Assembly (NCBI GenBank): GCA_965140785.1 | Contig: OZ223505.1 | Span: 32,001-96,000 of the forward strand | Direction: 5' to 3' | DNA from: an uncultured Ruficoccus sp. | GTDB taxonomy: Bacteria > Verrucomicrobiota > Verrucomicrobiia > Opitutales > Cerasicoccaceae | Length of the DNA: 64,000 bases | Made by a program: the position numbers and the translations under genes | Notes under the pieces: model-generated | The model's input: only the letters and a program-made list of their open reading frames with translations | Told to the model about the DNA's origin: nothing | The model's database searches: none | Part shown: piece after piece, positions 1 to 64,000 of the stretch | Layout: each line of letters starts with the position of its first letter | How positions within the stretch are numbered: the first letter of the stretch is position 1

Positions 1-2
1 GG

Positions 3-374
3 AAGGCCGGACTGCTCTTTAAGCTGGAGAAGAAGTGGGTGCGGCTCTTCATGTGGCTGCTGGTCTTCTCAGTCTTCATCCCGCAAATCGCCAACCAGGC
101 CGGGTGGTTTACGGCCGAGATGGGGCGCCAGCCGTGGATCGTTTACGAGGTGCTGCAAACCTCCGAGGGGCTCTCCCAGGCCGTCAAGGCACACCAGGTG
201 CTCAGCTCGCTGATCGGCTTCTTCCTCATCTACACGCTGCTGCTCCTTGTCTTTCTCTACACACTGGACCGGAAAATCAAACACGGCCCGAAGGACGACG
301 AGTCCATCGAGGTGCTGCCTGAGCGCTGGCAGAAGCTCGTCAAGGTCGAGCACGGCCCAACCATGGACGAATAA
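3..374 (+). CDS. cydA: Cytochrome bd ubiquinol oxidase subunit I, C-terminal part (5' truncated by window)
   Basis: ANQAGWFTAEMGRQPWIVY matches the CydA GWxxxExGRQPW motif; directly upstream of cydB. Confidence 0.95.
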   Translation, partial: KAGLLFKLEKKWVRLFMWLLVFSVFIPQIANQAGWFTAEMGRQPWIVYEVLQTSEGLSQAVKAHQVLSSLIGFFLIYTLLLLVFLYTLDRKIKHGPKDDESIEVLPERWQKLVKVEHGPTMDE

Positions 375-395
375 CAACGATCGGCATCGGACATT

Positions 396-1415
396 ATGGA
401 TCTGAACACCATCTGGTTTATCCTCGTCGGGATTCTTCTTACCGGCTACGCCATGCTCGACGGCTTTGACCTGGGCGTGGGGGGACTTCATCTCTTTATC
501 AAGGACGACAAGGAGCGGCGCCTGTTGCTCAATGCCATCGGCCCGGTCTGGGACGGGAACGAAGTGTGGCTGGTGACCGGGGGCGGGGCGCTCTTCGCCG
601 CTTTCCCCGAAGTGTACGCGACGGCCTTCTCCGGCTTTTACGACGCATTCATCCTGCTGTTGTTCTGCCTGATTTTCCGCGCCTGCGCGATCGAGTTTCG
701 CAGTAAGGAGCCGGGCCGCCTCTGGCGCCGCTGCTGGGACTGGGGCTTCGCCGTGGGCAGCATGCTGGCCGCCTTCCTCATCGGGGTGGCCATGGGCAAC
801 GTCACCTGGGGCATTCCGCTGGATGTCAACCACGAGTTCACCGGCAACTTCCTGGGCCTGCTGCATCCCTACGCGCTCTTCCTCGGCGTGACGACCCTGG
901 CGCTCTTCATGATGCACGGGAACATCTACCTCATCATGAAGACCGAGGGCGACCTGCAGGAGAAGCTCAAGCGCTGGGTCAAGATCACCATCCCGGTCTA
1001 TATCTTCTGCTTCATTGTTTTCAACGTCTGGACGATCTTCGCCTGCCCGCACATCGAGAGCGCCCTGGAGCGACGCCCGATTGAGCTGGGCATCGTCTTC
1101 GTGCTGGCGCTGCTGGTGGTGGCGAACATCCCGCGCGAGGTGCACAAGGGCCGCTACTTCCTGTCCTTCCTCAGTTCCTGTGCCGGAATGGGGCTGCTTA
1201 TGCTGCTCTTCGCCCTGAGCGTGTACCCGAACATGATCTTCTCGAACCCGAACGTGGAAAACAGCCTCAACATTTATAACGGCTCCTCTTCCGAGAACAC
1301 GCTCAGGATCATGTTCTGGATCGCGATTATCGGCGTGCCGATCGTGATCACCTACACCTCGTGCGTGTATTACATCTTCCGCGGCAAGGTGAAATTGACC
1401 GAAGAAAGCTACTGA
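396..1415 (+). CDS. cydB: Cytochrome bd ubiquinol oxidase subunit II
   Basis: LDGFDLGVG and IGPVWDGNEVWLV motifs; multiple TM helices; C-terminal YYIFRGKV. Confidence 0.96.
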   Translation: MDLNTIWFILVGILLTGYAMLDGFDLGVGGLHLFIKDDKERRLLLNAIGPVWDGNEVWLVTGGGALFAAFPEVYATAFSGFYDAFILLLFCLIFRACAIEFRSKEPGRLWRRCWDWGFAVGSMLAAFLIGVAMGNVTWGIPLDVNHEFTGNFLGLLHPYALFLGVTTLALFMMHGNIYLIMKTEGDLQEKLKRWVKITIPVYIFCFIVFNVWTIFACPHIESALERRPIELGIVFVLALLVVANIPREVHKGRYFLSFLSSCAGMGLLMLLFALSVYPNMIFSNPNVENSLNIYNGSSSENTLRIMFWIAIIGVPIVITYTSCVYYIFRGKVKLTEESY

Positions 1416-1478
1416 CGGGGCCTGACATAGGTTATTTTTGCGGATTTTCTCCGGTCAATCCGAGGTGAGCCCTTGCAA

Positions 1479-1494
1479 CGGCACGCGAGTTGCT
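1479..1494 (+). promoter_or_regulatory. Putative sigma-54 (-24/-12) promoter
   Basis: cGGcacgcgagttGCt: GG-N10-GC spacing, close to consensus TGGCACG-N4-TTGCW, 24 nt before the ATG at 1518. Confidence 0.7.
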
Positions 1495-1517
1495 ATTAGT
1501 TAAGGCCTTACCCACGC

Positions 1518-2957
1518 ATGCATTTTGAGAACTACAAAACGGACGACTTTTTTGATGAAATGTTCGAGGCGCCCGGCAAGGTCCGCCCGCACTATGAGAT
1601 GCTCGCCGAGCGTTTCGACCGGCTGAACGACGAGCAGTTCGAGGAGAAGCGGCAGGCCGTGGATCTGTCCTTCCTGCGAGCCGGGGTCACCTTCACGGTT
1701 TACAGCGATAATCAGGGCACGGAGCGCATCATGCCCTTCGACTTGATCCCGCGGGTCATTCCCGCCGAGGAGTGGGACCTGCTTGAGCGCGGCCTCAAGC
1801 AGCGTCTGGAGGCGCTCAACCTCTTCCTGCACGACATTTACCACGACCAGAAGATTTTAAAGGACAACGTCATCCCGCCCAGCTACGTGCTCAGCTCGAA
1901 GGATTTCCGGCGGGAAATGGTCGGGGTGGACGTTCCGCGCGACATTTATATCCACATCTGCGGCACGGACCTGATCCGCGATGACAAGGGCCAGTACCTC
2001 GTGCTGGAGGACAATGGCCGCTGCCCCTCCGGCGTCTCCTACGTGCTGGAGAACCGGGCCGCCATGCGCCGGGCCTTCCCGAATCTCTTTCCCACCGCCG
2101 GGGTCCGACCGGTCGAGCACTACGCCGAGGACCTGCTAAAGATGTTGAAATACATCTCGCCGGTGCAGGATCGTGAGCCCACCGTGGCCATCCTCACCCC
2201 AGGCGTGTACAACAGCGCCTACTTCGAGCACTGCTTCCTGGCCCGCCAGATGGGGGTCGAGATCGTCGAGGGACGCGACCTCGTCGTGCGCGACTACAAG
2301 GTCTTCATGCGCACGACCAAGGGCCTGCAGCAGGTGGACGTGATTTACCGCCGCATCAACGACGAGTTCCTCGACCCGAGTGTGTTCAACTCCGAGTCCC
2401 TGCTCGGCGTGCCCGGCCTGCTCAACGCCGTGCGCGCGGGCAACATCGGCCTGGCCAACGCCATCGGCACCGGGGTGGCCGACGACAAGGTCATGTACTA
2501 CTTCGTGCCGCGCATGATCAAGTACTACCTCGACCAGGACCCGATCCTGCCCAACGTCAAAACCTACCTGCCCTCGGAAAAGGAGGACTACGACTTTGTC
2601 ATCAACAACCTCGACAAGCTCGTGGTCAAGGCGGCCAACGAGGCCGGCGGCTACGGCATGCTGATGGGCCCCTGGGCCTCGAAGGAGGAGATCGCCCTGT
2701 TCCACGACGCGGTCAAGGCCAACCCGCGCAACTACATCGCGCAGAACCCGATTTCACTCTCGCGGCATCCTACCTATTGCGGCGAAGCCGGCTTCGAGGG
2801 GCGGCACATCGACCTGCGCCCGTACATCATCTGCGGCGAGGACATCAAGATCACCCCCGGCGGGCTCACCCGCGTGGCCCTGCGCAAGGGCTCACTCGTC
2901 GTCAACTCCTCCCAGGGCGGCGGTGCTAAGGACACCTGGGTGATGTATAAGAAGTAA
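1518..2957 (+). CDS. Circularly permuted type 2 ATP-grasp protein
   Basis: [63 protein letters not shown] motifs; paired with an alpha-E gene. Confidence 0.93.
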
Positions 2958-2961
2958 AGGG

Positions 2962-3156
2962 TCAAATGGCTGAATGGCTAAAGGGTTGTGGTAAGATATG
3001 CTCACGGGTCGCCATTCGCAGATTGTGTCTTGTCCATACAGCTTTTTTATGTTCTTCCGGTTGCCAGATGTACTCAAACGCAGGCACGCAAACTATCTAT
3101 CCGTTCGGCCACTAGATTCTCTAACCATTCAGTTATTTAACTATTTAGCCATTTAA
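2962..3156. repeat. Element with inverted arms of 8-nt periodicity
   Basis: Left arm tcaaatggctgaatggctaaagggttg; right arm taaccatt-cagttatt-taactatt-tagccatt-taa is its imperfect reverse complement. Confidence 0.7.
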
Positions 3157-3162
3157 TCCCCC

Positions 3163-4170
3163 ATGCTTTCCCGCGTCGCAGACTCAATTTACTGGATGGC
3201 CCGCTACATTGAACGGGCCGAGAACATCGCCCGCCTGGTCGAAGTCAACCTGCAGCTCCTGCTCGACTTCCAGGACGTGGACGATGCCAAGCTCAAGGAG
3301 CACTGGGACCCGCTCATTCGCTCCACCGGGGACGAGAAACGCTTTTACGCCAAGTATGAGAAGGCCAACAGCGAGAACGTGCTGGAGTTTCTCACCTTCG
3401 AGCTGGAGAACCCCAACTCGGTCCTCTCCTGCGTGTTCAACGCCCGCGAAAACGCCCGCATGGTGCGCGACCAGATCACCTTCGAGATGTGGGAGACGCT
3501 GAACAAGCTCTACCTCTTTCTCAAGTCCGGACGGGCGCGTCAGCTTTACCAGTCCGACGTGCACGAGTTCTACCAGCAGATCAAGGAGCACTCGCACCTC
3601 TTTCAGGGGCTGGCCCACGCCACCGTTTCACGCGACGAGGGCTACGACTTTATCCAGATCGGCACCTACATCGAGCGCGCCGACAAGACCACGCGTATCC
3701 TCGACATCAAGTACCACATGCTCCTGCCCAGCGTGACCGACGTGGGCGGCGCGGTGGACGTGACGCAATGGACCGCCGTCCTGCGCTCGGCCAGTGCCTA
3801 CGAGGCCTACCATCAGCGCTACGTCGCCGATGTCAATCCGGGCAAAATCGCCGAGCTGCTCATCTACTCGGAGACTTTTCCGCGCTCCATCCGCTACTGC
3901 GTGCAGGAGCTCAACTACTGGCTGCACCAGGTCTCCGGCTGCGCCCTGGCCAACTACTCCAATGAGGCCGAGCGCCTCTGCGGACGCTTGCTTTCCGAGC
4001 TCAACTACGGTTCGGTCGAGGAAGTCTTTCAGGAGGGGCTGCATGAGTACCTGGACCGCATCCAGGACCGCCTGAACGAGATCGGCGGCTCCACCTACAA
4101 GGCCTACATGTTCCTCCCGCCCGTCGATATGAAGGGCGAGATCCAGGTCCAGCAGCAACAGCAGCAGTAG
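3163..4170 (+). CDS. Alpha-E domain protein with C-terminal poly-Gln
   Basis: MLSRVADSIYWMARYIERAENIAR and IERADKTTR (ER motifs); ends QVQQQQQQ. Confidence 0.92.
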   Translation: MLSRVADSIYWMARYIERAENIARLVEVNLQLLLDFQDVDDAKLKEHWDPLIRSTGDEKRFYAKYEKANSENVLEFLTFELENPNSVLSCVFNARENARMVRDQITFEMWETLNKLYLFLKSGRARQLYQSDVHEFYQQIKEHSHLFQGLAHATVSRDEGYDFIQIGTYIERADKTTRILDIKYHMLLPSVTDVGGAVDVTQWTAVLRSASAYEAYHQRYVADVNPGKIAELLIYSETFPRSIRYCVQELNYWLHQVSGCALANYSNEAERLCGRLLSELNYGSVEEVFQEGLHEYLDRIQDRLNEIGGSTYKAYMFLPPVDMKGEIQVQQQQQQ

Positions 4171-4260
4171 CCAGGTCTTTTTAAGTTCAGCTCTTGGGAC
4201 GCACCGGCAACGGTTGTTAAGGGTTGTCGTGGGTAGTCGCTCTTATGTAATGATGTGCCC

Positions 4261-4887
4261 ATGAAATCGCTCCTGCTGCTGTCCGGCCTGTACTCGATGC
4301 TGGTGCTTTGCGCTCACGCCAAGGAGATCGATTATCCGGGGCAGGGAATCACGTTTGAGTTGACGGTGACACCGTATGCGCCGCCTGTGGTGATCGCGGA
4401 CGGGCAGGTCGAGGATTGGCCGCTGGCGCCGGAGTGGTGGCCCGCCTACGATGCCCAGGTGAACTTCCGCGACGGGCGCAGTTACGAGGAGTGGGCCCGG
4501 TACTTCACTCCGCGTGCGTTGGAGGCCCGGCGAGCTAGCCCGACGGCTTTTGAAAACATGCGGCAGCGCCCGCCGAACGCGTTTACGAATCCGCCGTTGC
4601 GCACCGCGCTTTATCAGGTCGAGGTCGGATGGGACGGGCGGCGTGTGCTGCTCGTGCCGGTGGTGAATCTCCGCGTGGAGACCGTGCCGGAAGACCTGAG
4701 CGAACTCGGTGTGCCGGTCAACGTGCTCGTCTTCGAGCAGGCGGCGGACGGCACCTGGCAGAACCAGTTGCCCCGCGCGGTGGGTTTTGTCATGGAAATT
4801 CCCTACAAATACCCGGCCAAGCTCGAAGCCATCCTGCGGGCCGGAGCCGTGACCTACGACCACGGGATGAAGCCGCTGAGCCAGTAG
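4261..4887 (+). CDS. Hypothetical secreted protein
   Basis: Signal peptide MKSLLLLSGLYSMLVLCAHA; no recognised domain. Confidence 0.65.
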   Translation: MKSLLLLSGLYSMLVLCAHAKEIDYPGQGITFELTVTPYAPPVVIADGQVEDWPLAPEWWPAYDAQVNFRDGRSYEEWARYFTPRALEARRASPTAFENMRQRPPNAFTNPPLRTALYQVEVGWDGRRVLLVPVVNLRVETVPEDLSELGVPVNVLVFEQAADGTWQNQLPRAVGFVMEIPYKYPAKLEAILRAGAVTYDHGMKPLSQ

Positions 4888-4979
4888 TCGCAATCAATAC
4901 GCGGCGTCGGTTATTCGGTCAGAAATCGATTGCTCTCACAAAGAGACCAAGAGCACCATGGCGTTAGCCGAGAGCATAT

Positions 4980-5016
4980 AAAAAACAGCCGTGGACGCTG
5001 GGCGCATCCACGGCTG
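4980..5016 (-). terminator. Intrinsic terminator downstream of ilvB
   Basis: cagccgtgga...tccacggctg stem followed by a T-run on the minus strand. Confidence 0.7.
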
Positions 5017-5076
5017 GGGTAAAATCGGTTGTTCCTTCTGGCGGTGCCTATCCGAGACCCTGACTCCGTTTCCGGG

Positions 5077-5154
5077 GTAGGAGCCTTTCTGGCTCCGTAG
5101 GGGCGCAGCCCCTTAGTGATCCGCAGGATCACAGGTGCAGGACCTTGTCCTGCC
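5077..5154. repeat. Cluster of four short palindromes, two of them GTAG-REP-like
   Basis: gtaggagcctttctggctcc, gtaggggcgcagcccct, gtgatccgcaggatcac, gcaggaccttgtcctgc, nearly back to back. Confidence 0.55.
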
Positions 5155-6929
5155 TATTCGGTAAGGATGTCCTTGGCGGACTTTTTCTGCGGGATGAACG
5201 GCAGCACGTGCTCGGAGTAGGGGATGAGCACGTCGAGGACGTAGGGGCCGTCGTGTTCGAGCATCTCCTTGATGGCCGGGCGCAGGTCTTCCTTTTTGTA
5301 AATCTTGCGTCCGGCGATGCCGAAGCCCTTGGCGACGGTGACAAAGTCCGGATAGACGGCGTCGAGGTTGTCGGGGCTGCCGATGTTGTTGGGGTCGCAC
5401 AGGACAGTGTGGCCGCGGACGCCGTCGTAGAAGCGGTCTTCCCACTGCACGACCATGCCCAGGTGCTGGTTGTTGAGAATCATGATCTTGGCGTCGATCT
5501 TTTCGACCTTGGCCGTGGCCAGTTCCTGAATGTTCATCATGATCGAGCCGTCGCCCTCGATGTTGACAACGGTCTTGTCCGGGAAGGCGACCTTGGCGCC
5601 GAGGGCGGCGGGCAGGCCGAAGCCCATCGTGCCCAGCCCGAGCGAGCTGATGAAGCAGCGCGGCTCCTTAAAGTGGTAGTATTGCGGCGCCCACATCTGG
5701 TGCTGGCCCACGCCGGTGGCGATGATGGCGTCCCCGTGCGTTTCCTCGTAGAGGACCTTGACGGCGTCCTGGGCGAGGATGTGCTTGTTCTCCTTGTAGG
5801 TGAAGGGGTAGGGGTGCTCTTTTTTCCAACCGTTGATGGTGGTGTACCAGGCCGAGAGATCGGGCTTGGTGAAGCCGCCGGTCTTGATCAGCTCGATCAT
5901 ACGCTTGAGGGCGTACTTGAGATCGGTGTGGATCGGGTAGTGGGTGGGCTTGTTTTTGTTGTGCTCCGAGCGGTCGATGTCGAAGTGAACGATCGTGGCG
6001 TCGGGGGCGAACTTGGAAACAGTGCCGGTGATGCGGTCGTCGAAGCGCGCACCGACGCAGATGAGCAGGTCGGAGTCGCAGACGGCCCAGTTACCCGCGA
6101 CGGTTCCGTGCATGCCGAACCAGTACAGGCTCTGCGGGTCGTCCGGCGGGAAGGCGCCCAGGCCCATCAGGGTCGAGGCCACAGGGATGCCGGTGAGTTT
6201 GGCGAACTCGCGCAGCTCGTCCGAGGCGTGGGCGGAGATGACGCCGCCGCCAGTGTAAAGGGCCGGTTGCTTCGACTCGGCGATAAGGTCGAGCACCTGC
6301 TTGAGATCCTCGTCGCTGGCATGGGGCAGCGGCGGGTAGCCGGGGATATCGACCGCGCCGGGGAAGACCGGCTCGAAGACCTTCTGCTGGACGTCCTTGG
6401 GGATGTCGATCACGACCGGGCCGGGGCGGCCCGTGGTGGCGATGATGAAGGCCTTCTTGATGATCATGGGCAGCTCCTCGGCCTCAAGGACGAGGAAGCT
6501 GTGCTTCACCACCGGCAGGGTCATACCGAAAAAGTCCGTCTCTTGAAAGGCGCTTTTGCCAATAAACTCCTGGAAGACCTGCCCGGTGATGGCGATCAGC
6601 GGGATGGAGTCCATGAAGGCGTCGGCGATGCAGGTGATCAGGTTGGTCGCGCCGGGGCCGCTGGTGGCCATGCAGACGCCGGCCTTGCCGGTGGCACGGG
6701 CGTAGCCGTGGGCCATGAAGCCGCCGCCCTGCTCGTGGCGGGGCAGTACGGTGCGCAGTTTCTTGGCGCGGGTGAGGGCCTGGTGCAGCTCGATCGAGGC
6801 ACCGCCGGGATAGGCGAAGATTACATCTACCCCCTCGCGTTCCAGGCACTCGACGACGACGTCGGCACCCTTCATGGCGGGGCCTTTTTCGTCCTGTGAC
6901 GGGAAGTTGACAAGGGGTTCGGTCTTCAT
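5154..6929 (-). CDS. ilvB: Acetolactate synthase large (catalytic) subunit
   Basis: [40 protein letters not shown]-binding motif, [12 protein letters not shown]; start chosen at MKTEP. Confidence 0.95.
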
Positions 6930-7110
6930 GGTCTGGCTGAGTTGGTGGTTTGGGAGGGTCCGTCCGACGACTTCGAACGAACCGAAAATAAGGCGCAAAA
7001 GACTAGCTGTTGGGTGGTCGGAAGCAAGCGCGAAGTTTGCAGCGCTTCAGGCGGTGCCCTTCAATAAAACCTTGCGCCCGGGGGGTGGGGTGCGCTGTGC
7101 TCGTAAGGCT

Positions 7111-7899
7111 ATGCCGAAAGTACTGTTTATCGGGGATATCGTGGGTAAGCCCGGGCGTTCCTTTGTCACCCAACGCCTGCCGGACTTCCGCCAGGAGCGG
7201 GGGATTGACCTGGTCGTGGCCAACGGCGAGAACGCCGCGGCCGGCTCCGGGATCACCACGGCCATCGTCAAGGAGCTGCTGGCGGCCGGGGTCGACGGCA
7301 TCACCCTGGGGGACCATGTGTGGGACCAGCGCGGGTTCGCCGATGAGATCAACGGCTTGGACAAGGTCTGCCGCCCGGCCAACCTGCCGCCGCAGTGCCC
7401 CGGACGCACGCACCTGATTTTGGAGAAGGACGGCTTCCGGCTGGCGGTCTTTACCCTGCTGGGCAATAATTTCATGAAGCTGACCGCGGATTGCCCCTTC
7501 CGCACCGGGGACCGGCTGCTGGGCGATATCGGGGCCGGGGCCGACGCCGTGCTGATGGAGATCCACGCCGAGACGACCTCGGAAAAAGTGGCCTTCGGCT
7601 GGTACTTCGACGGGCGCGCCTCGGCGGTCATCGGTACGCACACACATATCCCGACGGCGGACAACACCATCCTGCCGCGCGGCACCGCCTACCAGACCGA
7701 CGCCGGGATGAGTGGGCCGTACCGCTCCGTACTCGGGCGCGAAGTCGAGCCCATCGTCTTAAAGTTCCTCGACGGCATGCCGCGGCGCTGGCCGGTGGCC
7801 GAGGGAGACGTGCGCCTGTGCGGCCTGCTGGTCGAGATCGATGCGGCCACCGGGCAGTGCACGAGCCAGGAACGCATCTGCCTGACGCCGGAAATTTGA
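7111..7899 (+). CDS. TIGR00282/YmdB family metallophosphoesterase
   Basis: [50 protein letters not shown]. Confidence 0.92.
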
Positions 7900-7988
7900 A
7901 ACCTTCCGGAAAATGTAGTGTTATTTAAGGTAGCCTAAGCTTACACGCGTACGGCGTTGTTGGCGCGTTTTCCTATTATTCTTGTCCA

Positions 7989-9236
7989 CTGATAAAAGTT
8001 GCCCAGTTCGTCGCCGTTGGAGCGATAGTTGCTTGGACGGCACTGCCGGTGTCGGCGCTGATCCTGTACTCGGGTGACAACGCTGCCAACCAGACCGCCC
8101 CAGCCAACGGCGCTCCTTTTGATCAGGTGGGGAGCATTTGCGTTACCGTACCGACCTCTAACGGAAACGGCACGGCCATCCACTTGCGGGGGAAATACTT
8201 CCTGACGGCGAATCACGTGTATATCGGCGGGGGGAGAAGCGTCACTTTTGACGGACTCAGCTTTTATAAAATCGATGCGGCGTTCACGCCGGTGCGGATC
8301 TCGACGGCCTCCGATACGGTGGACATGAAGGTCTGCAAGCTGGTCGAGGACCCCGGCCTGAGTGAACTCGCGCTCAACACCAACACCAGCCAGGACCGCT
8401 CGTCGGCCACCACGAGTGTCATGGTCGGCTATGGCAAGGGGCGCGACACGGCGCAAGCGGATGAGACCGGTACGGAGCGAACCTGGGATTGGGGATCCAC
8501 CGGCACGACGGCCAAGCGCTGGGGGAGCAATACGGTCGAGGGAACCAACTCAATCTCCGGTATCGAAGATTACAACTACAGCTACGACGGCTTGGTCATT
8601 AAGATTGATGCTGAGGCGGGCAATGATGAAGCCGCCCTGGCCTTGGCCGATTCCGGCTCGCCGCTCTTTCAGCAGATTGGCGGGCAGTGGGTACTCTCCG
8701 GACTGGCGACCCTGGTCAGTAAAGACGGGAGCAGCACTTTCGGCGTTACCAGCGGGCTGGGGCCCTTGGCCACCTTTTCGGGCGACCAAAACTACTACGT
8801 GCGTATTTCCAGCTACGCCGCCGAGATCGAGGCGGCGCTGCCGGACCTTTCCACTTATGGCGGCTGGCTGACGGACAATTCCCTGAGCGGGGCGGATGCC
8901 GCCGAGGATGCAGATCCTGACGCCGACGGCATGACCAACCTCGAAGAGTTCGCCTACGGGAGCAATCCGTGCGCCTCGGACATCGGCCTGGGCCCGCAGG
9001 CCTCCGGCGTGGACGGCGATCTGGTCCTGACGTGGCAGCAGAGCGAGGTGCCCGCGGGGCTGAACTTTACCGTCGAGCAAACCGACGACCTGATGAACAC
9101 GCCCTTTGCCGCCTCCGGGCTGACGCCCGAGCAAGTCGGCCTGGACGGTGACATCAGTACCTGGCGGGTGACGTTGGCTCCGGCCAGCGGGCAGGCGTTC
9201 CTGCGCCTGGCGGTTACGTCGGCGGAGACGCCCTGA
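7989..9236 (+). CDS. Secreted trypsin-like serine protease with verrucomicrobial-type C-terminal region; probable non-canonical CTG start
   Basis: FLTANHV (His), DMKV (Asp), ADSGSPLF (Ser); C-terminal DPDADGMTNLEEFAYGSNP; in-frame signal peptide begins at CTG 7989, upstream of the GTG at 8049. Confidence 0.78.
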   Translation: MIKVAQFVAVGAIVAWTALPVSALILYSGDNAANQTAPANGAPFDQVGSICVTVPTSNGNGTAIHLRGKYFLTANHVYIGGGRSVTFDGLSFYKIDAAFTPVRISTASDTVDMKVCKLVEDPGLSELALNTNTSQDRSSATTSVMVGYGKGRDTAQADETGTERTWDWGSTGTTAKRWGSNTVEGTNSISGIEDYNYSYDGLVIKIDAEAGNDEAALALADSGSPLFQQIGGQWVLSGLATLVSKDGSSTFGVTSGLGPLATFSGDQNYYVRISSYAAEIEAALPDLSTYGGWLTDNSLSGADAAEDADPDADGMTNLEEFAYGSNPCASDIGLGPQASGVDGDLVLTWQQSEVPAGLNFTVEQTDDLMNTPFAASGLTPEQVGLDGDISTWRVTLAPASGQAFLRLAVTSAETP

Positions 9237-9245
9237 GCGCCCGGC

Positions 9246-10712
9246 TCAGACCTTGCCGGATTTACGCCACCGGTAGAGCGTGGTCGGGTGGACGCCGAGT
9301 TGGGCAGCGGTCCAGGCCAGGTCTCCGTCGGACTGCTCCAGCAACTGCTTGGCCAGCTCGTAGCGCTCGCGCTTGTTCGGCATGGGCGAACGGGAGCGGG
9401 AATAATCTCCGCCTCCGAAAGGCGAACCGCTGCCTCCGCCAAAAGGAGTCTGGGTACCGCGACGAGGGGAGGTGGCGCCGCCCTGGGGCACGAAGGGAAC
9501 CCGCGTCGCCCCCGCCGGAAACGGCGCGGGGCTGTGGCGGCGCTTGAAGCCGCCGGGCAGGACCGTGGTGTACGGGTCGGTTTTTTCCGGCGGCTCCCAC
9601 CAGGCCGCTCGCATGACCGGGCCGGTGTAGTGGATGGCGAGGCGGTCGATGACCTGCTTCAGCTCGCGCACGTTGCCCGGCCAGTCGTAGAGCTGGAAGC
9701 GGTAGATGAGCTCGGGCTCCATCGTCTCGAAGTTTTTGCCCAGGCGGATGGCTGCGGTGTCGAGCAGTGAACGGGCCAGCTCGGGGATGTCCCCGGAGTG
9801 GTGCCGCAGCGGGGGCGTGTTTAAAATCACCTCCGAGACGCGGTAGTAAAGGTCGAGCCGGAAGCGCCCGGCCTCGGCGTCGGCACGCAGGTCGCGGTTG
9901 GTGGCGGAGACGACGCGCAGGTTGCAGCGGTATTCCTTGGTGCTGCCGACGCGGCGGGCCTGGCGCGTCTCCAGGAAGCGCAGCAGCTTGGGCTGGAGCG
10001 AGATGTCCATCTCGCCGATTTCGTCGAGAAAAAGCGTGCCGCCGGAGGCTTCCTCGACCAGGCCGGGCTTGTCCGCGCCGGCCCCGGTGAAGGCGCCTTT
10101 TTGCACACCGAACAGCTCGCTCTCCATCAGGTCCGGGGGGATGGCCGCACAGTTGACCGCGACGAATTTGTCCTTGCCGGAGGCGTCGTGCAGGCACTCG
10201 GCGACGAGTTCCTTACCGGTGCCGGACTCGCCCATGACGAGCACGCTGGCGTCGGTCGGGCCGATGCGCTGGATGGACTCGCGCAGGGCCTTCATGGCGC
10301 TGGACTGGCCGATCAGCTTCTCGTCCTGGCTCTGACCGAGGCCGCCATAGAGCTGCCACCAGAGGGCCTGGGACTTGGCCGCGGCCTCGATAGCGTCGTT
10401 CCAGCGCGAGTCGGAGTCCTTCTCGTCGAGCACGTCGTAGGCTCCGTCGCGGGCGGCGTTCATGACACTGAGCGTGTCCATCTCCTGCCCATAAACCAGG
10501 TAGTAGCGGCTGGCCCGGGCGAGGATGACCCGTTGCTCGCTCCAGGCGTCCTGCTCCGAGGCGCTCCAGGGGATCAGGTACACCAGGTCGGTTGAATTCG
10601 GGTCGAGGGTCTGGACCCGCTCGGGGCTCTCCGCGCGCACCCCGTGCCCCAGCAGTTGCAGCCGCTTGAGGAGGGACGGGTTTTTTTCACGCGTGAGCAG
10701 GCACACCTTCAT
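9246..10712 (-). CDS. Sigma-54-dependent enhancer-binding transcriptional regulator (degenerate receiver + AAA+ + Fis HTH)
   Basis: GESGTGKE, ESELFGVQKGAFTGA, LFLDEIGEM, WPGNVREL, C-terminal AAQLGVHPTTLYRW. Confidence 0.93.
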   Translation of the reverse strand: MKVCLLTREKNPSLLKRLQLLGHGVRAESPERVQTLDPNSTDLVYLIPWSASEQDAWSEQRVILARASRYYLVYGQEMDTLSVMNAARDGAYDVLDEKDSDSRWNDAIEAAAKSQALWWQLYGGLGQSQDEKLIGQSSAMKALRESIQRIGPTDASVLVMGESGTGKELVAECLHDASGKDKFVAVNCAAIPPDLMESELFGVQKGAFTGAGADKPGLVEEASGGTLFLDEIGEMDISLQPKLLRFLETRQARRVGSTKEYRCNLRVVSATNRDLRADAEAGRFRLDLYYRVSEVILNTPPLRHHSGDIPELARSLLDTAAIRLGKNFETMEPELIYRFQLYDWPGNVRELKQVIDRLAIHYTGPVMRAAWWEPPEKTDPYTTVLPGGFKRRHSPAPFPAGATRVPFVPQGGATSPRRGTQTPFGGGSGSPFGGGDYSRSRSPMPNKRERYELAKQLLEQSDGDLAWTAAQLGVHPTTLYRWRKSGKV

Positions 10713-10920
10713 TAGTACGCCTACGCTAGCCTGCAATGTCTGCGCTTTGCAAATGCAATCTGTCCGCGCACCACGCCCCCTATGACGGTCCGCCCCTGCC
10801 ACTCCTAACGGTGCGAACCTGCGGGAGAAAATGCGTCCCGGCGTTGACGCGGTAAAACTTTGGCTGTCTAGTAGTCTCTCAAATCCTTCAAAAACAACTG
10901 TTAATCTCACAGAACCAACC

Positions 10921-11553
<633 letters not shown>

Positions 11554-11584
11554 GCCGGACAATCTCGTCCCACGTTTTTAAAAC

Positions 11585-11616
11585 AAAAGCCGCCCCCGGA
11601 AAGGGGCGGCTTTTTT
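11585..11616. terminator. Bidirectional intrinsic terminator
   Basis: aaaagccgcccc-cggaa-aggggcggctttttt between convergent genes. Confidence 0.85.
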
Positions 11617-11668
11617 AGTCGTTACAAAATATCGGTGACAGCCAGTAGGTGCCGGCTGCGCTTTTCAG

Positions 11669-12502
11669 CTAACGGGCCCGCTTGCGGCGCAGCCATGCCA
11701 CGATGAGAACCAGGCCTCCCAGGATACCGGCATAGGTCGAGGGCTCGGGTACGACCACTTGGACGCCGTTGAGAACCGAGCGTAGGTATTCTCCGGTGCC
11801 GCTTTCTGTTGCGTGGACCGTCAGGGTAAAGGAGGAACCGGTCACCCCGCTGAAAATGTAAATGTTGCCCTCGGTGTTATTCTCCGGATAGATCGGCCAG
11901 GTCCCACCGGAGCCGCCGGGCGAAGCAACCTGGAACAGGCCGTTGGGATTGTCGCCGGTGCCGCTGTTGAAATTCGTGTCTTCCGTGTCCCCAATGATGG
12001 CGCTCTCGCCTCCGATCGTGTAGGAGGCCAGCTTCCAGACATTATTATTAGCGCCGTCGGCATAGACAATCACTGAGTAGGGTTCGGTTGCGCTGAGACC
12101 GGAAAAGGTGACAGAGGCGTCCGTGGACTCGTTGCCCTCGATGTAGCCCTTCATCAGGGTGGTGGAGGCGGTGGAATTCGTGCCGCCCGTCACATTTGGC
12201 AGGCTGTAGGTGTTACTCGAGCTCCACGAGACGCTGACGCCGGAGGCGCTGCTGCCATTCGAGTAAAGCAGGCTGCTGCTGCTGCCCGAGGCATTGGAAA
12301 GATTATTCCAGTTGGATTGCTGAGTCGAGCCCAGTTCATTGCCCCCTTCGTTCCCCACGAGACCTGCCACGTCCGAAGAAGACATGGCCGCGCCGTCCTC
12401 GTTCGCACCGAAATTCACCCCCAGGTACATCACCCCGTAAGATGAGAGAGACCCGGCCAGGGCAAGCGAAGCAGAAAGAAGGATTATCCGAGCGTTCTTC
12501 AT
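11669..12502 (-). CDS. PEP-CTERM sorting domain surface protein
   Basis: Signal peptide MKNARIILLSASLALAG; Ser/Gly/Asn-rich body; VPEPSTYAGILGGLVLIVAWLRRKRAR. Confidence 0.9.
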   Translation of the reverse strand: MKNARIILLSASLALAGSLSSYGVMYLGVNFGANEDGAAMSSSDVAGLVGNEGGNELGSTQQSNWNNLSNASGSSSSLLYSNGSSASGVSVSWSSSNTYSLPNVTGGTNSTASTTLMKGYIEGNESTDASVTFSGLSATEPYSVIVYADGANNNVWKLASYTIGGESAIIGDTEDTNFNSGTGDNPNGLFQVASPGGSGGTWPIYPENNTEGNIYIFSGVTGSSFTLTVHATESGTGEYLRSVLNGVQVVVPEPSTYAGILGGLVLIVAWLRRKRAR

Positions 12503-12760
12503 AGATAGGGACAGGATAGGGACTCGTGCCCACGAATCAAACATATAATCCTTACGTAATTGTTAAAACTACGCTGTAAAGAACTGGTTCCCGTGGATGG
12601 ACATGCGGCTGAAGCGCGCAAAGCGTTCAGGCATCCTCCCGCCGGCCTGAGAGGCCGAACAAAGAGGATGCCCGAGACGACAGGTCGGGGTGCGCTCGTT
12701 CCCGCCCGCTCCTCCGGCGCAAACGAAAGACGGATCAAGCGGACGCGAGACTGGAAGCAC

Positions 12761-13765
12761 TCACCTGCGCCACTCGCTGGTGATGAGCACCTTGCCGTTG
12801 CGGCCACCGGCATTGGCGCGGGCGACGGCTTCGAGGGCTTGTTCAAAGGGATAGGTGCTGTCGATGGGCAGCTTGATCACGCCCCGGGCCATGAAGTCGT
12901 AGACCTCGGCCTGCATGGCGTCGAACTCGGCTTTGTCGTGGGTGCGGATCCAGCGGTCCATCCAGAAGCCGCACAGGCACACGTCGTTGAAGATCAGATT
13001 GCGGGTGGGGAAGCGGACCTTGTCCCCGACCATACCGCCGAAGGTGACGACCTTGCCGGAGTCGGCCAGGCAGCGGATGATGCGGATCACGCTCTCGCCG
13101 CCGATGGAGTTCAGGCCCAGACGCGGCTTGGCCCCGCCGGTGAGGGACTTGATGTCCTTGAAAAAGTCCGAGTCCTCGGCCACCACCACGTCCGCGCCCA
13201 TCTCCTTGAGGATCGGTTCCCAGGTGGCGGTGTCGCGCACGATGTTGATCGTCTTGAGCCCCATGTTCTGCGCGAGCTGGATGACGGAGATGCCCACGGC
13301 GGAGTTGGCGGCGTTCTGGATGATCCATTCGCCGGGCTTGAAGTCGATGTAGTCCCGCAGCAGCCGCAGGGCGGTCGGCGGGTTGACAAAGGCCTGCGCC
13401 GCCATCTGCACCGGCACGTCGGCGGGGATTTTAATGAGGTCGGCGGCGGGGGTGACCACGGCCTGCATCCAGCAGCCGGGCTCCTCGGGCATCTTGACCT
13501 GCTGGCCGGGCTTGAGATCCTGCACGCCTTCGCCGACGGCGAGGACTTCGCCCACGGCCTCGCGTCCGGCCACGGCGGGCAGGTCGCGCAGACGGCCGTA
13601 GGTGCCGCCGATCATTCCCATGTCGGAAGGGTGCAGGACGGCCGCGCGCAGGGCGACCAGGGCTTGACCGGGGCCGGGCTCGCCCACCGGCATCGGTTCG
13701 AGCTTCAGGACCTCTTCGGGTTTTCCGCGTTCGTGGTAACGGACTGCTTGTGGTTCAGTATTCAC
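12761..13765 (-). CDS. MDR-family NADPH oxidoreductase (2-enoyl thioester reductase/MECR-like)
   Basis: HPSDMGMIGGTYG, VNPPTALRLL, IIQNAANSAVG, GFWM, GKVLI; start uncertain. Confidence 0.85.
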   Translation of the reverse strand: MNTEPQAVRYHERGKPEEVLKLEPMPVGEPGPGQALVALRAAVLHPSDMGMIGGTYGRLRDLPAVAGREAVGEVLAVGEGVQDLKPGQQVKMPEEPGCWMQAVVTPAADLIKIPADVPVQMAAQAFVNPPTALRLLRDYIDFKPGEWIIQNAANSAVGISVIQLAQNMGLKTINIVRDTATWEPILKEMGADVVVAEDSDFFKDIKSLTGGAKPRLGLNSIGGESVIRIIRCLADSGKVVTFGGMVGDKVRFPTRNLIFNDVCLCGFWMDRWIRTHDKAEFDAMQAEVYDFMARGVIKLPIDSTYPFEQALEAVARANAGGRNGKVLITSEWRR

Positions 13766-13902
13766 GAAAACAATTAACCACGATTCCGGCCCGTTCGCCA
13801 TAAAAATCCCTGATTCGTTTCGGATTTATAAGCGCCACGCGAGGGGCGGATAACTCCGTTAGGATAGGCCCCGGCGGAAGGTGTCGGTGCTTCGTAAATA
13901 TA

Positions 13903-13984
13903 TTTAACCACAGAGCGCACAGAGGATTTTTAGGGACTGAGGTTTATTCATTTCTCTGTGTGCTCTGTGTCCTCTGTGGTTAAA
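13903..13984. repeat. Element with inverted arms of 9-nt periodicity (empty)
   Basis: tttaaccacagagcgcacagagg ... ctctgtgtgctctgtgtcctctgtggttaaa. Confidence 0.8.
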
Positions 13985-14114
13985 ACAATAAACGGCAGGG
14001 GGGTAAAAAGACATTTCCCTCCCTCGGCGTCGTAATCAATTCCCCATCCGCGGCTTGCTGTTTTTTGCGTTTGGCATCAATGGTTAACCCCACACTTTTC
14101 CTGAACAACCCATT

Positions 14115-16244
14115 ATGGACCATCCCTTTCTTCACGACAGCTTCATCATTCCCTGGCACGAGCTCACGACCGAGCACATCCAGCCCGACATCGAGCTGGC
14201 TCTGACCCGCGCCCAGGAGCGCATTGACGCCATTGCCGACACGCCGCTGGAGGCGGTGACGTTCGCCAACACCCTGCTCGCCCTCGAAAAGGCGACCGAG
14301 GGGTTGACCCGCGCCTGGGGCTGCGTCGGCCACCTTGACAGCGTGGACAACAGCCCCGCCCTGCGCGAGGCCTACAACGCCATGCTCCCGAAGGTCTCGG
14401 AGTTTTACACCCGTATCAGCCTGAACAAAAAACTCTGGCTGGTCATCAAGGCGTTCGCTGAGACCGCCGAGGCGAAGGCGCTGAGCGGCACCCGCAAGCG
14501 CTTGCTGGAGGAGACGCTGGAAGACTTCCGCCTGAGCGGGGCGGACCTGCCTGAAGAGAAAAAGAAAGTCCTCGAAGGCATCAACGCCGAGCTTTCGCGC
14601 CTGACGCAGAAGTACGGCGAGAACGTCCTCGACTCCACCAACGCCTGGGAACTGCTCGTCGAGGACGAGTCGCGCCTGGCCGGGCTTCCGCAGTCGGCCA
14701 AAGACGCCGCCCGCGAATCCGCCAAGTCCAAGGGTCACGGCTCGGACGAGCAGCCGGTCTGGCGCTTCACCCTGCACATGCCCTCCATGCTGCCGGTGAT
14801 GAAATACGCTGACGATGAGTCGCTGCGTAAGCAGGTCTGGGAGGGCTCCATCGGCATCGGGCAGAAAGAGCCGCATGACAACACGGACCTGATTTGGAAG
14901 ATTTTGGAAAAGCGGCAGGAGAAGGCCGAGCTGCTGGGCAAGGCACACTTCGCCGATCTCGTGCTGGAGCGCCGCATGGCCAAGGACGGGGCTGCCGCGC
15001 TCGCCTTCACCGAGGACCTGCACACGCGCATCAAGGACGCCTTCGCCGCCGAGGTGGCCGAGCTGGAAACGTTTAAGGCCGAGCAGACCGGCACCGAGCG
15101 CGACCACCTCCAGCCCTGGGAAGTCGCCTACTGGTCCGAAAAGCTGCGCAAGCACCGCTACGCCCTCGACGAGGAGGAGCTGCGCCCGTACTTCCCCATC
15201 AACCGCGTGGTCGAGGGGATGTACGAGCTGGTCGAGCGCATTTTCGGGGTAAAGATCGTCCAGCGGCCCACCCGCTACACCGACCCCGAGAGCGGCGAGG
15301 AGCAGACGTTCGACGAGGGCACGCCTTCGTCCGACCACGCCATCGCCGAGGTTTGGCACCCGGATGTGAAGTTCTACGACCTGCTCGACGGTGACGGCAC
15401 GCACCTGGGCTCCTTTTACGCCGACTGGTACCCGCGCGAGTCCAAGCGCGGCGGCGCCTGGATGAACTACCTGCGCACCGGCGGCCCCGTCCCCGGTGAC
15501 AAGCCCGAGCCGCACCTGGGCTTGATGTGCGGCAACCTCAACCCGCCCGTCGGCGGCAAGCCCGCCCTCATGAACCACCGCGACGTGGAGACGATTTTCC
15601 ACGAGTTCGGGCACCTGCTGCACCACCTGCTGGGCAAGGTGGACATCAAATCTCTCAACGGCGTCAACGTCGCCTGGGACTTCGTCGAGCTGCCCTCGCA
15701 GATCATGGAAAACTGGTGCTGGGAAAAGGACGCGCTCGACCTCTTCGCCAAGCACGTGGAGACCGGCGAACGCCTGCCCGCCGAACTGCTCGACAAGATG
15801 CTCGCGGCCCGCAACTTCGAGCAGGCCACCGCCACCATGCGCCAGCTCTCCTTCGGCAAGATGGACCTGGACCTGCACATCGGGATCAAATCCCACGAAG
15901 GCCGCGACCTCGACGCCTGGATCGACGAGTCGCTCGCCGACTACCGCGCCCCGCTCAAGACGAAGACCCCCGCCATCGCGCGGCGCTTCACGCACCTGTT
16001 TTCCGACCCCACCGGCTACGCCGCCGGGTACTACTCCTACAAGTGGGCCGAGGTGCTCGACGCCGACGCCTTCACCCGCTTCCAGCAGGAGGGCGTACTC
16101 AACCCGGCCACCGGCAAGGACTTCCGCGAAAAGATTCTGCAAAAGGGCAACTCCGAGCCGCCCGCAAAGCTCTTCCACGACTTCATGGGCCGCGACCCGG
16201 ACCTCAACTCCCTGTTGCTACGTGCCGGACTACAGCCGGCGTAA
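14115..16244 (+). CDS. prlC: M3 family oligopeptidase A
   Basis: KRGGAWM, FHEFGHLLHH, DFVELPSQIMENW, GYAAGYYSYKWAEVLDADAF. Confidence 0.92.
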   Translation: MDHPFLHDSFIIPWHELTTEHIQPDIELALTRAQERIDAIADTPLEAVTFANTLLALEKATEGLTRAWGCVGHLDSVDNSPALREAYNAMLPKVSEFYTRISLNKKLWLVIKAFAETAEAKALSGTRKRLLEETLEDFRLSGADLPEEKKKVLEGINAELSRLTQKYGENVLDSTNAWELLVEDESRLAGLPQSAKDAARESAKSKGHGSDEQPVWRFTLHMPSMLPVMKYADDESLRKQVWEGSIGIGQKEPHDNTDLIWKILEKRQEKAELLGKAHFADLVLERRMAKDGAAALAFTEDLHTRIKDAFAAEVAELETFKAEQTGTERDHLQPWEVAYWSEKLRKHRYALDEEELRPYFPINRVVEGMYELVERIFGVKIVQRPTRYTDPESGEEQTFDEGTPSSDHAIAEVWHPDVKFYDLLDGDGTHLGSFYADWYPRESKRGGAWMNYLRTGGPVPGDKPEPHLGLMCGNLNPPVGGKPALMNHRDVETIFHEFGHLLHHLLGKVDIKSLNGVNVAWDFVELPSQIMENWCWEKDALDLFAKHVETGERLPAELLDKMLAARNFEQATATMRQLSFGKMDLDLHIGIKSHEGRDLDAWIDESLADYRAPLKTKTPAIARRFTHLFSDPTGYAAGYYSYKWAEVLDADAFTRFQQEGVLNPATGKDFREKILQKGNSEPPAKLFHDFMGRDPDLNSLLLRAGLQPA

Positions 16245-16330
16245 GGTGGGACGGCGTTTTACACCAATTGAGAAGATGGATTTATAGTGAGTCGCAATCC
16301 ATCAAATAGATCAGAAACAGTTCAAACGTT

Positions 16331-16663
16331 CTATGCATTCTGCTCTAACCACAGCTCTTCCCATGTCTCAACCCATGATGGTGGCGTGCTGGACCAGACA
16401 TCGCACACATCATACTTATACTCTCCATCATCATTACGATCAATCAGAGCTTTAGCGTATGCCTCAATGTCATCGCGGTCAAAATAACGAGAAATAATTA
16501 CGGCTATTTTGTCTCCATATCCAATACCTAAATCTTGATAAGCACTTTTTAGAGCGTCATCTAAAGATGGTGCCCTTTCGATTGGAATGCAATCATCACC
16601 TCTGCGACAAATCAGATAATTATATTCTTCGTGATTCATATTTATAGACATAGTTAAAATCAA
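16331..16663 (-). CDS. Hypothetical protein in an AT-rich islet
   Basis: 110-aa ORF spanning the visibly AT-rich segment; start uncertain. Confidence 0.5.
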   Translation of the reverse strand: MILTMSINMNHEEYNYLICRRGDDCIPIERAPSLDDALKSAYQDLGIGYGDKIAVIISRYFDRDDIEAYAKALIDRNDDGEYKYDVCDVWSSTPPSWVETWEELWLEQNA

Positions 16664-16896
16664 TAAATCCTATATATTGACATGATTAATAATATTATTT
16701 CGTCAATCCTGAATGTTGTTCATTGAATTAAGCCTTATCGATGAGTCGCCTTATACGCAGCGCTCCGGGTCGGTTTTGGGGAACCTTTGCCTACGGGGCC
16801 TGTTCTATGCCGCGTGGAGACAAGGCGTACGGCCCCGCATAACCGACGGCGTTTCCTTGAAAACCCGCAGGAACTGAATTTGCTAAAGAGATAACC

Positions 16897-17637
16897 ATGA
16901 ATACCATCCTCTCACTTTCCCTTTTCCCCTCGCTCGGCTTCATCATCCCGATGGGGGGCGGCTGGGGCCTGTGGCTCGTGCTCATCGTGCCGACGATCAT
17001 TCTCGGCATCTGGGCCCAGCACCGGGTCACGAGCACCTATCGCAAGTACAGCCAGGTGCCCTCGCGCGGACGCATCTCCGGGGCGGAGGCGGCCTCCGCC
17101 GTCATGCGCAAGGCCGGGATCACCGATGTTGAAATCGTCGAAATCGGCGGGCACTTGACCGACCACTACGACCCGGTCAACAAGCGTCTCGCGCTCAGCA
17201 GCGCGAACTACCGGGGCACCAGCCTGGCCGCGCTCGGTGTCTCCGCCCACGAGGCCGGGCACGCCATCCAGCACAAGGTCGGCTACAAGGCGCTCAACCT
17301 GCGCATGGCCCTGATCCCGGTCACGAGCTTCGCCTCGCAGATCCTGCCCATCGTGCTGATCGCGAGCTTCTTCCTGCCCCTGCTGGGGGTGATGGGGATC
17401 AAGATCGCGGTGGTGTGTTACCTGATCCTGACGGTTTTCCAGCTCATCACGCTGCCGGTGGAGTTCGACGCCAGCGCCCGCGCCCGTAAGGAGCTGGTCG
17501 GCATCGGCATCATCGACCAGGACGAGTCCATCGGCGTCGTGCGCACGCTCAATGCCGCGGGCTGGACCTACGTGGCCGCCTTCATCAGCTCGCTGGCCAA
17601 CCTGATCTTTCTCTTCCTGCTCTCGCGCGACCGGTAA
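16897..17637 (+). CDS. Membrane zinc metallopeptidase (YugP/Zn_peptidase_2 family)
   Basis: LTDHYDP, AHEAGHAIQH, TLPVEFDASARA, LNAAGWTYVAA. Confidence 0.92.
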   Translation: MNTILSLSLFPSLGFIIPMGGGWGLWLVLIVPTIILGIWAQHRVTSTYRKYSQVPSRGRISGAEAASAVMRKAGITDVEIVEIGGHLTDHYDPVNKRLALSSANYRGTSLAALGVSAHEAGHAIQHKVGYKALNLRMALIPVTSFASQILPIVLIASFFLPLLGVMGIKIAVVCYLILTVFQLITLPVEFDASARARKELVGIGIIDQDESIGVVRTLNAAGWTYVAAFISSLANLIFLFLLSRDR

Positions 17638-17659
17638 AGCCGTCGCTGGGCGGGATGCT

Positions 17660-17824
17660 AGGGCCTGTTCAGGTAAACGCTCAAAGCGGCATAAAATGGG
17701 TCTTTTCGCTCTGGAATCGACGTTTTTCGACTCGATGAATCTTGATTCACCTCGTCTCAAAACCTCAATTCAGCCTCGAAAATCCCTCATTTTTCCATCT
17801 TTTCCGTTTACCTGAACAGGCCCT
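17660..17824. mobile_element. 165-bp MITE-like palindromic element
   Basis: Perfect 20-bp terminal inverted repeat agggcctgttcaggtaaacg/cgtttacctgaacaggccct; interior is an imperfect palindrome centred on gaatc-tt-gattc. Confidence 0.75.
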
Positions 17825-17842
17825 GGATCATCCGCTTTTTCC

Positions 17843-17874
17843 AAACCGGACTTCCGCCCGAAGTCCGGTTTTTT
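17843..17874 (+). terminator. Intrinsic terminator
   Basis: ccggacttc-cgccc-gaagtccgg followed by tttttt. Confidence 0.8.
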
Positions 17875-17968
17875 GTTTTCGGTTTTCCCGTTCCGACGCA
17901 GATTCTTATTCTGCGTGAATTACCCGCCTTTTCTTGACTAACTAATAAATCCCGGCAGCTTGGCTAAT

Positions 17969-18361
17969 ATGCTGCGACTCTCCGGCTGCTGCCTGCTTTT
18001 GCTGGCCCTGCTCTCCGCTCTCAATGTTCATTGGGCGGTCCTGCAGGGCGTGGCCTGGGCGAGCATGCTGAGCAAGGAGCAGCAGCGCGCGGCCACTTAC
18101 CGCGAAGCGATTGAGCGGACCTTCGGCGGGGAGTATCCCTGCGAAATCTGCGGACTGATTGATCAGAACCTCCTCAAGGAGCCCGCGCCGCTCAAGGCCG
18201 CCCGTCAGGCCGAATACCTCAGCGTAAAGCTGATCCTGCCCCGGGCCGAGAAGATCGTTCCCGTCCCGGCCAGCCAGCGCATGGCGCTGATCCCGGCCCC
18301 GGATACACGGGCGGCTGTGTTGCCGTCCCTGCCGGAGACGCCGCCCCCACGGCTCAGTTAA
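17969..18361 (+). CDS. Small membrane protein with CxxC and C-terminal PPPR (DUF2946-like leader candidate)
   Basis: N-terminal hydrophobic segment, HWAVLQGVAWASM, TFGGEYPCEIC, ends PETPPPRLS. Confidence 0.75.
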   Translation: MLRLSGCCLLLLALLSALNVHWAVLQGVAWASMLSKEQQRAATYREAIERTFGGEYPCEICGLIDQNLLKEPAPLKAARQAEYLSVKLILPRAEKIVPVPASQRMALIPAPDTRAAVLPSLPETPPPRLS

Positions 18362-18462
18362 AGCGTCTCTCTCTTTCTTTTCCTATCCCGTGCGCTGAGG
18401 CAAAAAATGCTTCAGGGCTGCCCGGGTCTTCTCTGTTTACAGACTTATAACTTTCACGACAA

Positions 18463-19140
18463 ATGTATCATAAAATATTTTTATTCTCCCTGGGCTCTCT
18501 CTGCGCCCTCACCTCGCAGGCTGCGGAGCTGAACAGCGTCGGCCAGATGATGCCGATGATTCATATCAACATCGATTTCAACAGCTTCAACGACGAGCTG
18601 AGCGTCCACGTGGACAGCGGCGTGCCGCAAATGCAGCCGCTCAGCGTCGCCTCGCCGGGCGACTCCTTCAACCCGGCCGCCCCGTGGTACACCACGCTTG
18701 ATCCCAGCCAGGAGGGACTGGCCTGGACGCGGCGCTACGGCTTCGTCGCCACGAATGACCCGGCTCCGGAAGGATTGAGCTTCTGGGTCGATCTCGACGT
18801 AACCACGATGGGGCTGGAGGCTTACTTCACCCGGACTGAGCCGGACATGTTCACGCCTATCTTCGGCACGGACGGCTCCAGTACCTTGTGGGAGTTTCCC
18901 AATACCATGATCCACCCGGTTTTCGCGGGCGATCCGACCGTGGCCAGCTATGTGCTGACCGGCACGATCTATGTGGGCGACAGCGAAGGCGTGGCTGCAG
19001 CCGGGTACAACAGCGCGGCGTTTACGCTTAACTTCACCTCGGTGCCCGAGCCGGGCGTCTATGCGCTGGCGGTGGGCCTGCTCGCGCTGGTGCCGCTGCT
19101 GGTCCGCTGCCGGAAAGGGAAGGCGGGCGCGCGTGCTTAA
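18463..19140 (+). CDS. PEP-CTERM surface protein with Met/His motifs
   Basis: Signal peptide; MMPMIHI and TMIHP; VPEPGVYALAVGLLALVPLLVRCRK. Confidence 0.85.
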   Translation: MYHKIFLFSLGSLCALTSQAAELNSVGQMMPMIHINIDFNSFNDELSVHVDSGVPQMQPLSVASPGDSFNPAAPWYTTLDPSQEGLAWTRRYGFVATNDPAPEGLSFWVDLDVTTMGLEAYFTRTEPDMFTPIFGTDGSSTLWEFPNTMIHPVFAGDPTVASYVLTGTIYVGDSEGVAAAGYNSAAFTLNFTSVPEPGVYALAVGLLALVPLLVRCRKGKAGARA

Positions 19141-19873
19141 CTTCTCCATTTGTCTCCGCCGTCCCCGGTCCCACTCCGGGGCGGCGTTCACCTTGATCGA
19201 GGTGCTGGCGGTGTTGACCGTGCTCAGCCTGCTCGCGGCGCTGGCCGTGGTGGCGGGACGGGCCGCGGTTCACAGCGCGCAGCTCAGCCGCTCCACCGCG
19301 ACCATCCGCAACCTCGGGAACGCCGCCTTGCTCTATGCCACCGACCACGAGGGCAACTGGCCGCGCAGCAACCACGCCTTCAGCGCCCGTGAGCGTCAGT
19401 GGTGGCTCGTCCTTTCAGGCTACCTGTGGAGCGAGTCGTTGACCAGTCGCTACGACCCGCGCTTCGCGGTTTACCATGAGGCCATGCTGCGCGACCCGCT
19501 CGACCCGGTGGAGGGTTCTGGCGATGCCCAGCGTAACCGCTACAGCTACGGCATTAACGTGTACCTCCAGCTCGATCCGGCTTTCGACGACTACGCCGGT
19601 AAACCGGTCCGCTGGCACAAGGCACCGCTCGTCGCGCAGCCGGGGCGCACCGTGCTCTTCGCTTCCAACCGCCAGCAGAGCAGCGACCACTTCATGGCGC
19701 ATTTCTGGGCTTCAACCGGCGACGACCTGACGGATATCGACCTGCGTGAGGAGGGGCGGGCCGTCTACGTTTACTGTGACGGCCACGTCGCCTGGCAGCG
19801 TCCGGCGGAGGTCTTCGCGCCGGAGGCGGGCATTAACCAGTGGCATCCCGCCGGGATGACCGAAGGACCATGA
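19133..19873 (+). CDS. Prepilin-type N-terminal cleavage/methylation protein with H-X9-DG-like C-terminus
   Basis: GAAFTLIEVLAVLTVLSLLAAL, YSYGIN, AVYVYCDGHV; GTG start overlaps the upstream stop. Confidence 0.85.
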   Translation: MLNFSICLRRPRSHSGAAFTLIEVLAVLTVLSLLAALAVVAGRAAVHSAQLSRSTATIRNLGNAALLYATDHEGNWPRSNHAFSARERQWWLVLSGYLWSESLTSRYDPRFAVYHEAMLRDPLDPVEGSGDAQRNRYSYGINVYLQLDPAFDDYAGKPVRWHKAPLVAQPGRTVLFASNRQQSSDHFMAHFWASTGDDLTDIDLREEGRAVYVYCDGHVAWQRPAEVFAPEAGINQWHPAGMTEGP

Positions 19874-19911
19874 GACGCAGCGTGAAATCACCCGTGGGCC
19901 GGGCGCGAGAT

Positions 19912-20352
19912 TTACATCTCGTTGCTCGGGATGGCGGTGGGGGAGGCGGTGCCGCTGGTCACGGGCGGGTTGGTCGGGGTCAGCACCACGGCGTCCTTGC
20001 CGTTTTTGACCACCACGAGCACGTCGTCCGAGCGGGAGGTGAGCTGGCCACCGTCCAGAGCGGAGAGCAGGTTGTCTTCGAGCTGCATCAGCTCGGGCTC
20101 TCCGGCCATCTTGGTGGAAATTCCGATCCCGATGTACCCAGACTTGCTGACCGGGGCGGACCAGTTGTTGACCGGGCCGCGGCCCAGCAGGTTGTCGCCG
20201 GTGTAGGTCACCTTGATCGGCTGGGCGGTTTCGACCTCGTTGCCGTTGACCTCGGCCACGATATAGTCCCCGGCGACGGGGATCGGCGTGTGCGAGCAGG
20301 CGGCGAAAGTGAAAATCGACAGAACGGAAAGAAGTGCGAGGATGGATTTCAT
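19912..20352 (-). CDS. META (HslJ-like) domain lipoprotein
   Basis: Lipobox FAAC; GRGPVNNW and STKMAGEPELMQLEDNLLSAL resemble the META domain. Confidence 0.75.
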   Translation of the reverse strand: MKSILALLSVLSIFTFAACSHTPIPVAGDYIVAEVNGNEVETAQPIKVTYTGDNLLGRGPVNNWSAPVSKSGYIGIGISTKMAGEPELMQLEDNLLSALDGGQLTSRSDDVLVVVKNGKDAVVLTPTNPPVTSGTASPTAIPSNEM

Positions 20353-20503
20353 GCCCGGAGCAAAGGCCGTAAGGTTGCGGTTGGCAAGCCGTTTACGCGC
20401 GACGTATGGGCGGAATCGATCCGGGTAAGGGCTGGGCGGATCTTCCTGGCCAACCTGTAAAACCGCATTGCACCGGCGGGCGGATGGGTTACGGTGGCGG
20501 TTC

Positions 20504-22672
20504 TTGAGCGAGGAAACCGAGCAGTCCCCCCTGGCCGAGCGGCCAAAAATCCGCGTCCTGCCCGACCGCGTGATCAACCAGATCGCCGCGGGGGAGGTGA
20601 TCGAGCGTCCGGCGGCGGTGGTCAAGGAACTCCTCGAAAACGCCCTCGACGCCCGCGCGGACCGGATCGAGATCGAGTTTCGGGGCGGGGGCAAGAGCCT
20701 GATCCGGGTCGAGGACAACGGCATCGGCATGACGCCGGAGGACGCCCTGATCGCGCTCGAACGCCACGCCACGAGTAAGCTGCGCGAGGCCGCCGACCTG
20801 GCCAAGGTGCTCAGCCTGGGCTTTCGCGGGGAGGCGCTGCCGAGCATCGCCAGCGTCAGCCGCTTCACCCTCCGCAGCCGCGCCCGGGGTTGGGAGCACG
20901 GCACGGAGGTCTTCGTCAACGGCGGTCGCATGATCCACCAGCGCGAGTGCGGGATGCCGCCCGGCACCCGGATCGAGGTGGCCAATCTTTTCAACAGCGT
21001 GCCGGCGCGCCGGAAGTTTTTAAAAAGCGACGCCACCGAGTCGGCCCACATCACGCATCTGGTGCGGCTTCACGCGGTGGCGCGGCCAAGCGTGTCCTTC
21101 TCGCTGATCGAGAATGGCCGCAGCGTCTTCTCTTCGCCTAAGTGCCCCGACATGCGCGAGCGCGTGGCCGAGATCTGGGGCCGCGAGCTGGCCGATGAGC
21201 TGGTCGAGCTGGAACCGGCGACCGGTGAAAACGGAATGCGCCTCTCCGGCCTGATCGGCAAGCCCGGCACGGGCCGCGCCACCCGGCGGCAGATGATCGC
21301 GCTTGTCAACGGGCGTCCGGTGGATTCACGCACGCTCAACTACGCCCTGATCGAGGGCTACCACTCCTTTATCCCGAAGGGGCGCTACCCGCTGGCTTTT
21401 CTTTTTCTGGAGATCGACCCGGCGGTCATCGACGTGAACATCCACCCGGCCAAGCGCGAGATCAAGTTCCGCGACGAGGGGCGGGTGCGCCAGTTCGTGC
21501 TCCAGGCCGTCGTCGGGCAGCTTCAGGCCCTGGCCGCGCAGGCCCGCCACCCGGTTCTGCACGGGACGCGGGAGGACTTTGAAAAAGACGTGCTGCCCCG
21601 GCGCGATCCCAAGCCGCATCCGCTGGCGGGCGAATCCTCCGCCCCCTCGGCGAAGGCGGGCGATCGGCCCGCGTCCCCGCCGCAGCCGAAGCTCACCCCC
21701 GCGACCCGGCCCCCGGCCTATCCGCGCACGCGGCCCGGCCCGGTCTCGGATGATTTTAAAGACAAGTACCTCGCGCCCGACAAAACCGGCTCGGATAAAA
21801 ACGCTGAGCCCGCCGCGCGGGAAAGTTCTGAAATCCCGGGTGCTCTTTCCGATCGAAAGCAGCAGGGCCGTCGGGCAGAAGGGACTTCGGATAAAGCCAG
21901 CGGGGCAGGGGAGGCGATTCCCCCTGCGCCCGGTTTCGAATCCGGTTCAGCCAGCCCGTCGCCCGCCCGCCCGCAGTCGCCGGCTTCCGACGACTCGGGC
22001 GAGCTGCCTGTGGTCAAGTGGACCCCGGCCCAGCCCGGAACCGGCCCCGCGCCGCAGACCCAGCCCGACGGTGAGGAGTCCCCGGCCCCGGCCTTCCGCT
22101 TCGAGTGGCGCTGCCTGGGGCTGATGCGCGATGGCTACGCGATTTTCGAAACCCCGGCGGGGCTGGTTCTGATGAACCGTCGTGCCGCGCACGAGCGGGT
22201 CTGGTTCGAGCGCCTGCAGGCGCGTTTCGCCGAGCGCGAGCAGCCCAGCCAGCGACTGCTTTTTCCGGTCGCGCTGGAGCTGGAGCCGCTGACCGCTGCC
22301 GCCCTGGAGGAAAATCTGGAGGCGCTCCAGGCGCACGGCTTCGGGATCGAGCCTTTCGGGAAAAACTTTTTCCGCCTTGAATCGCACCCGGACTGGCTAC
22401 CCGAGAGCGAGGCGGAGACCTTTGTGCGCGACCTGATCGAGCGCCTCCGCGAGGGCTCGCTCGATCTGACCCGCCCTGCCGTGGCGGACGAGTCGCTGGC
22501 CCGGCTGGCCGCCACGCGTGCCCTTCGTCCCTCGGACGCAAGCGGTTGCGAAGAAATGGCTGAGCTGGCCCGCGCCTTGCTACAATGCCAGCAGCCTCTG
22601 AACTGCCCGCGGGGGCGGCCCACCTATTTCGAGTTGTCCAACCGCGAGCTGGCCCGGCGTTTCGGGCGCTAG
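20504..22672 (+). CDS. mutL: DNA mismatch repair protein MutL
   Basis: NQIAAGEVIERPAAVVKELLENALDA, GFRGEALPSIA, DVNIHPAKREI, long Pro-rich linker, C-terminal CPRGRP; start uncertain. Confidence 0.95.
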   Translation: MSEETEQSPLAERPKIRVLPDRVINQIAAGEVIERPAAVVKELLENALDARADRIEIEFRGGGKSLIRVEDNGIGMTPEDALIALERHATSKLREAADLAKVLSLGFRGEALPSIASVSRFTLRSRARGWEHGTEVFVNGGRMIHQRECGMPPGTRIEVANLFNSVPARRKFLKSDATESAHITHLVRLHAVARPSVSFSLIENGRSVFSSPKCPDMRERVAEIWGRELADELVELEPATGENGMRLSGLIGKPGTGRATRRQMIALVNGRPVDSRTLNYALIEGYHSFIPKGRYPLAFLFLEIDPAVIDVNIHPAKREIKFRDEGRVRQFVLQAVVGQLQALAAQARHPVLHGTREDFEKDVLPRRDPKPHPLAGESSAPSAKAGDRPASPPQPKLTPATRPPAYPRTRPGPVSDDFKDKYLAPDKTGSDKNAEPAARESSEIPGALSDRKQQGRRAEGTSDKASGAGEAIPPAPGFESGSASPSPARPQSPASDDSGELPVVKWTPAQPGTGPAPQTQPDGEESPAPAFRFEWRCLGLMRDGYAIFETPAGLVLMNRRAAHERVWFERLQARFAEREQPSQRLLFPVALELEPLTAAALEENLEALQAHGFGIEPFGKNFFRLESHPDWLPESEAETFVRDLIERLREGSLDLTRPAVADESLARLAATRALRPSDASGCEEMAELARALLQCQQPLNCPRGRPTYFELSNRELARRFGR

Positions 22673-22816
22673 GGGGCTCGCGCCCATGTTCTTTTAACCG
22701 TTAGTCAAACCCGTTCATTTTGCCGTGCGGACTTGAGAAACGTTGACCTTTATTGTTCAATAGCCCATTCCAAGCCTGTCACTTTCCTTTGATCCAAACC
22801 CTCTATTCTTACCGCT

Positions 22817-25336
22817 ATGCCTTCGAGTTCCAAAGCCACGAAAAAAGCCGCTAAGGCGCCCGCCAAGAAAAAGGCCTTCAATTTCAATATCGACGCCGAT
22901 GTCGATGGCCTGAAAACCTCGATCGAGAATCACCTGACCTATTCCCTGGCCCGCGACAAGACCACCGCCACGACACGTGACTGGTGGCTGGCGCTGTGCT
23001 ACTCGGTCCAGGACCGCATCCTGCACCGCTACATCAAGACCCAGGCCGTTCACAACGACAAGGACACCCGCCGCGCTTATTATCTGTCCCTGGAGTACCT
23101 GATGGGCCGCCTGCTCTCGAACAATCTGGTCAACGCCGGGCTTTTCGAGTCCGCTCAGAAAGCGCTGGAGGAACTGGGCCTGGACATGACCGAGATTTTG
23201 GAGGAGGAGCCGGACATGGGCCTCGGTAACGGCGGTCTGGGCCGCCTGGCCGCGTGTTTCCTCGACTCGCTGGCCACGCTCGACCTGCCTGCCGTCGGTT
23301 ACGGCATCCACTACGAGTTTGGCCTCTTCCGGCAGGAGTTCATTGACGGGCGCCAGGTGGAGCGCCCGGACAACTGGCTGCAGTTCGGCAACCCCTGGCA
23401 GGTCAACCGGCCTGAGTACCAGGTGAGCGTGCCGCTCTACGGCCACGTCGAGTACCACTTTGACAGCAAGGGCGACTCCTACCCGGCCTGGGTCGGTACC
23501 CGCGAGCTGGTCGGCCTGCCCTGGGATGTGCCGATTGTCGGCTACGGCGCCCGCACGGTCAATTTCCTGCGCCTGTGGGAGTCCCGGGCCTCGCAGGAGT
23601 TCGACTTCAGCGTCTTCAATGAGGGCGGTTACGTCGAGGCCGTGCGCGAGAAGGCCATCGGCGAGACCATTTCCAAGGTCCTGTACCCCAACGACAAGAC
23701 CGAGAGTGGCAAGGAGCTGCGCCTCGTCCAGCAGTACTTCTTCGTGGCCTGCTCGCTGCACGACATCATCCGCCGCTTCCGCAAGCAGAACCACGACGAC
23801 TGGGATGCCTTCCCGGACAAGGTTACCGTCCAGCTCAACGACACGCACCCGTCCGTGGCTGTGGCCGAGCTCATGCGCCTGCTCGTGGATATCGAGGGTC
23901 TGGAGTGGGACCGCGCCTGGGGCATCTGCCGCAAGGTCTTCGCCTACACCAACCATACCCTCCTGCCCGAAGCGCTTGAGAAGTGGTCCGTCCCGCTCTT
24001 CCAAAAGGTCCTGCCGCGCCACCTGCAGATTATTTTCGAGATCAACCGCCGCTTCCTGGAGGAAGAGGTCGAGGCTCACTGGCCCAGCGACAACGCCAAG
24101 AAGGGCAACCTCTCCCTCATCGAGGAGGGTAACCCGAAGCAGATCCGCATGGCCTACCTGGCCACCGTCGGCAGCCACTCGGTCAACGGCGTGGCCGCGC
24201 TCCACACCGAGCTGCTCAAGCGCGACCTCTTCCACGACTTCAACGAGCTGTGGCCGAACAAGTTTAACAACAAGACCAACGGCATCACGCCGCGTCGCTT
24301 CCTCAAGGTCTGTAATCCCGGCCTGGCCAAGCTCATCGAGCGCGAGATCGGCCCCGAGTGGCCCTTCGACCTGGACCGCCTGCGCGGCCTGGAAAAGCTG
24401 GCCGACGACGCCTCCTTCCAAGACGAGTACATGGCCGTCAAGCGTGCCAACAAGGAGCGCCTGGCCGAGGTCATCGAGATGGACTGCCAGGTTAAGGTCA
24501 ACCCGGACGCCATGTTCGACGTGCAGATCAAGCGTCTGCACGAGTACAAGCGCCAGCACCTGAACCTGCTGCATGTGCTCACCCTTTACCGCGACATCCT
24601 CCATCACCCGGAGAAGACCTTCGCCCCGCGCGTGGTCATCTTCGGGGCCAAGGCAGCGCCCGGCTACGAGTTGGCCAAGGATATTATCTATACGATCAAC
24701 AAGATCGGGGACGTCATCAACAACGACAAGCGCGTGGGCGACAAGCTCAAGGTCGTCTTCCTGCCCAACTACCGGGTCTCGCTGGCCGAGCGTATCATCC
24801 CTGCCGCCGACCTCTCCGAGCAGATTTCCACCGCCGGTAAGGAAGCCTCCGGTACCGGCAACATGAAACTCGCCCTCAACGGCGCGCTCACCATCGGCAC
24901 CCTCGACGGGGCCAATGTCGAGATCAAGGAGGAAGTCGGCGACGAGAACATCTTCATCTTCGGTATGACGGTGGAGGAGGTGATGGAACTGCACGCCGCC
25001 GGGTACAACCCGTGGGACTTCTACCGCGGCGATGACGACCTCAAGCATGTGCTCGACTGGCTCGGCTCAGACACCTTCACGCCCGGCCAGCCCTACGCGC
25101 TTGACGCGGTCCGCCACAGCCTACTCGACGGGGGCGACCCCTTCATGGTCTGTGCGGACTTCACCGCCTACATCGAGTGCCAGAAGCGCGTCGGCGAGGC
25201 CTACCTCGACAAGAAGCGTTGGGCGAAGATGGCCATCCTCAACACCGCCCGCATGGGCAAATTCTCCAGCGACCGCACCATCCGCGAGTACGCCGATGAT
25301 ATTTGGAATCTCAAACCGCTGCCGGTGGGCGAATAA
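22817..25336 (+). CDS. glgP: Glycogen/starch/alpha-glucan phosphorylase
   Basis: [43 protein letters not shown] (PLP Lys), FSSDRTI. Confidence 0.97.
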
Positions 25337-25359
25337 CCGCCCCGGCGGCACGTCACCTT

Positions 25360-26169
25360 TTGAAAACACAAGAGCTCTGTAAATTTTACCGCACCCGCGC
25401 CAAGTCGGTCAATCTCGGCGCCAGCTACAAGGCGCTGGCGGGTAAGTACGTGGACGGCTTGCTGCCCGCCGAGCCCGCCGCCGTGCAGCCGCGCCTGCGT
25501 GTGAGTACCGAGAGTGGCCTCGACCGCGAATTGGTCCTGCAAGGGGGCATCCGCACCTTCGAGTGGGTCTTGACCGGGCAGGGCCTGGCTGACATGGCCT
25601 TTTTGCGTGAGAGCCAGCTTCTCCTGCACGACCTGTATCCGTCCGGGTTCCTGAGCGTGGTCAACGCCGCCGGGACCTTCGCCACGCCACAGGCGCTGCG
25701 GGGCTTCGTCGAGGCGCTCGATACGGACGATGGCCTGCACATGATCGGGCGCAACCTGCTTTACATTCTCGATTCGTTTCCGCCGGAGCTGGCCTTTCAC
25801 CGCGACGTGGTGGCGCTCTTCGCCGAGTGGCCGCGTCGCCCGGCCATGGTTCTGACTGCTGACGGCACCCCGCCGAACTTCCTCTCTCGCGCGCTGGACT
25901 GGGGCTACGCCGGGATCGTCTTGCAGGCGGCCAAGGACTTCGAACGCGCCGTGGCCGACCGTTGCTACCTGACCGCCCGCAAGGACCGCGAGCCCATCGG
26001 CAAGTACACCTTTGACGGCGGTTCGCTGCCCATCAGCCAGGGCCGCGAGGCCATCCTCAACGAGCTGGCCGCCCAGTCCGTCCTCGGGAACAAGTCGGTC
26101 GGCTGCGAAGCCGTCTCCGCCCTCCTCGAACTGATCGGTGGCGAGCACCCAGCCTCGGCCAAGGCGTAA
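25360..26169 (+). CDS. Hypothetical protein, possibly a degenerate enolase-superfamily-like barrel
   Basis: Host-like codon pattern, follows glgP closely; RALDWGYAG segment; TTG start inferred. Confidence 0.6.
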   Translation: MKTQELCKFYRTRAKSVNLGASYKALAGKYVDGLLPAEPAAVQPRLRVSTESGLDRELVLQGGIRTFEWVLTGQGLADMAFLRESQLLLHDLYPSGFLSVVNAAGTFATPQALRGFVEALDTDDGLHMIGRNLLYILDSFPPELAFHRDVVALFAEWPRRPAMVLTADGTPPNFLSRALDWGYAGIVLQAAKDFERAVADRCYLTARKDREPIGKYTFDGGSLPISQGREAILNELAAQSVLGNKSVGCEAVSALLELIGGEHPASAKA

Positions 26170-26187
26170 GCGGGTTGGCGTTTTTTT

Positions 26188-26419
26188 ATTAACCGCAAAG
26201 ACGCAAAGGACGCTAAGCGCTACCGCTGTTAGGCGATAGCATACGAATGGCGGTACGCCTTCTTAACAAGCAAACGCCCAAGATCCCTTTTTATTGGGAT
26301 ATTTCTCTTTTCACCCGGAACGACAAGTAACGGTCAGAGTTTAGACTATCTTAAATAAAGATGAGGGGCACCAATCAATAGCGCCAGCGCTTTGCGTCCT
26401 TCGCGCCTTTGTGGTTAAT
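26188..26419. repeat. Element with about 40-bp periodic inverted arms and an AT-richer interior of about 150 bp
   Basis: attaaccgcaaagacgcaaaggacgctaagcgctaccgct ... agcgccagcgctttgcgtccttcgcgcctttgtggttaat. Confidence 0.85.
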
Positions 26420-26427
26420 CCTCTCCC

Positions 26428-26469
26428 CATTGGCCATTGACTAATGACCCATGACCGAGGACAAATGAC
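26428..26469. repeat. Heptamer tandem repeat (6 degenerate units)
   Basis: cattggc-cattgac-taatgac-ccatgac-cgaggac-aaatgac. Confidence 0.7.
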
Positions 26470-26478
26470 TCCTTTCCC

Positions 26479-27483
26479 ATGTCTTCCCTCACGCTCCATT
26501 CTCCCCTCGATATGCACCTGCACCTGCGGCAGGATGCGATGTTGAAAGCCGTGGCTCCGCTCAGCGCGGAGACCTTCGCCGGGGCCGTCATCATGCCCAA
26601 CCTGGTGCCGCCGGTAGATTCGCTGGAGCGACTGGAGGGGTACCGCGAGGAGATTCTCGCCGCGAGCGGACGGGATGACTTCGCGCCGTTCATGACGTTA
26701 TTTTTCCGCGCCTACACCCGCGAGGAACTGGTGGCGGCCAAGCCGCACATCATCGGGATCAAACTCTACCCGGCGGGCATCACGACCAATAGCGAGGGCG
26801 GTGTCTCCCAGATCGAGCAGGCCGAGCCGACCATGCGCCTGATGGAGGAGCTGGGTATCCCGCTCATGATCCACGGTGAGACCAACGGCTTTGTCATGGA
26901 CCGCGAGACGGAGTTCATGTCCATCTACCGGCAGCTCGCCATTCGCTTCCCGCAGTTGAAGATCGTGATGGAGCACATCACCACGGCCGGGGCGATCGCG
27001 CTGCTGAACGAATTTGAAAACCTGCACGCCACCGTGACCGTGCAGCACCTGCTGATCACGCTCGACGAAGTGGCCGGCGGCATGCTCAACCCGCACCTGT
27101 TCTGCAAGCCGATCGCGAAGCGCCCCGAGGACCGCGAGGCGCTGGCCCACGCTGCCGTTACCGCGCACCCGAAGCTGTCCTTCGGCTCTGACTCAGCCCC
27201 GCACCCGGTGCACAAAAAGGAATGCTGCGGCTGTGCGGCGGGGGTCTTCACCGCGCCCATCGCCCTGCAACTGCTGGCCGGGCTCTTTGAGCAGCACGGT
27301 GCACTTGACCGGCTGCAAGCCTTTGTCTCGGGCAACGCACGCCGGATCTACGGCGTCACCCCGCCGGTCAAGACCGTTACCTTGGAGAAAAAGCCTTTCG
27401 CCATCCCGGCCAGCTACGGCGAGGTCGTCCCCATGTGGGCCGGGCAGGAAATCCCCTGGAGCCTCAGCGCGGTCAAGGCCTGA
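26479..27483 (+). CDS. pyrC: Dihydroorotase (homodimeric type)
   Basis: [44 protein letters not shown]. Confidence 0.96.
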
Positions 27484-27512
27484 CGGCAGCCGTCGGGGAT
27501 TCGTTTTTTTAT

Positions 27513-27782
27513 TTAACCGCAAAGGCGCGAAGAGCGCAAAGCGCTGACGCTCGAATGCCATCGTGCTGCTGTTTCTGAACGGAATAATTGTCAGCCTGTT
27601 GGTGGGCGGGAGAGTTTAAGACTATAGGCAGATGCACGGCCTGCCCCTTGCGTAGCCATGCATACGCCCAGTCAGCCCTAAAAATCAACTGGGGTGACCG
27701 CCTCGATGAAAGGCTGTGGAAATTCGGCGAGCCCACGAGCCATAGCGTCAGCGCTTTGTGCGCTTTGCGTCTTTGCGGTTAA
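27513..27782. repeat. Element with 39-bp periodic inverted arms and an interior of about 190 bp
   Basis: ttaaccgcaaaggcgcgaagagcgcaaagcgctgacgct ... agcgtcagcgctttgtgcgctttgcgtctttgcggttaa. Confidence 0.85.
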
Positions 27783-27791
27783 TCATTTTCC

Positions 27792-30014
27792 CTATCCCTG
27801 CGGCGGTTCGCCTTCGTAGCGCAGGATAAAGGTGGTGTGGCCGGGCAGGTCCATCTTGAGCGAGTGGTCGCGGCCGTCCCAGGCGGTTTCGTCGCTCATG
27901 AGGCCGCCGCCGAGCCCGGCACCGGTTCCGCCGTAGAGGTCGGAGTTGGTGTTGATCAGCTCGCGCCAGTAGCCGGGGAAGGGCACGCCGACGCGGTGCC
28001 CCTGGCGGGTCACGGGGGTGAAGTTGCCGATTACGGCGAAGGTCTCCTCCGGGGTGTCGCCCATGCGCAGGAAGGTCAGGACACAGTTTTCCGAGTCGCC
28101 GCCGTTGATCCACTGGAAGCCGACTGGGTCGTTGTCGTAGCGGGCGATCGAGGGATGGTTGCGGTAGAAATGGTTGAGGTCGCGCACGAGGCGCTGGATG
28201 CCTTCGTGGTCCATGTACTGGAGCAGGTGCCAGTCGAGGCTGCTGTCGTAGCGCCATTCCGAGCTCTGCCCGAATTCCGAGCCCATGAAGAGGATATTCT
28301 TGCCCGGCCAGCCCCACATCCAGGCGTAGAGCGAGCGCAGGTCCTGGGCTTTCTTCGACATCTCATAGCCGGCGCCCATCTTCGTGATCATGGAGCCCTT
28401 GCCGTGGACGACTTCGTCGTGCGAGAAGACCTGCATGAAGTGTTCGGAGTACTGGTAGAGCATTCCGAAGGTCATGTCGTTGTGGTGCCAGCGGCGGTAC
28501 ACGGGCTCTTTCTCAAAGTACTGGAGCGTGTCGTGCATCCAGCCCATGTTCCACTTGTAGTCGAAGCCCAGGCCGCAGTCCGAGGTGGGCTTGGTCACGC
28601 CGCCGAAGGAGGTGGACTCCTCCGCCACCATGAGCGCGCCCGGGTAGTACTCATGCACGAGGTCGTTGGCCTGGCGCAGAAATTCGATCGCCTCGATATT
28701 TTCGCGGCCGCCGTACTGGTTGGGGATCCACTCGCCCTCCTCGCGGGAGTAGTCCAGGTAGAGCATGGAGGCGACAGCGTCCACGCGCAGCCCGTCGATG
28801 TGGTAGCGGTCCATCCAGGAGAGGGCGCTGGCGATGAGGAAATTGCGCACCTCGTGGCGTCCGTAGTTGAAGATGAGCGTGCCCCAGTCCATGTGCTGGC
28901 CCTGGCGGGGGTCGGCGTGCTCGTACAGGCAGGTGCCGTCGAACTCGGCCAGTGCGAAGGTATCCCGCGGGAAGTGGGCCGGGACCCAGTCGATGATCAC
29001 CCCGATACCGGCGCGGTGGAGCGAGTCCACCAGGAACATGAAGTCCTGCGGCGTGCCGAAGCGGTGGGTGGGCGCGAAAAAGCCGGTTACCTGATACCCC
29101 CACGAGCCCGAGAAGGGGTGCTCGCTGAGCGGGAGGAACTCCACGTGGGTGAAGCCCATCTCCTTGACGTAGGCGGTCAGTTCGGTCGCCATCTCGCGGT
29201 AGGTGAGCGGGCGGGCGCCGTCCTCCACCACGCGTTTCCAGGAGCCGAGGTGGATCTCGTAAACGCTGATCGGACTCTCCAGGTGGTTGGTTTCCGGGCG
29301 CTGCTCCATCCACTCGGCGTCGCCCCATTCATAGTCGTCGATTTCCCAGACGATGGCGGCGTTGTGCGGCGGGGCCTCGTAGCTGATGGCGTACGGGTCG
29401 GTCTTGAGGTGCAGGTAGCCGTCCCCGCCGACGATCTCGTACTTGTACTTGGCGCCGGCTTCGAGACCGGGGATGAAAAGCTCCCACACGCCGGAGGCAC
29501 CCAGCGTGCGCATGGGGTGGTAGCGACCGTCCCAGTTGTTAAAGTCGCCCACCACGGACACGCGCTTGGCCGAGGGGGCCCAGACGGCGAAGCTCACGCC
29601 CTGCACGCCGTCGTAGTGCTGCACGTGCGCGCCGAGCTTATCGTAAATGCGGTGGTGGTTGCCCTGATTGAAGAGGTACAGGTCGTCCTCGGAGAGGGTG
29701 GGCAGGAAACAGTAGGGGTCCCAGAACTGGCGGATCTCGCCGTTGTAGCGCTGGGTGCGCAGCCGGTAGTTAAAAGGTTTCGAGCGCTTGGGGATGACGC
29801 CCTCGTAAAAGCCGCTCTTGTCGAGCTGGGTCAGCGGCCAGCGCTCGTCTGTGTCCACATCGACGACTTCGCACGTCTCCGCGTCGGAGAGGAAAGCTCG
29901 TGCGACCAGTCCCTGTTTGCCTTTCTGCTTGGTCGGGTGGAGCCCGAGAATATCGTGGGGGTGCGAATGCCGGGCCTTCAGCAGCAGATCAAGGTCGCTT
30001 TCAGGGATAATCAT
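27792..30014 (-). CDS. glgB: 1,4-alpha-glucan branching enzyme
   Basis: FAVWAPSA, YEIHLGSW, SWGYQVTG, DWVPAHFP, DGLRVDAVASMLY, AEEST, SHDEVVHGK. Confidence 0.97.
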   Translation of the reverse strand: MIIPESDLDLLLKARHSHPHDILGLHPTKQKGKQGLVARAFLSDAETCEVVDVDTDERWPLTQLDKSGFYEGVIPKRSKPFNYRLRTQRYNGEIRQFWDPYCFLPTLSEDDLYLFNQGNHHRIYDKLGAHVQHYDGVQGVSFAVWAPSAKRVSVVGDFNNWDGRYHPMRTLGASGVWELFIPGLEAGAKYKYEIVGGDGYLHLKTDPYAISYEAPPHNAAIVWEIDDYEWGDAEWMEQRPETNHLESPISVYEIHLGSWKRVVEDGARPLTYREMATELTAYVKEMGFTHVEFLPLSEHPFSGSWGYQVTGFFAPTHRFGTPQDFMFLVDSLHRAGIGVIIDWVPAHFPRDTFALAEFDGTCLYEHADPRQGQHMDWGTLIFNYGRHEVRNFLIASALSWMDRYHIDGLRVDAVASMLYLDYSREEGEWIPNQYGGRENIEAIEFLRQANDLVHEYYPGALMVAEESTSFGGVTKPTSDCGLGFDYKWNMGWMHDTLQYFEKEPVYRRWHHNDMTFGMLYQYSEHFMQVFSHDEVVHGKGSMITKMGAGYEMSKKAQDLRSLYAWMWGWPGKNILFMGSEFGQSSEWRYDSSLDWHLLQYMDHEGIQRLVRDLNHFYRNHPSIARYDNDPVGFQWINGGDSENCVLTFLRMGDTPEETFAVIGNFTPVTRQGHRVGVPFPGYWRELINTNSDLYGGTGAGLGGGLMSDETAWDGRDHSLKMDLPGHTTFILRYEGEPPQG

Positions 30015-30149
30015 GTCTCCGAAACGTAAGCGTGTGGGTTTATGATGACAAGTGCGAACACTTCTTCTTTGGCCCGAAAGCGCGCAAAAAAAGCCCTTCG
30101 GCGGGTTTTTCCGCTTCACAGCGGCGCCCCGGCCCGCCATCGTGACGGA

Positions 30150-30854
30150 GTGAACGCCGACGTGGAGAAACTTCTCACCCTACAAGAGCGGGAAGCCCGC
30201 AAACTCGCGCTCGAGACGCAGCTGCTCCAGATTCCCCGCGAGGTGGACAAGGCGAAGGCGAAAATCGCCGAGGAGCAGGCCGCTATCGAGGCCGCCAACC
30301 AGGCCCTCAAGGAGCTGGAGGTCAAACGGGTCGATCTGGACAAACAGGTGCAAACCCTGGAGGGCCAGGTCGTCAAGTACAAGACCCAGCAGATGGAGGT
30401 CAAAAAGAACGACGAGTACACGGCGCTCACCCACCAGATCGAAACCCTTCAAGGCCAGATCGGCACCTGCGAGGAGGAGGAGATCGAACTCATGCTCCAG
30501 CTCGACGAGGAGACGAAATCCGCCGCCGCCTCCGAGGCTGACCACAAGGAGCAGATCCGGCTTTTTGAAAAAGAGATCGAGCGCCTGGCCAAGCAGATGG
30601 AGGCCGTCAAGGGCGAGATCGGGGAGGCCGTCGCCGCCGCCGAGTCCGCCGCTGCCGACGTCCCGGCCAACTGGCTCGATGCCTACCGCCGCGTCCACCA
30701 GCGCCACCCCCGCGCCCCCTGGGCCGTCCCCCTGCGCGACCAGCACTGCGGCGGCTGTTTCCTGAAAGTCTCCGGCGAGGTCGAGGGAACCGTCCTCACC
30801 GACAAGGAACCCGCCCACTGCGACAGTTGCGGCCGCGTGCTCTACCGGGAGTAG
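30150..30854 (+). CDS. Coiled-coil protein with C4-type zinc ribbon (DUF164/CT398-like)
   Basis: Long coiled coil, then CGGC ... CDSCGRVLY. Confidence 0.85.
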   Translation: MNADVEKLLTLQEREARKLALETQLLQIPREVDKAKAKIAEEQAAIEAANQALKELEVKRVDLDKQVQTLEGQVVKYKTQQMEVKKNDEYTALTHQIETLQGQIGTCEEEEIELMLQLDEETKSAAASEADHKEQIRLFEKEIERLAKQMEAVKGEIGEAVAAAESAAADVPANWLDAYRRVHQRHPRAPWAVPLRDQHCGGCFLKVSGEVEGTVLTDKEPAHCDSCGRVLYRE

Positions 30855-30909
30855 TCTTTCCTCGGGTGTTTCGCCAATTCCGCCCCTCAATTACCCGCCC
30901 CATCTCGCT

Positions 30910-31494
30910 ATGACAAAAAAACACCCTGCTGGTCTCTGTGCGATTCTCGTAACGACCCTGCTCCTCTTGATGGGATGCGATCGAGACCCCAAGCCCACCG
31001 TTACCCACGAGGATCTGGTGGAACTCTCGGGCTACCGGGCCCTTGTCTTGCAGGTGCCGCGTGCGACGCAGGGCAAATGGTTGTATTACAAAAAAGAACG
31101 CTCCAACGGGCATGTTGACTATTGGTCAGCGTTCGAGGTACCCGATGGGGCCACAGAAATAAGATTACTGGTCAATCCCTTTGAGCGGACCTTGCACTAT
31201 GCCCAAGGGGTAGGCTACCCGGACAGCAGGATTGTATTGGGGGGCTATACTCCGCCCGGCCAGGAAAGTCCCTTCGCTTATCCCGAGTACACAGAGTTCG
31301 CCTGTCCGGGGGGCACCATGAAGTTAAGCGACTTTTATTTCGTCTACAGCGACGAATGGGCGGGGCGTGACCTTGCTCTTGGGCAAGCGATTTTTCCTGA
31401 AGATGACGAGCGCAGCAAAGCCAGATGGATGCTTATCACGCTCATCCCCGAGTCGGAACTGCCCAAGGGCTGGCTTGGACATAATCAGGATTAA
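30910..31494 (+). CDS. Hypothetical lipoprotein
   Basis: Signal peptide with lipobox LMGC. Confidence 0.65.
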   Translation: MTKKHPAGLCAILVTTLLLLMGCDRDPKPTVTHEDLVELSGYRALVLQVPRATQGKWLYYKKERSNGHVDYWSAFEVPDGATEIRLLVNPFERTLHYAQGVGYPDSRIVLGGYTPPGQESPFAYPEYTEFACPGGTMKLSDFYFVYSDEWAGRDLALGQAIFPEDDERSKARWMLITLIPESELPKGWLGHNQD

Positions 31495-31504
31495 GGAGAT
31501 CCTG

Positions 31505-31867
31505 ATGGAGAAAACAATCCGAGGCCATCCCTTCAACCTGATCGTCGATCCGCTCAGAACCATGACCGGGCGGATTTTTTCCTACCTGGTCACCGTCGGG
31601 GCGGGAATGCTATGCGGCCTCGGATTGTTCACGCTCTACACTGAGGATAAGTTCCACCTGTGGCAGGCCGGAGTTTTTATATTCCCGGCCACGGTGGTTT
31701 CCGGTCTGGTGCAGGGGTGGGGAGTGCTCAGTTACCTGTTTTTGGCGGGCTTCGCCTTCTGGTTTACGCTGGTGGATATACGCTTTCGCTGGCTACTGGC
31801 GGTGTTCGCCGTGTCGGCAGGCGAGGCTTACCGCTCGCAGGCCAGTTGGTACGCCGGCCTTTATTGA
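31505..31867 (+). CDS. Hypothetical small membrane protein
   Basis: Several hydrophobic segments; aggag precedes ATG 31505 (alternative start 31562). Confidence 0.55.
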   Translation: MEKTIRGHPFNLIVDPLRTMTGRIFSYLVTVGAGMLCGLGLFTLYTEDKFHLWQAGVFIFPATVVSGLVQGWGVLSYLFLAGFAFWFTLVDIRFRWLLAVFAVSAGEAYRSQASWYAGLY

Positions 31868-31945
31868 GCCGGGCAGCACATCATCCCGGTGAAGGAAGGC
31901 GATTGGTGTTTGTTCTCGGGAACAAATGACGGCGTGGGTTGATCC

Positions 31946-32620
31946 ATGACGGAAGTCCCCAACCTTTCACCCTCTCTCACCATGCCCGCCTACACCGAGC
32001 CCTACTTTCTCTCCTCCGCGCTGGTTGTGATCGACATGCAGAACGATTTCGTGCTGGTGGGCGCTTCCGCCTGTGTCGAGGGGACGGCTGATGTCGTGCC
32101 GTCCATTGCGCGGCTGCTGGAGGTGTATAGACGGCGCGGGCTCACCATTGTACATGTTGTCCGCCTCTATGAACCGGATGGCTCCAATGCCGACTTGTGC
32201 CGTCGCGCGCGGATTGCCGCTGGGGGCCGTATCGTGGAGCCGGACTCGGACGGGGCGGAGATCGTCGAGGAGCTCAAGCCCGTCCCCCAGGCACGTCTGG
32301 ATGCGCCGGCCCTGCTGGCCCGGCATGCCCAGGCGCTGGGGGAACATGAATTCGTCTTTTACAAGCCACGCTGGGGGGCCTTTTATGGGACGGCGCTGGA
32401 AGTCTTTCTGCGCGAGCACGGCGTGGACACGCTGGTGTTCGCCGGGTGCAACTTCCCCAACTGTCCCCGCACGAGCATTTACGAGGCCAGCGAACGGGAC
32501 TTCCGCCTCGTGTTGGCGCGCGATGCGGTTTCCGGCCTTTACCCCAGGGGCGAAGCTGAACTGGAAGCCATCGGCGTGCGCTTGATGGAGGCCGATGAAC
32601 TGGTCGAGGCGATGACCTAA
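31946..32620 (+). CDS. Cysteine hydrolase (isochorismatase family)
   Basis: ALVVIDMQNDF, KPRWGAFYGT, GCNFPNCPRTS. Confidence 0.9.
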   Translation: MTEVPNLSPSLTMPAYTEPYFLSSALVVIDMQNDFVLVGASACVEGTADVVPSIARLLEVYRRRGLTIVHVVRLYEPDGSNADLCRRARIAAGGRIVEPDSDGAEIVEELKPVPQARLDAPALLARHAQALGEHEFVFYKPRWGAFYGTALEVFLREHGVDTLVFAGCNFPNCPRTSIYEASERDFRLVLARDAVSGLYPRGEAELEAIGVRLMEADELVEAMT

Positions 32621-33405
32621 TTTGCGGCTGGCTCAGGAGACGTTTCCGGCGCTTCCGCTGCCGCCGCATTCTCGGCTTCGTACTGCTCCATGAGCTCGGC
32701 GGTCTTTTTCTGGACGGCGGGCATGACCTCCATGACGCGGGGCATGATGACCTCCATCGTGCGCTGCTGGACCTCGGGGGTTTTTTCGATCATGGCCTGG
32801 CCCGAGGGGGTGGCGTAAAAGTCCGAGATACCCTTGAGCTGGTCGGCGGTGAAGGTCTCGGCGTAGATGTCGATCATGTCGCCGCTCATGGCTTCCCAGT
32901 CGATGAGGCGGTTCATTTCGTCAAAGGCGCTGGCCTGGATCTCAAGCAGGCGCTCGTCCACAGGTTGGCCCGATTGGGCCATCTGCTGGCGCTGCATGTT
33001 GAGCATGGCCTCTTTCTGCTTCTCCATCAGCTCGCGCATCATCTTCTCGAAGTTGAGCTGCTGGAAGATCTTCTCGGCCTCGGCACGGGCGGCGGCAGTG
33101 TCTGTGCCTTCGGTTGCACCGGCGGTGGCCAGGCGGAGCTTTTGCTGCTGGCCGTCTTTTTCAAGGATGAGGGTCTTGGTCTGCGGTTGGTAGTCGGCCA
33201 CGCTCCAGCCGGCGTAGTCGCCCCCGAGCCGGACCCAGCGGCTGTTCTCGCCCGAGGGTTCGCTGAGCGAGAAGGACAGGTCGTCACCCATTTCGAGGAC
33301 GGCGCGGAAGACATAGGAATCCTGCGCGGGCTCATCGGCGGCGTGCAGGAGGGTGCCGACCGTCAGGGCGGCCAGCAAACAGCAGAAACGGAGGATGTTT
33401 TTCAT
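32617..33405 (-). CDS. Secreted DUF2059-domain protein
   Basis: Signal peptide; IYAETFTADQLKGISDFYATPSGQAMIEKTP typical of DUF2059. Confidence 0.8.
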   Translation of the reverse strand: MKNILRFCCLLAALTVGTLLHAADEPAQDSYVFRAVLEMGDDLSFSLSEPSGENSRWVRLGGDYAGWSVADYQPQTKTLILEKDGQQQKLRLATAGATEGTDTAAARAEAEKIFQQLNFEKMMRELMEKQKEAMLNMQRQQMAQSGQPVDERLLEIQASAFDEMNRLIDWEAMSGDMIDIYAETFTADQLKGISDFYATPSGQAMIEKTPEVQQRTMEVIMPRVMEVMPAVQKKTAELMEQYEAENAAAAEAPETSPEPAAN

Positions 33406-33472
33406 GAGGGTAATCGATCAGTCGGAGTGCGAGGGATACTTTTTAAAAAAAAGAGAAGGGTCGTCCGGCGGC

Positions 33473-34354
33473 TCAGGGGAAGGTGTAGCGCTCGGTGCGG
33501 TTCTCGATCATGGAGGAGCGAAACAGGACGGGGCCTTCCGGGCTCTGGCTGGAGGCGGAGAAATTGATCGTGACGGCGGCGGTTTTTTCCAGGGGACCGT
33601 TGTCAGTGCCGACGGGCAGGAGGCTGGTGGTTTTCAGGGCCAGGGTGCCGTGGTCGATGATCATGTTCGTCGGCACGTTGGGCGGGATCAGGTTTTGCAG
33701 GGTCATTTCGCCGGAGACTTTCAGGCAGCGCTGGCCGTCGATCTCCTCGACACCTTCCAGGGTGACGGTGCCGCTGACATCCTCGGGCTGGAGGGTCAGG
33801 CGCTCGTCGGAGGAGTTGCGGGCGGCGTTGGCCTGGTTGACCGTCCAGGTCTCGCCCACGGCGACGGGGTGGTCCGGACCGAAAATCTCGTCGCTGGTGG
33901 CCCGACCATCGTAAATGAGCAGCAGTGAGGCCAGGGCCTGCTGAGCGAGGGAGTTGACCGGCTCCCCGCCGAGGGTGAAGTGGAGCCCGTCGGCCTCCTG
34001 GGTGGCGGTGAGAATCGTGCCCGCGGGGTAAATCGTCTGGGCGGGTCCGTCGATCGCGAGTGTGAGGGTTTTGACCGTGATGGTGGCGGCGGTGGCCAGT
34101 TGACGGTCATTGACGGCGGTAACCTCGATCGTGCCGTCAAAGTCCAGCTCGGAGGAGAATTTCTGCTCGCGGACGGTTTCGCCGTTGAGGGAGAGGGTCA
34201 CTTCAACCTGGCGCTCCACCTGCATGCCCAGCCCGTAGGTCTGGCCCACCTGGCGCGGGTAGGTCAACTGGACCGGCCAGGTGTCGGCTCCGTGGACGGG
34301 GGCCAGGGCGGCACCGGCGAGGCCCATCAGGGCGAGGGTGAGCAGCAACTTCAT
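33473..34354 (-). CDS. Hypothetical secreted protein
   Basis: Signal peptide MKLLLTLALMGLAGAALA; Thr-rich, beta-like; PVAVGETW motif. Confidence 0.75.
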   Translation of the reverse strand: MKLLLTLALMGLAGAALAPVHGADTWPVQLTYPRQVGQTYGLGMQVERQVEVTLSLNGETVREQKFSSELDFDGTIEVTAVNDRQLATAATITVKTLTLAIDGPAQTIYPAGTILTATQEADGLHFTLGGEPVNSLAQQALASLLLIYDGRATSDEIFGPDHPVAVGETWTVNQANAARNSSDERLTLQPEDVSGTVTLEGVEEIDGQRCLKVSGEMTLQNLIPPNVPTNMIIDHGTLALKTTSLLPVGTDNGPLEKTAAVTINFSASSQSPEGPVLFRSSMIENRTERYTFP

Positions 34355-34551
34355 CCCCTCAGGCTGGGGAGCCCCGGCCCCGCTGGCAACGGGATAATTT
34401 ACGGTCCTTTTGCGTTTAAGCCGCTGTCAGGCGCGCCGAACCGCCTTGTTTTTCGCAGTGTCTTTCGTTTCCTCCGCGACTTTCAGCGTACCGCCTCGCC
34501 CCTCCCTGAATCTTTACAAATCCATGAATTAAGAATCCACGAATTAACAAA

Positions 34552-35349
34552 CTACCACTTTAAGCGGATGCCGAGTGGGCAGTGGTCGCTGCCCATGACA
34601 TCGCTGAGGATAAAGGCGTCGTCCAGGTGCGGCTCCAGGTCTTTGGAGATGAGAAAGTAGTCGATGCGCCACCCGATGTTTTTCCCGCGGGCGCCGGCCC
34701 GGTAGCTCCACCAGGTGTACTGGTCGGCCAGGCCGGGGTTGCGGTGGCGGAACGTGTCGATAAAGCCGCCCTCGAGGTGCTGCGTGAACTCCGCCCGCTC
34801 CTCGTCAGTAAAGCCCGCGTTGCGGCGGTTGGGCTTGGGCCGGGCGAGGTCGATCTCCTCGTGGGCGACGTTGAAGTCCCCGCAGACCACGACGGATTTT
34901 TCTTTCGCCAGCCCTGTGAGCATCTCGCGGAAGGCCGGGTCGAACTCCCCGGTGCGGTAGCCGAGCCGCCGCAGCTCATTCTGGGAATTGGGTACATAGA
35001 CATTGACCAGGTAAAAGCGTCCGAAGTCGGCCACCTGCACGCGCCCCTCCTGGGGGTGGACGGCCCGGTCCGGCCAGTCGATCCGCACGGAGGCGGCGGG
35101 GTGCTGCGAAAGAATGGCCGTGCCCGAGTAGCCTTTTTTCTCCGCCTCGTGGTAGTACTGGCACGGGTAGGGGATTTCGAGCTTGGGGGCGGCGTCCTCG
35201 TTCACCTTGATCTCCTGCAGACACAGGATGTCCGGCTGGTGGGTCGCGATGAAGTCGGTAAAGCCCTTTTTCATCACGGCGCGCAGGCCGTTTACGTTCC
35301 AGGAGACGAGGGTCAGCTCGTTGGGCAGGGGTTGGGTCGTTTCGCTCAC
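34552..35349 (-). CDS. xth: Exodeoxyribonuclease III / AP endonuclease
   Basis: [44 protein letters not shown]. Confidence 0.96.
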
Positions 35350-35537
35350 GCCGACCAGCCAAAGTCATGCCGCCGCCGTGGACAAGGCAATTGTCGGGGA
35401 GTTCATCCCGGCGTTCGCGCTGGGGGTCGTGGGCGGCAATTCCCGTAAATACTTGACTAAACTAGGCAACCGAGGCCATTTTTAACGTTTCCACTTATTA
35501 ATCCCAGCCCATTTTAGCGAAAGTTATATCACACTGC

Positions 35538-35822
35538 ATGTCCAACGAAGTCATCGAAGTCGAGGGTAAGATCGTCGCCGTTCTACCCGGTACCATGTTC
35601 CGGGTCGAGCTACCCAACAAGCACGTCGTGCTCGCCACCATCTCTGGCAAGCTGCGCAAAAACTTTATCAAGATCACGACCGGCGACATGGTAAAGATGG
35701 AAATGACGCCCATGGACCTGAACCGCGCGCGCATCACTTACCGCCTGCGCAACGCCAACCAGCAGCGCCGCGCGCCCATCCGCAGCTTCGGGCCGCGCCG
35801 CCGTGGCGGTGGCCGTCGCTAG
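35538..35822 (+). CDS. infA: Translation initiation factor IF-1 with Arg-rich C-terminal extension
   Basis: [20 protein letters not shown]...[16 protein letters not shown]...DL.RARITYR. Confidence 0.93.
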
Positions 35823-35883
35823 GGGCACTTGTTGGGTTTTTCTTGCCCCTTATCTCTCTCACTAACCCGAATCCCTATTCGTC

Positions 35884-36843
<960 letters not shown>

Positions 36844-36867
36844 GCCGCGTTTTATCGCTTTCTTTCG

Positions 36868-36900
36868 AAAGACTCCCGCTAATTACCGGGAGTCTTTTTT
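36868..36900 (+). terminator. Intrinsic terminator after cysK
   Basis: aaagactcccg...cgggagtctttttt. Confidence 0.8.
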
Positions 36901-37009
36901 GTTAGTCAGGAAAATAGCCCAGCCATATCGGTAACTTCTCCGATGGAGATTTAACCTAAATGGGGGTAAAATAGGCTTGTCTTGAGTAATGGAACTCAGG
37001 ATGCTGTAG

Positions 37010-37083
37010 GCCTCCTACAGGTAGATGTAGTAGTAGTGGTAGCTTAAGGACCGTCGCCCTTTTTGGGGCGGCGGTTTCTTTTT
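37010..37083 (+). ncRNA. Candidate small RNA with (GTA)n-rich single-stranded tract and its own terminator
   Basis: Possible TTGTCT-N17-GATGCT promoter (36977-37005), gtagatgtagtagtagtggtag, terminator accgtcgccc..ggggcggcggt-ttctttt; no ORF. Confidence 0.4.
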
Positions 37084-37233
37084 AGCGGGGTGGAAAAGGC
37101 GAGGAGGGGTGATTAAAAAAACGCCTGCCTCGCTCAACGCCGTCCGCCATACATAGCCGTTTTCCCCTCAGTCGGTCGGGCGGAATGCAGGCGGAGCTTG
37201 CGATTTACGGGGGAGTGCATTGGTTGAGAAGCC

Positions 37234-38682
37234 ATGACCGCCCCGACCGAATACCCCTGTCTGCTGTGGTTCCGGTTCGATCTGCGTCTGGAGGATAATC
37301 CAGCCCTGGCGACGGCCATTGAGTCCGGTCAACCGGTGCTCCCGGTGTATATTTACGACGAGAAAGGTGAGGGCGACTGGCCACCCGGCGGGGCTTCCCG
37401 CTGGTGGCTGCACCACGCGCTGGCGGACCTGGCCGAGCAGTTGAGCGAACACGGCCTGAAGCTTCTCCTGCGCCGGGGCGATTCCCTGAAATGCCTGCGT
37501 GAGCTGTGCGAAGAAACCGGCGCCCGGGCTCTCTATGCCAACCGCCGCTACGAGCCCGCCGCCCGCGAGCAGCAGGACCATGTCACAGAGGTGATGCAGG
37601 CGGACGGGATCGAGGTACACCTCAGCAAGGCCGGGCTGCTCTTCGAGCCGTGGGAGATCGAGAACAAATCCGGCAACCCCTTTCAGGTTTTCACCCCTTA
37701 CTGGCGCACCTGCCGCGAGCATGCCTGGCCCGCCCCGGTCAAGGTGCCGCTGTCCCGCTTCAAAGGCATGCAGTCGCCGCCCGATTCGCTGGCCTTGGAT
37801 AAGCTGTCGCTCCTGCCGAAGCTCAATTGGGATGCGGGCTTTTACGAAGCCTGGGAGCCGACCCGGGCGGGTGCGCTGGCGCGGCTGCGGGATTTCGCCA
37901 AAGGCGCGGTGGAGGACTACGCCGCCGAGCGCGACTGCCCCGATCGGGATGGTACCTCGCGCCTCTCGCCGTACCTGCACTTCGGCCAGCTCGGGCCGCG
38001 CGAGATCGTGGCCGCGCTGGAGAAGCACGCCCGCCTCGACACCGACGGCGGCGACAAGTATCTGGCTGAAGTCGGCTGGCGCGAGTTCTCCCACCATCTG
38101 CTGTATCATTTTTCCAATACACCGGAGCAGCCGCTGCGGGAGGACTTTGAGAAATTCCCCTGGCGCGAGAATGCGGATCTCCTGAGGGCCTGGCAGCGCG
38201 GGCAGACCGGCTACCCCTTTGTCGATGCCGGGATGCGCCAGCTCTGGACAACCGGCTGGATGCACAACCGTGTGCGCATGGTGGCCGCCTCACTCCTGGT
38301 CAAGCACCTGCTCCAGCCCTGGCAGGCCGGGGCGCGCTGGTTCTGGGACACGCTGGTGGACGCTGACCTGGCCAATAACACACAGGGCTGGCAATGGACC
38401 GCCGGTTGCGGTGCGGACGCCGCCCCGTACTTCCGCGTCTTCAATCCCATGACGCAGGGCGAGCGCTTCGACCCGCAGGGCGACTACGTGCGTCGCTGGG
38501 TGCCGGAGTTGGCCGAGCTGCCGCCCAAGTACATCCACCGCCCCTGGGAAGCGCCCAGCCCGGTGCTCGAAGAGGCCGGCGTGCGCCTCGGCACCGATTA
38601 CCCCGAACCGGTCATCAGCCATGTCGAGGGCCGTGGGCGAGCGCTGGCCGCTTTTGAAAAATTAAAGGAAACCCGCCGTTGA
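37234..38682 (+). CDS. phrB: Deoxyribodipyrimidine photolyase (class I)
   Basis: WFRFDLRLEDNPAL, TSRLSPYLHFG, GQTGYPFVDAGMRQL, WMHNRVRM, DADLANN, APYFRVFNP. Confidence 0.93.
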   Translation: MTAPTEYPCLLWFRFDLRLEDNPALATAIESGQPVLPVYIYDEKGEGDWPPGGASRWWLHHALADLAEQLSEHGLKLLLRRGDSLKCLRELCEETGARALYANRRYEPAAREQQDHVTEVMQADGIEVHLSKAGLLFEPWEIENKSGNPFQVFTPYWRTCREHAWPAPVKVPLSRFKGMQSPPDSLALDKLSLLPKLNWDAGFYEAWEPTRAGALARLRDFAKGAVEDYAAERDCPDRDGTSRLSPYLHFGQLGPREIVAALEKHARLDTDGGDKYLAEVGWREFSHHLLYHFSNTPEQPLREDFEKFPWRENADLLRAWQRGQTGYPFVDAGMRQLWTTGWMHNRVRMVAASLLVKHLLQPWQAGARWFWDTLVDADLANNTQGWQWTAGCGADAAPYFRVFNPMTQGERFDPQGDYVRRWVPELAELPPKYIHRPWEAPSPVLEEAGVRLGTDYPEPVISHVEGRGRALAAFEKLKETRR

Positions 38683-38706
38683 ATCCTAAACATTGAAAAC
38701 CGCTTT

Positions 38707-39591
38707 ATGAAAATCGCCATTGCCGGGGGAACCGGCCTGATTGGAACCGCTCTGCGCGCTTCGCTCGAAGCCGACGGGCACACCTGCCTCACAATCTCGC
38801 GCACGCCGGGGGAGAACACCGTGCTCTGGGACCCGGCGGCGGGCCAGATCGACGCGTCCGCGCTGGCCGGGGTGGACGCCGTGGTCAACCTCGCCGGACG
38901 CAACATCGCCAGCCGCTGGACCGATTCGATTAAAGAAGAAATCCGCGAGAGCCGCGTCGCAGGCACCGGGCTGCTTGCCCGGACCCTGGCAGGCATGCAA
39001 CCGCAGCCCCGCGTCTTCATCAGCGCCTCGGCCACCGGCTACTACGGGATCAAGCACGAGGAGGACCTGACCGAGGAGAGTTCTGCCGGGGACGGTTTTC
39101 TGGCCGCTGTCTGCCAGGAGTGGGAAGCCACCGCCGAGCCCGCCTGTGCCGCCGGTATTCGCACTGTGTTCCTGCGCAACGGCGTGGTGCTAACCCCCGA
39201 CGGCGGTGCGCTGGAAAAAATCCTCACCCCCTTCAAGGCCGGATTAGGAGGTCCCATCGGCGACGGCAAACAGTGGATGAGCTGGATCGCGATCGACGAT
39301 GTGGTCGGGCTGATCCGCTTCTGTCTCGATAGCGACGCCGTCCACGGCCCGCTCAACGCGACTGCCCCCGAGCCGGTCACCAATGGTGAGTTCGCCTCCA
39401 CTCTGGGCGAGGTAATGGACAAGCCCTCGGCCATCCCCACCCCGGCTTTTGCGCTCAAGCTCGCCTTCGGCCAGATGGCGGAGGAGACGCTACTGTCCAG
39501 TGCACGCGTGCTCCCGGCCAAGGCTCAGGCCGCCGGTTATGTTTTTCAGTTTCCAGCCTTGAAACCCGCCCTCGAACACCTCTTGTCTTGA
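38707..39591 (+). CDS. TIGR01777 family NAD-dependent epimerase/oxidoreductase
   Basis: GGTGLIG, VNLAG, SASATGYYG, GKQWMSWIAIDD, NATAPEPV. Confidence 0.9.
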   Translation: MKIAIAGGTGLIGTALRASLEADGHTCLTISRTPGENTVLWDPAAGQIDASALAGVDAVVNLAGRNIASRWTDSIKEEIRESRVAGTGLLARTLAGMQPQPRVFISASATGYYGIKHEEDLTEESSAGDGFLAAVCQEWEATAEPACAAGIRTVFLRNGVVLTPDGGALEKILTPFKAGLGGPIGDGKQWMSWIAIDDVVGLIRFCLDSDAVHGPLNATAPEPVTNGEFASTLGEVMDKPSAIPTPAFALKLAFGQMAEETLLSSARVLPAKAQAAGYVFQFPALKPALEHLLS

Positions 39592-39594
39592 GGC

Positions 39595-40050
39595 ATGCGT
39601 GCGGTGATTCAGCGGGTGGACGCGGCTTCGGTCAGCGTTGCGGACGAGGTGATTGGCGAGATTGGCCCGGGGCTGCTCGTCTTTCTCGGCGTGGGTGAGG
39701 GAGATACGACGGATGATGTCGCCTGGCTCGCCGCCAAGGTTTGCAAGCTGCGCGTCTTCGAGGACGAGGCGGGAAAGATGAACCTCCCCGTGACCGACAC
39801 CGGCGGCGGCGTGCTGGTCATCAGCCAGTTCACCCTCTTTGGTAACCTGAAGAAAGGCACGCGCCCGTCCTTCAACCGTTCGGCTCCGCCCGAGGTGGCG
39901 ATCCCGCTCTACGAGGCCTTCATCGCGGAGGTCTCGCGCCTGCTGGATAAACCGGTCCCCTCGGGCCGCTTCGCCGCCGATATGACGATCCACGCCGCCA
40001 ACGATGGCCCCGTCACGCTCATCCTCGACACCCGCCAGAAAGATTTTTAA
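39595..40050 (+). CDS. dtd: D-aminoacyl-tRNA deacylase
   Basis: MRAVIQRV, SQFTL, NDGPVT. Confidence 0.96.
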   Translation: MRAVIQRVDAASVSVADEVIGEIGPGLLVFLGVGEGDTTDDVAWLAAKVCKLRVFEDEAGKMNLPVTDTGGGVLVISQFTLFGNLKKGTRPSFNRSAPPEVAIPLYEAFIAEVSRLLDKPVPSGRFAADMTIHAANDGPVTLILDTRQKDF

Positions 40051-40122
40051 GGGGCGCCCCTGTGCCGAGAATTACCTCCGCCTGTAATACCGCTTGCAAC
40101 CAGTTTTGATAAGGTCAGGGAT

Positions 40123-40198
40123 TTAACAGGAAGGCCGGAAAGAACGAAAAGAAAGATCTATAGCCTTCTACCCCCGCTCGTCCCGACCTTCCTGTTAA
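40123..40198. repeat. Element with periodic inverted arms, ttaacaggaagg subfamily (empty)
   Basis: ttaacaggaaggccggaaagaacgaaaag ... cgctcgtcccgaccttcctgttaa. Confidence 0.75.
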
Positions 40199-40249
40199 CA
40201 ATAATCGCTCAAAAATCTTTCTGATTGTATCATTTCCGTTCTCCGATTC

Positions 40250-40783
40250 ATGCCCGTACCCCAAGGAAAAGTCCTGCCGCTCGCCTTCTTCCGGCGCGAC
40301 ACCGAAACGGTCACCCGCGAGCTGCTCGGGAAGGCCCTGTGCCGCAAGCTGCCCGACGGCACCACCCGGCGCGGTCTGTTGACCGAACTGGAGGCCTACG
40401 TCGGCCCGCATGACAAAGCCTGCCATGCCAGCAAGGGCAAGACCCCCCGCACCGCCGTCATGTTCGAGCCCGGCGGGGTCTTTTACGTTTACCTCTGCTA
40501 CGGCATGCACTGGATGCTCAACCTCGTGACTGAGGGCGGTGAGTATCCGGCTGCGATTCTCGTGCGCGGGGTGGACGACATCCGCGGCCCGGGGCGCGTG
40601 ACGAAGCAACTCGCTATCGGGCGCGACCTCAACACCCGTCCCATCCGCCGCCCGAGCGGCTTGTGGGTGGAGGACGTCGGCGTGGAAGTGCCCGAGGCAC
40701 AGATCGAGCGTACGCCGCGCATCGGGATCAACTACGCCGGAGAGTACTGGATCAACCAGCCTCTACGCTACGTGGTGAAGTGA
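40250..40783 (+). CDS. mpg: DNA-3-methyladenine glycosylase (AAG/Mpg family)
   Basis: ELEAY, DKACHA, YVYLCYGMH, AILVR, GPG, TPRIGI. Confidence 0.92.
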   Translation: MPVPQGKVLPLAFFRRDTETVTRELLGKALCRKLPDGTTRRGLLTELEAYVGPHDKACHASKGKTPRTAVMFEPGGVFYVYLCYGMHWMLNLVTEGGEYPAAILVRGVDDIRGPGRVTKQLAIGRDLNTRPIRRPSGLWVEDVGVEVPEAQIERTPRIGINYAGEYWINQPLRYVVK

Positions 40784-40848
40784 CTTGTACTCTGCCGGGA
40801 TCAAGAGTCTCTCAATCCCGTCGGTAGTCAGTCGATTCTAACCCCGGC

Positions 40849-41631
40849 CTACGACTTCATCGTGGTGGCGGCGTCGAGACGCTCGGCGACGTTGTCCCAG
40901 TTGACGACCTTCCACCAGTTGTCGATGTAGTCGCCGCGGCGGTTCTGGTACTTCAGGTAGTAGGCATGCTCCCAGACGTCGAGAGCGAGGATCGGCACCA
41001 CGCCCCATTGGGTGAGGTTCTGGTGCTTCTCGGCCTGGAGGATGACGAGCTTGCCGCCAAAGGGCTGATAGCCGAGCAGGCCCCAGCCGCTGCCCTGGAC
41101 GTGCTTGGCCACGGTGGAGAACTGCGACTTGAAGGTGTCGAAGCTGCCGAAGTGCTCACCGAGGGTCTTCTTCACCGTCGAGGACGGTGAGGTTGAGCCA
41201 GCGGGGGCCATGTTCTGGAAGAAGACCGTGTGCAGGTTGTACCCCGCGCCGTTGAAGGCCAGTTGGTTCTCCCAGTAGGAGACTTCCGGGAAGTCGTCGT
41301 CGGAGCGGAAGTCTTTGAGCTTGGAGAGGGCCTTGTTGAGGCCGTTCTTGTAGCCGTTGAAGTGAATGTCGTGGTGCAGGCGCATGGTCTCGGCGTCGAT
41401 CGAGGGTTCCAGCGCGTTGTACGCGTAGGGCAGGGGCGGCAGCTCGTACTCACCGGCACTGTTCATGGGAACGTCGAACAGGACGGTGGCGGCGGGGGAG
41501 GAAGCGGCGGCGGCGGGCGCTGCCTGGGCCCGGGAGGCACCCAGGAGCCCTAATCCGGCCAGCCCGGCGGCGCCGACAAAGGAGCGGCGGTTCAGATTGA
41601 CGGGGGGAGTGCTGTCAGGTGTCGTATCCAT
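40849..41631 (-). CDS. Tat-exported Fe/Mn superoxide dismutase
   Basis: Twin-arginine signal NRRSFVGAAG...[36 protein letters not shown]. Confidence 0.9.
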   Translation of the reverse strand: MDTTPDSTPPVNLNRRSFVGAAGLAGLGLLGASRAQAAPAAAASSPAATVLFDVPMNSAGEYELPPLPYAYNALEPSIDAETMRLHHDIHFNGYKNGLNKALSKLKDFRSDDDFPEVSYWENQLAFNGAGYNLHTVFFQNMAPAGSTSPSSTVKKTLGEHFGSFDTFKSQFSTVAKHVQGSGWGLLGYQPFGGKLVILQAEKHQNLTQWGVVPILALDVWEHAYYLKYQNRRGDYIDNWWKVVNWDNVAERLDAATTMKS

Positions 41632-41749
41632 CCGGCAAGCATAGGGACACAGCCCACCCAAGTCAAACGGAGCGGTCGGATTTCCCGTGGCCAGGCGGTA
41701 ATCCGATGTGTCAGCCCATCAAACCGCGCATGCGCAGGCCCTTAGGTAA

Positions 41750-41774
41750 TAAAAAAGCCCGCCTGAGCGGGCTT
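41750..41774 (-). terminator. Terminator after tRNA-Asp
   Basis: aagcccgc-tcag-gcgggcttttt on the minus strand. Confidence 0.75.
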
Positions 41775-41778
41775 AAAA

Positions 41779-41855
<77 letters not shown>

Positions 41856-41995
41856 CCTGAAAGAGGAAAGAGGCCGAAGTTAGCGGATGAGGGCGGCATG
41901 TCAAGCGGTCAATTCGCTGTTTTTTTGCCTTAGGGTTTTTTTTGCTGTCAGTTCGCTGTTTACCCGGGGCGGGAGCGGGCCTAACTTGAGCGCCG

Positions 41996-43063
41996 ATGCC
42001 GGAGAATCAGGGCCCGGGCCGCCGATTGGCCGATCTCACTGCCGCCCGCCGCGGGCGGGGTAAGCGCGGCGCGTTGGCCGCGGCGGTGGTGGCTCAGGCT
42101 CTCATCTTGCTGGTTGCGGTCGGAGTCATCATCGCGGTGCCGGACGGACAGGAGGACCCGGCGTTCAAGGCCGGCAAGCGTATCACCCTCCCGCAGCGTG
42201 AATTGGAGCACCGGGCGGCGCTGAACGAGTTCCAGCAGGCGGCGGGGGCGCCGCTGCCGGTGGAAAAACTGACCACGGAGGCCCTGCTGCCGGACGCCGC
42301 CCTGCCGGAGCTGCCGAGCTTGCCGAGCGAGAGTTTCAGCCCCTTTGTCCTGGAGAACCCCGCCCCGGACGCCGACGCGCTGCTGGGTGAGACCGGGCTG
42401 AATGCGGCGCTGGCGGGCCTTCCGGGCGGCATGTCCGAGCTGGACCTGTTCGGCATCCGCGAGGGGGCGAGCCGGTTCGTTATCCTCGTCGATACATCCA
42501 ACTCGATGTTCGAGCGTCAGCGCGACGGGGTGAAGTACCGTTTCGATTTTTCCGTGATCAAGGAGGAGATCGCGGCGCTCATTGCGGGTTTGCAGCCGGA
42601 TACGCAGTTCAATCTCGCCATCTACGAGGGCGGCTCGTTGGCCTGGCAGCCGCAGCTTATGCCCGCGACGCTGGAGAACAAGCAGGCGGCGCAGGCATGG
42701 CTGTATGGGTTGAGCGAAAGCCCGTCGGCGTCGATTTCCTCGCGCCGCAGTCCCGGCCCGACGCTGATCGAGGGCGGCGGCACTCGGCTCGATACAGGGT
42801 TGCGGCAGGCGTTCGGCTTTGAGCCGGAGGTGATTTTTATCGTGACCGACGGGGAGATCAACCGCAGTGGCCGGACCATTCCTGAGGACGAGTTGCTGGA
42901 CATCATCCGCGAGCTTCAGCGGACCTTGGCGGAGCCGGCGCGGCTCCACGTCATCCACTACGAGACCGCCGTGACCAAACCCGAGGAAACCGCCACCATG
43001 CGGGCGATTGCCGGGCGCAACGGCGGGCGCTTCCGCAAGGTCGAGGCCGTGCCGGTGAAGTGA
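41996..43063 (+). CDS. Membrane-anchored von Willebrand factor A (VWA) domain protein
   Basis: N-terminal TM; MIDAS-like DTSNSM, GGTRLD, IFIVTDG. Confidence 0.8.
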   Translation: MPENQGPGRRLADLTAARRGRGKRGALAAAVVAQALILLVAVGVIIAVPDGQEDPAFKAGKRITLPQRELEHRAALNEFQQAAGAPLPVEKLTTEALLPDAALPELPSLPSESFSPFVLENPAPDADALLGETGLNAALAGLPGGMSELDLFGIREGASRFVILVDTSNSMFERQRDGVKYRFDFSVIKEEIAALIAGLQPDTQFNLAIYEGGSLAWQPQLMPATLENKQAAQAWLYGLSESPSASISSRRSPGPTLIEGGGTRLDTGLRQAFGFEPEVIFIVTDGEINRSGRTIPEDELLDIIRELQRTLAEPARLHVIHYETAVTKPEETATMRAIAGRNGGRFRKVEAVPVK

Positions 43064-43085
43064 CCGGGGCGTGGAAGGACGTGAA

Positions 43086-43446
43086 ATTTAACAGGAAGGC
43101 CGGGGGGGACGCGAAGAGGCCAGGCTGCCGCGGTTTTGCTGCTCTGGTTCAATCTCTAATCCCTATTTGGGGAGGAGGCGTTTAGGCCACGTGGACAAAA
43201 TAGCTCATGTCGCCCCTATGGGCGCATTTAGGCCCAAAATCCATGTCCTCAGCTCGACAATTCGGCAAATTGCCTGGCTTCGAAGCCTGAATTTCGGACC
43301 AAAAATCGCCTTCGGTTGCTCGTTCCGTATTTTGTTCACGCGGCCTAGAGCATGCATGAAGTGTGTAAGAATGCGGATCGTGCTCACAGAACAGTCCATT
43401 TCCCATCTGGACTTTCTTTTCGCTCTTCCCGGCCTTCCTGTTAAAT
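43086..43446. repeat. Element with periodic inverted arms (ttaacaggaagg subfamily) containing a nested palindromic element
   Basis: atttaacaggaaggccggggggacgcgaagag ... ctttcttttcgctcttcccggccttcctgttaaat. Confidence 0.8.
43183..43347. mobile_element. 165-bp MITE-like palindromic element (nested)
   Basis: taggccacgtggacaaaata / tattttgttcacgcggccta (18/20 inverted match); imperfect internal palindrome. Confidence 0.65.
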
Positions 43447-43452
43447 CCCTCT

Positions 43453-43977
43453 CTACAGCGAGCGGAGTACGTCCTGCCACAGCTCGGCTTCGCCGGGGTG
43501 GCCGTGGGTCTGGAGCTGGCGGAAAATAGTGGCGGTGTCCGGCTCGGTGACGGCGTGGCGGGGGTCGCCCGGCAGGTCGGGGCAGGCGGTGCGGACCAAG
43601 CCCCAGCAGGCCCAGGCGCGCCAGGATTTCTGCTCGCGGCGTTCGCCACGCACGCGGTCGGCCAGGTGTTGGAAGTGGACGCGCGGGTTACCGATGAAGA
43701 TGCCCGGCGGGTTGTTTTTAACGATCCAGATCATCGCCCGGTAGGGCAGGGGCCAGTGCCGGAGAACGGGCTCGGTACCGTCGAGATCCGCGTAGAGGGC
43801 GCGGTCGAGGGCCAGCAGGCTGCGGGCGGAGAGCCCCCGCAGCCAGAGGGTTTGCGCATAGGTGAGGGCGAGCGGGTAAAGCTCCTCGCCGGGCGCGGAG
43901 CGGTGCGGGGCGAGGGTGCGCCACGACATCTGCGGGTCGGCGGGGGGCAGGTGCGGGCAGGGCTCGGGCTCGGGCAT
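43453..43977 (-). CDS. Hypothetical protein
   Basis: Plausible protein with FIGNPRVHFQHLA and WRAWACW motifs; start uncertain. Confidence 0.6.
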   Translation of the reverse strand: MPEPEPCPHLPPADPQMSWRTLAPHRSAPGEELYPLALTYAQTLWLRGLSARSLLALDRALYADLDGTEPVLRHWPLPYRAMIWIVKNNPPGIFIGNPRVHFQHLADRVRGERREQKSWRAWACWGLVRTACPDLPGDPRHAVTEPDTATIFRQLQTHGHPGEAELWQDVLRSL

Positions 43978-44024
43978 GGCGGTCAGGTTTTCGCACGCGG
44001 CGCGGGCTTGCAACGCCATTCTGG

Positions 44025-44750
44025 ATGTCGTTGAATGCGCCCGTTTTGGAAACGCAGGCAAAGACACAACGGCGGGAAGCCTATCGGATCAACGGCGCGG
44101 CGCGGCTGGGCCTCTGGCTGGGCTGCCTGATCTTTAAGATTTGGGTGCGGACGCTACGCCTGCGCGCCGACGAGCACACGCGCGCGGTGATGGGCAAGCC
44201 CGGCCCCGGTGTCTGCCTGATGTGGCACAACCGCCTCTTTACCACCTCCGAAGTGGTCCGGCGCTATATGCGGCGACCGGGACGGCGCGTCCATGGCCTG
44301 ATCAGCGGGAGCAAGGACGGAGCCTGGCTGGCGGGGATATTCGAGGCGGTGGGCGTCACCCCGATCCGTGGCTCCAGCAGCTGGCGGGGGACCGAGGCGC
44401 TACGCGACATCGTGCGTATCCTCCGGCAGGGATACGATGTGGGGATCACGCCGGATGGGCCGCGCGGCCCCTGCTACAGCGTGCAGAAGGGGGCGCTGAT
44501 CGCGGCCAAAAGCACCGGCGTGCCGATCACGCTGCTCGCCATGAATCCGACCCGGTACTGGCGGCTGAAAAGCTGGGACCGCTTCTACATCCCCGTCCCG
44601 TTTACGCGGGTGGAGATCAAAGCCATCGATTTCAGCGACTACGCAGCCCTGGCACGAGCCGCCAAAGAGGAAGACCCGGCAGCGTATGCACGCCGCCGCC
44701 TCTTGGAGCTCTCAGGGATTCCTGACTGGGAGCAGGGGGACGAGGCTTAG
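44025..44750 (+). CDS. DUF374 / lysophospholipid acyltransferase family protein
   Basis: WHNR, ISGSKDG, IRGSSS, ITPDGPRGP, SWDRFYIPVPF. Confidence 0.88.
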   Translation: MSLNAPVLETQAKTQRREAYRINGAARLGLWLGCLIFKIWVRTLRLRADEHTRAVMGKPGPGVCLMWHNRLFTTSEVVRRYMRRPGRRVHGLISGSKDGAWLAGIFEAVGVTPIRGSSSWRGTEALRDIVRILRQGYDVGITPDGPRGPCYSVQKGALIAAKSTGVPITLLAMNPTRYWRLKSWDRFYIPVPFTRVEIKAIDFSDYAALARAAKEEDPAAYARRRLLELSGIPDWEQGDEA

Positions 44751-45142
44751 AAAGCCGGGGAGGAGACAGAGGTGCCGCCGGCGGCTACGGTGAGATTTTC
44801 ACCTTCGGCCCAGATTTCATCGTTGATGATGAACTTGAAGGCGAGGCCTTCCTTGGCGCTGGCCGTGGACCAGGTCCAGTCACCGTCCACACAGTCCATG
44901 AGCAAGCCCTTTTCCCAGGACAGGCCGCCGCCTTCGCCACGGATGTAGAGGTTGTTCCCCCATCCGATATCGACTTTGGCGATGACGGTGGTCAGCGGGG
45001 TGGCGACTTTCTTGACTGTCTTCTTAGTGGCAACTTTTTTGGCAGCCTTCTTGGTGACGACTTTTTTCACGGCCTTCTTAGCGACCGTTTTTTTGACAGC
45101 AGTCTTCTTTACCGCTTTCTTTGCAGCTTTTTTTATAGCCAT
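44747..45142 (-). CDS. Histone H1-like Lys/Ala-rich N-terminus fused to a CBM20-like beta-sandwich
   Basis: KKAAKKAVKKTAVKK... followed by AKVDIGWGNNLYIRGEGGGLSWEKG ... FKFIINDEIW. Confidence 0.75.
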   Translation of the reverse strand: MAIKKAAKKAVKKTAVKKTVAKKAVKKVVTKKAAKKVATKKTVKKVATPLTTVIAKVDIGWGNNLYIRGEGGGLSWEKGLLMDCVDGDWTWSTASAKEGLAFKFIINDEIWAEGENLTVAAGGTSVSSPAF

Positions 45143-45181
45143 AGTATTGTCAGTTTAGATTGGGGGTAGTCCGAAACTCTT

Positions 45182-45216
45182 AGCACACGCAGGGCCAACT
45201 GCAAGATGATTTCCTA
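45182..45216 (-). promoter_or_regulatory. Two tandem sigma-54-like GG-N10-GC sites
   Basis: Minus strand: taGGaaatcatcttGCa then ttGGccctgcgtgtGCt, 40-75 nt upstream of ATG 45142. Confidence 0.35.
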
Positions 45217-45301
45217 ACCGCCCTATAATCGTGATGTGCGCAGAAAGGCAGCTTCAGCTCTGCTATGTGTTTGTCCCTGTGAGTGCTAGATACAGTTAAT
45301 T

Positions 45302-48058
45302 TTACTGTCGAGGGGGAAATGGATTGCGGGTGTTGATTCGTGAGAGCGAGTCGTTCAGGCGCATGCCGAGAACGCGCGACAGGTTGAGGAAAAGTTTGCT
45401 CGAAAGAAACGGACTGGAGCGCTGGAGTTTGAGCAGGCTCTCCCAGTCCAGGACCAGGAGCTTGCCCGCGGTGCGCGCGGTCACGTCCGCCGTGCGCCGC
45501 ACACTGGAGACCAGCGCGACCTCGCCCACCACGTCGCCGAGAGCCAGGGTGGACAGGACGACCTTCTCGCCATCGATCTGCTTGCTGACTTCGAACTCGC
45601 CGTCGATCACCACGTACATGCGGTTGCCCAGTTCGCCTTCCTTGATGATGCGCTGGCCGGGCTCGGTGTCCTCCAGGTTGGCCAGGAGGATGAGCTTTTT
45701 GGCCTGCCACTTGGTCATGCCATGGAAGACCGGCGAGGCTTCGAGAAGCGTCTTGCGCAGGTTGAAGCCGATCACGTCCCACAGGGTGATCAGGCGGGTG
45801 GTGGACAGGAGCACGGGCGTAAGAATGATGTCTGCCGCGAAAGCCAGCAGCATGACAAAGGCGCTCAGCAGCCCGAACTGCATGACGGGCATGAAGCTCG
45901 AAAAGCCCAGCACGACGAAGCCCCCGGCCAGGCCGAGCGAGGTCGTCATGACCGGATAAAATTCCGCCCGTAGCGCATTGGCGATGGCGGGTCGCTCCTC
46001 CTTGCACACCTTGAGCTCGCGGTTGTAGCGCACCATCAGGTGCAGCGTGTCGTCCACGGCTATCCCGATCGTGATGGCGGCCACCATGCAGGTGCCCACG
46101 TTGAGCGGGATACCGACCAAGCCCATCATGCCGAACACCACCACCACGGCGAAGACATTCGAGAGCACGGTTAGCAGTCCGGCCCGGACGGAGAGAAAGA
46201 GCAGGGCGACGGCCAGGAACAAGAACACGATCATGCTCGAGAGCGAGAGCACCTGGCCGGTGATGATTTTGTCCACGGCATTGGCGGCCAGCACGGCCTG
46301 CCCGGTCACGCTGAACTCGTGCCGGCCGAAGGCGCCGCTGCGCAGCTTGGCCTCGATCTCGTTCACCAGCCGGTTGAAGTCGCTGCTGTCGTTGATGTTG
46401 CTGCGCACGACGATGTTGACCTTCGAGTAATCCCCGCTGACGTAGGGTTGAAGCGTCGAGCGGTGGAAAAAGAGCAGATACTGGGCGACCAGCGCGTCCT
46501 TGTCCGGGACCTTGAGCATGGCCGGGTCGTCGCCGAACATCGCCTGGTTGACCAGTGCGAGGTAGTCAGTGAGCGAGAGCACCTTGTCGAGGTCGTCGCG
46601 CTCGCGCAGCCACAGGCACAGCACCTCGACCTGCTGGAGTTTGTTGGCTTGCTTGTACTCGCCCGGTTCGCCGCGCAGCGTGATGTAGGCGACCTTGCTC
46701 CCGCTCAGGCGCGAGGCCACGGTGTTGAGTTTTTCCAGAATGGGCGAGTCGGGCTTGAGGAAGCTGAGCAGGTCGTTGCTGACCTTGATCCGGGGGATGA
46801 GGAACAGGCACGGCAACGCGATCAGCGTAAAGATCAGCATGACTGTGCGCGGACGGGCGACCACACGGGTCATGATCAGGCGCGTGACGCTCGCCGCCCA
46901 CCGCCGGTGACGCGACATCTCCGCCTCGTTGTGCGGGACGGCTTTGATGAACCGCCCGAAGTAGCGCAGGTAGGCGGGCAAAAACAGGACCGAGACGGCG
47001 AAGCGCGCCAGCAACCCGAAGGCCGCACTGATGCCGAAGTCCTGCATGATGCGCAGGGCGTTCAGTCCGGTGACGGCGAAGCCGAGCGTGGTGGTGAGCG
47101 CGGTCAGGACCAGGGTCAGGCCGATGCATTTGGCCACGCCCTCCAGGGCTGCCAGGCTGACGGCGCCCTCATCGCGCTTTTCCCGGTACTCGGTCAGGAT
47201 GTGGACATCCTCGGTCGCGCCGATGATGAGGATGAGCGCCGGCACAATGTAGTTGAGCATGCCGATCGGGATGCCCACCAGCGCCATAAAGCCGAGGGTC
47301 CAGCAGGTGGCGATAGCGGCGTTGAGGACAGGGATGATCGAGGCCTGGAGGCTGCCCATCATCATGCCGATCAGAGCGATGAGGATGAGGCCGGAGAGGG
47401 GCAGGAGGATCTTCTGGTCGCCCAGGATGTAGTCGCCCATCCAAACGTGGACGGCGGGTGCGCCCACCTGGAAGACCCGGTCGAACTCGCCCGCGTAGCG
47501 ATCCAGGATGGTCTGGATGCCTGCGTACACTTCGTGGTCGTAGGCGTTTTCCGGCCCGGTGGGCGGCTTCAGATAAAGGGTCAGCAGGGTAGCGTTGCCG
47601 TCCTCGGAGAGGATGGTCCGCCGCAGCAGCGGGTTGTCCCGGGCGATGGCTTTCTCCTTGGCGGCTGCTTCGGGGGTCTGGGGAAGGGTTTGGAGCAGCG
47701 GGGTCGTATCGACCCAGCCGCCGACGCCCCGGATATTCTGCGCGGTGAAAAGGTTCTCCTCACGCTGGACTTGAGGGAGCTGCTTGAGTTCGTGGGCGAG
47801 CTGCTGGAGCGCTTTCAGCTTTTGCGGGCTGAACAGATCGGCATCCTCGACATAGACCGAGGCCAGCCGGTCGGAGCCGAACTCTGCCCGCACGGCTTCG
47901 TAACGCTGGCGCTCAGGGCTGTCCTTGGGGATGAGCTCTTCGGTCGATACGTTGACCTGAAGCCGGGTCGCCTGCCACAGCCCGAGGGCTGTTAACAGTA
48001 AAACCCCCCCGATGACCCAGGGGGCGCGCCGATAGCAGAATTGGAAGAGTCGCAGCAC
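45302..48058 (-). CDS. MMPL/RND family transporter with C-terminal cyclic-nucleotide-binding domain
   Basis: Two TM blocks with GATEDVHI and GIAVDDTLH; C-terminal IIKEGELGNRMYVVIDG...GDVVGEVAL...RTADV. Confidence 0.9.
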   Translation of the reverse strand: MLRLFQFCYRRAPWVIGGVLLLTALGLWQATRLQVNVSTEELIPKDSPERQRYEAVRAEFGSDRLASVYVEDADLFSPQKLKALQQLAHELKQLPQVQREENLFTAQNIRGVGGWVDTTPLLQTLPQTPEAAAKEKAIARDNPLLRRTILSEDGNATLLTLYLKPPTGPENAYDHEVYAGIQTILDRYAGEFDRVFQVGAPAVHVWMGDYILGDQKILLPLSGLILIALIGMMMGSLQASIIPVLNAAIATCWTLGFMALVGIPIGMLNYIVPALILIIGATEDVHILTEYREKRDEGAVSLAALEGVAKCIGLTLVLTALTTTLGFAVTGLNALRIMQDFGISAAFGLLARFAVSVLFLPAYLRYFGRFIKAVPHNEAEMSRHRRWAASVTRLIMTRVVARPRTVMLIFTLIALPCLFLIPRIKVSNDLLSFLKPDSPILEKLNTVASRLSGSKVAYITLRGEPGEYKQANKLQQVEVLCLWLRERDDLDKVLSLTDYLALVNQAMFGDDPAMLKVPDKDALVAQYLLFFHRSTLQPYVSGDYSKVNIVVRSNINDSSDFNRLVNEIEAKLRSGAFGRHEFSVTGQAVLAANAVDKIITGQVLSLSSMIVFLFLAVALLFLSVRAGLLTVLSNVFAVVVVFGMMGLVGIPLNVGTCMVAAITIGIAVDDTLHLMVRYNRELKVCKEERPAIANALRAEFYPVMTTSLGLAGGFVVLGFSSFMPVMQFGLLSAFVMLLAFAADIILTPVLLSTTRLITLWDVIGFNLRKTLLEASPVFHGMTKWQAKKLILLANLEDTEPGQRIIKEGELGNRMYVVIDGEFEVSKQIDGEKVVLSTLALGDVVGEVALVSSVRRTADVTARTAGKLLVLDWESLLKLQRSSPFLSSKLFLNLSRVLGMRLNDSLSRINTRNPFPPRQ

Positions 48059-48180
48059 CCAGTTAAGTCGCAGTCATGGGCAGCATTACCCACACTGATG
48101 ACGGTTAGCATGAGGGTTTTCCTCCCGCTCACAAGAGAAATGATAGGAGCCGGGCGGGGGCATAGCTCCCCAGCTGCGGG

Positions 48181-49050
48181 TCAGCTCTTTTTGCTGTCGC
48201 CCTGGGGCTCTTCGAGGATTTCCATTAAAGCCTCGTCGCCGTCCTTCTGGTCCTGCAGGGCCTCGACGGTGAAGACCTTATCGGGCAAGGGCTTGTTCAG
48301 GCGGGCCTTGAGCACGGTCATGATCGAGGTGGTTTTGCTTCCATGGTTGTTCATGGCCGCGCGGCGGGGGCGCTGGCTGGGGCCGTCGATCTCAGCAGAG
48401 TCGTAGTCGTAGCCGTTGAAGGTCTTGAAGGGTTCCTTCTCGCCCTCGGCGTAGAACTCGATTTTGAGAATGTTGTAGTTCTCCTTGTCGATGTAGAGGA
48501 GGCGGCTGGGGTAGTCGACCCGGTTGCGGATGTCCACGTTGGCCGGGGCCGACATGATGACAAATACTTCCTTGCCCTCCAGATCCTCGTCGAGCAGGCG
48601 GTAGTACTGGAACTCGTCGGTGTTCTCCTTGCGCAGGTCGTCGAAGGTGAAGTCTGAGCCCATGAAGGAGGAGTTCTTCTGGGAGCCTGTGATCTGGCGG
48701 GCCTGGCCCAGAGCGGGCAGGTAAAAATACTGGTCGCTCTCACCGCCGGGCTTTTCCAGAGTGAGGAGGGAGACGCCGCTGATGTCCTCGGGGGAGAGGA
48801 AGCGGATGAGGTAGCGCAGATTGCCGTCCTCGTCCGGCTTGACCGCGCTGATCAGCTCGCGCACCTGGGTATTGCCGGATTCGTCGATGATGACCATCTT
48901 GATCAGCTCGACCTCCGACTCGGCGGCCTGCTGGGACTTAAGCTCAGCCATGATCTCATCGGCCTGTTGGTATTTGGCCTTGTGAAACCCTGACAGCGGC
49001 AGTGCTGACGCAAGCAATAATAGCGCGATGGCGATCCTCGGGAAAGTCAT
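48181..49050 (-). CDS. Outer membrane lipoprotein-sorting protein (LolA-like)
   Basis: Signal peptide; RFLSPEDISGVSLL, DQYFYLPALG, SFMGSDFTFDDL; typical partner of MMPL genes. Confidence 0.85.
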   Translation of the reverse strand: MTFPRIAIALLLLASALPLSGFHKAKYQQADEIMAELKSQQAAESEVELIKMVIIDESGNTQVRELISAVKPDEDGNLRYLIRFLSPEDISGVSLLTLEKPGGESDQYFYLPALGQARQITGSQKNSSFMGSDFTFDDLRKENTDEFQYYRLLDEDLEGKEVFVIMSAPANVDIRNRVDYPSRLLYIDKENYNILKIEFYAEGEKEPFKTFNGYDYDSAEIDGPSQRPRRAAMNNHGSKTTSIMTVLKARLNKPLPDKVFTVEALQDQKDGDEALMEILEEPQGDSKKS

Positions 49051-49136
49051 AACCGTAGCAGAACTTAGCTTAATCTAGTGTATTAGCGGATGTTGTCAAT
49101 CGGAAGCTTCGCCCTCTTTATCGGACGGATGCGGGA

Positions 49137-49787
49137 TCAGTTAAGCCGCTGGGGATTGTCAATGAGGCCGAAGGCGAGCGCCTGGCGGGTGAGCCCGGCC
49201 ACATCGTGCACGCCGAGCTTCTTCATCAGGTTGGCGCGGTGGGTGTCGGCGGTTTTGACGCTGATGTCGAGCTTTGCGGCGATTTCCTTGCTGGTGCAGC
49301 TTTCGGCGATGAGTTGCAGCACCTGCCGCTCACGCGGGGTCAACTCCTCCAGCGAGTCGCCCTGAGAGGGGTTGATCATGATCTCGCGCATGATGTCCAC
49401 GATGCGCGGCCCGAAATAGCTCTGCCCGGCCACGATTTTTTCTACCGCGACCTCCAGTTCGTTCAGGTTGGCGTCCTTTTCGATAAAGCCTTCGATCCCG
49501 GCTTCGAGGACTTTTTTGACCACGTTCTTGCTCGGGAAAGCCGAGAAGACGAGGATGTCGGGCTTGCGGTCAGCGTTTTTCAACTGGCGCAGCACCTCGA
49601 CGCCGTTCAACTGCGGCAGCATGATGTCGAGCACGACGATGTCCGGTTTCTTCTCCAGAATCTCACGCAGCGCCTCATGCCCGTCGGCAAAGGCACCGAT
49701 GACTTCGATCCCGGGGTACGACTCCAGCAGGCGGCAAATCAGGTCCCGCAGGATGGTTTGGTCTTCAACAACAACGACGCGCTTCAT
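49137..49787 (-). CDS. NarL/LuxR family response regulator
   Basis: VVEDQ, VVLDIMLP, LTPRERQVLQLIAE...KTADTHRANLMKKL. Confidence 0.93.
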   Translation of the reverse strand: MKRVVVVEDQTILRDLICRLLESYPGIEVIGAFADGHEALREILEKKPDIVVLDIMLPQLNGVEVLRQLKNADRKPDILVFSAFPSKNVVKKVLEAGIEGFIEKDANLNELEVAVEKIVAGQSYFGPRIVDIMREIMINPSQGDSLEELTPRERQVLQLIAESCTSKEIAAKLDISVKTADTHRANLMKKLGVHDVAGLTRQALAFGLIDNPQRLN

Positions 49788-50023
49788 GAGAGATAGAACG
49801 AGCCTAAAGCGTTCACCCCGGTTTTGGCAACCACCATTCCGACAGGGAAACTACCGCTCCCCGGAGGCCGGTTACCTGAGGCGGGGTCGGGAAATGTCCC
49901 GGGTTGTTTGAGGCGATCCGGTAGGCGGGGTCATCCAATAAAGGAAGACACAGTTGAGTTGATATTTGGAGTTGTTCACCCTCTGCCGGAAGGATATTCT
50001 TTTTCTCAACCGAAAGAAGCACG

Positions 50024-50374
50024 GTGAACCCGATTCATATTTCATCGCTTACCACTCTGGCCGTCGCGGTATTATTGGTCGCGCTGTCATTGCCGCTTAT
50101 TTACAGGCGGGTGCCGATGAACCACTGGTACGGTGTCCGCTTCAAGGCGTCGTTCAAGTCCGATAAGCACTGGTACGAAATCAACGCCTACGGCGGCAAA
50201 GCCTTATGCGTCGCAGCACTGCCCATCGCCGCCTGGGGTGTCTTCGGTTTCTTCGTGTCAGACGGCGACGCGGACGGGTATGTGTGGCTGGATACGGCGG
50301 TGGTGCTGGCGTCTGTGTTGGTGGCGGCCTGCCTGTCCTGGCTGAAGGCCCGGCGCGTGGATAGCGGCGACTGA
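50024..50374 (+). CDS. SdpI/YhfL family membrane protein
   Basis: VPMNHWYGVR...SDKHWYEINAYGG with three TM segments. Confidence 0.8.
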   Translation: MNPIHISSLTTLAVAVLLVALSLPLIYRRVPMNHWYGVRFKASFKSDKHWYEINAYGGKALCVAALPIAAWGVFGFFVSDGDADGYVWLDTAVVLASVLVAACLSWLKARRVDSGD

Positions 50375-50421
50375 CGGGGGTTTATGTGCGGGCTGGGTGG
50401 AGTTTCTCGGTCCCCGCAGTG

Positions 50422-51705
<1,284 letters not shown>

Positions 51706-51715
51706 GGAAAAAGAA

Positions 51716-52273
51716 GGGGATTAACCGCAAAGGCGCAAAGGCGCAAAGGTGAATGTTGCAGGAGTTAGGGGGAGCGGGTTGGCCTTTTTAGCGGCTAAGG
51801 ACGACACGCCGGATGCCTTGTTTGATTAACGGGGTGTTAAAGTTAATCAAAAGACCGAGCTGGTTGCCGGTTAATTTAAGATAAGTGAGCAACTGGGCTT
51901 GATGAATGGGTGCTAGTTCTTCGATCGCCTTGATCTCGATGATGATCTTTTTTTCGATCCAAATGTCGAGCCTGAGTCCGGCATCAAGTTCCACTCTATC
52001 ATAGACCACGGGAAGGTGAACTTGTGTCTCTATTCCGAGATTTTGTTTGGCTAGTTCATGGGCAAGACACTTTTTATATACCGATTCGAGCAGGCCGGGA
52101 CCGAGTGCCGTATGCACTTTATAGGCACAGTCTACGGCAATTTTAGCCAAGGAGTTTTCCAGTTCCAACGGCATTCCCATTAATGTCTTCTACAAAGACC
52201 GAAAGCACCAAGACGGTAAAGCCAGAAGTCAATTGCCCTCCTTGGCGCCTTTGCGTCTTTGCGGTTAATCCCC
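51716..52273. mobile_element. Putative mobile element: 34-bp periodic inverted arms enclosing one GxxExxY gene
   Basis: ggggattaaccgcaaaggcgcaaaggcgcaaagg ... ccttggcgcctttgcgtctttgcggttaatcccc (2 mismatches); AT-richer interior. Confidence 0.7.
51788..52180 (-). CDS. GxxExxY protein (predicted PD-(D/E)xK nuclease fold)
   Basis: VHTALGPGLLESVY, RLDIWIEKKIIIEIKA, HQAQLLTYLK, GLLINF. Confidence 0.93.
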   Translation of the reverse strand: MGMPLELENSLAKIAVDCAYKVHTALGPGLLESVYKKCLAHELAKQNLGIETQVHLPVVYDRVELDAGLRLDIWIEKKIIIEIKAIEELAPIHQAQLLTYLKLTGNQLGLLINFNTPLIKQGIRRVVLSR

Positions 52274-52278
52274 CCAAC

Positions 52279-52306
52279 AAAAAAGCCCCGGCGCTTGGCC
52301 GAGGCT
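52279..52306 (-). terminator. Terminator after ppdK
   Basis: agcctcggc-caagc-gccggggct followed by a T-run on the minus strand. Confidence 0.7.
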
Positions 52307-52335
52307 CTTGAAAGGTGCGGAACGCTCTGCGCGGG

Positions 52336-55092
<2,757 letters not shown>

Positions 55093-55220
55093 CCTGTATA
55101 TGGGTGGCACGGCGGCGAAATTGCCGCACGTGGCATGGTTTTAAGTATTGAACGATGGTAAGGAAACCGCGATAGAAAAAGGTTTCCAGCTCGCCTGTCA
55201 ACGGAAAGCTGGCGCACGCT

Positions 55221-56047
55221 ATGATGGACGAACCCGAGAATGGTCAAGAGCTCGCCAACGAGCCTGAGGAGCACGAGCCCGGTACGATGGGGCTGCTCGA
55301 CCACCTGGAGGAGCTGCGCTGGGCGGTGCTCAAGAGCATGAGCGCAGTGTTGGCCGGGGTCCTGCTCACGGCCTGTTTCTTTCCCACTTTTTTCTCTGTC
55401 CTGCGCTACCCGCTGGACCGCGCGATCGCCAACGAGCCGGACGGCCTCGTCGCCCTGACCACCACGAGCGTGATGGGCGTCTTCATGGTGATCATCCAGG
55501 TCTGTATGATCGGGGGCGTGGCCCTGGGCCTGCCTTTTGTGCTCTACCATTTTTCCCGTTTCGTCGCGCCGGGGCTGACGCAAAAGGAAAAAACGCGCCC
55601 TCGTCCCGGCTTGCGGGGCGACGCTCGTGCTCTTCCTTTTGGGGTGCCTGTTTCGCCTACTTCGTGGTGCTGCCGACCGGGCTGGAAGTGACCTTGTATT
55701 TAAATAAGAAACTCGGACTGGGGATTATCTGGACGGCGCAGAGCTACTATAACCTGGTCATCTGGCTGATGATCGGAGTGGGGGTGGCCTTCGAGTTTCC
55801 GCTCGTGCTGGTGATCCTTCAATACATCGGGGTGATCTCACCGGAGCAGTTGCGCGAGTACCGCCGCTTCGCCGTGGTGATCATCCTGGTGGCCGCGGCC
55901 CTGATCACGCCCGGGGGCGACCCGGTGACGATGCTCATGCTGGCTTCCGTGCTCTACCTGTTCTTCGAAGCTGCCATCGTGGTGGGGGATAAACTCGTCC
56001 GCAAACGCAAGGCCGCGATGGAAGAGTTCCTGGACGACGAGGAGTAA
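55221..56047 (+). pseudogene. tatC: Twin-arginine translocase subunit TatC, split by two +1 frameshifts (real lesion or sequencing error)
   Basis: LLDHLEELRW ... FVAPGL and AFEFP ... AALITPGGDP in different frames; removing one A (55588-55593) and one T (55651-55653) restores one ORF. Confidence 0.85.
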
Positions 56048-56185
56048 CCCTCCTTCTCGTTTGTTTGGATAGTCTGGAGTTCGACCACGGCTTTTTTCGC
56101 AGTGGCAGGACTTGCTTTAAAAACCAGTTCAGCCGAGTGCGACAGATTATACCGATTTCAGCCAGGAATGATAAAATACCTATTT

Positions 56186-56262
56186 CCCGCGAAGCCACGC
56201 GAAGATACGCAAAGTCGATGAGGAAGTGATTCACTTCGTGTTCCTTCGCGTAACTTCGCGGG
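56186..56262. repeat. Element with inverted arms of 10-nt periodicity (empty)
   Basis: cccgcgaagccacgcgaagatacgcaaag ... cttcgtgttccttcgcgtaacttcgcggg. Confidence 0.75.
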
Positions 56263-56446
56263 CCATCTCTTTATCGATACTACTTGAATACGGTATTATA
56301 CCATTTCTAAGAATTAGATATAGGCTATGTTAGCCCCGGCTAAATAATCATCTCGAAGCAGATGGGAAGCGGTATTAGACGAAAACGCTCGGGTCTGATC
56401 TAGCTCAGTGCGCGGACTCCTGTCTCGGCAGCCCTGATATCCGGGC

Positions 56447-56484
56447 AAAAAAAGGGGGAGTCCGTCTCTCACCCCGGACTCCCC
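56447..56484 (-). terminator. Intrinsic terminator
   Basis: ggggagtccg...cggactcccc followed by a T-run on the minus strand. Confidence 0.7.
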
Positions 56485-56548
56485 ACGCCGGCTCTAAATG
56501 GCCGGTTAATCCCCTAATCTATTCTCTCTGTCTATACCTCAAAAAGTT

Positions 56549-57049
56549 TCACGAGGAAACTTCTAGGAGGGATAAAAGTACGTAACGACCGACCCGGGTC
56601 TCAATCGGACGGGCGTTGATATGGTATTTACGTATCACTTGTTGGCTGCCGTTCACGATACGAAGTTTGCAATCGTCTTTATTTTCCTCACCCGCGAAGG
56701 CCCGCTCCACCGACGTGCTCACGGCGCACTTGTCGCAGCCGACGGCAGTTCCACAGCCGCTGCGGCGCAGGGTGGAAGATTGGCAGCCGAGCAGTTCACC
56801 GATGCGCAGCCCGACGAACAGGTTGTCGTTGGCCATGTCCAGCAGCGCGGAAAAGGCACGGTTGGCGAAAACGACCTGACGGTGACGATTGAGAATCGTC
56901 CAGGCGCCCGGCATGACCTCGATGACACGACGCAGGTGCGAAAGCCGCTCGATGCGAGAGGCTTCCTGCCGAATCGACTCCTTCGAACACCGGACCGGCG
57001 CGGCCCGTTGTTTGGAAAGAGTTGATCGATTTGCTGCGATTGCTGCCAT
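56549..57049 (-). CDS. Stand-alone PAS-like domain protein with Cys cluster
   Basis: VIEVMPGAWTILNRHRQVVFANRAF; GLRIGELLGC...GCGTAVGCDKC. Confidence 0.7.
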   Translation of the reverse strand: MAAIAANRSTLSKQRAAPVRCSKESIRQEASRIERLSHLRRVIEVMPGAWTILNRHRQVVFANRAFSALLDMANDNLFVGLRIGELLGCQSSTLRRSGCGTAVGCDKCAVSTSVERAFAGEENKDDCKLRIVNGSQQVIRKYHINARPIETRVGRYVLLSLLEVSS

Positions 57050-57288
57050 GTTGCTGTGACATTAGTCATACTCATGGTATACGCAATAAAAGATTAGCAG
57101 AATTATATGTGGCAATCGCACAAATTAGCCTTCCTAATCTTAATGGAAAGCCAATCTGTCCTTATGGCAAATGGGCCAACGCTTTTGAGCTGAGTATAAT
57201 GTCCCGTTGGGGGCAGTTGCAGACAGGGATTGCCCTCAGGGCGGTGCGTGGGATCATGGTCGGCTTGACGGAGCCTGGCCGCGGCAAT

Positions 57289-57313
57289 AAAAAAAGGGCC
57301 GAAAAACGGCCCT
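57289..57313 (-). terminator. Intrinsic terminator
   Basis: agggccg-ttttt-cggccct followed by tttttt on the minus strand. Confidence 0.75.
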
Positions 57314-57350
57314 GAATACGCTATGCGTGACTGTGATTAAAAGCTGCGCT

Positions 57351-57596
57351 TCAGCTCTTCTTGCGGCGGCGCAATTGATCCACCAGCGTCACCCGGAACA
57401 GGCACAGCGCGATCCAGCTGAAGCCGCCCATGACCACCGAGCAATAGCCCGAGAAGATCGTTTTCCAGACCGGATTATAGATCGGCACGTGCGGCGGGAT
57501 GATCACGAACATGAAGACGAGAAAAACGCCAAAGGCGATCAGCACGTCCACGAGCGCGCCTCCAATACCTACGAGCTTCCGGTTTTCGGTTTCCAT
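57351..57596 (-). CDS. Small two-TM membrane protein
   Basis: Two hydrophobic helices, PPHVP loop, basic C-terminus. Confidence 0.7.
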   Translation of the reverse strand: METENRKLVGIGGALVDVLIAFGVFLVFMFVIIPPHVPIYNPVWKTIFSGYCSVVMGGFSWIALCLFRVTLVDQLRRRKKS

Positions 57597-57758
57597 GGCA
57601 GTAACTTGGTCAAGCTGAGCGTCGCAGTCAAAATAAATTTATAGGCCCAATAACGGATACTGTCCGGTTGCGGGCCGCTTGCTGAGACGAGCGCGCCCCG
57701 CTGGTTCACAGACGCAAACGGGGCGTGCGTGTTATAAAAACGGGTCGTGTGGCGGCGA

Positions 57759-58394
57759 TCAGTGGCAGAGACCGACCGTGTTGAGCCAGTGACGGGCCAT
57801 CAAGGCATGCCCGGCAGGGGTGGGGTGGACACCGTCGGCGGCCCAGAAGGCCGCTTCACGCTTCATGGAAGCGGCGGCGAAGATGCCGTCGAAGGGCACG
57901 TAGCGGGCGCCGAACTCGCGGGCCAACTCGCGGGCGGCGTGGATTTTCGGGTCTAGGTCCTCGCGCCAGGCCTTGCGGTCCTGGGGGTGAGGCAGGACAA
58001 AGGGCTCGCAGACGATGAGCTTGATCCCGGCCCCGGCGCAGCGGGTGAGGATGTCCCGGTAATGGTCGGTGTAGTCTTCGGTCGAGGTCGGGTCGTTGTT
58101 GTCGAAGCGGCGCCAGGTGTCGTTGATGCCGATCAGGATGGAGACCCAGTCGGGCTTGAGGTCGAGGCAGTCTTGCTGCCAGCGGTCGGCCAGGTTGACC
58201 GCGCGGTTGCCGCTGATGCCACGGTTGATGAAGGTCAGGTTCAGCTCCGGGCGGGCGGCGCTCAGCCAGGCCGAGGCCAGCGCGGCGTAGCCGCGTCCCA
58301 TGTCGGCCAGGTTGACTTCCTTGTCGCGTCCGGCGTCCGTGATGCTGTCCCCCTGAAAGAGAATCGTTTGTCCAGCTTCGAAAATAAGGCTCAT
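57759..58394 (-). CDS. SGNH/GDSL hydrolase
   Basis: FQGDSITD, NRGISG, IGINDTW, DGVHP. Confidence 0.93.
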   Translation of the reverse strand: MSLIFEAGQTILFQGDSITDAGRDKEVNLADMGRGYAALASAWLSAARPELNLTFINRGISGNRAVNLADRWQQDCLDLKPDWVSILIGINDTWRRFDNNDPTSTEDYTDHYRDILTRCAGAGIKLIVCEPFVLPHPQDRKAWREDLDPKIHAARELAREFGARYVPFDGIFAAASMKREAAFWAADGVHPTPAGHALMARHWLNTVGLCH

Positions 58395-58554
58395 CCCACC
58401 GGCATAGATCAGCGATTCTGTTTTGGAAAGGAGAAAGAATAAGGCCGTGCACTCATGAGGAAAGTAAGCGAGCGGCTGAACGCAAAGAGTGGCACCGCTT
58501 ATGCTCAATTTTGTCCCCGCGACCTCGCCAACCCATTGACCCACTATTTTGCCC

Positions 58555-58812
58555 ATGGAACCTCAGAGTAACCAGATCCACGGCCACGCCGTGATGGACA
58601 TGATGATCGCCGCCGACCAGGCCTATACCCGTGAGAGCTTGCGGGCGGCCATCGTCGAGCGCTTCGGTGAGGACGCGGTTTTCTACACCTGCTCGGCCAG
58701 TGGGCTGGACGTGGACGCGATGATCGACTTTCTCGCCGGCCATGGGAAGCTCAAGGGCGAGCCCGGGGCGTTGCGACTCGATCCGTCCACCCGTTGCGAT
58801 GATGATGAATAG
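58555..58812 (+). CDS. YecH family (DUF2492) metal-binding protein
   Basis: IHGHAVMDMM, FGEDAVFYTCSA, FLAGHGK. Confidence 0.85.
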   Translation: MEPQSNQIHGHAVMDMMIAADQAYTRESLRAAIVERFGEDAVFYTCSASGLDVDAMIDFLAGHGKLKGEPGALRLDPSTRCDDDE

Positions 58813-58854
58813 GGGCGGGAGCGTGATTGGCGGCGGGCGGCTTGCCCTCAAATG

Positions 58855-59790
58855 CTAGAAGCTCGCGCCGATTTCGAAGCCGAAGGTGGCGGTCGGCTCG
58901 GCCTTGACCGTTTGGTACTTGTTGCGGTTGGCGCGGAACTCGTACTCGCTCCAGAAGTCGCCCTGAACGTAGCCGCGCACGTAGAAGGGGCCGCCGAAGC
59001 GGTAGGTGACGCCGACGGCGGCGGTTACGGAGGAGGCTTCCACCGCGGGGTTCACGACCGAGCTGGCAGCCTGGACGTACTGCTTGTTGAGCTGGAAGCT
59101 GCTGGAGTTGTACTGCACGGTGAAGTCGAGCACCGTCTGCTGGTCGGCGTTGACGTCGTAAACGAGCGTCACCCCGTTGAAGCTGCGCAGGCGCAGGTTC
59201 TCGTTGATGCGCCACTCGATGAAGCCCACCGGCCAGTAGCGCACCGCCTGTTGAAGGTCGGAGATGATCAGCACACCGAAGGAAAAGGAGAAGCCTTTGA
59301 AAAACTCGTAGCTGGCACCGAAACTGGCGGTGTAGGAGTCGCCGCTGGTCAGCGTGGCGTCCCCGGACTCGGCCCCGAGGCTGCCGCTGGCCATGGCGTA
59401 CGCGCCCCAGTCGCTGTCCTCGAACTGGTACTGGTAGATCGCGCTGAGCGAAATCTGGCTCACATCGCTGAAGTAGCTGGGCGCGCCATTGGACCAGTTG
59501 TAGTCGCTGTAGGTGTAGTCGAAGGTGATGCTGAGGCGGTTGTCCTTCCAGCCCTTCTTGTAGCTGAGGGTCGTTTCCAGCTCGGTCAGATCCATCTCGC
59601 CGTTGACGCCGTTCTTGAGGTCGCTGGGAACAGTGTAGCTGACGCCCTGCCCGATGGTGACACCGACCGGAACTTCCGGCGAGAAGATGTCCAGAAACGT
59701 CCCCGAGGTGGTCAGCTGCTGGGCATGGGCGCTCAGGGCAGCCAGGGTGAGGGCGGCGGCAAAGGTGTAGCGGTGGGCACGGTGACGCAT
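58855..59790 (-). CDS. Outer-membrane beta-barrel protein (DUF6268-like)
   Basis: Signal peptide; alternating aromatic beta-strand pattern; C-terminal Phe (IGASF). Confidence 0.78.
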   Translation of the reverse strand: MRHRAHRYTFAAALTLAALSAHAQQLTTSGTFLDIFSPEVPVGVTIGQGVSYTVPSDLKNGVNGEMDLTELETTLSYKKGWKDNRLSITFDYTYSDYNWSNGAPSYFSDVSQISLSAIYQYQFEDSDWGAYAMASGSLGAESGDATLTSGDSYTASFGASYEFFKGFSFSFGVLIISDLQQAVRYWPVGFIEWRINENLRLRSFNGVTLVYDVNADQQTVLDFTVQYNSSSFQLNKQYVQAASSVVNPAVEASSVTAAVGVTYRFGGPFYVRGYVQGDFWSEYEFRANRNKYQTVKAEPTATFGFEIGASF

Positions 59791-59994
59791 AAGAAAGGGC
59801 TATTATTCGAATTTAATTAAGAATAATGTCAAGACTGAGCGTACATAGTATCAAAGAAAAGGGAGGGCCGTCAATAACGGGCGGGCGTGAGTTTTCCGGT
59901 GAAAGGAATCCTTGCTATTTGCGTCAAATTCCAGCATCACACACGGCACAGGCGCTCCCTGATTTTGCCTCTCACTTAACCACCGGGAACGGAT

Positions 59995-60516
59995 ATGTTG
60001 CAACTGGTCCACGACAATGTGCGCTGCCTGCGTCAGGGCATCGATCTGCTCAAGTCGCTGCCCGCCTCCGAATACATCCGCAAGCATCCGCAATGCTTCG
60101 GCAGTACCATCGGGGGGCACATGCGTCATAATATCGATCACTATGACAGTTTTGTCCGGGGCCTGCCAACGGGAGAGATCGACTACGACGCACGTGTGCG
60201 GGATCCGGAGGTTGAGACCGGTCTGGCACGGGCCACCCAACGCCTGGAGGAACTGATATCCGCCCTGGAGGCCATCAATGAAAAGGCGCTGGAGTCACCG
60301 GTCGAGGTGATTATGGATAGCGGGGGCGACCCCGCGCTGTGTGGCCCGACCGCTTCAAGCGCCCGGCGCGAGTTGCAGTTCCTCCTCAGCCACACCGTTC
60401 ATCACTACGCGCTCATCGTGGTGCTGTGCCAGTTGCGCGGGATCGAGACAGCCCCGGACTTTGGCGTCGCGCCCAGCACTCTGCGCCATCGCGCCCAGTC
60501 CTCATGTGCACAGTAA
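59995..60516 (+). CDS. DinB-like four-helix His metal-binding protein
   Basis: TIGGHMRHNIDHY, IDYDARVRD, RELQFLLSHTVHHYAL, FGVAPST. Confidence 0.85.
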   Translation: MLQLVHDNVRCLRQGIDLLKSLPASEYIRKHPQCFGSTIGGHMRHNIDHYDSFVRGLPTGEIDYDARVRDPEVETGLARATQRLEELISALEAINEKALESPVEVIMDSGGDPALCGPTASSARRELQFLLSHTVHHYALIVVLCQLRGIETAPDFGVAPSTLRHRAQSSCAQ

Positions 60517-61247
60517 CCTGGTGGAGCGCAGCCGACGGCTACGAGCTGTACTTTAACCGCGACGAGCTCAAGTCGCGCCTGCCTGGCCTGCCGCCGGAGG
60601 AACGCGTGCTGGATGGGGTGCGCTACCTGAGCCCGCGCGATGGTGATGAGGGGGGCACCTGGCTGCTCGTTAATGAATTCAGCCTCACGCTCTGCCTGAT
60701 CAACCAGTACCCGTTGCGCCGCCCGGTCAAGCGCGGCCCACTGGTCAGCCGGGGGCATCTGGTCCGTGCGCTGGCCTCCTGCCGTGAGGTTGCGGAGGTG
60801 GCTCGGTGTCTGCGTGATTCCGAACTTTTTTCCTACCGGCCTTTTCAACTGGTGGCGGTCGAGCCGGGCGGGGCGGGGGTGGCCTATGCCTGGGACGGAC
60901 ACGCGCTGGCTGAGACTGAAAACGCCCGCGAGCGTATGCCTTTTACCTCCTCCTCCTATCTGTCCGAGCAGATCGTCCAGCACCGCCGCGAGCGTTTTTC
61001 GCAGATCGTGGCCGAGCGCGGCGATATGAGCCCGCGGGATTTGCTGGCCTTTCACCGTGAGCACAGCGTGGGGGCCGGGGCGTTCTCGGTCTGCATGCAG
61101 CGCGACGATGCCGAGACGGTCAGCCTGACGCAGGTCGTCGTGCGTCCGGAGAAAATTTCCATGACCTATTCGCAGAAAGTCCCGGGGCAGCCGGTGTTCG
61201 CCGAGCCGGTCCATGCTTCGCTTAAACCCCGGGCCTGCCTTTCCTGA
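60504..61247 (+). CDS. NRDE/TANGO2 family protein (Ntn-hydrolase-like, N-terminal Cys)
   Basis: MCTV..., FNRDE, GGTW, SRG, TVS; overlaps the DinB stop by 13 nt. Confidence 0.9.
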   Translation: MCTVTWWSAADGYELYFNRDELKSRLPGLPPEERVLDGVRYLSPRDGDEGGTWLLVNEFSLTLCLINQYPLRRPVKRGPLVSRGHLVRALASCREVAEVARCLRDSELFSYRPFQLVAVEPGGAGVAYAWDGHALAETENARERMPFTSSSYLSEQIVQHRRERFSQIVAERGDMSPRDLLAFHREHSVGAGAFSVCMQRDDAETVSLTQVVVRPEKISMTYSQKVPGQPVFAEPVHASLKPRACLS

Positions 61248-61249
61248 CG

Positions 61250-63886
61250 ATGCGAGCGGGCACGGAGAAAAATAAGCGCGAAAGCCGCAAGCGCCGGTTC
61301 CGCCTGATGGTGGTGAGCGCGTTTGCGTTGCTGCTGCTGGCCTCGTACCTGTGGCGTCACTTTACCCTGCCGCCGACCGGGCCGCTACTGCCTGGCCAGG
61401 TCCGGGTCGCCCTGCCGGAGTGGAAGGTGGACCGCCACGCCGACGGCGAGATCGAACTGGCCTACCGCGACCTGCCGGCGAAGTCGGGCGACCCCGACGC
61501 GCCGGTGCTGATTCTCGTCCACGGCAGTCCGATGGCCTCGCAGGCGCTGGACGGCCTCATCCCGGGGCTGAACGAAAACACCCGGCTGATCCTGCCCGAC
61601 CTGCCCGGCTTCGGTGGCTCGACGCGGGACATCCCCGACTACTCGATCCGCACGCACGCGCACGCGATTCTCGACCTGATGGACCACCTCGGCCTGGAGC
61701 GGGCAAACCTCCTCGGCTACAGCCAGGGGGGCGGCGTGGTTATCAACGTGGCCGAACTCGCCCCCGAGCGCGTCCAGAGCCTGATTCTGCTCTCGGGCAT
61801 CGGCGTGCAGGAGTACGAGCTGACCGGCGATTACACGCTCAACCACGGCCTCTACGGGATGCAGTTACTGATCCTGACTGCGGCCCGCGAGGCGCTGCCG
61901 CACTTCGGCGTGCTGGACCGGTCGCTGCTGAATGTCCCCTATGCCCGCAACATGTGGGACAGCGACCAGCGTCCCCTGCGCGGCATTCTGGAAGATTACG
62001 ACGCGGCCATGCTCATCGTTCAGGGTGACAAGGACTTCTTCGTGCCGCCGACGACGGCCTACGAGCACCACCGTATCGTGCCCCAGAGCGAACTGGCCCT
62101 GCTCGACGGCGGGCACCTGCTGCCCTTCAAACGGCCCGACGCAGTGGCGGAAAAAGTGGACGGCTTTTTACAGAAGGTGAAAAAGGGCGCGGCCACGATC
62201 CGCCGGGACGCTTCGCCCGAGCGCCTGCTCAAGGCCGCCGCCGATCAGCCCGTTGCCCGGCGTGAGGCCAATGGCCGGACCCTGGCCTTTTACTGCGCCT
62301 TGCTGGTGGCCGGCACACAGGTGGCCGAAGACCTGACCTGCATCTCGGCGGGCTTTCTGGCCGCGCGCGGGGTGGTGCCGTTCTGGGCGGGGACGGTGGC
62401 CTGCATCTTTGGGATCTTTGCCGGGGACATGCTGCTGTACCTGGCCGGGCGTTTCCTGGGCCGTAAGGCGCTGCGCCACGCCCCGCTTAAATGGATGCTC
62501 AAGGAGCGCGACCTCAACTCCATGCAGGAGTGGTTCGAGCAACGCGGGCCGATGCTGATCGTGATGTCGCGCTTTATGCCGGGCACGCGTATCCCGGTCT
62601 TCTTCGGGGCGGGGATGCTGCACATGCCCACCGGCAAGTTCATGTTTTATTTCCTGCTGGCGGCGGTGGCCTGGACGCCGTGCCTGGTGGGGCTTGCCTG
62701 GTGGCTCGGGGACGCCTTCATCGGCTACTTCGAGCGCTTCGAGAAGTTCGCCATCGTCGGCCTGATCGGGGTGGTCGTCGGGATCATGCTCTTGCTGCAC
62801 CTGGTCGTACCCTTGTTTACCTGGCGCGGACGGCGTAAACTCTACGGGCGCTGGAAACGCTGGGCGCGCTGGGAGTATTGGCCGACGTGGCTCTTTTATC
62901 CGCCGGTGGCGGTCTATGTGCTGTGGCTGGGCCTGCGCAACCGGCACCTCGCACTGTTCACCGCCGTCAACCCCGGCATGGGCGAGGGCAGCGGCTTCAC
63001 CGGCGAGTCGAAGGTCGCCATCCTCGACAAGCTCAAGGGCGCGGACGGGGCGATTGCGACCTGGATGGCGCTCCGCGCCGGGGACACCGCCGAAGAAAAG
63101 GAGCGGCAGCTGCGCGCCTTTATGGAGCGCGAGGGGCTGGACTTCCCGCTCGTGCTCAAGCCCGACCTGGGCGAGCGCGGCAGCGGCGTGGCCATCATCC
63201 GCGACTGGGAGACGGCTCGCGGCTACCTGACACGCTGCCCGGACACCATCATCGCGCAGCGCTACATCCCGGGGCGCGAATACGGGATCTTTTACGTGCG
63301 CTATCCCTGGGAGGAAAAGGGGCGGATCTTCGGCATCACCGACAAGCGTTTCACCGCCGTGACCGGCGACGGCAAGAAGCCGTTGGAGGAACTTATCCTG
63401 GGAGACGACCGTGCCGTGTGTATGGAGAGCTTCTTCGAGCAGAAACACAGCGACCACCTCAGCGAGGTGGTGCCCGCCGGGGAAGAATATCAGTTAGCCG
63501 AGCTGGGCACGCACTGCCGCGGCTCGCTCTTCCTCGATGGTTGCGAGCTGGCCACCGAGCCCCTGTGCGAGTGGTTGCAGGGGGTGAGCGATACCTTCGA
63601 GGGCTTTTACTTCGGGCGCTACGACGTGCGGGTTCCCTCGGTGGAGGACCTGCAGGCCGGACGCAATCTCTCCGTGATCGAGCTCAACGGCGTCAGCTCG
63701 GAGGCCACCTGGATCTACGACCCGCGGCACTCCGTTCTTTTCGCCTGGCGCACACTCTTTGAGCAGTGGCGGATGGCGTTCAAGATCGCCGCCTGGAACC
63801 GTGCCCACGGCCACCGGCCCGAGACCTGCCGCCGGACCGCACGGGCGATCCTTGGCCGCGGCCTGCGCGAGCCCTTCGAGGCGTGA
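61250..63886 (+). CDS. Fusion protein: alpha/beta hydrolase + DedA/VTT membrane domain + ATP-grasp domain
   Basis: HGSP, PDLPGFG, GYSQGG, GDKD, GGH; EDLT...GDMLLYLAGR...SRFMPGTR; WEYWP, NPG, GESK, FPLVLKPDLGERGSGV, GTHCRG, GRYDVR, IELNG. Confidence 0.9.
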   Translation: MRAGTEKNKRESRKRRFRLMVVSAFALLLLASYLWRHFTLPPTGPLLPGQVRVALPEWKVDRHADGEIELAYRDLPAKSGDPDAPVLILVHGSPMASQALDGLIPGLNENTRLILPDLPGFGGSTRDIPDYSIRTHAHAILDLMDHLGLERANLLGYSQGGGVVINVAELAPERVQSLILLSGIGVQEYELTGDYTLNHGLYGMQLLILTAAREALPHFGVLDRSLLNVPYARNMWDSDQRPLRGILEDYDAAMLIVQGDKDFFVPPTTAYEHHRIVPQSELALLDGGHLLPFKRPDAVAEKVDGFLQKVKKGAATIRRDASPERLLKAAADQPVARREANGRTLAFYCALLVAGTQVAEDLTCISAGFLAARGVVPFWAGTVACIFGIFAGDMLLYLAGRFLGRKALRHAPLKWMLKERDLNSMQEWFEQRGPMLIVMSRFMPGTRIPVFFGAGMLHMPTGKFMFYFLLAAVAWTPCLVGLAWWLGDAFIGYFERFEKFAIVGLIGVVVGIMLLLHLVVPLFTWRGRRKLYGRWKRWARWEYWPTWLFYPPVAVYVLWLGLRNRHLALFTAVNPGMGEGSGFTGESKVAILDKLKGADGAIATWMALRAGDTAEEKERQLRAFMEREGLDFPLVLKPDLGERGSGVAIIRDWETARGYLTRCPDTIIAQRYIPGREYGIFYVRYPWEEKGRIFGITDKRFTAVTGDGKKPLEELILGDDRAVCMESFFEQKHSDHLSEVVPAGEEYQLAELGTHCRGSLFLDGCELATEPLCEWLQGVSDTFEGFYFGRYDVRVPSVEDLQAGRNLSVIELNGVSSEATWIYDPRHSVLFAWRTLFEQWRMAFKIAAWNRAHGHRPETCRRTARAILGRGLREPFEA

Positions 63887-63912
63887 AGGGAGTTCGTGGA
63901 CATTCGTTTTTT

Positions 63913-63953
63913 ATTTAACCGCAAAGGCGCAAAGGACGCAAAGCGCTGCCGCT
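63913..63953. repeat. Left arm of another periodic inverted-arm element (partner presumably beyond the window)
   Basis: atttaaccgcaaaggcgcaaaggacgcaaagcgctgccgct, near-identical to the arms at 26188 and 27513 and likewise preceded by cg(t)n-a. Confidence 0.8.
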
Positions 63954-64000
63954 GGGTTTCGACAGCCATCGAACTCCCGTTTCCTGCCGGGCTGAATCGG

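Follow-up and report, generated by a model that had tools for sequence, protein, structure and literature searches.

What kind of DNA are the dispersed intergenic elements with short-period inverted arms in this uncultured Ruficoccus genome, and what part is played by the gene that one of them encloses? In the window, the whole stretch of 64,000 nucleotides analysed here, the initial annotation had listed eight such loci, and each was recovered in place. Seven are pairs of inward-facing arms, as described, but the locus at 63913 is an orphan left arm; beyond the window edge lies a complete CACAGAT-class hairpin, with no partner of the orphan's own class. In a full unit, a GxxExxY gene is flanked by two inward arms, each with two to four CRCRRAD cores. 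The features of the window are as follows.

13903..13984, no strand: doublet without gene, CACAGAG period-9 class
26188..26419, no strand: doublet without gene, CGCAAAG class with inner AGCGCTGNCGCT extension, ~230-nt subfamily, upstream side of pyrC
26428..26480, plus strand: one-sided heptamer tract of TGACYAA type, sister repeat family
27513..27782, no strand: doublet without gene, same ~230-nt subfamily as 26188..26419, downstream side of pyrC
34515..34552, plus strand: one-sided 7/8-mer tract of RCGAATT type, sister repeat family
40089..40240 (approximate ends), no strand: MITE-like shell of ~150 nt that encloses the 40123 doublet
40123..40198, no strand: doublet without gene, 76 nt, CAGGAAG class, between dtd and mpg
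43086..43446, no strand: CAGGAAG-class arm pair with an unrelated MITE in its interior
43183..43348, no strand: nested MITE of 166 nt with TAGGCC...GGCCTA inverted ends, outside the arm family
51716..52273, no strand: GxxExxY element, complete and gene-bearing, CGCAAAG period-8 arms facing inward, between hflX and ppdK
51788..52180, minus strand: GxxExxY gene, 130 aa, predicted minimal PD-(D/E)XK nuclease
56148..56298 (approximate ends), no strand: MITE-like shell of ~150 nt that encloses the 56186 doublet
56186..56262, no strand: doublet without gene, 77 nt, CGCGAAG period-10 class
63913..63950, plus strand: orphan left arm, CGCAAAG class

The arms are far more frequent than expected by chance. 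With a three-core arm defined as at least three C[AG]C[AG][AG]A[AGT] cores (CRCRRAD) at 7–11 nt spacing, the 4.36-Mb window genome (G000, 91% complete) contains 149 arms versus 2, 2 and 2 in three triplet shuffles, and a relaxed rule yields 237 versus 9–16. Under the latter rule, the 93 cases of neighbouring arms at most 1.5 kb apart comprise 68 inward-facing, 7 outward-facing and 18 same-strand arrangements; the window pairs at 26188, 27513, 51716, 43086, 56186 and 13903 rank among the 25 longest of its 138 inverted repeats. The intergenic position noted initially holds genome-wide, with 185 of the 189 strong arms falling outside coding regions (crude gene calls, 76% coding), and a gene end within 30 nt, said to be frequent, is seen at five of the eight loci by our own gene calls. 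Gaps between convergent genes hold 76 of 182 arms, compared with 358 of all 1,989 intergenic gaps, and those between divergent genes 9 of 182, compared with 476 of 1,989. The TTAAC...GTTAA ends were observed in six of the seven complete window pairs but do not generalize: genome-wide they occur in 49 of 149 three-core arms, which rules out TTAA as a general target site or end, and other arm classes begin with TTAGC, TTTCC, GGGT, CTCA or TTATC. The tracts at 26428 and 34515, formerly regarded as related arms, belong to a sister type built of 7/8-mer arrays and are not CRCRRAD arms.

Arm types are defined by the last core base together with a period of 8, 9 or 10–11. The two arms of one element agree at the variable core positions (0.68–1.0), whereas their spacers often disagree (0.59, 0.40), a pattern that would fit the iterated protein-binding sites suggested earlier. 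Gene-less doublets preserve arm sequence and a class-typical length, while loops and flanks have diverged. Thus, all ten CAGGAAG doublets fetched from congener G003 are 75–76 nt long, and their arms are 86–88% alike, their centres 36% (shuffle 25%) and their flanks 30–34%. On folding, all tested elements form long stems on both strands, and the Rfam match is a tRNA only.

Comparison with four congeners (G001–G004) shows gain, loss, nesting and refilling of arm sites: where one genome has an element, another may have nothing, arms of a different class or an unrelated small ORF. Such presence/absence variation had been predicted, and the elements are not fixed at orthologous sites. The 51716..52273 element, with arms at 51716–51749 and 52240–52273 (complementarity 94%), is the same in G001 and G002 and has a different interior in G003. 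The 13903 site lacks an element in G001 and carries stacked arms of other classes in G002 and G003; the 26188 doublet is found in G001–G003, where its interiors are weakly related and may be oriented either way; at the 27513 site both arms in G003 are of the CACAGAG class and 36/36 identical. At the 40123 site the dtd–mpg distance is 4–5 nt at an alignment gap in G001 and G003, and the 43086 arms are absent from G001–G003. Inside the 43086 pair, some 166 nt turned out to be an unrelated multicopy MITE, present in 11 copies across the window genome, instead of arm-family sequence. Among 18 congener doublet loci, 12 of which have a syntenic G000 site, neither a clean junction nor a target duplication was detected; the latter agrees with the initial annotation, albeit for congeners so diverged that no sharp insertion boundary can be read. 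In contigs from four sequencing runs, none of the matches listed was a joint that skips an element, a result with no bearing on excision or expression.

The proposal of a cargo-carrying class whose filled form holds GxxExxY was borne out, and unrelated small ORFs without Pfam match were also found between arms. At one site GxxExxY is present in one species and different ORFs in another; a four-helix-bundle type in G000 corresponds in position to a GxxExxY element in G004. All four further long arm pairs fetched from congeners enclose non-GxxExxY ORFs, and every such ORF was seen once. These cargo ORFs look cassette-like.

The window GxxExxY gene is, judged from its sequence, intact. Its product matches TIGR04256 (E 1.4e-42) and PF13366 (PDDEXK_3; E 2.1e-41) and displays D72, E82, K84, Q96 and Y100 as well as the motif G29-E32-Y35; in the conserved columns of its homologues the catalytic D, E and K and the QxxxY motif are near invariant, and dN/dS is 0.08–0.11. 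The predicted model (pLDDT 96, 77 input sequences) matches the BpuSI N-domain, 3IJM and Cas4 SSO0001 with Z ~8 and Hjc with 6.5, middling values from which no function follows. A profile search gave a weak match to T7 endonuclease I (E 0.48), and a PDB sequence search gave no match below E 0.1. Profiles over cut-off, catalytic residues and the restriction-endonuclease-like fold of the model together identify a predicted PD-(D/E)XK nuclease. We know of no strand-transfer activity for a lone 130-aa domain of this kind. In the accessible part of PMC3424549, the TIGR04256/PF13366 family is listed with function 'Unknown' and many transfers.

Gene and arms are closely associated. In G000 all five GxxExxY loci have inward arms, of five different classes. 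Both arms flank 28 of 39 non-Chryseobacterium GTDB homologues versus none of 61 control window pairs, and 117 of 159 GxxExxY loci in a larger set spanning many phyla; 22 of the 159 lack any arm, as do 28 of 29 Chryseobacterium loci an arm pair. Units of gene and arms are found in many bacterial phyla and also in archaea. The last three core bases are equal in the two arms of 114 of the 117 loci (shuffle mean 39). The last core base changes 7 times on the protein tree (shuffle mean 25, minimum 20). For 60 paralogues from 19 genomes, with labels permuted only within genomes, it changes 5 times (shuffle mean 15, minimum 10). Hence arm type follows the GxxExxY clade, within genomes too. Each genome combines several GxxExxY genes of different clades with tens of gene-less doublets of matching type. 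The four intact paralogues of G000 do not form a clade (AU p 1e-4). Some residues covary with arm class; as they may mark clades only, we do not take them as specificity determinants.

In the host class, Verrucomicrobiia, 89 of 151 genomes carry GxxExxY, in 1–9 copies. Of these, 88 have at least two three-core arms (median 29), compared with 15 of the 62 genomes lacking the gene (median 0); the other 47 have none or one. For 14 of the 15 arm-bearing exceptions there was still no match at E 0.001, and G156 (96% complete), in which no GxxExxY was found, has 131 arm-pattern matches and nested doublets. Across five congeners, classes with a cognate gene have a median of 21 arms (14 cells) versus 3 without (21 cells); this class-level effect has p 0.002 raw, 0.018 after subtraction of the gene's own arms and 0.10 when scaled by genome total. 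In the CACAAAA class, G004 has 14 arms and no cognate gene, and G003 a cognate gene and one arm. GxxExxY is rare on plasmids (7 of 72,556), no relative was found in 50,697 phage records, and a scan of viral contigs for close relatives did not find it. Because gene and arms are physically linked, their joint history attests to a unit that travels together, which is not proof that the protein reads the arms.

On the basis of these results, GxxExxY looks more like a partner enzyme than plain cargo, and the arms with their gene-less copies that come and go suggest a type of selfish DNA that has not been described. We slightly favour a nuclease-and-repeat system that resembles REPIN–RAYT and is run by an unrelated enzyme, whose cutting and movement of the arms we infer. 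It is unlikely that the arms are instead cassette borders used by a trans-acting recombinase or host recombination, with GxxExxY only the commonest passenger. This view gains from the arm-rich genomes without the gene, from the small ORFs without Pfam match and the non-GxxExxY ORFs in all four further pairs, from the exchange of GxxExxY for other ORFs at one site, and from four-helix-bundle genes, which play an equivalent role for the 7/8-mer arms. However, each of the other ORFs was seen once, as opposed to 117 of 159 loci for GxxExxY; within genomes, the class of the arms tracks the clade of this one protein; and 47 of the 62 gene-less genomes have at most one arm. Moreover, no candidate recombinase was recognised next to arms, either in G000 or in 20 stretches of gene-less genomes, with ORFs judged by eye. 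A related and likewise doubtful reading sees the arm pairs as class-coded slots that a Cas4-like GxxExxY would open for foreign DNA to be captured and swapped. Captured DNA would then be anything between a 20-nt loop and an entire orphan gene, held by fixed arms within housekeeping operons in an integron-like manner, with no recombinase, in many phyla and some archaea.

It is improbable that the gene-less doublets are remnants left by deletion in GxxExxY cassettes and spread only as passengers of IS-derived MITEs, even though four G000 types (40123, 56186, CACAAAA and CACAGAT) reside in common 130–160-nt shells with outer imperfect inverted ends that presumably resemble those of IS630 or IS5. 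The hairpins described at 40123 and 56186 are indeed present, but as centres of such longer (~150-nt) repeats: most of the 40123 shell is common to six further copies (82–91%), and the 56186 shell has five, four at 92–94% and one at 81%. The CGCGAAG copies in G000 are near-identical, with centres of five copies 94% alike, yet G000 has no cognate gene at the site that is filled in G002 and G003, where cognate GxxExxY genes of this class occur (L216 and L212). In contrast, most same-class doublets of G002 and G003 have no common shell and unrelated flanks, and passengers would not be expected to keep a constant length and conserved arms while their loops vary freely. A search for three transposase families in G000 (91% complete) gave no DDE_3 match, two DDE_Tnp_1 fragments, neither adjoining a shell end, and two Y1_Tnp genes with other ends and no arms; neither a RAYT nor a DDE partner was found beside arms, and the arms themselves did not match the ends of a described IS or MITE family. 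A search of metagenome contigs for a shell-end motif gave 0 matches. Even less probable is an action in RNA, likened to rRNA intervening sequences, whereby arms pair in the mRNA to loop out or excise the enclosed ORF, or act as 3' stabilisers. Long stems on both strands, arms that abut start codons and the bias towards convergent gaps would suit it, but arm mismatches show no coding-strand G.U preference (135 vs 160, p 0.16), spacer mismatches are frequent, and the position bias also fits selection against harmful insertions. Strand asymmetry of mismatches in 57 gene-less pairs gave p 0.06, and we do not use it as evidence. Least probable, and already disfavoured, are binding sites of a host global regulator or of IHF/HU, as proposed for Geobacter metallireducens in the accessible text of PMC2700814: iterated cores with free spacers resemble protein sites, but these sites are not conserved between congeners, avoid divergent promoter regions, adjoin genes unrelated to each other and bracket one nuclease family across phyla.

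In the favoured nuclease-and-repeat system, the GxxExxY protein would bind the core repeats of its cognate arms, join the two arms or recognise a cruciform extruded by them, and cut near the outer anchor. Host repair might then copy or re-insert the doublet into AT-rich DNA between genes, where it would often come to lie next to or within an earlier doublet. Internal deletion would give rise to the gene-less doublets, which would be mobilised in trans infrequently, and breaks between arms may occasionally be filled by foreign ORFs. A second, conventional route may have produced the youngest copies in the window genome, the passengers of MITE-like shells. A large family of unassigned function thereby gains a named putative DNA substrate, and clades with different arm codes offer a built-in specificity control that makes GxxExxY directly testable. 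If the enzyme moves or opens arms, the REPIN lifestyle would have arisen a second time independently, through a chemistry that by itself is not known to mobilise DNA. The system would also account for the abundant intergenic repeats that have been interpreted as regulator sites since 2009, and would offer orphan genes a route into conserved operons.

A literature search, mostly outside subscription journals, returned no paper linking the arms to GxxExxY, and the accessible portions of PMC3543383 and of bioRxiv 10.1101/2021.01.26.428298, with its single GxxExxY mention, have no bearing on the link. The Geobacter 'class 2 predicted global regulator binding sites', printed in 2009, comprise three units and 21 inward, intergenic pairs ~85–440 nt apart (PMC2700814, accessible text). 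Their reverse complement, AATAA-CACGGAG-A-GACGGAG-AG-CACGGAG, has the same grammar as the arms, so that by sequence they very likely represent one arm class of this family; the accessible text makes no connection to GxxExxY, mobility or other phyla. The four-helix-bundle (TIGR02436, IVP) genes of the same genome form a parallel case, a small gene in inward periodic arms with gene-less copies, but with other repeat units, a fixed period and a non-nuclease protein. Unlike Cas4, GxxExxY has no Fe-S cluster cysteines and here no CRISPR context. Like IS-derived MITEs, the elements are non-autonomous and multicopy with inverted ends, and the 150-nt shells of G000 look like MITEs; the arms, however, lack fixed terminal bases and enclose no DDE transposase, and a target duplication was not detected. 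The closest parallel is with REPIN–RAYT, whose REP families are described in PMC3733652 and whose enzyme gene is chromosomal and near absent from plasmids (bioRxiv 10.1101/2021.07.10.451892; both in their accessible parts). Both systems have extragenic inverted doublets with variable spacer in tens to hundreds of copies per genome, several repeat groups that each flank their own enzyme gene, enzyme clades that match the repeat groups, and a chromosomal enzyme gene in place among close relatives, some sites here being common to congeners. They differ in that the flanked gene is a PD-(D/E)XK rather than an HUH/Y1 tyrosine transposase gene, the arms repeat a 7-nt core in direct orientation rather than being short palindromes with a GTAG or CGTC tag and enclose foreign ORFs, and up to nine genes of mixed clades occur per genome, also in archaea, instead of a single copy inherited vertically, the GxxExxY paralogues not being a clade. 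By the defining tests of REPIN–RAYT and of IS/MITE, with three transposase families searched, the unit of gene and arms would appear to belong to neither.

The initial annotation described eight intergenic loci of the window as inverted pairs of periodic arms, a layout confirmed by re-inspection and an inverted-repeat search. These loci are a sample of a genome-wide set, the arm family not being confined to the window. Under a strict rule (at least three C[AG]C[AG][AG]A[AGT] cores, spacing 7-11 nt), the window's own genome, G000, holds 149 three-core arms compared with 2 in each of three shuffles; a relaxed rule, widened to take in the CAGGAAG class (classes are named after their core), yields 237 compared with 9-16 in shuffles, and 68 of 93 close arm neighbours then face inward. 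By hexamer-based gene calls made in this analysis, the claimed intergenic placement holds for 185 of 189 strong arms and fails for four. Gaps between convergent genes receive 76 of the 182 placed arms (358 of 1989 background gaps), and those between divergent genes 9 (476 of 1989). TTAAC ends, at first thought typical, anchor 49 of the 149 three-core arms and are not general; the supposed pair at 63913 is a genuine but orphan arm; and the tracts at 26428 and 34515, taken for relatives, belong instead to 7/8-mer sister families.

Features of the window and of two other contigs of G000 (strand where assigned)
17660-17824: MITE of 165 nt with perfect 20-nt inverted ends, absent here in the congeners G001-G004, which carry copies elsewhere
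41782-41855, minus strand: tRNA gene
43183-43348: MITE of 166 nt, 11 copies in G000, often inside or beside arm doublets; a separate element within the 43086 interior, not arm family
51788-52180, minus strand: GxxExxY/PDDEXK_3 gene (profile match)
55221-55691 and 55664-56047 (span 55221-56047): tatC as two overlapping ORFs
G000:C47:64250-64800 and G000:C26:43700-44200: two genes of the four-helix-bundle family TIGR02436, with inward-facing 8-mer arrays on both sides of each

At 2955-3147, unlisted initially, two 8-mer arrays of the AATGGCTG type face inward; G000 has 17 tracts of this kind, a sister family to the arms that surround four-helix-bundle genes. The 309-aa Y1 transposase genes at G000:C10:480168 and G000:C43:224747 are nearly identical and have GGGGTCA-type inverted ends, which bear no relation to the arms. 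The split tatC is either a frameshift or an assembly error; contigs of the best sequencing run break near 55600 at low depth.

The suggestion that the filled element holds GxxExxY, a small nuclease family, is borne out. All five GxxExxY loci of G000 (one with a frameshift) lie between inward arms, of a different class at each. One gene, G000:C10:105352-105956, is flanked by two complete hairpins, not two single arms. In the GTDB set (68 of 71 loci, three partial matches left out), both arms were present at 29 of 68 loci versus 0 of 61 control window pairs, and at 28 of 39 once 29 Chryseobacterium loci were removed; arm-bearing loci span Verrucomicrobiota, Bacteroidota, Proteobacteria, Acidobacteriota, Chloroflexota, Desulfobacterota and two archaea. 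Verrucomicrobiota also supplies the best named match of the GTDB search, at 83% identity, and is probably the phylum of G000. The Chryseobacterium lineage (L069-L108; 29 genomes, mostly without arm pairs), with one weak pair among its 29 loci, is possibly a domesticated copy. Addition of 30 and 60 loci out of ~287 class-wide matches, 27 from close relatives and four from G000 brought the total to 192 loci (near-full match in 186; 159 after dropping Chryseobacterium); of the 159, 117 have both arms, 20 one and 22 none, by a core pattern widened after data inspection and with a flank control for the GTDB set only. The two arms share the last three core bases in 114 of the 117 loci (shuffle mean 39) and the first spacing in 109 (shuffle mean 42). 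On a quick IQ-TREE tree of 115 labelled GxxExxY proteins, the last core base changes 7 times (shuffles: mean 25, minimum 20) and the spacing 25 times (mean 50, minimum 41). Label shuffles within genomes (60 paralogues, 19 genomes) gave 15 and 28 changes versus the observed 5 and 16, with 0 of 500 as low; the four intact paralogues of G000 form no clade. As judged from sequence, this agreement of arm class and GxxExxY clade shows a unit that travels together and is not proof of recognition, since physical linkage alone could yield the same pattern.

In keeping with the mobility first ascribed to them, elements at window sites vary in presence between congeners and are not fixed at orthologous sites. 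Site 13903 is empty in G001 and carries other, stacked arm classes in G002 and G003; at 40123, 43086, 56186 and 63913 the element is missing or of another class in congeners with both flanks found. The 26188 and 27513 elements recur in G001-G003, and G004 has none at 26188. Their subfamily measures 223-231 nt in 8 of 10 members, with interiors weakly similar in either orientation and the two arms of an element identical at 30-36 of 36 positions; around pyrC in G001 and G002, two elements are inverted near-copies of each other, and at the 27513 site of G003 both arms have changed to the CACAGAG class. Synteny of G001 and G002 with the window breaks just past the tRNA gene. The hflX-ppdK site holds the same GxxExxY gene in G000, G001 and G002; G003 retains the arm on the left and a portion of the right one, enclosing an unrelated 176-aa ORF, and the other genera inspected have no arms there. 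No Pfam family matches this ORF (L004:948-1475), whose N-terminus looks acyl-carrier-like by eye and whose ends might be cassette sites. Mapping 21 congener GxxExxY loci on G000 gave a syntenic site for 17 (some rows being one site in two genomes): four hold GxxExxY, three unrelated ORFs with an arm, five gene-less doublets (one of the same class, four of another), one an 8-mer doublet of the four-helix-bundle type, and four no arm in the stretch inspected. Four further long arm pairs (G001, G003, G008) all enclose non-GxxExxY ORFs. A Pfam scan of seven arm-associated or same-site ORFs found no match for six; the seventh is an AT-rich HEPN AbiU2 gene (L232:190-810, contig C10) at an arm-less site that in G004 contains a GxxExxY element.

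The function of GxxExxY is given as unknown in the available text of PMC3424549. D72, K84, Q96 and N113 are invariant among 77 aligned sequences, and G29, E32, Y35, E82 and Y100 nearly so. The predicted structure (pLDDT 96) is a minimal restriction-endonuclease-like core; its closest folds are the BpuSI N-domain, 3IJM and Cas4 SSO0001 (Z about 8), with Hjc at Z 6.5, and Foldseek gave no significant match. At hflX-ppdK, dN/dS is 0.08-0.11. The G000 allele there has probably been replaced by another at the same site, because GxxExxY dS exceeds that of flanking genes towards G001 (1.24) and G002 (0.99; flanks 0.18-0.44), but not between G001 and G002 (0.35; flanks 0.28-0.51).

The unit, its class code, co-occurrence, turnover, cargo swaps and intact nuclease are observed; the arm system is real, widespread and placed in none of the families tested, and for its mechanism we offer a proposal. 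GxxExxY would bind arms of its own class and cut close to their anchors (outer ends), doublets (inward arms without a gene) would be copied in trans through repair, and foreign DNA would be caught at the breaks; taken together, we lean modestly towards these steps. At least two three-core arms occur in 88 of 89 genomes of the class with GxxExxY versus 15 of 62 without, counts that include kin and are hence non-independent; families divide into 33 with both, 11 with neither, 6 with arms only and 1 with the gene only. Fourteen of the 15 arm-bearing gene-less genomes remained negative when re-searched at E 0.001, and G156, which lacks GxxExxY, has 131 arm matches versus 35 in a reversed control; its doublets occur both paired and nested. 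That another trans factor acts on the arms, GxxExxY being only a passenger, we regard as unlikely. In a comparison of seven classes over five congeners, arms have a median count of 21 where the cognate gene is present and 3 where it is absent (p = 0.002 raw, 0.018 once arms belonging to the gene itself are removed, 0.10 after scaling to each genome's total; gene-to-class assignment by inspection, one class counted by BLAST), a difference that is suggestive only. Spread solely via MITEs is a decidedly improbable reading. In G000, the doublets at 40123 and 56186 and those of the CACAAAA and CACAGAT classes lie inside common ~130-160-nt MITE-like shells with imperfect inverted outer ends, five CGCGAAG copies have centres 94% alike, and the cognate CGCGAAG gene does not occur at the site where congeners have it; the shell-borne doublets look like recent MITE-carried copies. 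Most same-class doublets of G002 and G003 keep arms and a fixed length (CAGGAAG 75-76 nt in 10 of 10; CGCGAAG 71-76 nt, n = 8), with centre similarity close to that of shuffles and flanks for the most part unrelated, and would be old REPIN-like populations, a second route of spread.

Between-arm agreement over 110 loci is 0.89-1.0 at core positions 2, 5 and 7 and 0.68-0.77 at position 4, compared with 0.59 and 0.40 in the spacers and 0.33 in the inner flank, and arm mismatches reveal no G.U preference on the coding strand (135 versus 160). Because core positions agree, spacers do not and G.U bias is absent, iterated protein sites on DNA fit better than does an RNA duplex under selection; a structure with regularly spaced bulges is another reading, and arms acting at the RNA level seem more doubtful still than MITEs alone. 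Least probable, we think, are host regulator sites, although the Geobacter metallireducens class 2 sites, interpreted as regulator or IHF sites in the accessible part of PMC2700814, have the same three-core inward-pair grammar (Figure S4 therein). No account of the gene-arm link was found in the literature searched, most subscription journals lying outside its coverage. Among 72,556 plasmid records, 7 carry GxxExxY, each of them typed as non-mobilizable; none of the phage records searched has it. As far as the consulted sources describe REPIN-RAYT, the arm system may resemble it in its way of working, but fails its defining features of enzyme, REP palindromes and single copy. One Geobacter pair lies 438 nt apart according to the same part of PMC2700814, a distance that, compared by spacing alone, equals the size of a gene-bearing GxxExxY unit.

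What the first reader, a model, noticed from the sequence alone, without database searches (positions are those of the whole stretch)
51716..52273. GxxExxY gene precisely enclosed by the best-conserved periodic inverted arms: putative autonomous copy
Seen: 34-bp arms with only 2 mismatches and an 8-nt period flank a single AT-richer 130-aa gene. The unit is inserted between the ppdK terminator and 10 nt upstream of the hflX start. The arms match the gene-less elements at 26188, 27513 and 63913. Established: GxxExxY proteins are small, often multi-copy, of unknown function, with a predicted PD-(D/E)xK fold (here RLD...IEIK). Inference: the protein binds or cuts the arms and drives spread of the cassette, a transposase-free mobile unit. 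Alternatively it is cargo moved by a factor encoded elsewhere.
Basis: partly seen in the sequence, partly recalled or inferred. Interest (0 to 1): 0.85.

Follow-up and report, generated by a model that had tools for sequence, protein, structure and literature searches.

The report
Nuclease gene inside periodic hairpin arms
A small nuclease gene of unknown function sits between two mirror-image arms built from an 8-base word; most genes of this large family that I sampled are packaged this way, and the unit behaves as a slowly mobile cassette that I could not find described in print.

Summary
Two 34-nt inverted arms (2 mismatches, three 8-nt CGCAAAGG units after a TTAACC end) enclose one 130-aa GxxExxY/PF13366 gene, between a ppdK terminator-like hairpin and a point 10 nt before the hflX start.

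The packaging is a family trait. Periodic inverted arms flank:
- 5 of 5 GxxExxY genes in this genome;
- 60 of 77 relatives from many phyla (2 of 289 displaced controls);
- 37 of 40 in related genomes.

Gene-less arm pairs of the same type are scattered through the genome.

Mobility is shown for a paralogous cassette: its site is empty in 4 of 4 congeners and it carries an 18-bp target duplication. The focal copy is old and vertically inherited (same site in 2 congeners, dN/dS about 0.1). Arms are conserved while element interiors have drifted.

My reading is a REP/RAYT-like or Ssn/NTS-like pairing of a PD-(D/E)xK nuclease with its own hairpin repeats. Action of the protein on the arms is inferred, not shown.

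Against autonomy, the same architecture, with another unit class, encloses 23S-rRNA-IVS four-helix-bundle genes (61 of 76 loci) and unknown ORFs.

This scan has noted the same arrangement before on other DNA (254 and 578 earlier notes). My literature searches found no description.

The parts
52240..52273 (.). Arm on the ppdK side (upstream of the ORF in gene orientation). On the minus strand it reads GGGGATTAACC + GCAAAGAC/GCAAAGGC/GCCAAGG.
51716..51749 (.). Arm on the hflX side (downstream of the ORF): GGGGATTAACC followed by three 8-nt CGCAAAGG units. It ends 10 nt from the hflX start codon.
51788..52180 (-). GxxExxY protein gene, 130 aa, PD-(D/E)xK fold (G29, E32, Y35, D72, E82, K84, Q96). 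It is co-directional with ppdK and hflX and has 46.6% GC.
52181..52239 (-). 59-nt leader between the upstream arm and the start codon. It is part of the cassette interior.
51750..51787 (-). 38-nt trailer between the stop codon and the downstream arm.
52281..52309 (-). Terminator-like hairpin (12 pairs, then a U run) after ppdK, directly outside the cassette. Context only.
   Evidence: not called by the consensus scan
26189..26418 (.). Gene-less element with arms of the same type. It is present at the same site in three congeners, with conserved arms and an unalignable interior.
27513..27782 (.). Gene-less element with arms of the same type, also present at the orthologous site in congeners.
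63915..64000 (.). Left arm of a further gene-less element of the same type. It runs off the window end.

Best explanation
SHOWN. The locus is a 558-bp 'periodic-arm cassette'. It holds one GxxExxY gene (PF13366, a minimal PD-(D/E)xK nuclease with intact D...ExK) between two inverted arms. Each arm has a short TTAACC end and three 8-nt CGCAAAGR units. This packaging is the normal state of the family.

Such cassettes are gained and lost between species of one genus. One insertion is clean and carries an 18-bp target duplication. The focal copy, however, is an old, vertically inherited one whose ORF is under strong purifying selection.

Gene-less arm pairs of the same unit type are scattered in intergenic regions. 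Their arms are kept far above the neutral level while their interiors drift. They are abundant only in related genomes that also encode a protein of the same subfamily.

INFERRED (about even odds). The protein is a sequence-specific nuclease or binding protein that reads the C-R-C-R-R-A-G units of its own arms. It most likely does so when the arms are folded back on each other or are single-stranded, for example at replication forks.

By nicking there it triggers copying, conversion or re-insertion by host replication and repair. That would keep the arm family alive, as RAYT does for REP/REPIN sequences and as the GIY-YIG nuclease SsnA relates to its NTS hairpins. Strand joining must come from the host, because this fold only hydrolyses.

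The cassette needs read-through transcription from the operon it sits in. When the arms pair in the RNA they may also insulate the host genes.
For: Family-wide packaging:
- 5 of 5 PF13366 loci of the genome have periodic inverted arms. The proteins are only 32-38% identical and each has a different unit.
- 60 of 77 loci from many phyla have a flanking inverted repeat of score 28 or more, against 2 of 289 displaced controls.
- 37 of 40 further loci from related genomes do too.
- Units follow one pattern, CRCRRAG plus 1-4 nt.

Dispersed gene-less copies:
- The 21-nt arm core gave 44 hits at up to 4 mismatches, against 1 for the reversed pattern. These form 10 distinct facing pairs, 9 of them gene-less.

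Mobility:
- The C3 cassette is absent from 4 of 4 congeners, with a clean junction and an 18-nt duplication.
- The C10 cassette is absent in G001 and G002. The C25 cassette is absent in G001, G002 and G004. The C39 cassette is absent in G001.
- Copy number is 2 to 7 within the genus.

Function kept:
- dN/dS is 0.09-0.12 with dS 0.35-1.26 for the focal ORF against G001 and G002.
- G29, E32, Y35, D72 and K84 are invariant in 78 sequences.
- The model has pLDDT 93.8, and its best fold matches are PD-(D/E)xK nucleases.

Arms constrained:
- At an orthologous gene-less element in 4 species the arms align and the interior does not.
- Both arms of one element changed together at 10 positions. Pairing a left arm with another species' right arm gave 0-4 concordant positions per element, about 3.7 summed over the three elements.

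Cognate link:
- All 12 of 31 related genomes with 10 or more CGCAAAGR-CGCAAAGR hits encode a homologue at least 43% identical.
- The 9 genomes without PF13366 have 0-2 hits.
- On the protein tree the unit type needs 48 changes, against a mean of 60 (minimum 55) in 500 shuffles.

Cargo-specific arm class:
- Four-helix-bundle cassettes use AGTYNNN units, not CRCRRAG.

Orientation:
- Where both neighbours point the same way, the cassette gene agrees with them in 34 of 38 loci.

Precedent:
- The NTS-ssnA-NTS architecture has proven ssDNA cleavage next to the hairpin repeat (PMC11893778; section 7 and passages read).
Against: - No binding or cleavage data exist.
- Linkage alone would make protein and arms co-vary. 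Inside the close cross-phylum subfamily the unit variant does not follow the protein tree: 24 changes against 24.3 in shuffles.
- The genome holds arm families with no resident GxxExxY gene (CGCGAAG, CACGAAG, CACGGAT, CACAGAT types). Congeners do carry genes with such arms, and the assembly is 91% complete.
- Arms of CACAGAG and CACGAAG type enclose ORFs with no Pfam match.
- In G003 the focal site keeps the arms but holds a different 177-aa ORF.
- The same architecture works for a non-nuclease four-helix-bundle protein.
- 9 of 60 loci have the arms turned inside out relative to the gene.
- A target duplication was seen in only one clean case. A scan of 60 loci found no general duplication.
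- The related genomes compared are kin, so the counts across them are not independent.
Confidence: 0.5

Rival explanations
1. Passenger model. The periodic arms are the real repeat element, a MITE- or REP-like hairpin propagated by a host or unlinked factor. GxxExxY, four-helix-bundle and other small ORFs are cargo that became resident in the loops. The nuclease has another job, for example defence or repair.
For: - Unrelated cargo sits in the same architecture: PF05635 at 2 of 2 loci of this genome and at 61 of 76 loci elsewhere, against 2 of 148 controls.
- Two unknown ORFs lie in CRC-type arms.
- G003 has the same site and the same arms with a different ORF.
- Arm families exist without a resident gene.
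- A hydrolase of this fold cannot perform strand transfer (established knowledge).
Against: - The arm unit class is specific to the cargo family across many phyla: CRCRRAG for GxxExxY and AGTYNNN for four-helix-bundle genes.
- About 80-90% of sampled GxxExxY genes are packaged this way, too many for casual cargo.
- Gene-less CGCAAAG arms are abundant only where a cognate protein is encoded.
- The only Y1-transposase-like genes in the genome are two identical copies with their own, non-periodic 27-nt inverted repeats.
Confidence: 0.22
2. Domesticated repeat-directed nuclease. The cassette no longer moves. The protein cuts single-stranded DNA next to arm hairpins and so modulates recombination or uptake of DNA at the many arm sites, as SsnA does at NTS repeats. 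Host-level selection keeps both protein and arms.
For: - The focal cassette has been inherited vertically at one site over dS of about 1, with dN/dS about 0.1.
- Arms of orthologous gene-less elements are conserved in 4 species.
- The family is almost absent from the mobile replicons searched: 0 of 50,697 phage records and 7 of 72,556 plasmid records.
- The SsnA precedent applies (PMC11893778).
Against: - Cassettes do turn over within the genus, including a clean recent insertion.
- There are 2-7 divergent paralogues per genome, each with its own arms.
- Near-identical arm types occur in distant phyla, which points to horizontal spread.
- There is no functional data.
Confidence: 0.15
3. RNA-level element. 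The arms matter mainly as a double-stranded RNA stem that RNase III cuts, as in ORF-bearing intervening sequences of 23S rRNA. That would let the cassette sit inside operons harmlessly and would release its own mRNA. The nuclease would be unrelated to the arms.
For: - The whole cassette RNA folds with the arms paired into a stem of about 38 bp (z = -3.8).
- Cassettes lie between a stop codon and the next start codon inside operons. Where both neighbours point the same way, the cassette gene is co-oriented with them in 34 of 38 loci.
- Both arms of an element change concordantly.
- IVS stems are cut by RNase III in Coxiella (PMC4990558, abstract read).
Against: - It does not explain the short repeated units, or why unit class follows the encoded protein family.
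- It does not explain why gene-less arm pairs persist with conserved arms.
- A terminator-like hairpin lies just upstream of the focal cassette.
- No RNA data were available.
Confidence: 0.12

Closest known systems
REP/REPIN sequences with their RAYT genes (REP-associated tyrosine transposases, Y1 HUH family; PMC3116915 and PMC3337134 seen in the search listing with abstract starts)
   Same: - One small gene is bracketed by inverted copies of a dispersed palindromic repeat.
- Gene-less doublets lie in intergenic regions.
- Each gene lineage has its own repeat.
- Vertical persistence is long.
   Different: - The enzyme is a PD-(D/E)xK hydrolase, not an HUH Y1 transposase. It cannot form the covalent intermediate that cuts and rejoins DNA.
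- Arms are arrays of three or more short tandem units, not a single imperfect palindrome.
- There are several divergent paralogues per genome.
- Near-identical arm types occur across phyla.
NTS/SRM hairpin repeats with Ssn nucleases (GIY-YIG; PMC11893778, outline, section 7 and passages read)
   Same: - A small single-domain nuclease gene is flanked on both sides by the hairpin repeat.
- That repeat also occurs in many gene-less copies.
- Repeat abundance tracks presence of the gene.
- Many nuclease-repeat pairs exist, each with its own specificity.
   Different: - The fold is different (PF13366, no GIY-YIG match).
- Arms are periodic arrays that pair with each other across the gene, not one 28-nt oriented hairpin.
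- Activity on the arms is untested here.
ORF-bearing intervening sequences of 23S rRNA (S23p/PF05635 ORF; Coxiella IVS, PMC4990558, abstract read)
   Same: - A small ORF is enclosed by inverted arms that form a long stem.
- The unit is a discrete insertion acquired horizontally and then kept vertically.
- In this genome PF05635 genes sit in the same kind of periodic-arm cassette.
   Different: - The focal element lies between protein-coding genes, not in rRNA.
- It carries a nuclease rather than a four-helix-bundle protein.
- Its unit class is CRCRRAG rather than AGTYNNN.
IS200/IS605 'peel and paste' elements and MITEs (recalled, and mentioned in PMC11893778)
   Same: - Hairpin ends can be recognised as single-stranded DNA.
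- Non-autonomous gene-less derivatives exist.
   Different: - No transposase family is present.
- An 18-bp duplication was seen once, whereas IS200/IS605 makes none (recalled).

Membership tests
GxxExxY protein / PDDEXK_3 (TIGR04256, PF13366) | Profile match above the curated cut-off | tested here: met
   PF13366 scored 141.4 bits against a cut-off of 22. TIGR04256 scored 144.7 bits against a cut-off of 35.
GxxExxY protein / PDDEXK_3 (TIGR04256, PF13366) | G-x-x-E-x-x-Y motif and the D...E-x-K catalytic triad of the PD-(D/E)xK fold | tested here: met
   G29, E32, Y35, D72 and K84 are invariant and E82 is at least 90% conserved in 78 sequences. The model has pLDDT 93.8, and its top structural matches are PD-(D/E)xK nucleases, Z 6-8.2.
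REP/RAYT system | The flanked gene is a Y1 HUH transposase (PF01797) | tested here: not met
   The gene is PF13366 only. The genome's two PF01797 matches are identical 309-aa genes with their own non-periodic 27-nt inverted repeats.
REP/RAYT system | Gene bracketed by inverted copies of a repeat that also occurs as dispersed gene-less doublets | tested here: met
Ssn/SRM system | GIY-YIG nuclease domain | tested here: not met
   The Pfam scan at E up to 0.01 lists PF13366 alone.
Ssn/SRM system | Site-specific cleavage of single-stranded DNA beside the repeat | not testable with these tools
   This needs purified protein and oligonucleotide substrates.
23S rRNA intervening sequence | Insertion inside a 23S rRNA helix | tested here: not met
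   The cassette lies between ppdK and hflX. Rfam finds only one tRNA in the window.
23S rRNA intervening sequence | ORF enclosed by an inverted-repeat stem | tested here: met
23S rRNA intervening sequence | Excision of the stem by RNase III | not testable with these tools
   No RNA data were available.
Classical insertion sequence | Encodes a DDE, HUH, serine or tyrosine transposase | tested here: not met
   There is only one ORF, and it is PF13366.
Classical insertion sequence | Terminal inverted repeats plus a target-site duplication | tested here: inconclusive
   Inverted arms are present. An 18-bp duplication flanks the paralogous C3 cassette. None is recognisable at the focal copy, and none is general in 60 loci.

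The most novel reading that the evidence does not exclude
GxxExxY proteins would be a third, independently evolved class of repeat-associated nucleases, after RAYT/REP and Ssn/NTS. Each subfamily would read its own 7-11-nt word (a C-R-C anchor plus a variable purine-rich part) presented three or more times on a folded arm. That would make the family a natural library of small, differently programmed structure- and sequence-specific nucleases.

Unrelated four-helix-bundle 'IVS' proteins live in the same kind of cassette with their own word class. So there may also be a general pathway in bacteria, without a transposase and driven by host replication or repair, that moves hairpin-bounded gene cassettes into the gaps between operon genes and into rRNA.
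Probability: 0.3. Interest if true: 0.85.

Novelty: new variant of a known kind. Interest (0 to 1): 0.7.

Why it matters
PF13366/TIGR04256 is a large family with no known function. One phmmer pass found 18,995 clusters at 50% identity with E up to 0.001, and the 2012 PD-(D/E)xK survey lists its function as 'Unknown' (PMC3424549, passage read).

Tying the family to a defined DNA partner, its own periodic arms, turns 'unknown function' into a bench test: does the protein bind or cut its arms, and in which form?

It would also explain a class of short tandem-unit hairpin repeats that litter intergenic regions in many phyla. It links them to the 30-year-old puzzle of ORF-bearing rRNA intervening sequences. 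If specificity is set by the unit word, the family could supply compact sequence-specific nucleases.

Tried and rejected
- **Solved structures by sequence:** nothing meaningful (best E 0.011, an LRR artefact).
- **Rfam:** a whole-window search at gathering scores found only a tRNA, so the arms match no curated RNA family.
- **Terminator scan:** the consensus scan did not call the ppdK hairpin; folding did.
- **Empty focal site within the genus:** not found. G001 and G002 are occupied and G003 has the arms with other cargo. G004 gave no match to the locus at all in two searches, which shows nothing. Other genera have hflX next to ppdK with unrelated intergenic content, so no clean empty site exists.
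- **Empty sites for gene-less elements:** two are occupied in all congeners that matched. One is absent in G001 and one probably absent in G004, but the surrounding intergenic DNA has diverged too far to read the ends or a duplication.
- **General target duplication:** of 60 loci only L025 had a long direct repeat. It turned out to be a duplicated flank plus arm, not a simple duplication.
- **Sequencing runs:** no RNA holder was listed. Laying contigs of three runs showed the source contig and fragments but no form lacking the cassette, and parts without cover prove nothing.
- **Homodimer prediction:** no verdict.
- **Phage records:** no match.
- **Considered and dropped:**
  - Integron cassette: no single attC hairpin after the ORF, and the loci are scattered between housekeeping genes.
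  - CRISPR-like array: the units abut without spacers.
  - RAYT in trans.
- **Literature:** 'GxxExxY' is held by 3 papers (2 listed) and 'PDDEXK_3' or 'PF13366' by 2 papers. I also searched IVS-protein names, nuclease, inverted-repeat and heptamer terms, PDDEXK with REP or hairpin terms and STRR heptamers. From the listings, and from the passages read in two of these papers, none appears to describe GxxExxY genes inside repeat arms. Subscription journals and bioRxiv supplements were not searchable.
Full report
**Observation**

- The repeat finder reports arms at 51716-51749 and 52240-52273: 34 nt, 94% complementary, 490 nt apart. A direct count gives 2 mismatches.
- Each arm is GGGGATTAACC followed by three 8-nt units. 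TRF calls period 8 with unit CGCAAAGG.
- A 26-nt arm pattern has 3 matches in the window at up to 3 mismatches and none in 100 shuffles.
- Between the arms lies one ORF, 51788..52180 on the minus strand, 130 aa. It matches PF13366 PDDEXK_3 (2.1e-41) and TIGR04256 GxxExxY (1.4e-42).
- The ORF has 46.6% GC, against 64-66% for its neighbours.
- Pfam confirms the neighbours as hflX and ppdK. All three genes are on the minus strand.
- The arm starts 10 nt from the hflX start codon.
- A 12-bp hairpin with a U run follows ppdK at about 52281-52309. The simple terminator scan missed it.

**The packaging is a property of the protein family**

The genome is 4.36 Mb in 50 contigs and about 91% complete. 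It has five PF13366 loci, one of them frameshifted. All five are bracketed by inverted arms made of short tandem units, but the words differ:
- CGCAAAGG (focal copy);
- GCGGATGAAAC (contig C3);
- a GGAAGGAC-like unit (C25);
- CACAAAAAGG, with a complete small hairpin element on each side (C10);
- CACAGAGG (C39).

The four intact proteins are only 32-38% identical to one another.

I then fetched 80 loci encoding relatives from one-genome-per-species contigs. They came from Verrucomicrobiota, Planctomycetota, Bacteroidota, Acidobacteriota, Cyanobacteria, Chloroflexota, several proteobacterial classes and others.
- Of the 77 loci with both flanks, 60 have a flanking inverted repeat scoring 28 or more. 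So do only 2 of 289 windows of the same geometry displaced within the same loci.
- The arms are again 3 or more units of 8-9 nt.
- The same TCACGCAAAGGCGCAAAGG type recurs in Nostoc, Verrucomicrobiota, Desulfobacteraceae, Planctomycetota and Bacteroidota.

The 40 best PF13366 matches in 30 related genomes cover more divergent subfamilies. Of these, 37 have such arms.

Across all sets the units share one pattern: a C-R-C anchor followed by R-R-A-G/T and 1-4 further bases.

**Gene-less copies**

- The 21-nt arm core occurs 44 times in the genome at up to 4 mismatches, against once for the reversed pattern. The hits form 10 distinct facing pairs 130-550 bp apart. Nine of these pairs are gene-less.
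- A genome-wide scan paired TRF arrays with a reverse-complement partner within 750 nt. It found 63 arrays with a partner, against 6 with a reversed, non-complemented control. A few of the 63 are AT-rich low-complexity stretches on odd contigs.
- The arrays fall into many unit families and are often nested in one another.

**Age and selection at the focal site**

- Same-genus genomes G001 and G002 carry the cassette at the same site, with 85% and 87% identity over the 1.4-kb query.
- The ORF gives dN/dS 0.09-0.12, with dS 0.98-1.26 against G000 and 0.35 between G001 and G002. The focal copy is therefore old, vertically inherited and kept functional.
- G003 has the hflX-side arm and a remnant of the other arm. 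Its interior is a different 660 bp with a 177-aa ORF that has no Pfam match.
- G004 gave no match to the locus in two searches, which shows nothing.
- Other genera keep hflX next to ppdK with unrelated intergenic content.

**Mobility**

- *C3 cassette.* It lies between an upstream gene (no Pfam match for the fragment held) and ActD of alternative complex III. It is absent from all four congeners at a clean junction. In G000 the 18 nt CCATCAGTGGTGCCCTCC stand on both sides. The duplicated piece holds the overlapping stop and start of the two host genes, so the cassette ORF starts at the duplicated ATG, reads through both arms and ends at the duplicated stop.
- *C10 cassette.* It replaces a 38-40-nt intergenic spacer seen in G001 and G002.
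- *C25 cassette.* It is present in G003 and absent in G001, G002 and G004.
- *C39 cassette.* It is present in G002 and G003 and absent in G001.
- *Copy number.* It ranges from 2 to 7 in the genus. 22 of the 31 genomes searched (G000 and 30 relatives) have the family, and the small genomes lack it.
- *Target duplication.* A scan of 60 loci for direct repeats outside the arms found no general duplication. The one 18-nt case (L025) is a duplicated flank plus arm.

**Arms are constrained, interiors are not**

- The gene-less element at window 26189-26418 sits at the same site in G001, G002 and G003. About 40 nt of each arm align almost perfectly, while the interior of about 150 nt does not align. 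That is as expected for neutral DNA at dS near 1.
- Across three orthologous gene-less elements, both arms of the same element carry the same departure from the consensus at 10 positions. There are 22 one-arm changes and 5 discordant ones. Pairing left arms with right arms of other species gives 1-4, 0-2 and 0 concordant positions for the three elements.
- This is suggestive, not strong, evidence that the arms pair or convert each other.
- As RNA, the whole cassette folds with the arms paired (z = -3.8).

**Link between protein subfamily and arm type**

- Among the 31 genomes (G000 and 30 relatives), the 12 with at least 10 matches to CGCAAAGR-CGCAAAGR (1 mismatch allowed; reversed control 0-5) all encode a protein at least 43% identical to the focal one.
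- The 9 genomes with no PF13366 match have 0-2 matches. The 5 with only distant paralogues have 0-4. These genomes are kin, so the counts are not independent.
- On a FastTree of 91 proteins the 7-nt unit needs 48 changes, against a mean of 60.0 (minimum 55) in 500 label shuffles.
- In the subset from relatives plus this genome it needs 19, against 25.7 (minimum 22).
- Within the close cross-phylum subfamily there is no signal: 24 against 24.3.
- Linkage alone would produce co-variation, so this supports a cognate relation but does not prove recognition.
- Several arm families that lack a gene in G000 have genes with matching arms in congeners. Examples are CGCGAAG in G002 and G003 and CACGAAG in G003 and G008.

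**The protein**

- An alignment of 78 sequences has G29, L31, E32, Y35, D72, K84 and N113 invariant. H23, E82 and Q96 are at least 90% conserved.
- The AlphaFold model is confident (pLDDT 93.8).
- Foldseek's best matches are Cas4 SSO0001, lambda-type exonucleases and Hjc, at weak E-values.
- An all-against-representatives structural search gives only PD-(D/E)xK nucleases at the top: the BpuSI nuclease domain (Z 8.2), 3ijm, CinB and Cas4, all at Z 6-8. That is the generic fold and points to no particular subfamily.
- Q96-x-x-x-Y100 resembles the RecB/Cas4 motif; this is my recollection, not a test.
- One phmmer pass over 1.84 billion representatives finds 18,995 proteins at E up to 0.001 and 6,300 at 1e-10. 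The top hits include 270-295-aa proteins with two GxxExxY domains. In the three of these I fetched (P0001-P0003), the second domain has lost the catalytic residues, which hints at a dimeric working unit (by reading).
- The family is absent from 50,697 phage records and present in 7 of 72,556 plasmid records.

**What weakens the 'autonomous' reading**

The same architecture holds other genes.
- Both PF05635 (23S rRNA intervening-sequence protein, four-helix bundle) genes of this genome lie in periodic arms with GTTTGAG and GTGCTTA units. One of them sits between two sulfate-assimilation-like genes (named by reading only).
- Of 76 PF05635 loci with both flanks, from many phyla, 61 have flanking inverted repeats scoring 28 or more, against 2 of 148 controls. 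Their units are of another class, A-G-T-Y plus 3-4 bases.
- Two further cassettes in G000 (C14:33637-34115 and C25:205129-205547) hold ORFs of 132 and 106 aa without a Pfam match, in CRC-type arms.
- A hydrolytic nuclease cannot join DNA, so any movement needs host functions (established knowledge).
- The genome's only Y1-transposase-like genes are two identical 309-aa copies with their own non-periodic 27-nt inverted repeats. No RAYT accounts for the arms.
- In 9 of 60 loci the arrays point away from the gene rather than towards it.

On the other hand, each cargo family has its own unit class in many phyla. That is hard to square with random cargo. It suggests that each encoded protein, nuclease or not, works with its own arms.

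**Orientation**

With crude ORF calling, the two neighbours point the same way in 38 of 60 loci. The cassette gene agrees with them in 34 of those 38. An inverted-repeat cassette is symmetric, so this bias must come from selection for expression or against antisense transcription. It fits dependence on read-through from the host operon.

**Comparison with what is known**

- The closest systems by function are REP/REPIN-RAYT (listing and abstract starts) and the NTS-ssnA-NTS arrangement of the GIY-YIG nuclease SsnA. SsnA cuts single-stranded DNA beside its hairpin repeat (PMC11893778; outline, section 7 and passages read).
- The closest by layout are ORF-bearing 23S rRNA intervening sequences, whose stems RNase III cuts (PMC4990558, abstract read).
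- The focal element is not a member of any of these. The enzyme family differs from both nuclease systems, and the location and cargo differ from the IVS.

**Literature and earlier scan notes**

- I found no paper that describes GxxExxY genes inside repeat arms.
- The two papers I opened for the family name mention it only in passing: as a domain call next to an RT gene (PMC8934634, passage) and as 'Unknown' in a table (PMC3424549, passage).
- This scan's own earlier notes report the same arrangement many times on other genomes: 254 notes for GxxExxY and 578 for the IVS-protein query. My counts here are independent re-tests on this genome and on freshly fetched loci.

**Verdict**

- The cassette architecture is a robust, widespread feature of a large uncharacterised nuclease family, and I found no description of it.
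- The focal copy is an old resident, not a recently active element.
- The most likely mechanism is a cognate nuclease-repeat partnership acting on folded arms, at about even odds. It awaits a simple binding and cleavage test.

Noticed in passing
G000 contigs C47:64233-64754 and C26:43700-44130 (loci L167, L168); loci L171-L250: Both PF05635 (23S rRNA intervening-sequence, four-helix-bundle) genes of this genome sit in periodic inverted arms of another unit class (GTTTGAG, GTGCTTA). Of 76 relatives from many phyla, 61 have such arms against 2 of 148 controls, with units of the form AGTYNNN.
   Followed up: yes
G000 C14:33637-34115 (L169) and C25:205129-205547 (L170); G003 locus L015 about 640-1300: CRC-type periodic arms also enclose ORFs of 132, 106 and 177 aa that have no Pfam match. 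The 177-aa ORF occupies the very hflX-ppdK site, within the same arms, in a congener.
   Followed up: partly
L019 (G000 contig C3) 925-1419: This cassette's ORF starts at a duplicated copy of the host's overlapping stop/start (ATGA), reads in frame through both arms and ends at the second copy. The 18-bp duplication thus preserves translational coupling of the two host genes, the downstream one being ActD.
   Followed up: partly
window 56180-56262: A short hairpin element has arms of 10-nt CGCGAAGNNA units and four further copies on other contigs. No GxxExxY gene with such arms is in this assembly, but congeners G002 (L162) and G003 (L156) have one.
   Followed up: partly
window 26425-26475: A run of 7-nt units (CATTGGC, CATTGAC, TAATGAC and others) directly abuts the gene-less element. 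Its first 20 nt are conserved in all four congeners. Similar GGTCATT arrays occur elsewhere in the genome.
   Followed up: no
G000 C10:480126-481055 and C43:224705-225634: Two nearly identical 309-aa genes have a weak Y1_Tnp (PF01797) match. Each is bracketed by its own 27-29-nt non-periodic inverted repeat. This looks like an active IS-like element unrelated to the periodic arms.
   Followed up: partly
proteins P0001-P0007: There are two-domain GxxExxY proteins of 270-295 aa. In the three read (P0001-P0003) the second domain has lost the E of the motif and the D...ExK residues. That makes a pseudo-dimer, which hints that the single-domain proteins work as dimers.
   Followed up: partly
loci L023-L102: Cassette genes are co-oriented with the surrounding genes in 34 of the 38 loci where both neighbours point the same way, although the inverted-repeat arms themselves are symmetric.
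   Followed up: partly
G000 contigs C9, C28, C41, C44, C20, C15: These contigs have 28-49% GC in a genome of about 60% GC. They may be foreign islands, plasmids or contamination of the assembly.
   Followed up: no
L016 (G008) and L013 (G007), hflX-ppdK spacer: In other genera the same spacer holds a GC-rich hairpin followed by runs of CTGCTA/CTACTA-like units, and in two genomes a thioredoxin-like gene (named by reading only). This is another periodic repeat type at the same hot spot.
   Followed up: no

Follow-up and report, generated by a model that had tools for sequence, protein, structure and literature searches.

What pathway is served by an operon in which a DinB-family protein and an NRDE/TANGO2-family protein precede a fusion of a membrane anchor, an alpha/beta hydrolase, a DedA membrane domain and an ATP-grasp ligase? 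One of the three proteins is related to TANGO2, which is known as a human disease protein, and our literature search found no published description of the set. The evidence below suggests that this module probably alters and moves amino-acid membrane lipids.

Layout and conservation of the locus

The open reading frame (ORF) list of the window, i.e., the whole 64,000-nucleotide stretch of DNA that was analyzed, contained the genes for DinB_2, NRDE/TANGO2 and the 878-aa fusion as three tightly packed genes on the + strand (Table 1). An earlier note on this DNA had described a coupled trio, the domain make-up of the fusion with its GYSQG, GDKD and GGH motifs, and a divergent beta-barrel gene upstream. 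The ORF coordinates indeed gave the 13-nt overlap between DinB_2 and NRDE (60504-60516) and the 2-nt gap between NRDE and the fusion (61248-61249), and all three motifs were found in the fusion sequence. The order of anchor, hydrolase, DedA/VTT and ATP-grasp was confirmed by the hydrophobicity profile, Pfam, the structure model and Foldseek, and the beta-barrel gene by its ORF features and its grouping with DUF6268. The product of this gene has a signal-peptide-like N-terminus and a C-terminal Phe, and the Atlas cluster nearest to it was the DUF6268 family (score 0.98). Its homologue adjoined the module in four of the 11 mapped related-genome loci (L011, L013, L015 and L018), and the greedy gene caller used for the locus maps overlooked the gene in L012, the window's own locus. 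The DUF6268 beta-barrel is possibly a local partner outside the widespread core.

Table 1. Features of the locus (positions in the window)
Feature	Position	Strand	Basis
DUF6268-type outer-membrane beta-barrel gene, divergent from the trio, upstream	58855..59790	-	ORF
DinB_2-family protein, 173 aa	59995..60516	+	Pfam DinB_2
NRDE/TANGO2-family protein, 247 aa, Met-Cys start at 60504, stop at 61247	60504..61247	+	Pfam TANGO2
Fusion, 878 aa: anchor helix-alpha/beta hydrolase-DedA/VTT-ATP-grasp	61250..63886	+	ORF and Pfam
N-terminal membrane anchor helix, residues 17-35	61298..61354	+	Kyte-Doolittle peak 1.88
Alpha/beta hydrolase domain, residues about 85-301, predicted periplasmic	61502..62152	+	Pfam Abhydrolase_1
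DedA/VTT membrane domain, residues about 344-522	62279..62815	+	Pfam VTT_dom, hydrophobic segments
Divergent ATP-grasp ligase domain, residues 531-878, predicted cytoplasmic and membrane-proximal	62840..63886	+	Model and Foldseek

The fusion was matched at E<1e-100 in 20 of 41 related genomes, whose full-length homologues showed 44-79% identity. As observed, the matches of DinB, NRDE and the fusion were adjacent on one contig in 18 of these 20 module-bearing relatives, the DinB homologue adjoining NRDE, and were located on different contigs in G005 and G020. In a set of 80 metagenome loci, many of them short (median length, 8.3 kb), the same-strand run included DinB in 44 loci and NRDE in 37, with both present in 31. 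When only the 56 informative loci with enough upstream DNA were counted, 44 had DinB directly upstream and 12 lacked it there; NRDE was present in 32 and absent from 24. The neighborhood conservation across phyla that had been proposed as a check was also found, as Verrucomicrobiota, KSB1, Bacteroidota/Rhodothermales, Acidobacteriota and Planctomycetota were among the sources. Therefore, the recurrence of the trio in the same order in relatives and metagenome loci is far beyond chance, and the module is widespread.

Genomic link to amino-acid lipid synthesis

A PF13444 gene (OlsB-type, belonging to an OlsB/OlsA- or OlsF-type synthase) was present within 25 of the 80 metagenome loci; none was found within the other 55 over their available, often short, DNA. 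All 24 of the PF13444 genes tested scored above the Pfam cut-off, 13 of them being followed by a PF01553 acyltransferase gene and four being OlsF-like fusions. The best NCBIfam models of these locus synthases were OlsB, OlsA and OlsF, each below its equivalog cut-off. Among the related genomes, PF13444 was encoded by 19 of the 20 module-bearing but 9 of the 21 module-free ones, and in a phylum sample of 151 genomes by all 17 module-bearing compared with 78 of 134 module-free ones. Since the genomes are related, the co-occurrence is weaker than these raw counts suggest, and PF13444 is common in the phylum (95 of 151 genomes). The genome studied here has one OlsF-like gene, which lies on another contig (C4), and no Ols gene adjoins the module in this window. 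Taken together, a functional tie between the module and the acyloxyacyl amino-acid lipids of the OlsB/OlsA/OlsF type is likely.

Domains and predicted topology of the fusion

The Abhydrolase_1 match of the fusion covered residues 85-295 (96.3 bits), and its catalytic residues are well conserved: among 47 aligned fusions, S158 was found in 43, D262 (second Asp of the GDKD motif) in 45 and H289 in 44. The hydrophobic anchor helix is preceded by an N-terminal tail with eight Lys/Arg residues, and the database fusion P0142 carries a complete NRDE domain ahead of this helix. Thus, by the positive-inside rule and P0142, the N-terminal tail is predicted to be cytoplasmic. The hydrolase would then be periplasmic, in the loop that joins the anchor helix to the first DedA hairpin, and the ATP-grasp cytoplasmic. 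Such a topology, which the earlier note had also predicted, fits the charge distribution, P0142 and the topology published for the Escherichia coli DedA protein YqjA on the basis of cysteine accessibility (SCAM), and is a prediction throughout.

The ATP-grasp family comprised 1038 representative clusters at E up to 1e-30. Among the best 150 representatives, the order hydrolase-DedA-ATP-grasp was found in 67 (64 plain, three with a split ATP-grasp match), DedA-ATP-grasp in 49 (48 plain, one split) and ATP-grasp alone in 26 (25 plus one); NRDE was joined to the ATP-grasp in three, P0107, P0128 and P0142. The hydrolase domain was not seen in the same-strand run of 38 of the 80 metagenome loci, some of which are cut by the contig end, indicating that it stands outside the core of the module.

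The VTT_dom match covered residues 367-481 (67 bits against a cut-off of 33.9). The conserved residues E360, D361, D393, R441 and R447 of the DedA domain resemble E39, D51, R130 and R136 as published for YqjA, with acidic and Arg residues conserved in the two hairpin regions. In the fusion, unlike in YqjA and UptA, a hydrolase domain is inserted before this first hairpin, and the last DedA helix leads into a ligase. The nearest NCBIfam model of the DedA part was UptA (E 5.7e-16), and D-Ala-D-Ala ligase (Ddl) structures were among the fold matches of the ATP-grasp, as would be expected if DedA were a UptA-like undecaprenyl-phosphate transporter and the ATP-grasp a Ddl-like ligase with peptidoglycan precursors as substrates. 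However, the UptA score of 59 bits is far below the equivalog cut-off of 250, no mur, ddl or fem genes were among the recurrent neighbors of the module, and a role in the cell-wall carrier lipid leaves the association with the lipid synthases unexplained; we regard it as extremely improbable.

The ATP-grasp part of the window's fusion matched no Pfam family above the gathering score, a RimK ATP-grasp match (residues 617-674) being sub-threshold at 17.1 bits against a cut-off of 21. Its predicted structure (pLDDT 93.3, pTM 0.91) was compared by Foldseek, which returned cyanophycin synthetase 7wae as the best match (E 1.8e-11), followed by GshF 3ln6 (E 1.6e-10) and D-Ala-D-Ala ligases (E about 1e-8), all with a probability of 1.00, an identity of 8-19% and a query-normalised TM-score of 0.36-0.55. 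The sequence alignment to these ligases is weak and takes in the ATP-binding strand; K637, R790, D792, E811 and N813 were invariant in all 47 aligned fusions. The family is set apart from cyanophycin synthetase, GshF and Ddl by its fusion to a membrane domain, an NPG...GESK motif and a conserved N-terminal aromatic helix with an RWE(F/Y)WP motif. In the G domain of cyanophycin synthetase, in GshF and in Ddl, an alpha- or C-terminal carboxylate is activated and then coupled to an amino acid. All of these structural relatives take soluble substrates, so the fold is no proof of a lipid substrate.

These folds, which act on soluble amino acids or peptides, would also suit an L-amino-acid ligase whose soluble product, a dipeptide or an amide, is subsequently N-acylated by an OlsB-type enzyme, with DedA merely anchoring the ligase or exporting the product. 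Head groups with a dipeptide or tripeptide are known, according to the available part of a review on amino-acid lipids (PMC12971839). However, the same part describes glycine lipid as an intermediate in the synthesis of the serine-glycine lipid flavolipin, indicating that serine is joined after acylation (PMC12971839). Moreover, the ligase is membrane-tethered in every form, the aromatic helix being retained even in stand-alone ATP-grasp proteins. We therefore consider formation of the dipeptide first to be quite unlikely. Ligation by the ATP-grasp directly onto the lipid head group is our tentative preference, to which we give slightly less than an even chance.

DinB, NRDE and the proposed working

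The DinB protein matched DinB_2 at 41 bits (cut-off, 24.8), and H45, H133, H137, H136, R44, R67, R69, R125 and E126 were invariant in all 61 aligned homologues, His45, His133 and His137 likely forming a metal site as judged from this conservation. The best-known DinB-fold enzymes are thiol transferases, and EgtB has a DinB domain. These precedents find no clear place in a lipid module. They would be accommodated if the ATP-grasp made a soluble product, e.g., a low-molecular-weight thiol conjugate, on which DinB and NRDE acted and which DedA then exported; the Ols genes would in that case be neighbors merely through a common envelope-stress response. In line with this, one module-neighboring DinB showed a weak mycothiol-S-transferase match (E 0.00019), and DoxX and YHS genes recurred near the module in 11 and six of the 80 loci, respectively. 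However, the recurrent neighbors included none of the genes by which known thiol pathways handle cysteine, glutamate or sugars, and the dependence on the synthase in 17/17 and 19/20 genomes is hard to derive from co-regulation alone. A soluble product is thus rather improbable, and the thiol conjugate that the earlier note had offered as one possible product found no support.

The NRDE protein belongs to the same Pfam family as human TANGO2 (32.3 bits; cut-off, 22.6). Cys2 and R19-D20-E21 were kept in all 55 aligned sequences and N18 in 50 of them. With the predicted structure (pLDDT 94.8), Foldseek placed human TANGO2 on top (9bwa/8sv7; E about 2e-10, 17% identity), then CV2077 (3gvz), followed by choloylglycine/bile-salt hydrolases, penicillin V acylases and isopenicillin N acyltransferase; one phospholipase-B-like protein was also among the matches listed (to rank 48). 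The model thus resembles amidases and transferases whose substrates are N-acyl conjugates of glycine or taurine (the choloylglycine-hydrolase group), and the protein is predicted to be a cysteine N-terminal-nucleophile (Ntn) amidase or acyltransferase. A Cys-Ntn glutaminase would also have an N-terminal Cys nucleophile, and NRDE and the ATP-grasp are encoded side by side or as one fusion protein, so that ammonia from NRDE might serve the ligase in turning the head-group carboxylate into a carboxamide, as in asparagine synthetase B and MurT/GatD. However, no class II glutamine amidotransferase was among the listed matches to rank 48, and 24 of the 56 informative loci have no NRDE beside the ligase, making such an amidotransferase pair highly improbable. 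In the paper on its crystal structure, TANGO2 is argued to be a Cys Ntn hydrolase whose substrates derive from fatty acids (PMC13044924). Bacterial TANGO2 homologues (Shewanella) were assigned to heme trafficking, as given in the available part of that study (PMC10470608), which counts against a lipid module; the claim is disputed in the available part of another paper (PMC12782551).

We see about an even chance that this operon represents, in its local version, a widespread accessory module that serves acyloxyacyl amino-acid lipids (ornithine, lysine or glycine types). An OlsF-like enzyme encoded elsewhere in the genome would build an N-acyl amino-acid lipid whose head group retains a free alpha-carboxylate. 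The ATP-grasp, located at the cytoplasmic face right behind the last DedA helix, would activate this carboxylate as an acyl phosphate and join an amine such as an amino acid or taurine, so that the head group is lengthened or capped. DedA would carry the lipid across the inner membrane, and the periplasmic hydrolase would remove or transfer an acyl or head-group ester. Furthermore, we infer that DinB and NRDE edit the lipid; the cytoplasmic NRDE protein (Cys2 Ntn-type, of the bile-salt-hydrolase kind) would cleave or transfer an N-acyl amide in order to edit or recycle the lipid, and DinB may be a metal enzyme for a further step.

Alternatively, the module may dismantle or remodel such lipids instead of decorating them: the hydrolase would strip an ester-linked fatty acid, DedA return the lyso-lipid, NRDE split the N-acyl amide and the ATP-grasp re-use the freed amino acid or fatty acid. 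The likeness of NRDE to hydrolases of N-acyl amides, the intact hydrolase triad and the exported HExxH proteins encoded after the fusion in 11 of the 80 loci agree with turnover or repair, and the synthase dependence suits breakdown and decoration equally. Nevertheless, an ATP-consuming ligase has no obvious role in breakdown, and the hydrolase lies outside the module core, so we regard turnover as unlikely. As for the earlier note, its broad idea of cytoplasmic ligation, membrane flipping and hydrolysis outside survives, because the neighborhood is conserved and the topology fits, with the substrate partly changed: the linkage to the synthases points from the proposed aminoacylated lipid to an amino-acid lipid of the OlsB/OlsA/OlsF acyloxyacyl type, rather than to an aminoacylated phospholipid.

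Comparison with known lipid systems

The known Ols tailoring enzymes are OlsC, OlsD, OlsE and OlsG, and an orphan ATP-dependent taurine transfer makes cerilipin. The module resembles the Ols pathway in that OlsB/OlsA/OlsF-type genes lie beside it in the 25 loci described above. According to the available part of PMC12971839, the carboxyl group of ornithine lipid receives taurine in an ATP-dependent manner and the responsible gene is unknown; this cerilipin-type transfer resembles the ATP-dependent joining of an amine to a carboxylate proposed for the module. That part of the review contains neither the term ATP-grasp nor the term DedA (PMC12971839). The module differs in that none of the described Ols families includes any of its five domains, and in this window the synthase is not adjacent. 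MprF is an aminoacyl-phosphatidylglycerol synthase fused to a flippase, with the periplasmic hydrolase partners AcvB/VirJ and PA0919; its GNAT-like synthase uses aminoacyl-tRNA and acts on phosphatidylglycerol. The layout is alike: a cytoplasmic head-group enzyme and a membrane lipid translocator form one protein, and a hydrolase acts on the outer face. However, MprF has no domain in common with the module, which combines ATP-grasp with DedA, and the lipids implied here are phosphorus-free amino-acid lipids.

Composition and surroundings of the three-gene module

The earlier note described three same-strand genes, coupled by a 13-nt overlap and then a 2-nt gap, for a DinB protein, an NRDE protein and a fusion of hydrolase, DedA and ATP-grasp domains. 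The ORF coordinates agreed with this layout, and the families were borne out by Pfam together with a fold model of the ATP-grasp part. All three of the proposed hydrolase motifs (GYSQG, GDKD and GGH) were present in the translated fusion, and the beta-barrel said to be divergent upstream was indeed grouped with DUF6268 outer-membrane beta-barrels. A promoter/terminator scan gave three promoter-like sites, every one on the minus strand, and 4 terminator-like elements against 4.1 in shuffled sequence, i.e., no excess.

Features of the module and its neighborhood. Positions refer to the window unless a mapped locus is named (L012, the window's own locus; L045, a metagenome locus)
Feature	Position	Strand	Basis or remark
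ORF resembling the C-terminal part of TatC	55664-56047	+	Possible resemblance, reading of the translation only
166-aa ORF, weak PAS match	56549-57049	-	E 0.003
GDSL/SGNH hydrolase	57759-58556	-	Pfam, 97.6 bits
Small YecH-family metal-binding protein (DUF2492)	58549-58812	+	TIGR03853, 88 bits; between GDSL and beta-barrel genes
DUF6268-type outer-membrane beta-barrel	58855-59790	-	Closest group DUF6268; divergent from DinB
DinB_2 gene	59995-60516	+	ORF, 173 aa
NRDE/TANGO2 gene	60504 (Met-Cys start)-61247 (stop)	+	Reading frame, 247 aa
Fusion gene, hydrolase/DedA/ATP-grasp	61250-63886	+	ORF, 878 aa
Response-regulator receiver gene	L012 8287-8934, just past the window end	-	Convergent with the fusion gene at its end
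Exported HExxH protein, about 220-280 aa	L045 8602-9270, and 10 other metagenome loci	+ in L045	ORF clustering

The TatC-like and PAS-match ORFs lie upstream of the region studied in the window. A homologue of the beta-barrel stood beside the module in 4 of the 11 mapped loci of related genomes (L011, L013, L015 and L018), and none was seen in metagenome loci. The GDSL/SGNH hydrolase likely has its true start near residue 55 and is therefore without a signal peptide; in L012, L014 and L015 its homologues were near neighbors of the module, and it may be a lineage-specific lipid-acyl partner. Response-regulator homologues (cluster F3) hold the place at the fusion end in five loci of related genomes. 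The HExxH motif of the exported protein was invariant in 11/11 members, most of which start with a signal-peptide-like hydrophobic segment. This gene was just downstream of the fusion or ATP-grasp gene in 10 of the 11 loci, and on the opposite strand in L088. Further recurrent neighbors in the 80 metagenome loci were DoxX-like membrane proteins (11/80), YHS-domain proteins (6/80) and a pair formed by a Rieske/ferric-reductase membrane protein and a 255-aa protein without a family (7/80); loci with such neighbors include L094, L092, L045, L078 and L097. No Pfam or NCBIfam family was found for the HExxH protein, and NCBIfam gave none for the Rieske-adjoining protein or for the beta-barrel.

Domains, conserved residues and predicted topology

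The DinB protein scored 41 bits on DinB_2 (PF12867), above the gathering score of 24.8. H45, H133 and H137, together with several arginines, were invariant in 61/61 aligned sequences; following the usual DinB pattern, we take these histidines to be metal ligands that would form a putative three-histidine metal site. The NRDE protein similarly scored above the gathering score of TANGO2/NRDE (PF05742; 32.3 bits against 22.6), and C2, R19, D20 and E21 were kept in 55/55 sequences, with N18 kept in 50/55. Its model, built from 43 sequences (pLDDT 94.8), showed an Ntn-type fold with four layers, alpha-beta-beta-alpha, as judged by the confident model and Foldseek. The top Foldseek matches were human TANGO2 (9bwa and 8sv7; E about 2e-10, TM-score normalized to query 0.62-0.66), after which came the bacterial protein CV2077 (3gvz) and then choloylglycine/bile-salt hydrolases, penicillin V acylases and isopenicillin N acyltransferase. 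PDB sequence searches with the NRDE and with the DinB protein gave no match at E up to 1. A crystal-structure paper (PMC13044924) argues that TANGO2 is a Cys Ntn hydrolase and that its substrates are derived from fatty acids.

Among the Pfam ATP-grasp models, RimK gave 17.1 bits for the window protein, below its gathering score of 21, and 22-25 bits for some homologues. The model of residues 531-878 of the fusion, which was built from 32 sequences (pLDDT 93.3), matched 439 PDB chains at E up to 0.001 in Foldseek, placing it in the ATP-grasp fold. Cyanophycin synthetase 1 was the best match (7wae; E 1.8e-11), followed by the bifunctional glutathione synthetase GshF (3ln6; E 1.6e-10), and many D-Ala-D-Ala ligases were matched at E about 1e-8. 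In the reactions of these three kinds of enzyme, an alpha- or C-terminal carboxylate is phosphorylated and an amino acid is added. K637, R790, D792, E811 and N813 were invariant in 47/47 aligned fusions, and K637 aligned with the matching strand of cyanophycin synthetase. By analogy, K637 would be the putative nucleotide-binding Lys, and D792, E811 and N813 would be putative Mg-binding residues. Ahead of the domain lies an aromatic helix that bears the motif RWE(F/Y)WP and is conserved also in stand-alone proteins; we infer that it is a membrane-surface anchor. The fusion proteins of Ruficoccus amylovorans and Ruficoccus sp. ZRK36 were 78-79% identical to that of the window over the ATP-grasp region. 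Judging from how the nearest homologues are named, the source organism belongs to the Verrucomicrobiota and is Ruficoccus-like. When a stand-alone ATP-grasp protein was used as the query, with cerilipin producers in mind, Acidobacteriota names, and no Acetobacteraceae names, were found among the best 120 of 3972 matches.

Abhydrolase_1 (PF00561) matched residues 85-295 of the fusion with 96.3 bits. The catalytic triad was kept in most aligned fusions (S158 in 43/47, D262 in 45/47 and H289 in 44/47). Gly replaces the nucleophile serine in four of the 47, and about three of these four are also without the Asp and His, so that, as read from the sequences, the hydrolase domain is decayed in some lineages, its triad lost while DedA and ATP-grasp stay intact. 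The DedA part (residues 367-481) gave 67 bits on VTT_dom (PF09335), above the gathering score of 33.9. A cell-wall carrier role is one rival explanation of the module; on the model of the undecaprenyl-phosphate transporter UptA (NF052604), the fusion scored 59.2 bits against an equivalog cut-off of 250 and is not assigned to that family.

The earlier note also expected the hydrolase outside and the ATP-grasp inside, and most of what we observed agreed with this. In parts of a preprint on YqjA (10.1101/2021.10.18.464800), the segment ahead of the first hairpin is periplasmic, and the loop ahead of the second hairpin and the C-terminus are cytoplasmic. The fusion was mapped onto this topology by the order of motifs rather than by direct alignment, and on this transfer rests the predicted arrangement, in which the anchor helix and the first hairpin would flank the hydrolase in a loop on the periplasmic side, and the ATP-grasp would be cytoplasmic. 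The charge pattern fits it, with 8 Lys/Arg in the N-terminal tail ahead of the helix at residues 17-35, 8 Lys/Arg in the loop at residues 401-432 and an Arg/Lys-rich stretch behind the last helix (residues 523-540). Furthermore, the representative protein P0142 has a complete NRDE domain ahead of the anchor helix, an order that fits a cytoplasmic N-terminus of the fusion. However, about 10 Lys/Arg are present in the linker that leads into the DedA part (residues about 305-343); this is unusual in a periplasmic segment and is one point against the predicted topology.

Recurrence of the trio and its association with amino-acid-lipid synthases

Conservation of the neighborhood, which the earlier note had named as a check, was observed in related genomes, in metagenome loci and across several phyla. 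Of 41 genomes compared (that of the window and 40 relatives), 20 gave a match at E<1e-100 to the fusion or to its DedA-ATP-grasp core. NRDE and DinB matches directly adjoined the fusion on the same contig in 18 of the 20; in G005 and G020, which are fragmented assemblies, they were on other contigs than the fusion. When the ATP-grasp part was searched against 1.84 billion representative proteins, 1038 clusters matched at E up to 1e-30. The best 150 representatives were sorted by purpose-built domain profiles into hydrolase-DedA-ATP-grasp (67; 64 plain and 3 with a split ATP-grasp match), DedA-ATP-grasp (49; 48 and 1), ATP-grasp alone (26; 25 and 1), hydrolase-ATP-grasp (5) and proteins with NRDE in addition (3; P0107, P0128 and P0142). 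Among the source names of homologues were Verrucomicrobiota, candidate division KSB1, Bacteroidota/Rhodothermales, Acidobacteriota and Planctomycetota.

Eighty loci came from a metagenome scan in which an alignment served as the query; in these, the same-strand run up to the ATP-grasp contained DinB in 44, NRDE in 37 and both in 31. Among the 56 informative loci, i.e., those with DinB shown or at least 1500 bases present upstream, DinB was found in 44 and NRDE in 32, with no DinB in 12. Six metagenome loci had an alternative order, with DinB, DedA, NRDE and ATP-grasp as separate genes. Two long frames, in two genomes, were rejected as four-domain NRDE fusions: the 1163-aa frame of locus L103 (1716-5207, minus strand) and the 1031-aa frame of locus L104 (2755-5850, plus strand) are extended upstream and so overlap an NRDE gene that is separate and lies in a different frame, a warning on high-GC ORF calls.

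Clustering of the neighboring ORFs of all loci gave a recurrent family of about 270 aa in 25/80 metagenome loci, and 24/24 tested members were Acetyltransf_5 (PF13444), the OlsB-type N-acyltransferase family in Pfam. A PF01553 acyltransferase came after the PF13444 gene in 13 cases, and OlsF-like fusions of Acyltransf_2 and PF13444 were found in 4 cases. The best NCBIfam models of these genes were OlsB, OlsA and OlsF, all below the equivalog cut-offs, and these matches therefore do not fix which amino acid is used. In the part of the window covered by ORFs and Pfam, no PF13444 N-acyltransferase paired with, or fused to, an O-acyltransferase was found. The only PF13444 match of the window's genome was a 615-aa OlsF-like gene on another contig (C4), consisting of Acyltransf_2 plus Acetyltransf_5; its score with the OlsF model was 397.9 bits, where the cut-off is 620. 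PF13444 was present in 19/20 relatives with the module as compared with 9/21 without it, and, among 151 genomes sampled evenly across the phylum, in 17/17 with the module as compared with 78/134 without it. These counts show a one-way dependence, the module occurring only where a synthase exists, but they are no statistical proof, since the relatives are not independent of one another and many genomes of the phylum carry PF13444.

A candidate role in head-group extension

The membrane-linked ligation and flipping pathway proposed in the earlier note was partly supported as an interpretation, and the association with OlsB/OlsA/OlsF-type genes sharpened its substrate toward amino-acid lipids. 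Acyloxyacyl amino-acid lipids retain a free carboxylate in their head group. In parts of a 2026 review (PMC12971839), taurine transfer onto the carboxyl group of an amino-acid lipid is ATP-dependent and without an assigned gene, extension to dipeptide and tripeptide head groups is likewise a step without a gene, glycine lipid is an intermediate of serine-glycine lipid, and a tripeptide head group exists. Because of these features, a ligase fused to DedA would be a fitting candidate for head-group extension and then flipping. The text of the same review does not contain the terms ATP-grasp and DedA.

A membrane-tethered ATP-grasp ligase of the cyanophycin-synthetase/Ddl kind would thus extend the lipid head group, and the DedA domain would flip the lipid once the head group is extended. 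NRDE would act on N-acyl amides, by cleavage or transfer, and the hydrolase domain would have its role outside. Less probable rival readings of the module are breakdown or recycling, dipeptide-first synthesis, a soluble thiol-type product, an ammonia-transfer pair and a cell-wall carrier role. Beyond head-group extension and flipping, it seems improbable that two further assignments hold jointly, namely, that this ATP-grasp family supplies the missing ligase for head groups (taurine onto ornithine lipid; serine onto glycine lipid) and that NRDE/TANGO2 proteins are cytoplasmic N-acyl-amino-acid amidases or transacylases editing these lipids. If this were true, the substrates of human TANGO2 would be lipids of the N-acyl amino-acid or N-acyl-taurine type, which would give this disease protein a concrete class of substrate. 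Parts of the TANGO2 literature describe severe human metabolic disease upon its loss and a disputed function.

Amino-acid lipids are common bacterial membrane lipids, and the module is a candidate enzyme set for their gene-less steps. It also suggests which lipids a DedA-family domain may carry, and it gives a bacterial TANGO2 relative a defined lipid context that is testable in cultivable bacteria. In the literature searched, with subscription-journal papers and supplementary files outside its scope, no description of the module was found. Within this scope, only unrelated papers joined DedA with ATP-grasp or OlsB with DedA, nothing joined TANGO2 with ornithine lipid, and in the ornithine-lipid literature the term ATP-grasp was met in one review, in a reference title only.

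As for known systems, OlsI, an alpha/beta hydrolase, works as an O-acyltransferase in another ornithine-lipid pathway according to parts of the 2026 review (PMC12971839). Pfam and NCBIfam matches of the module proteins included no MprF-related synthase or flippase domains. MprF works with an outside hydrolase, and the module resembles that system in its layout and in nothing beyond it.
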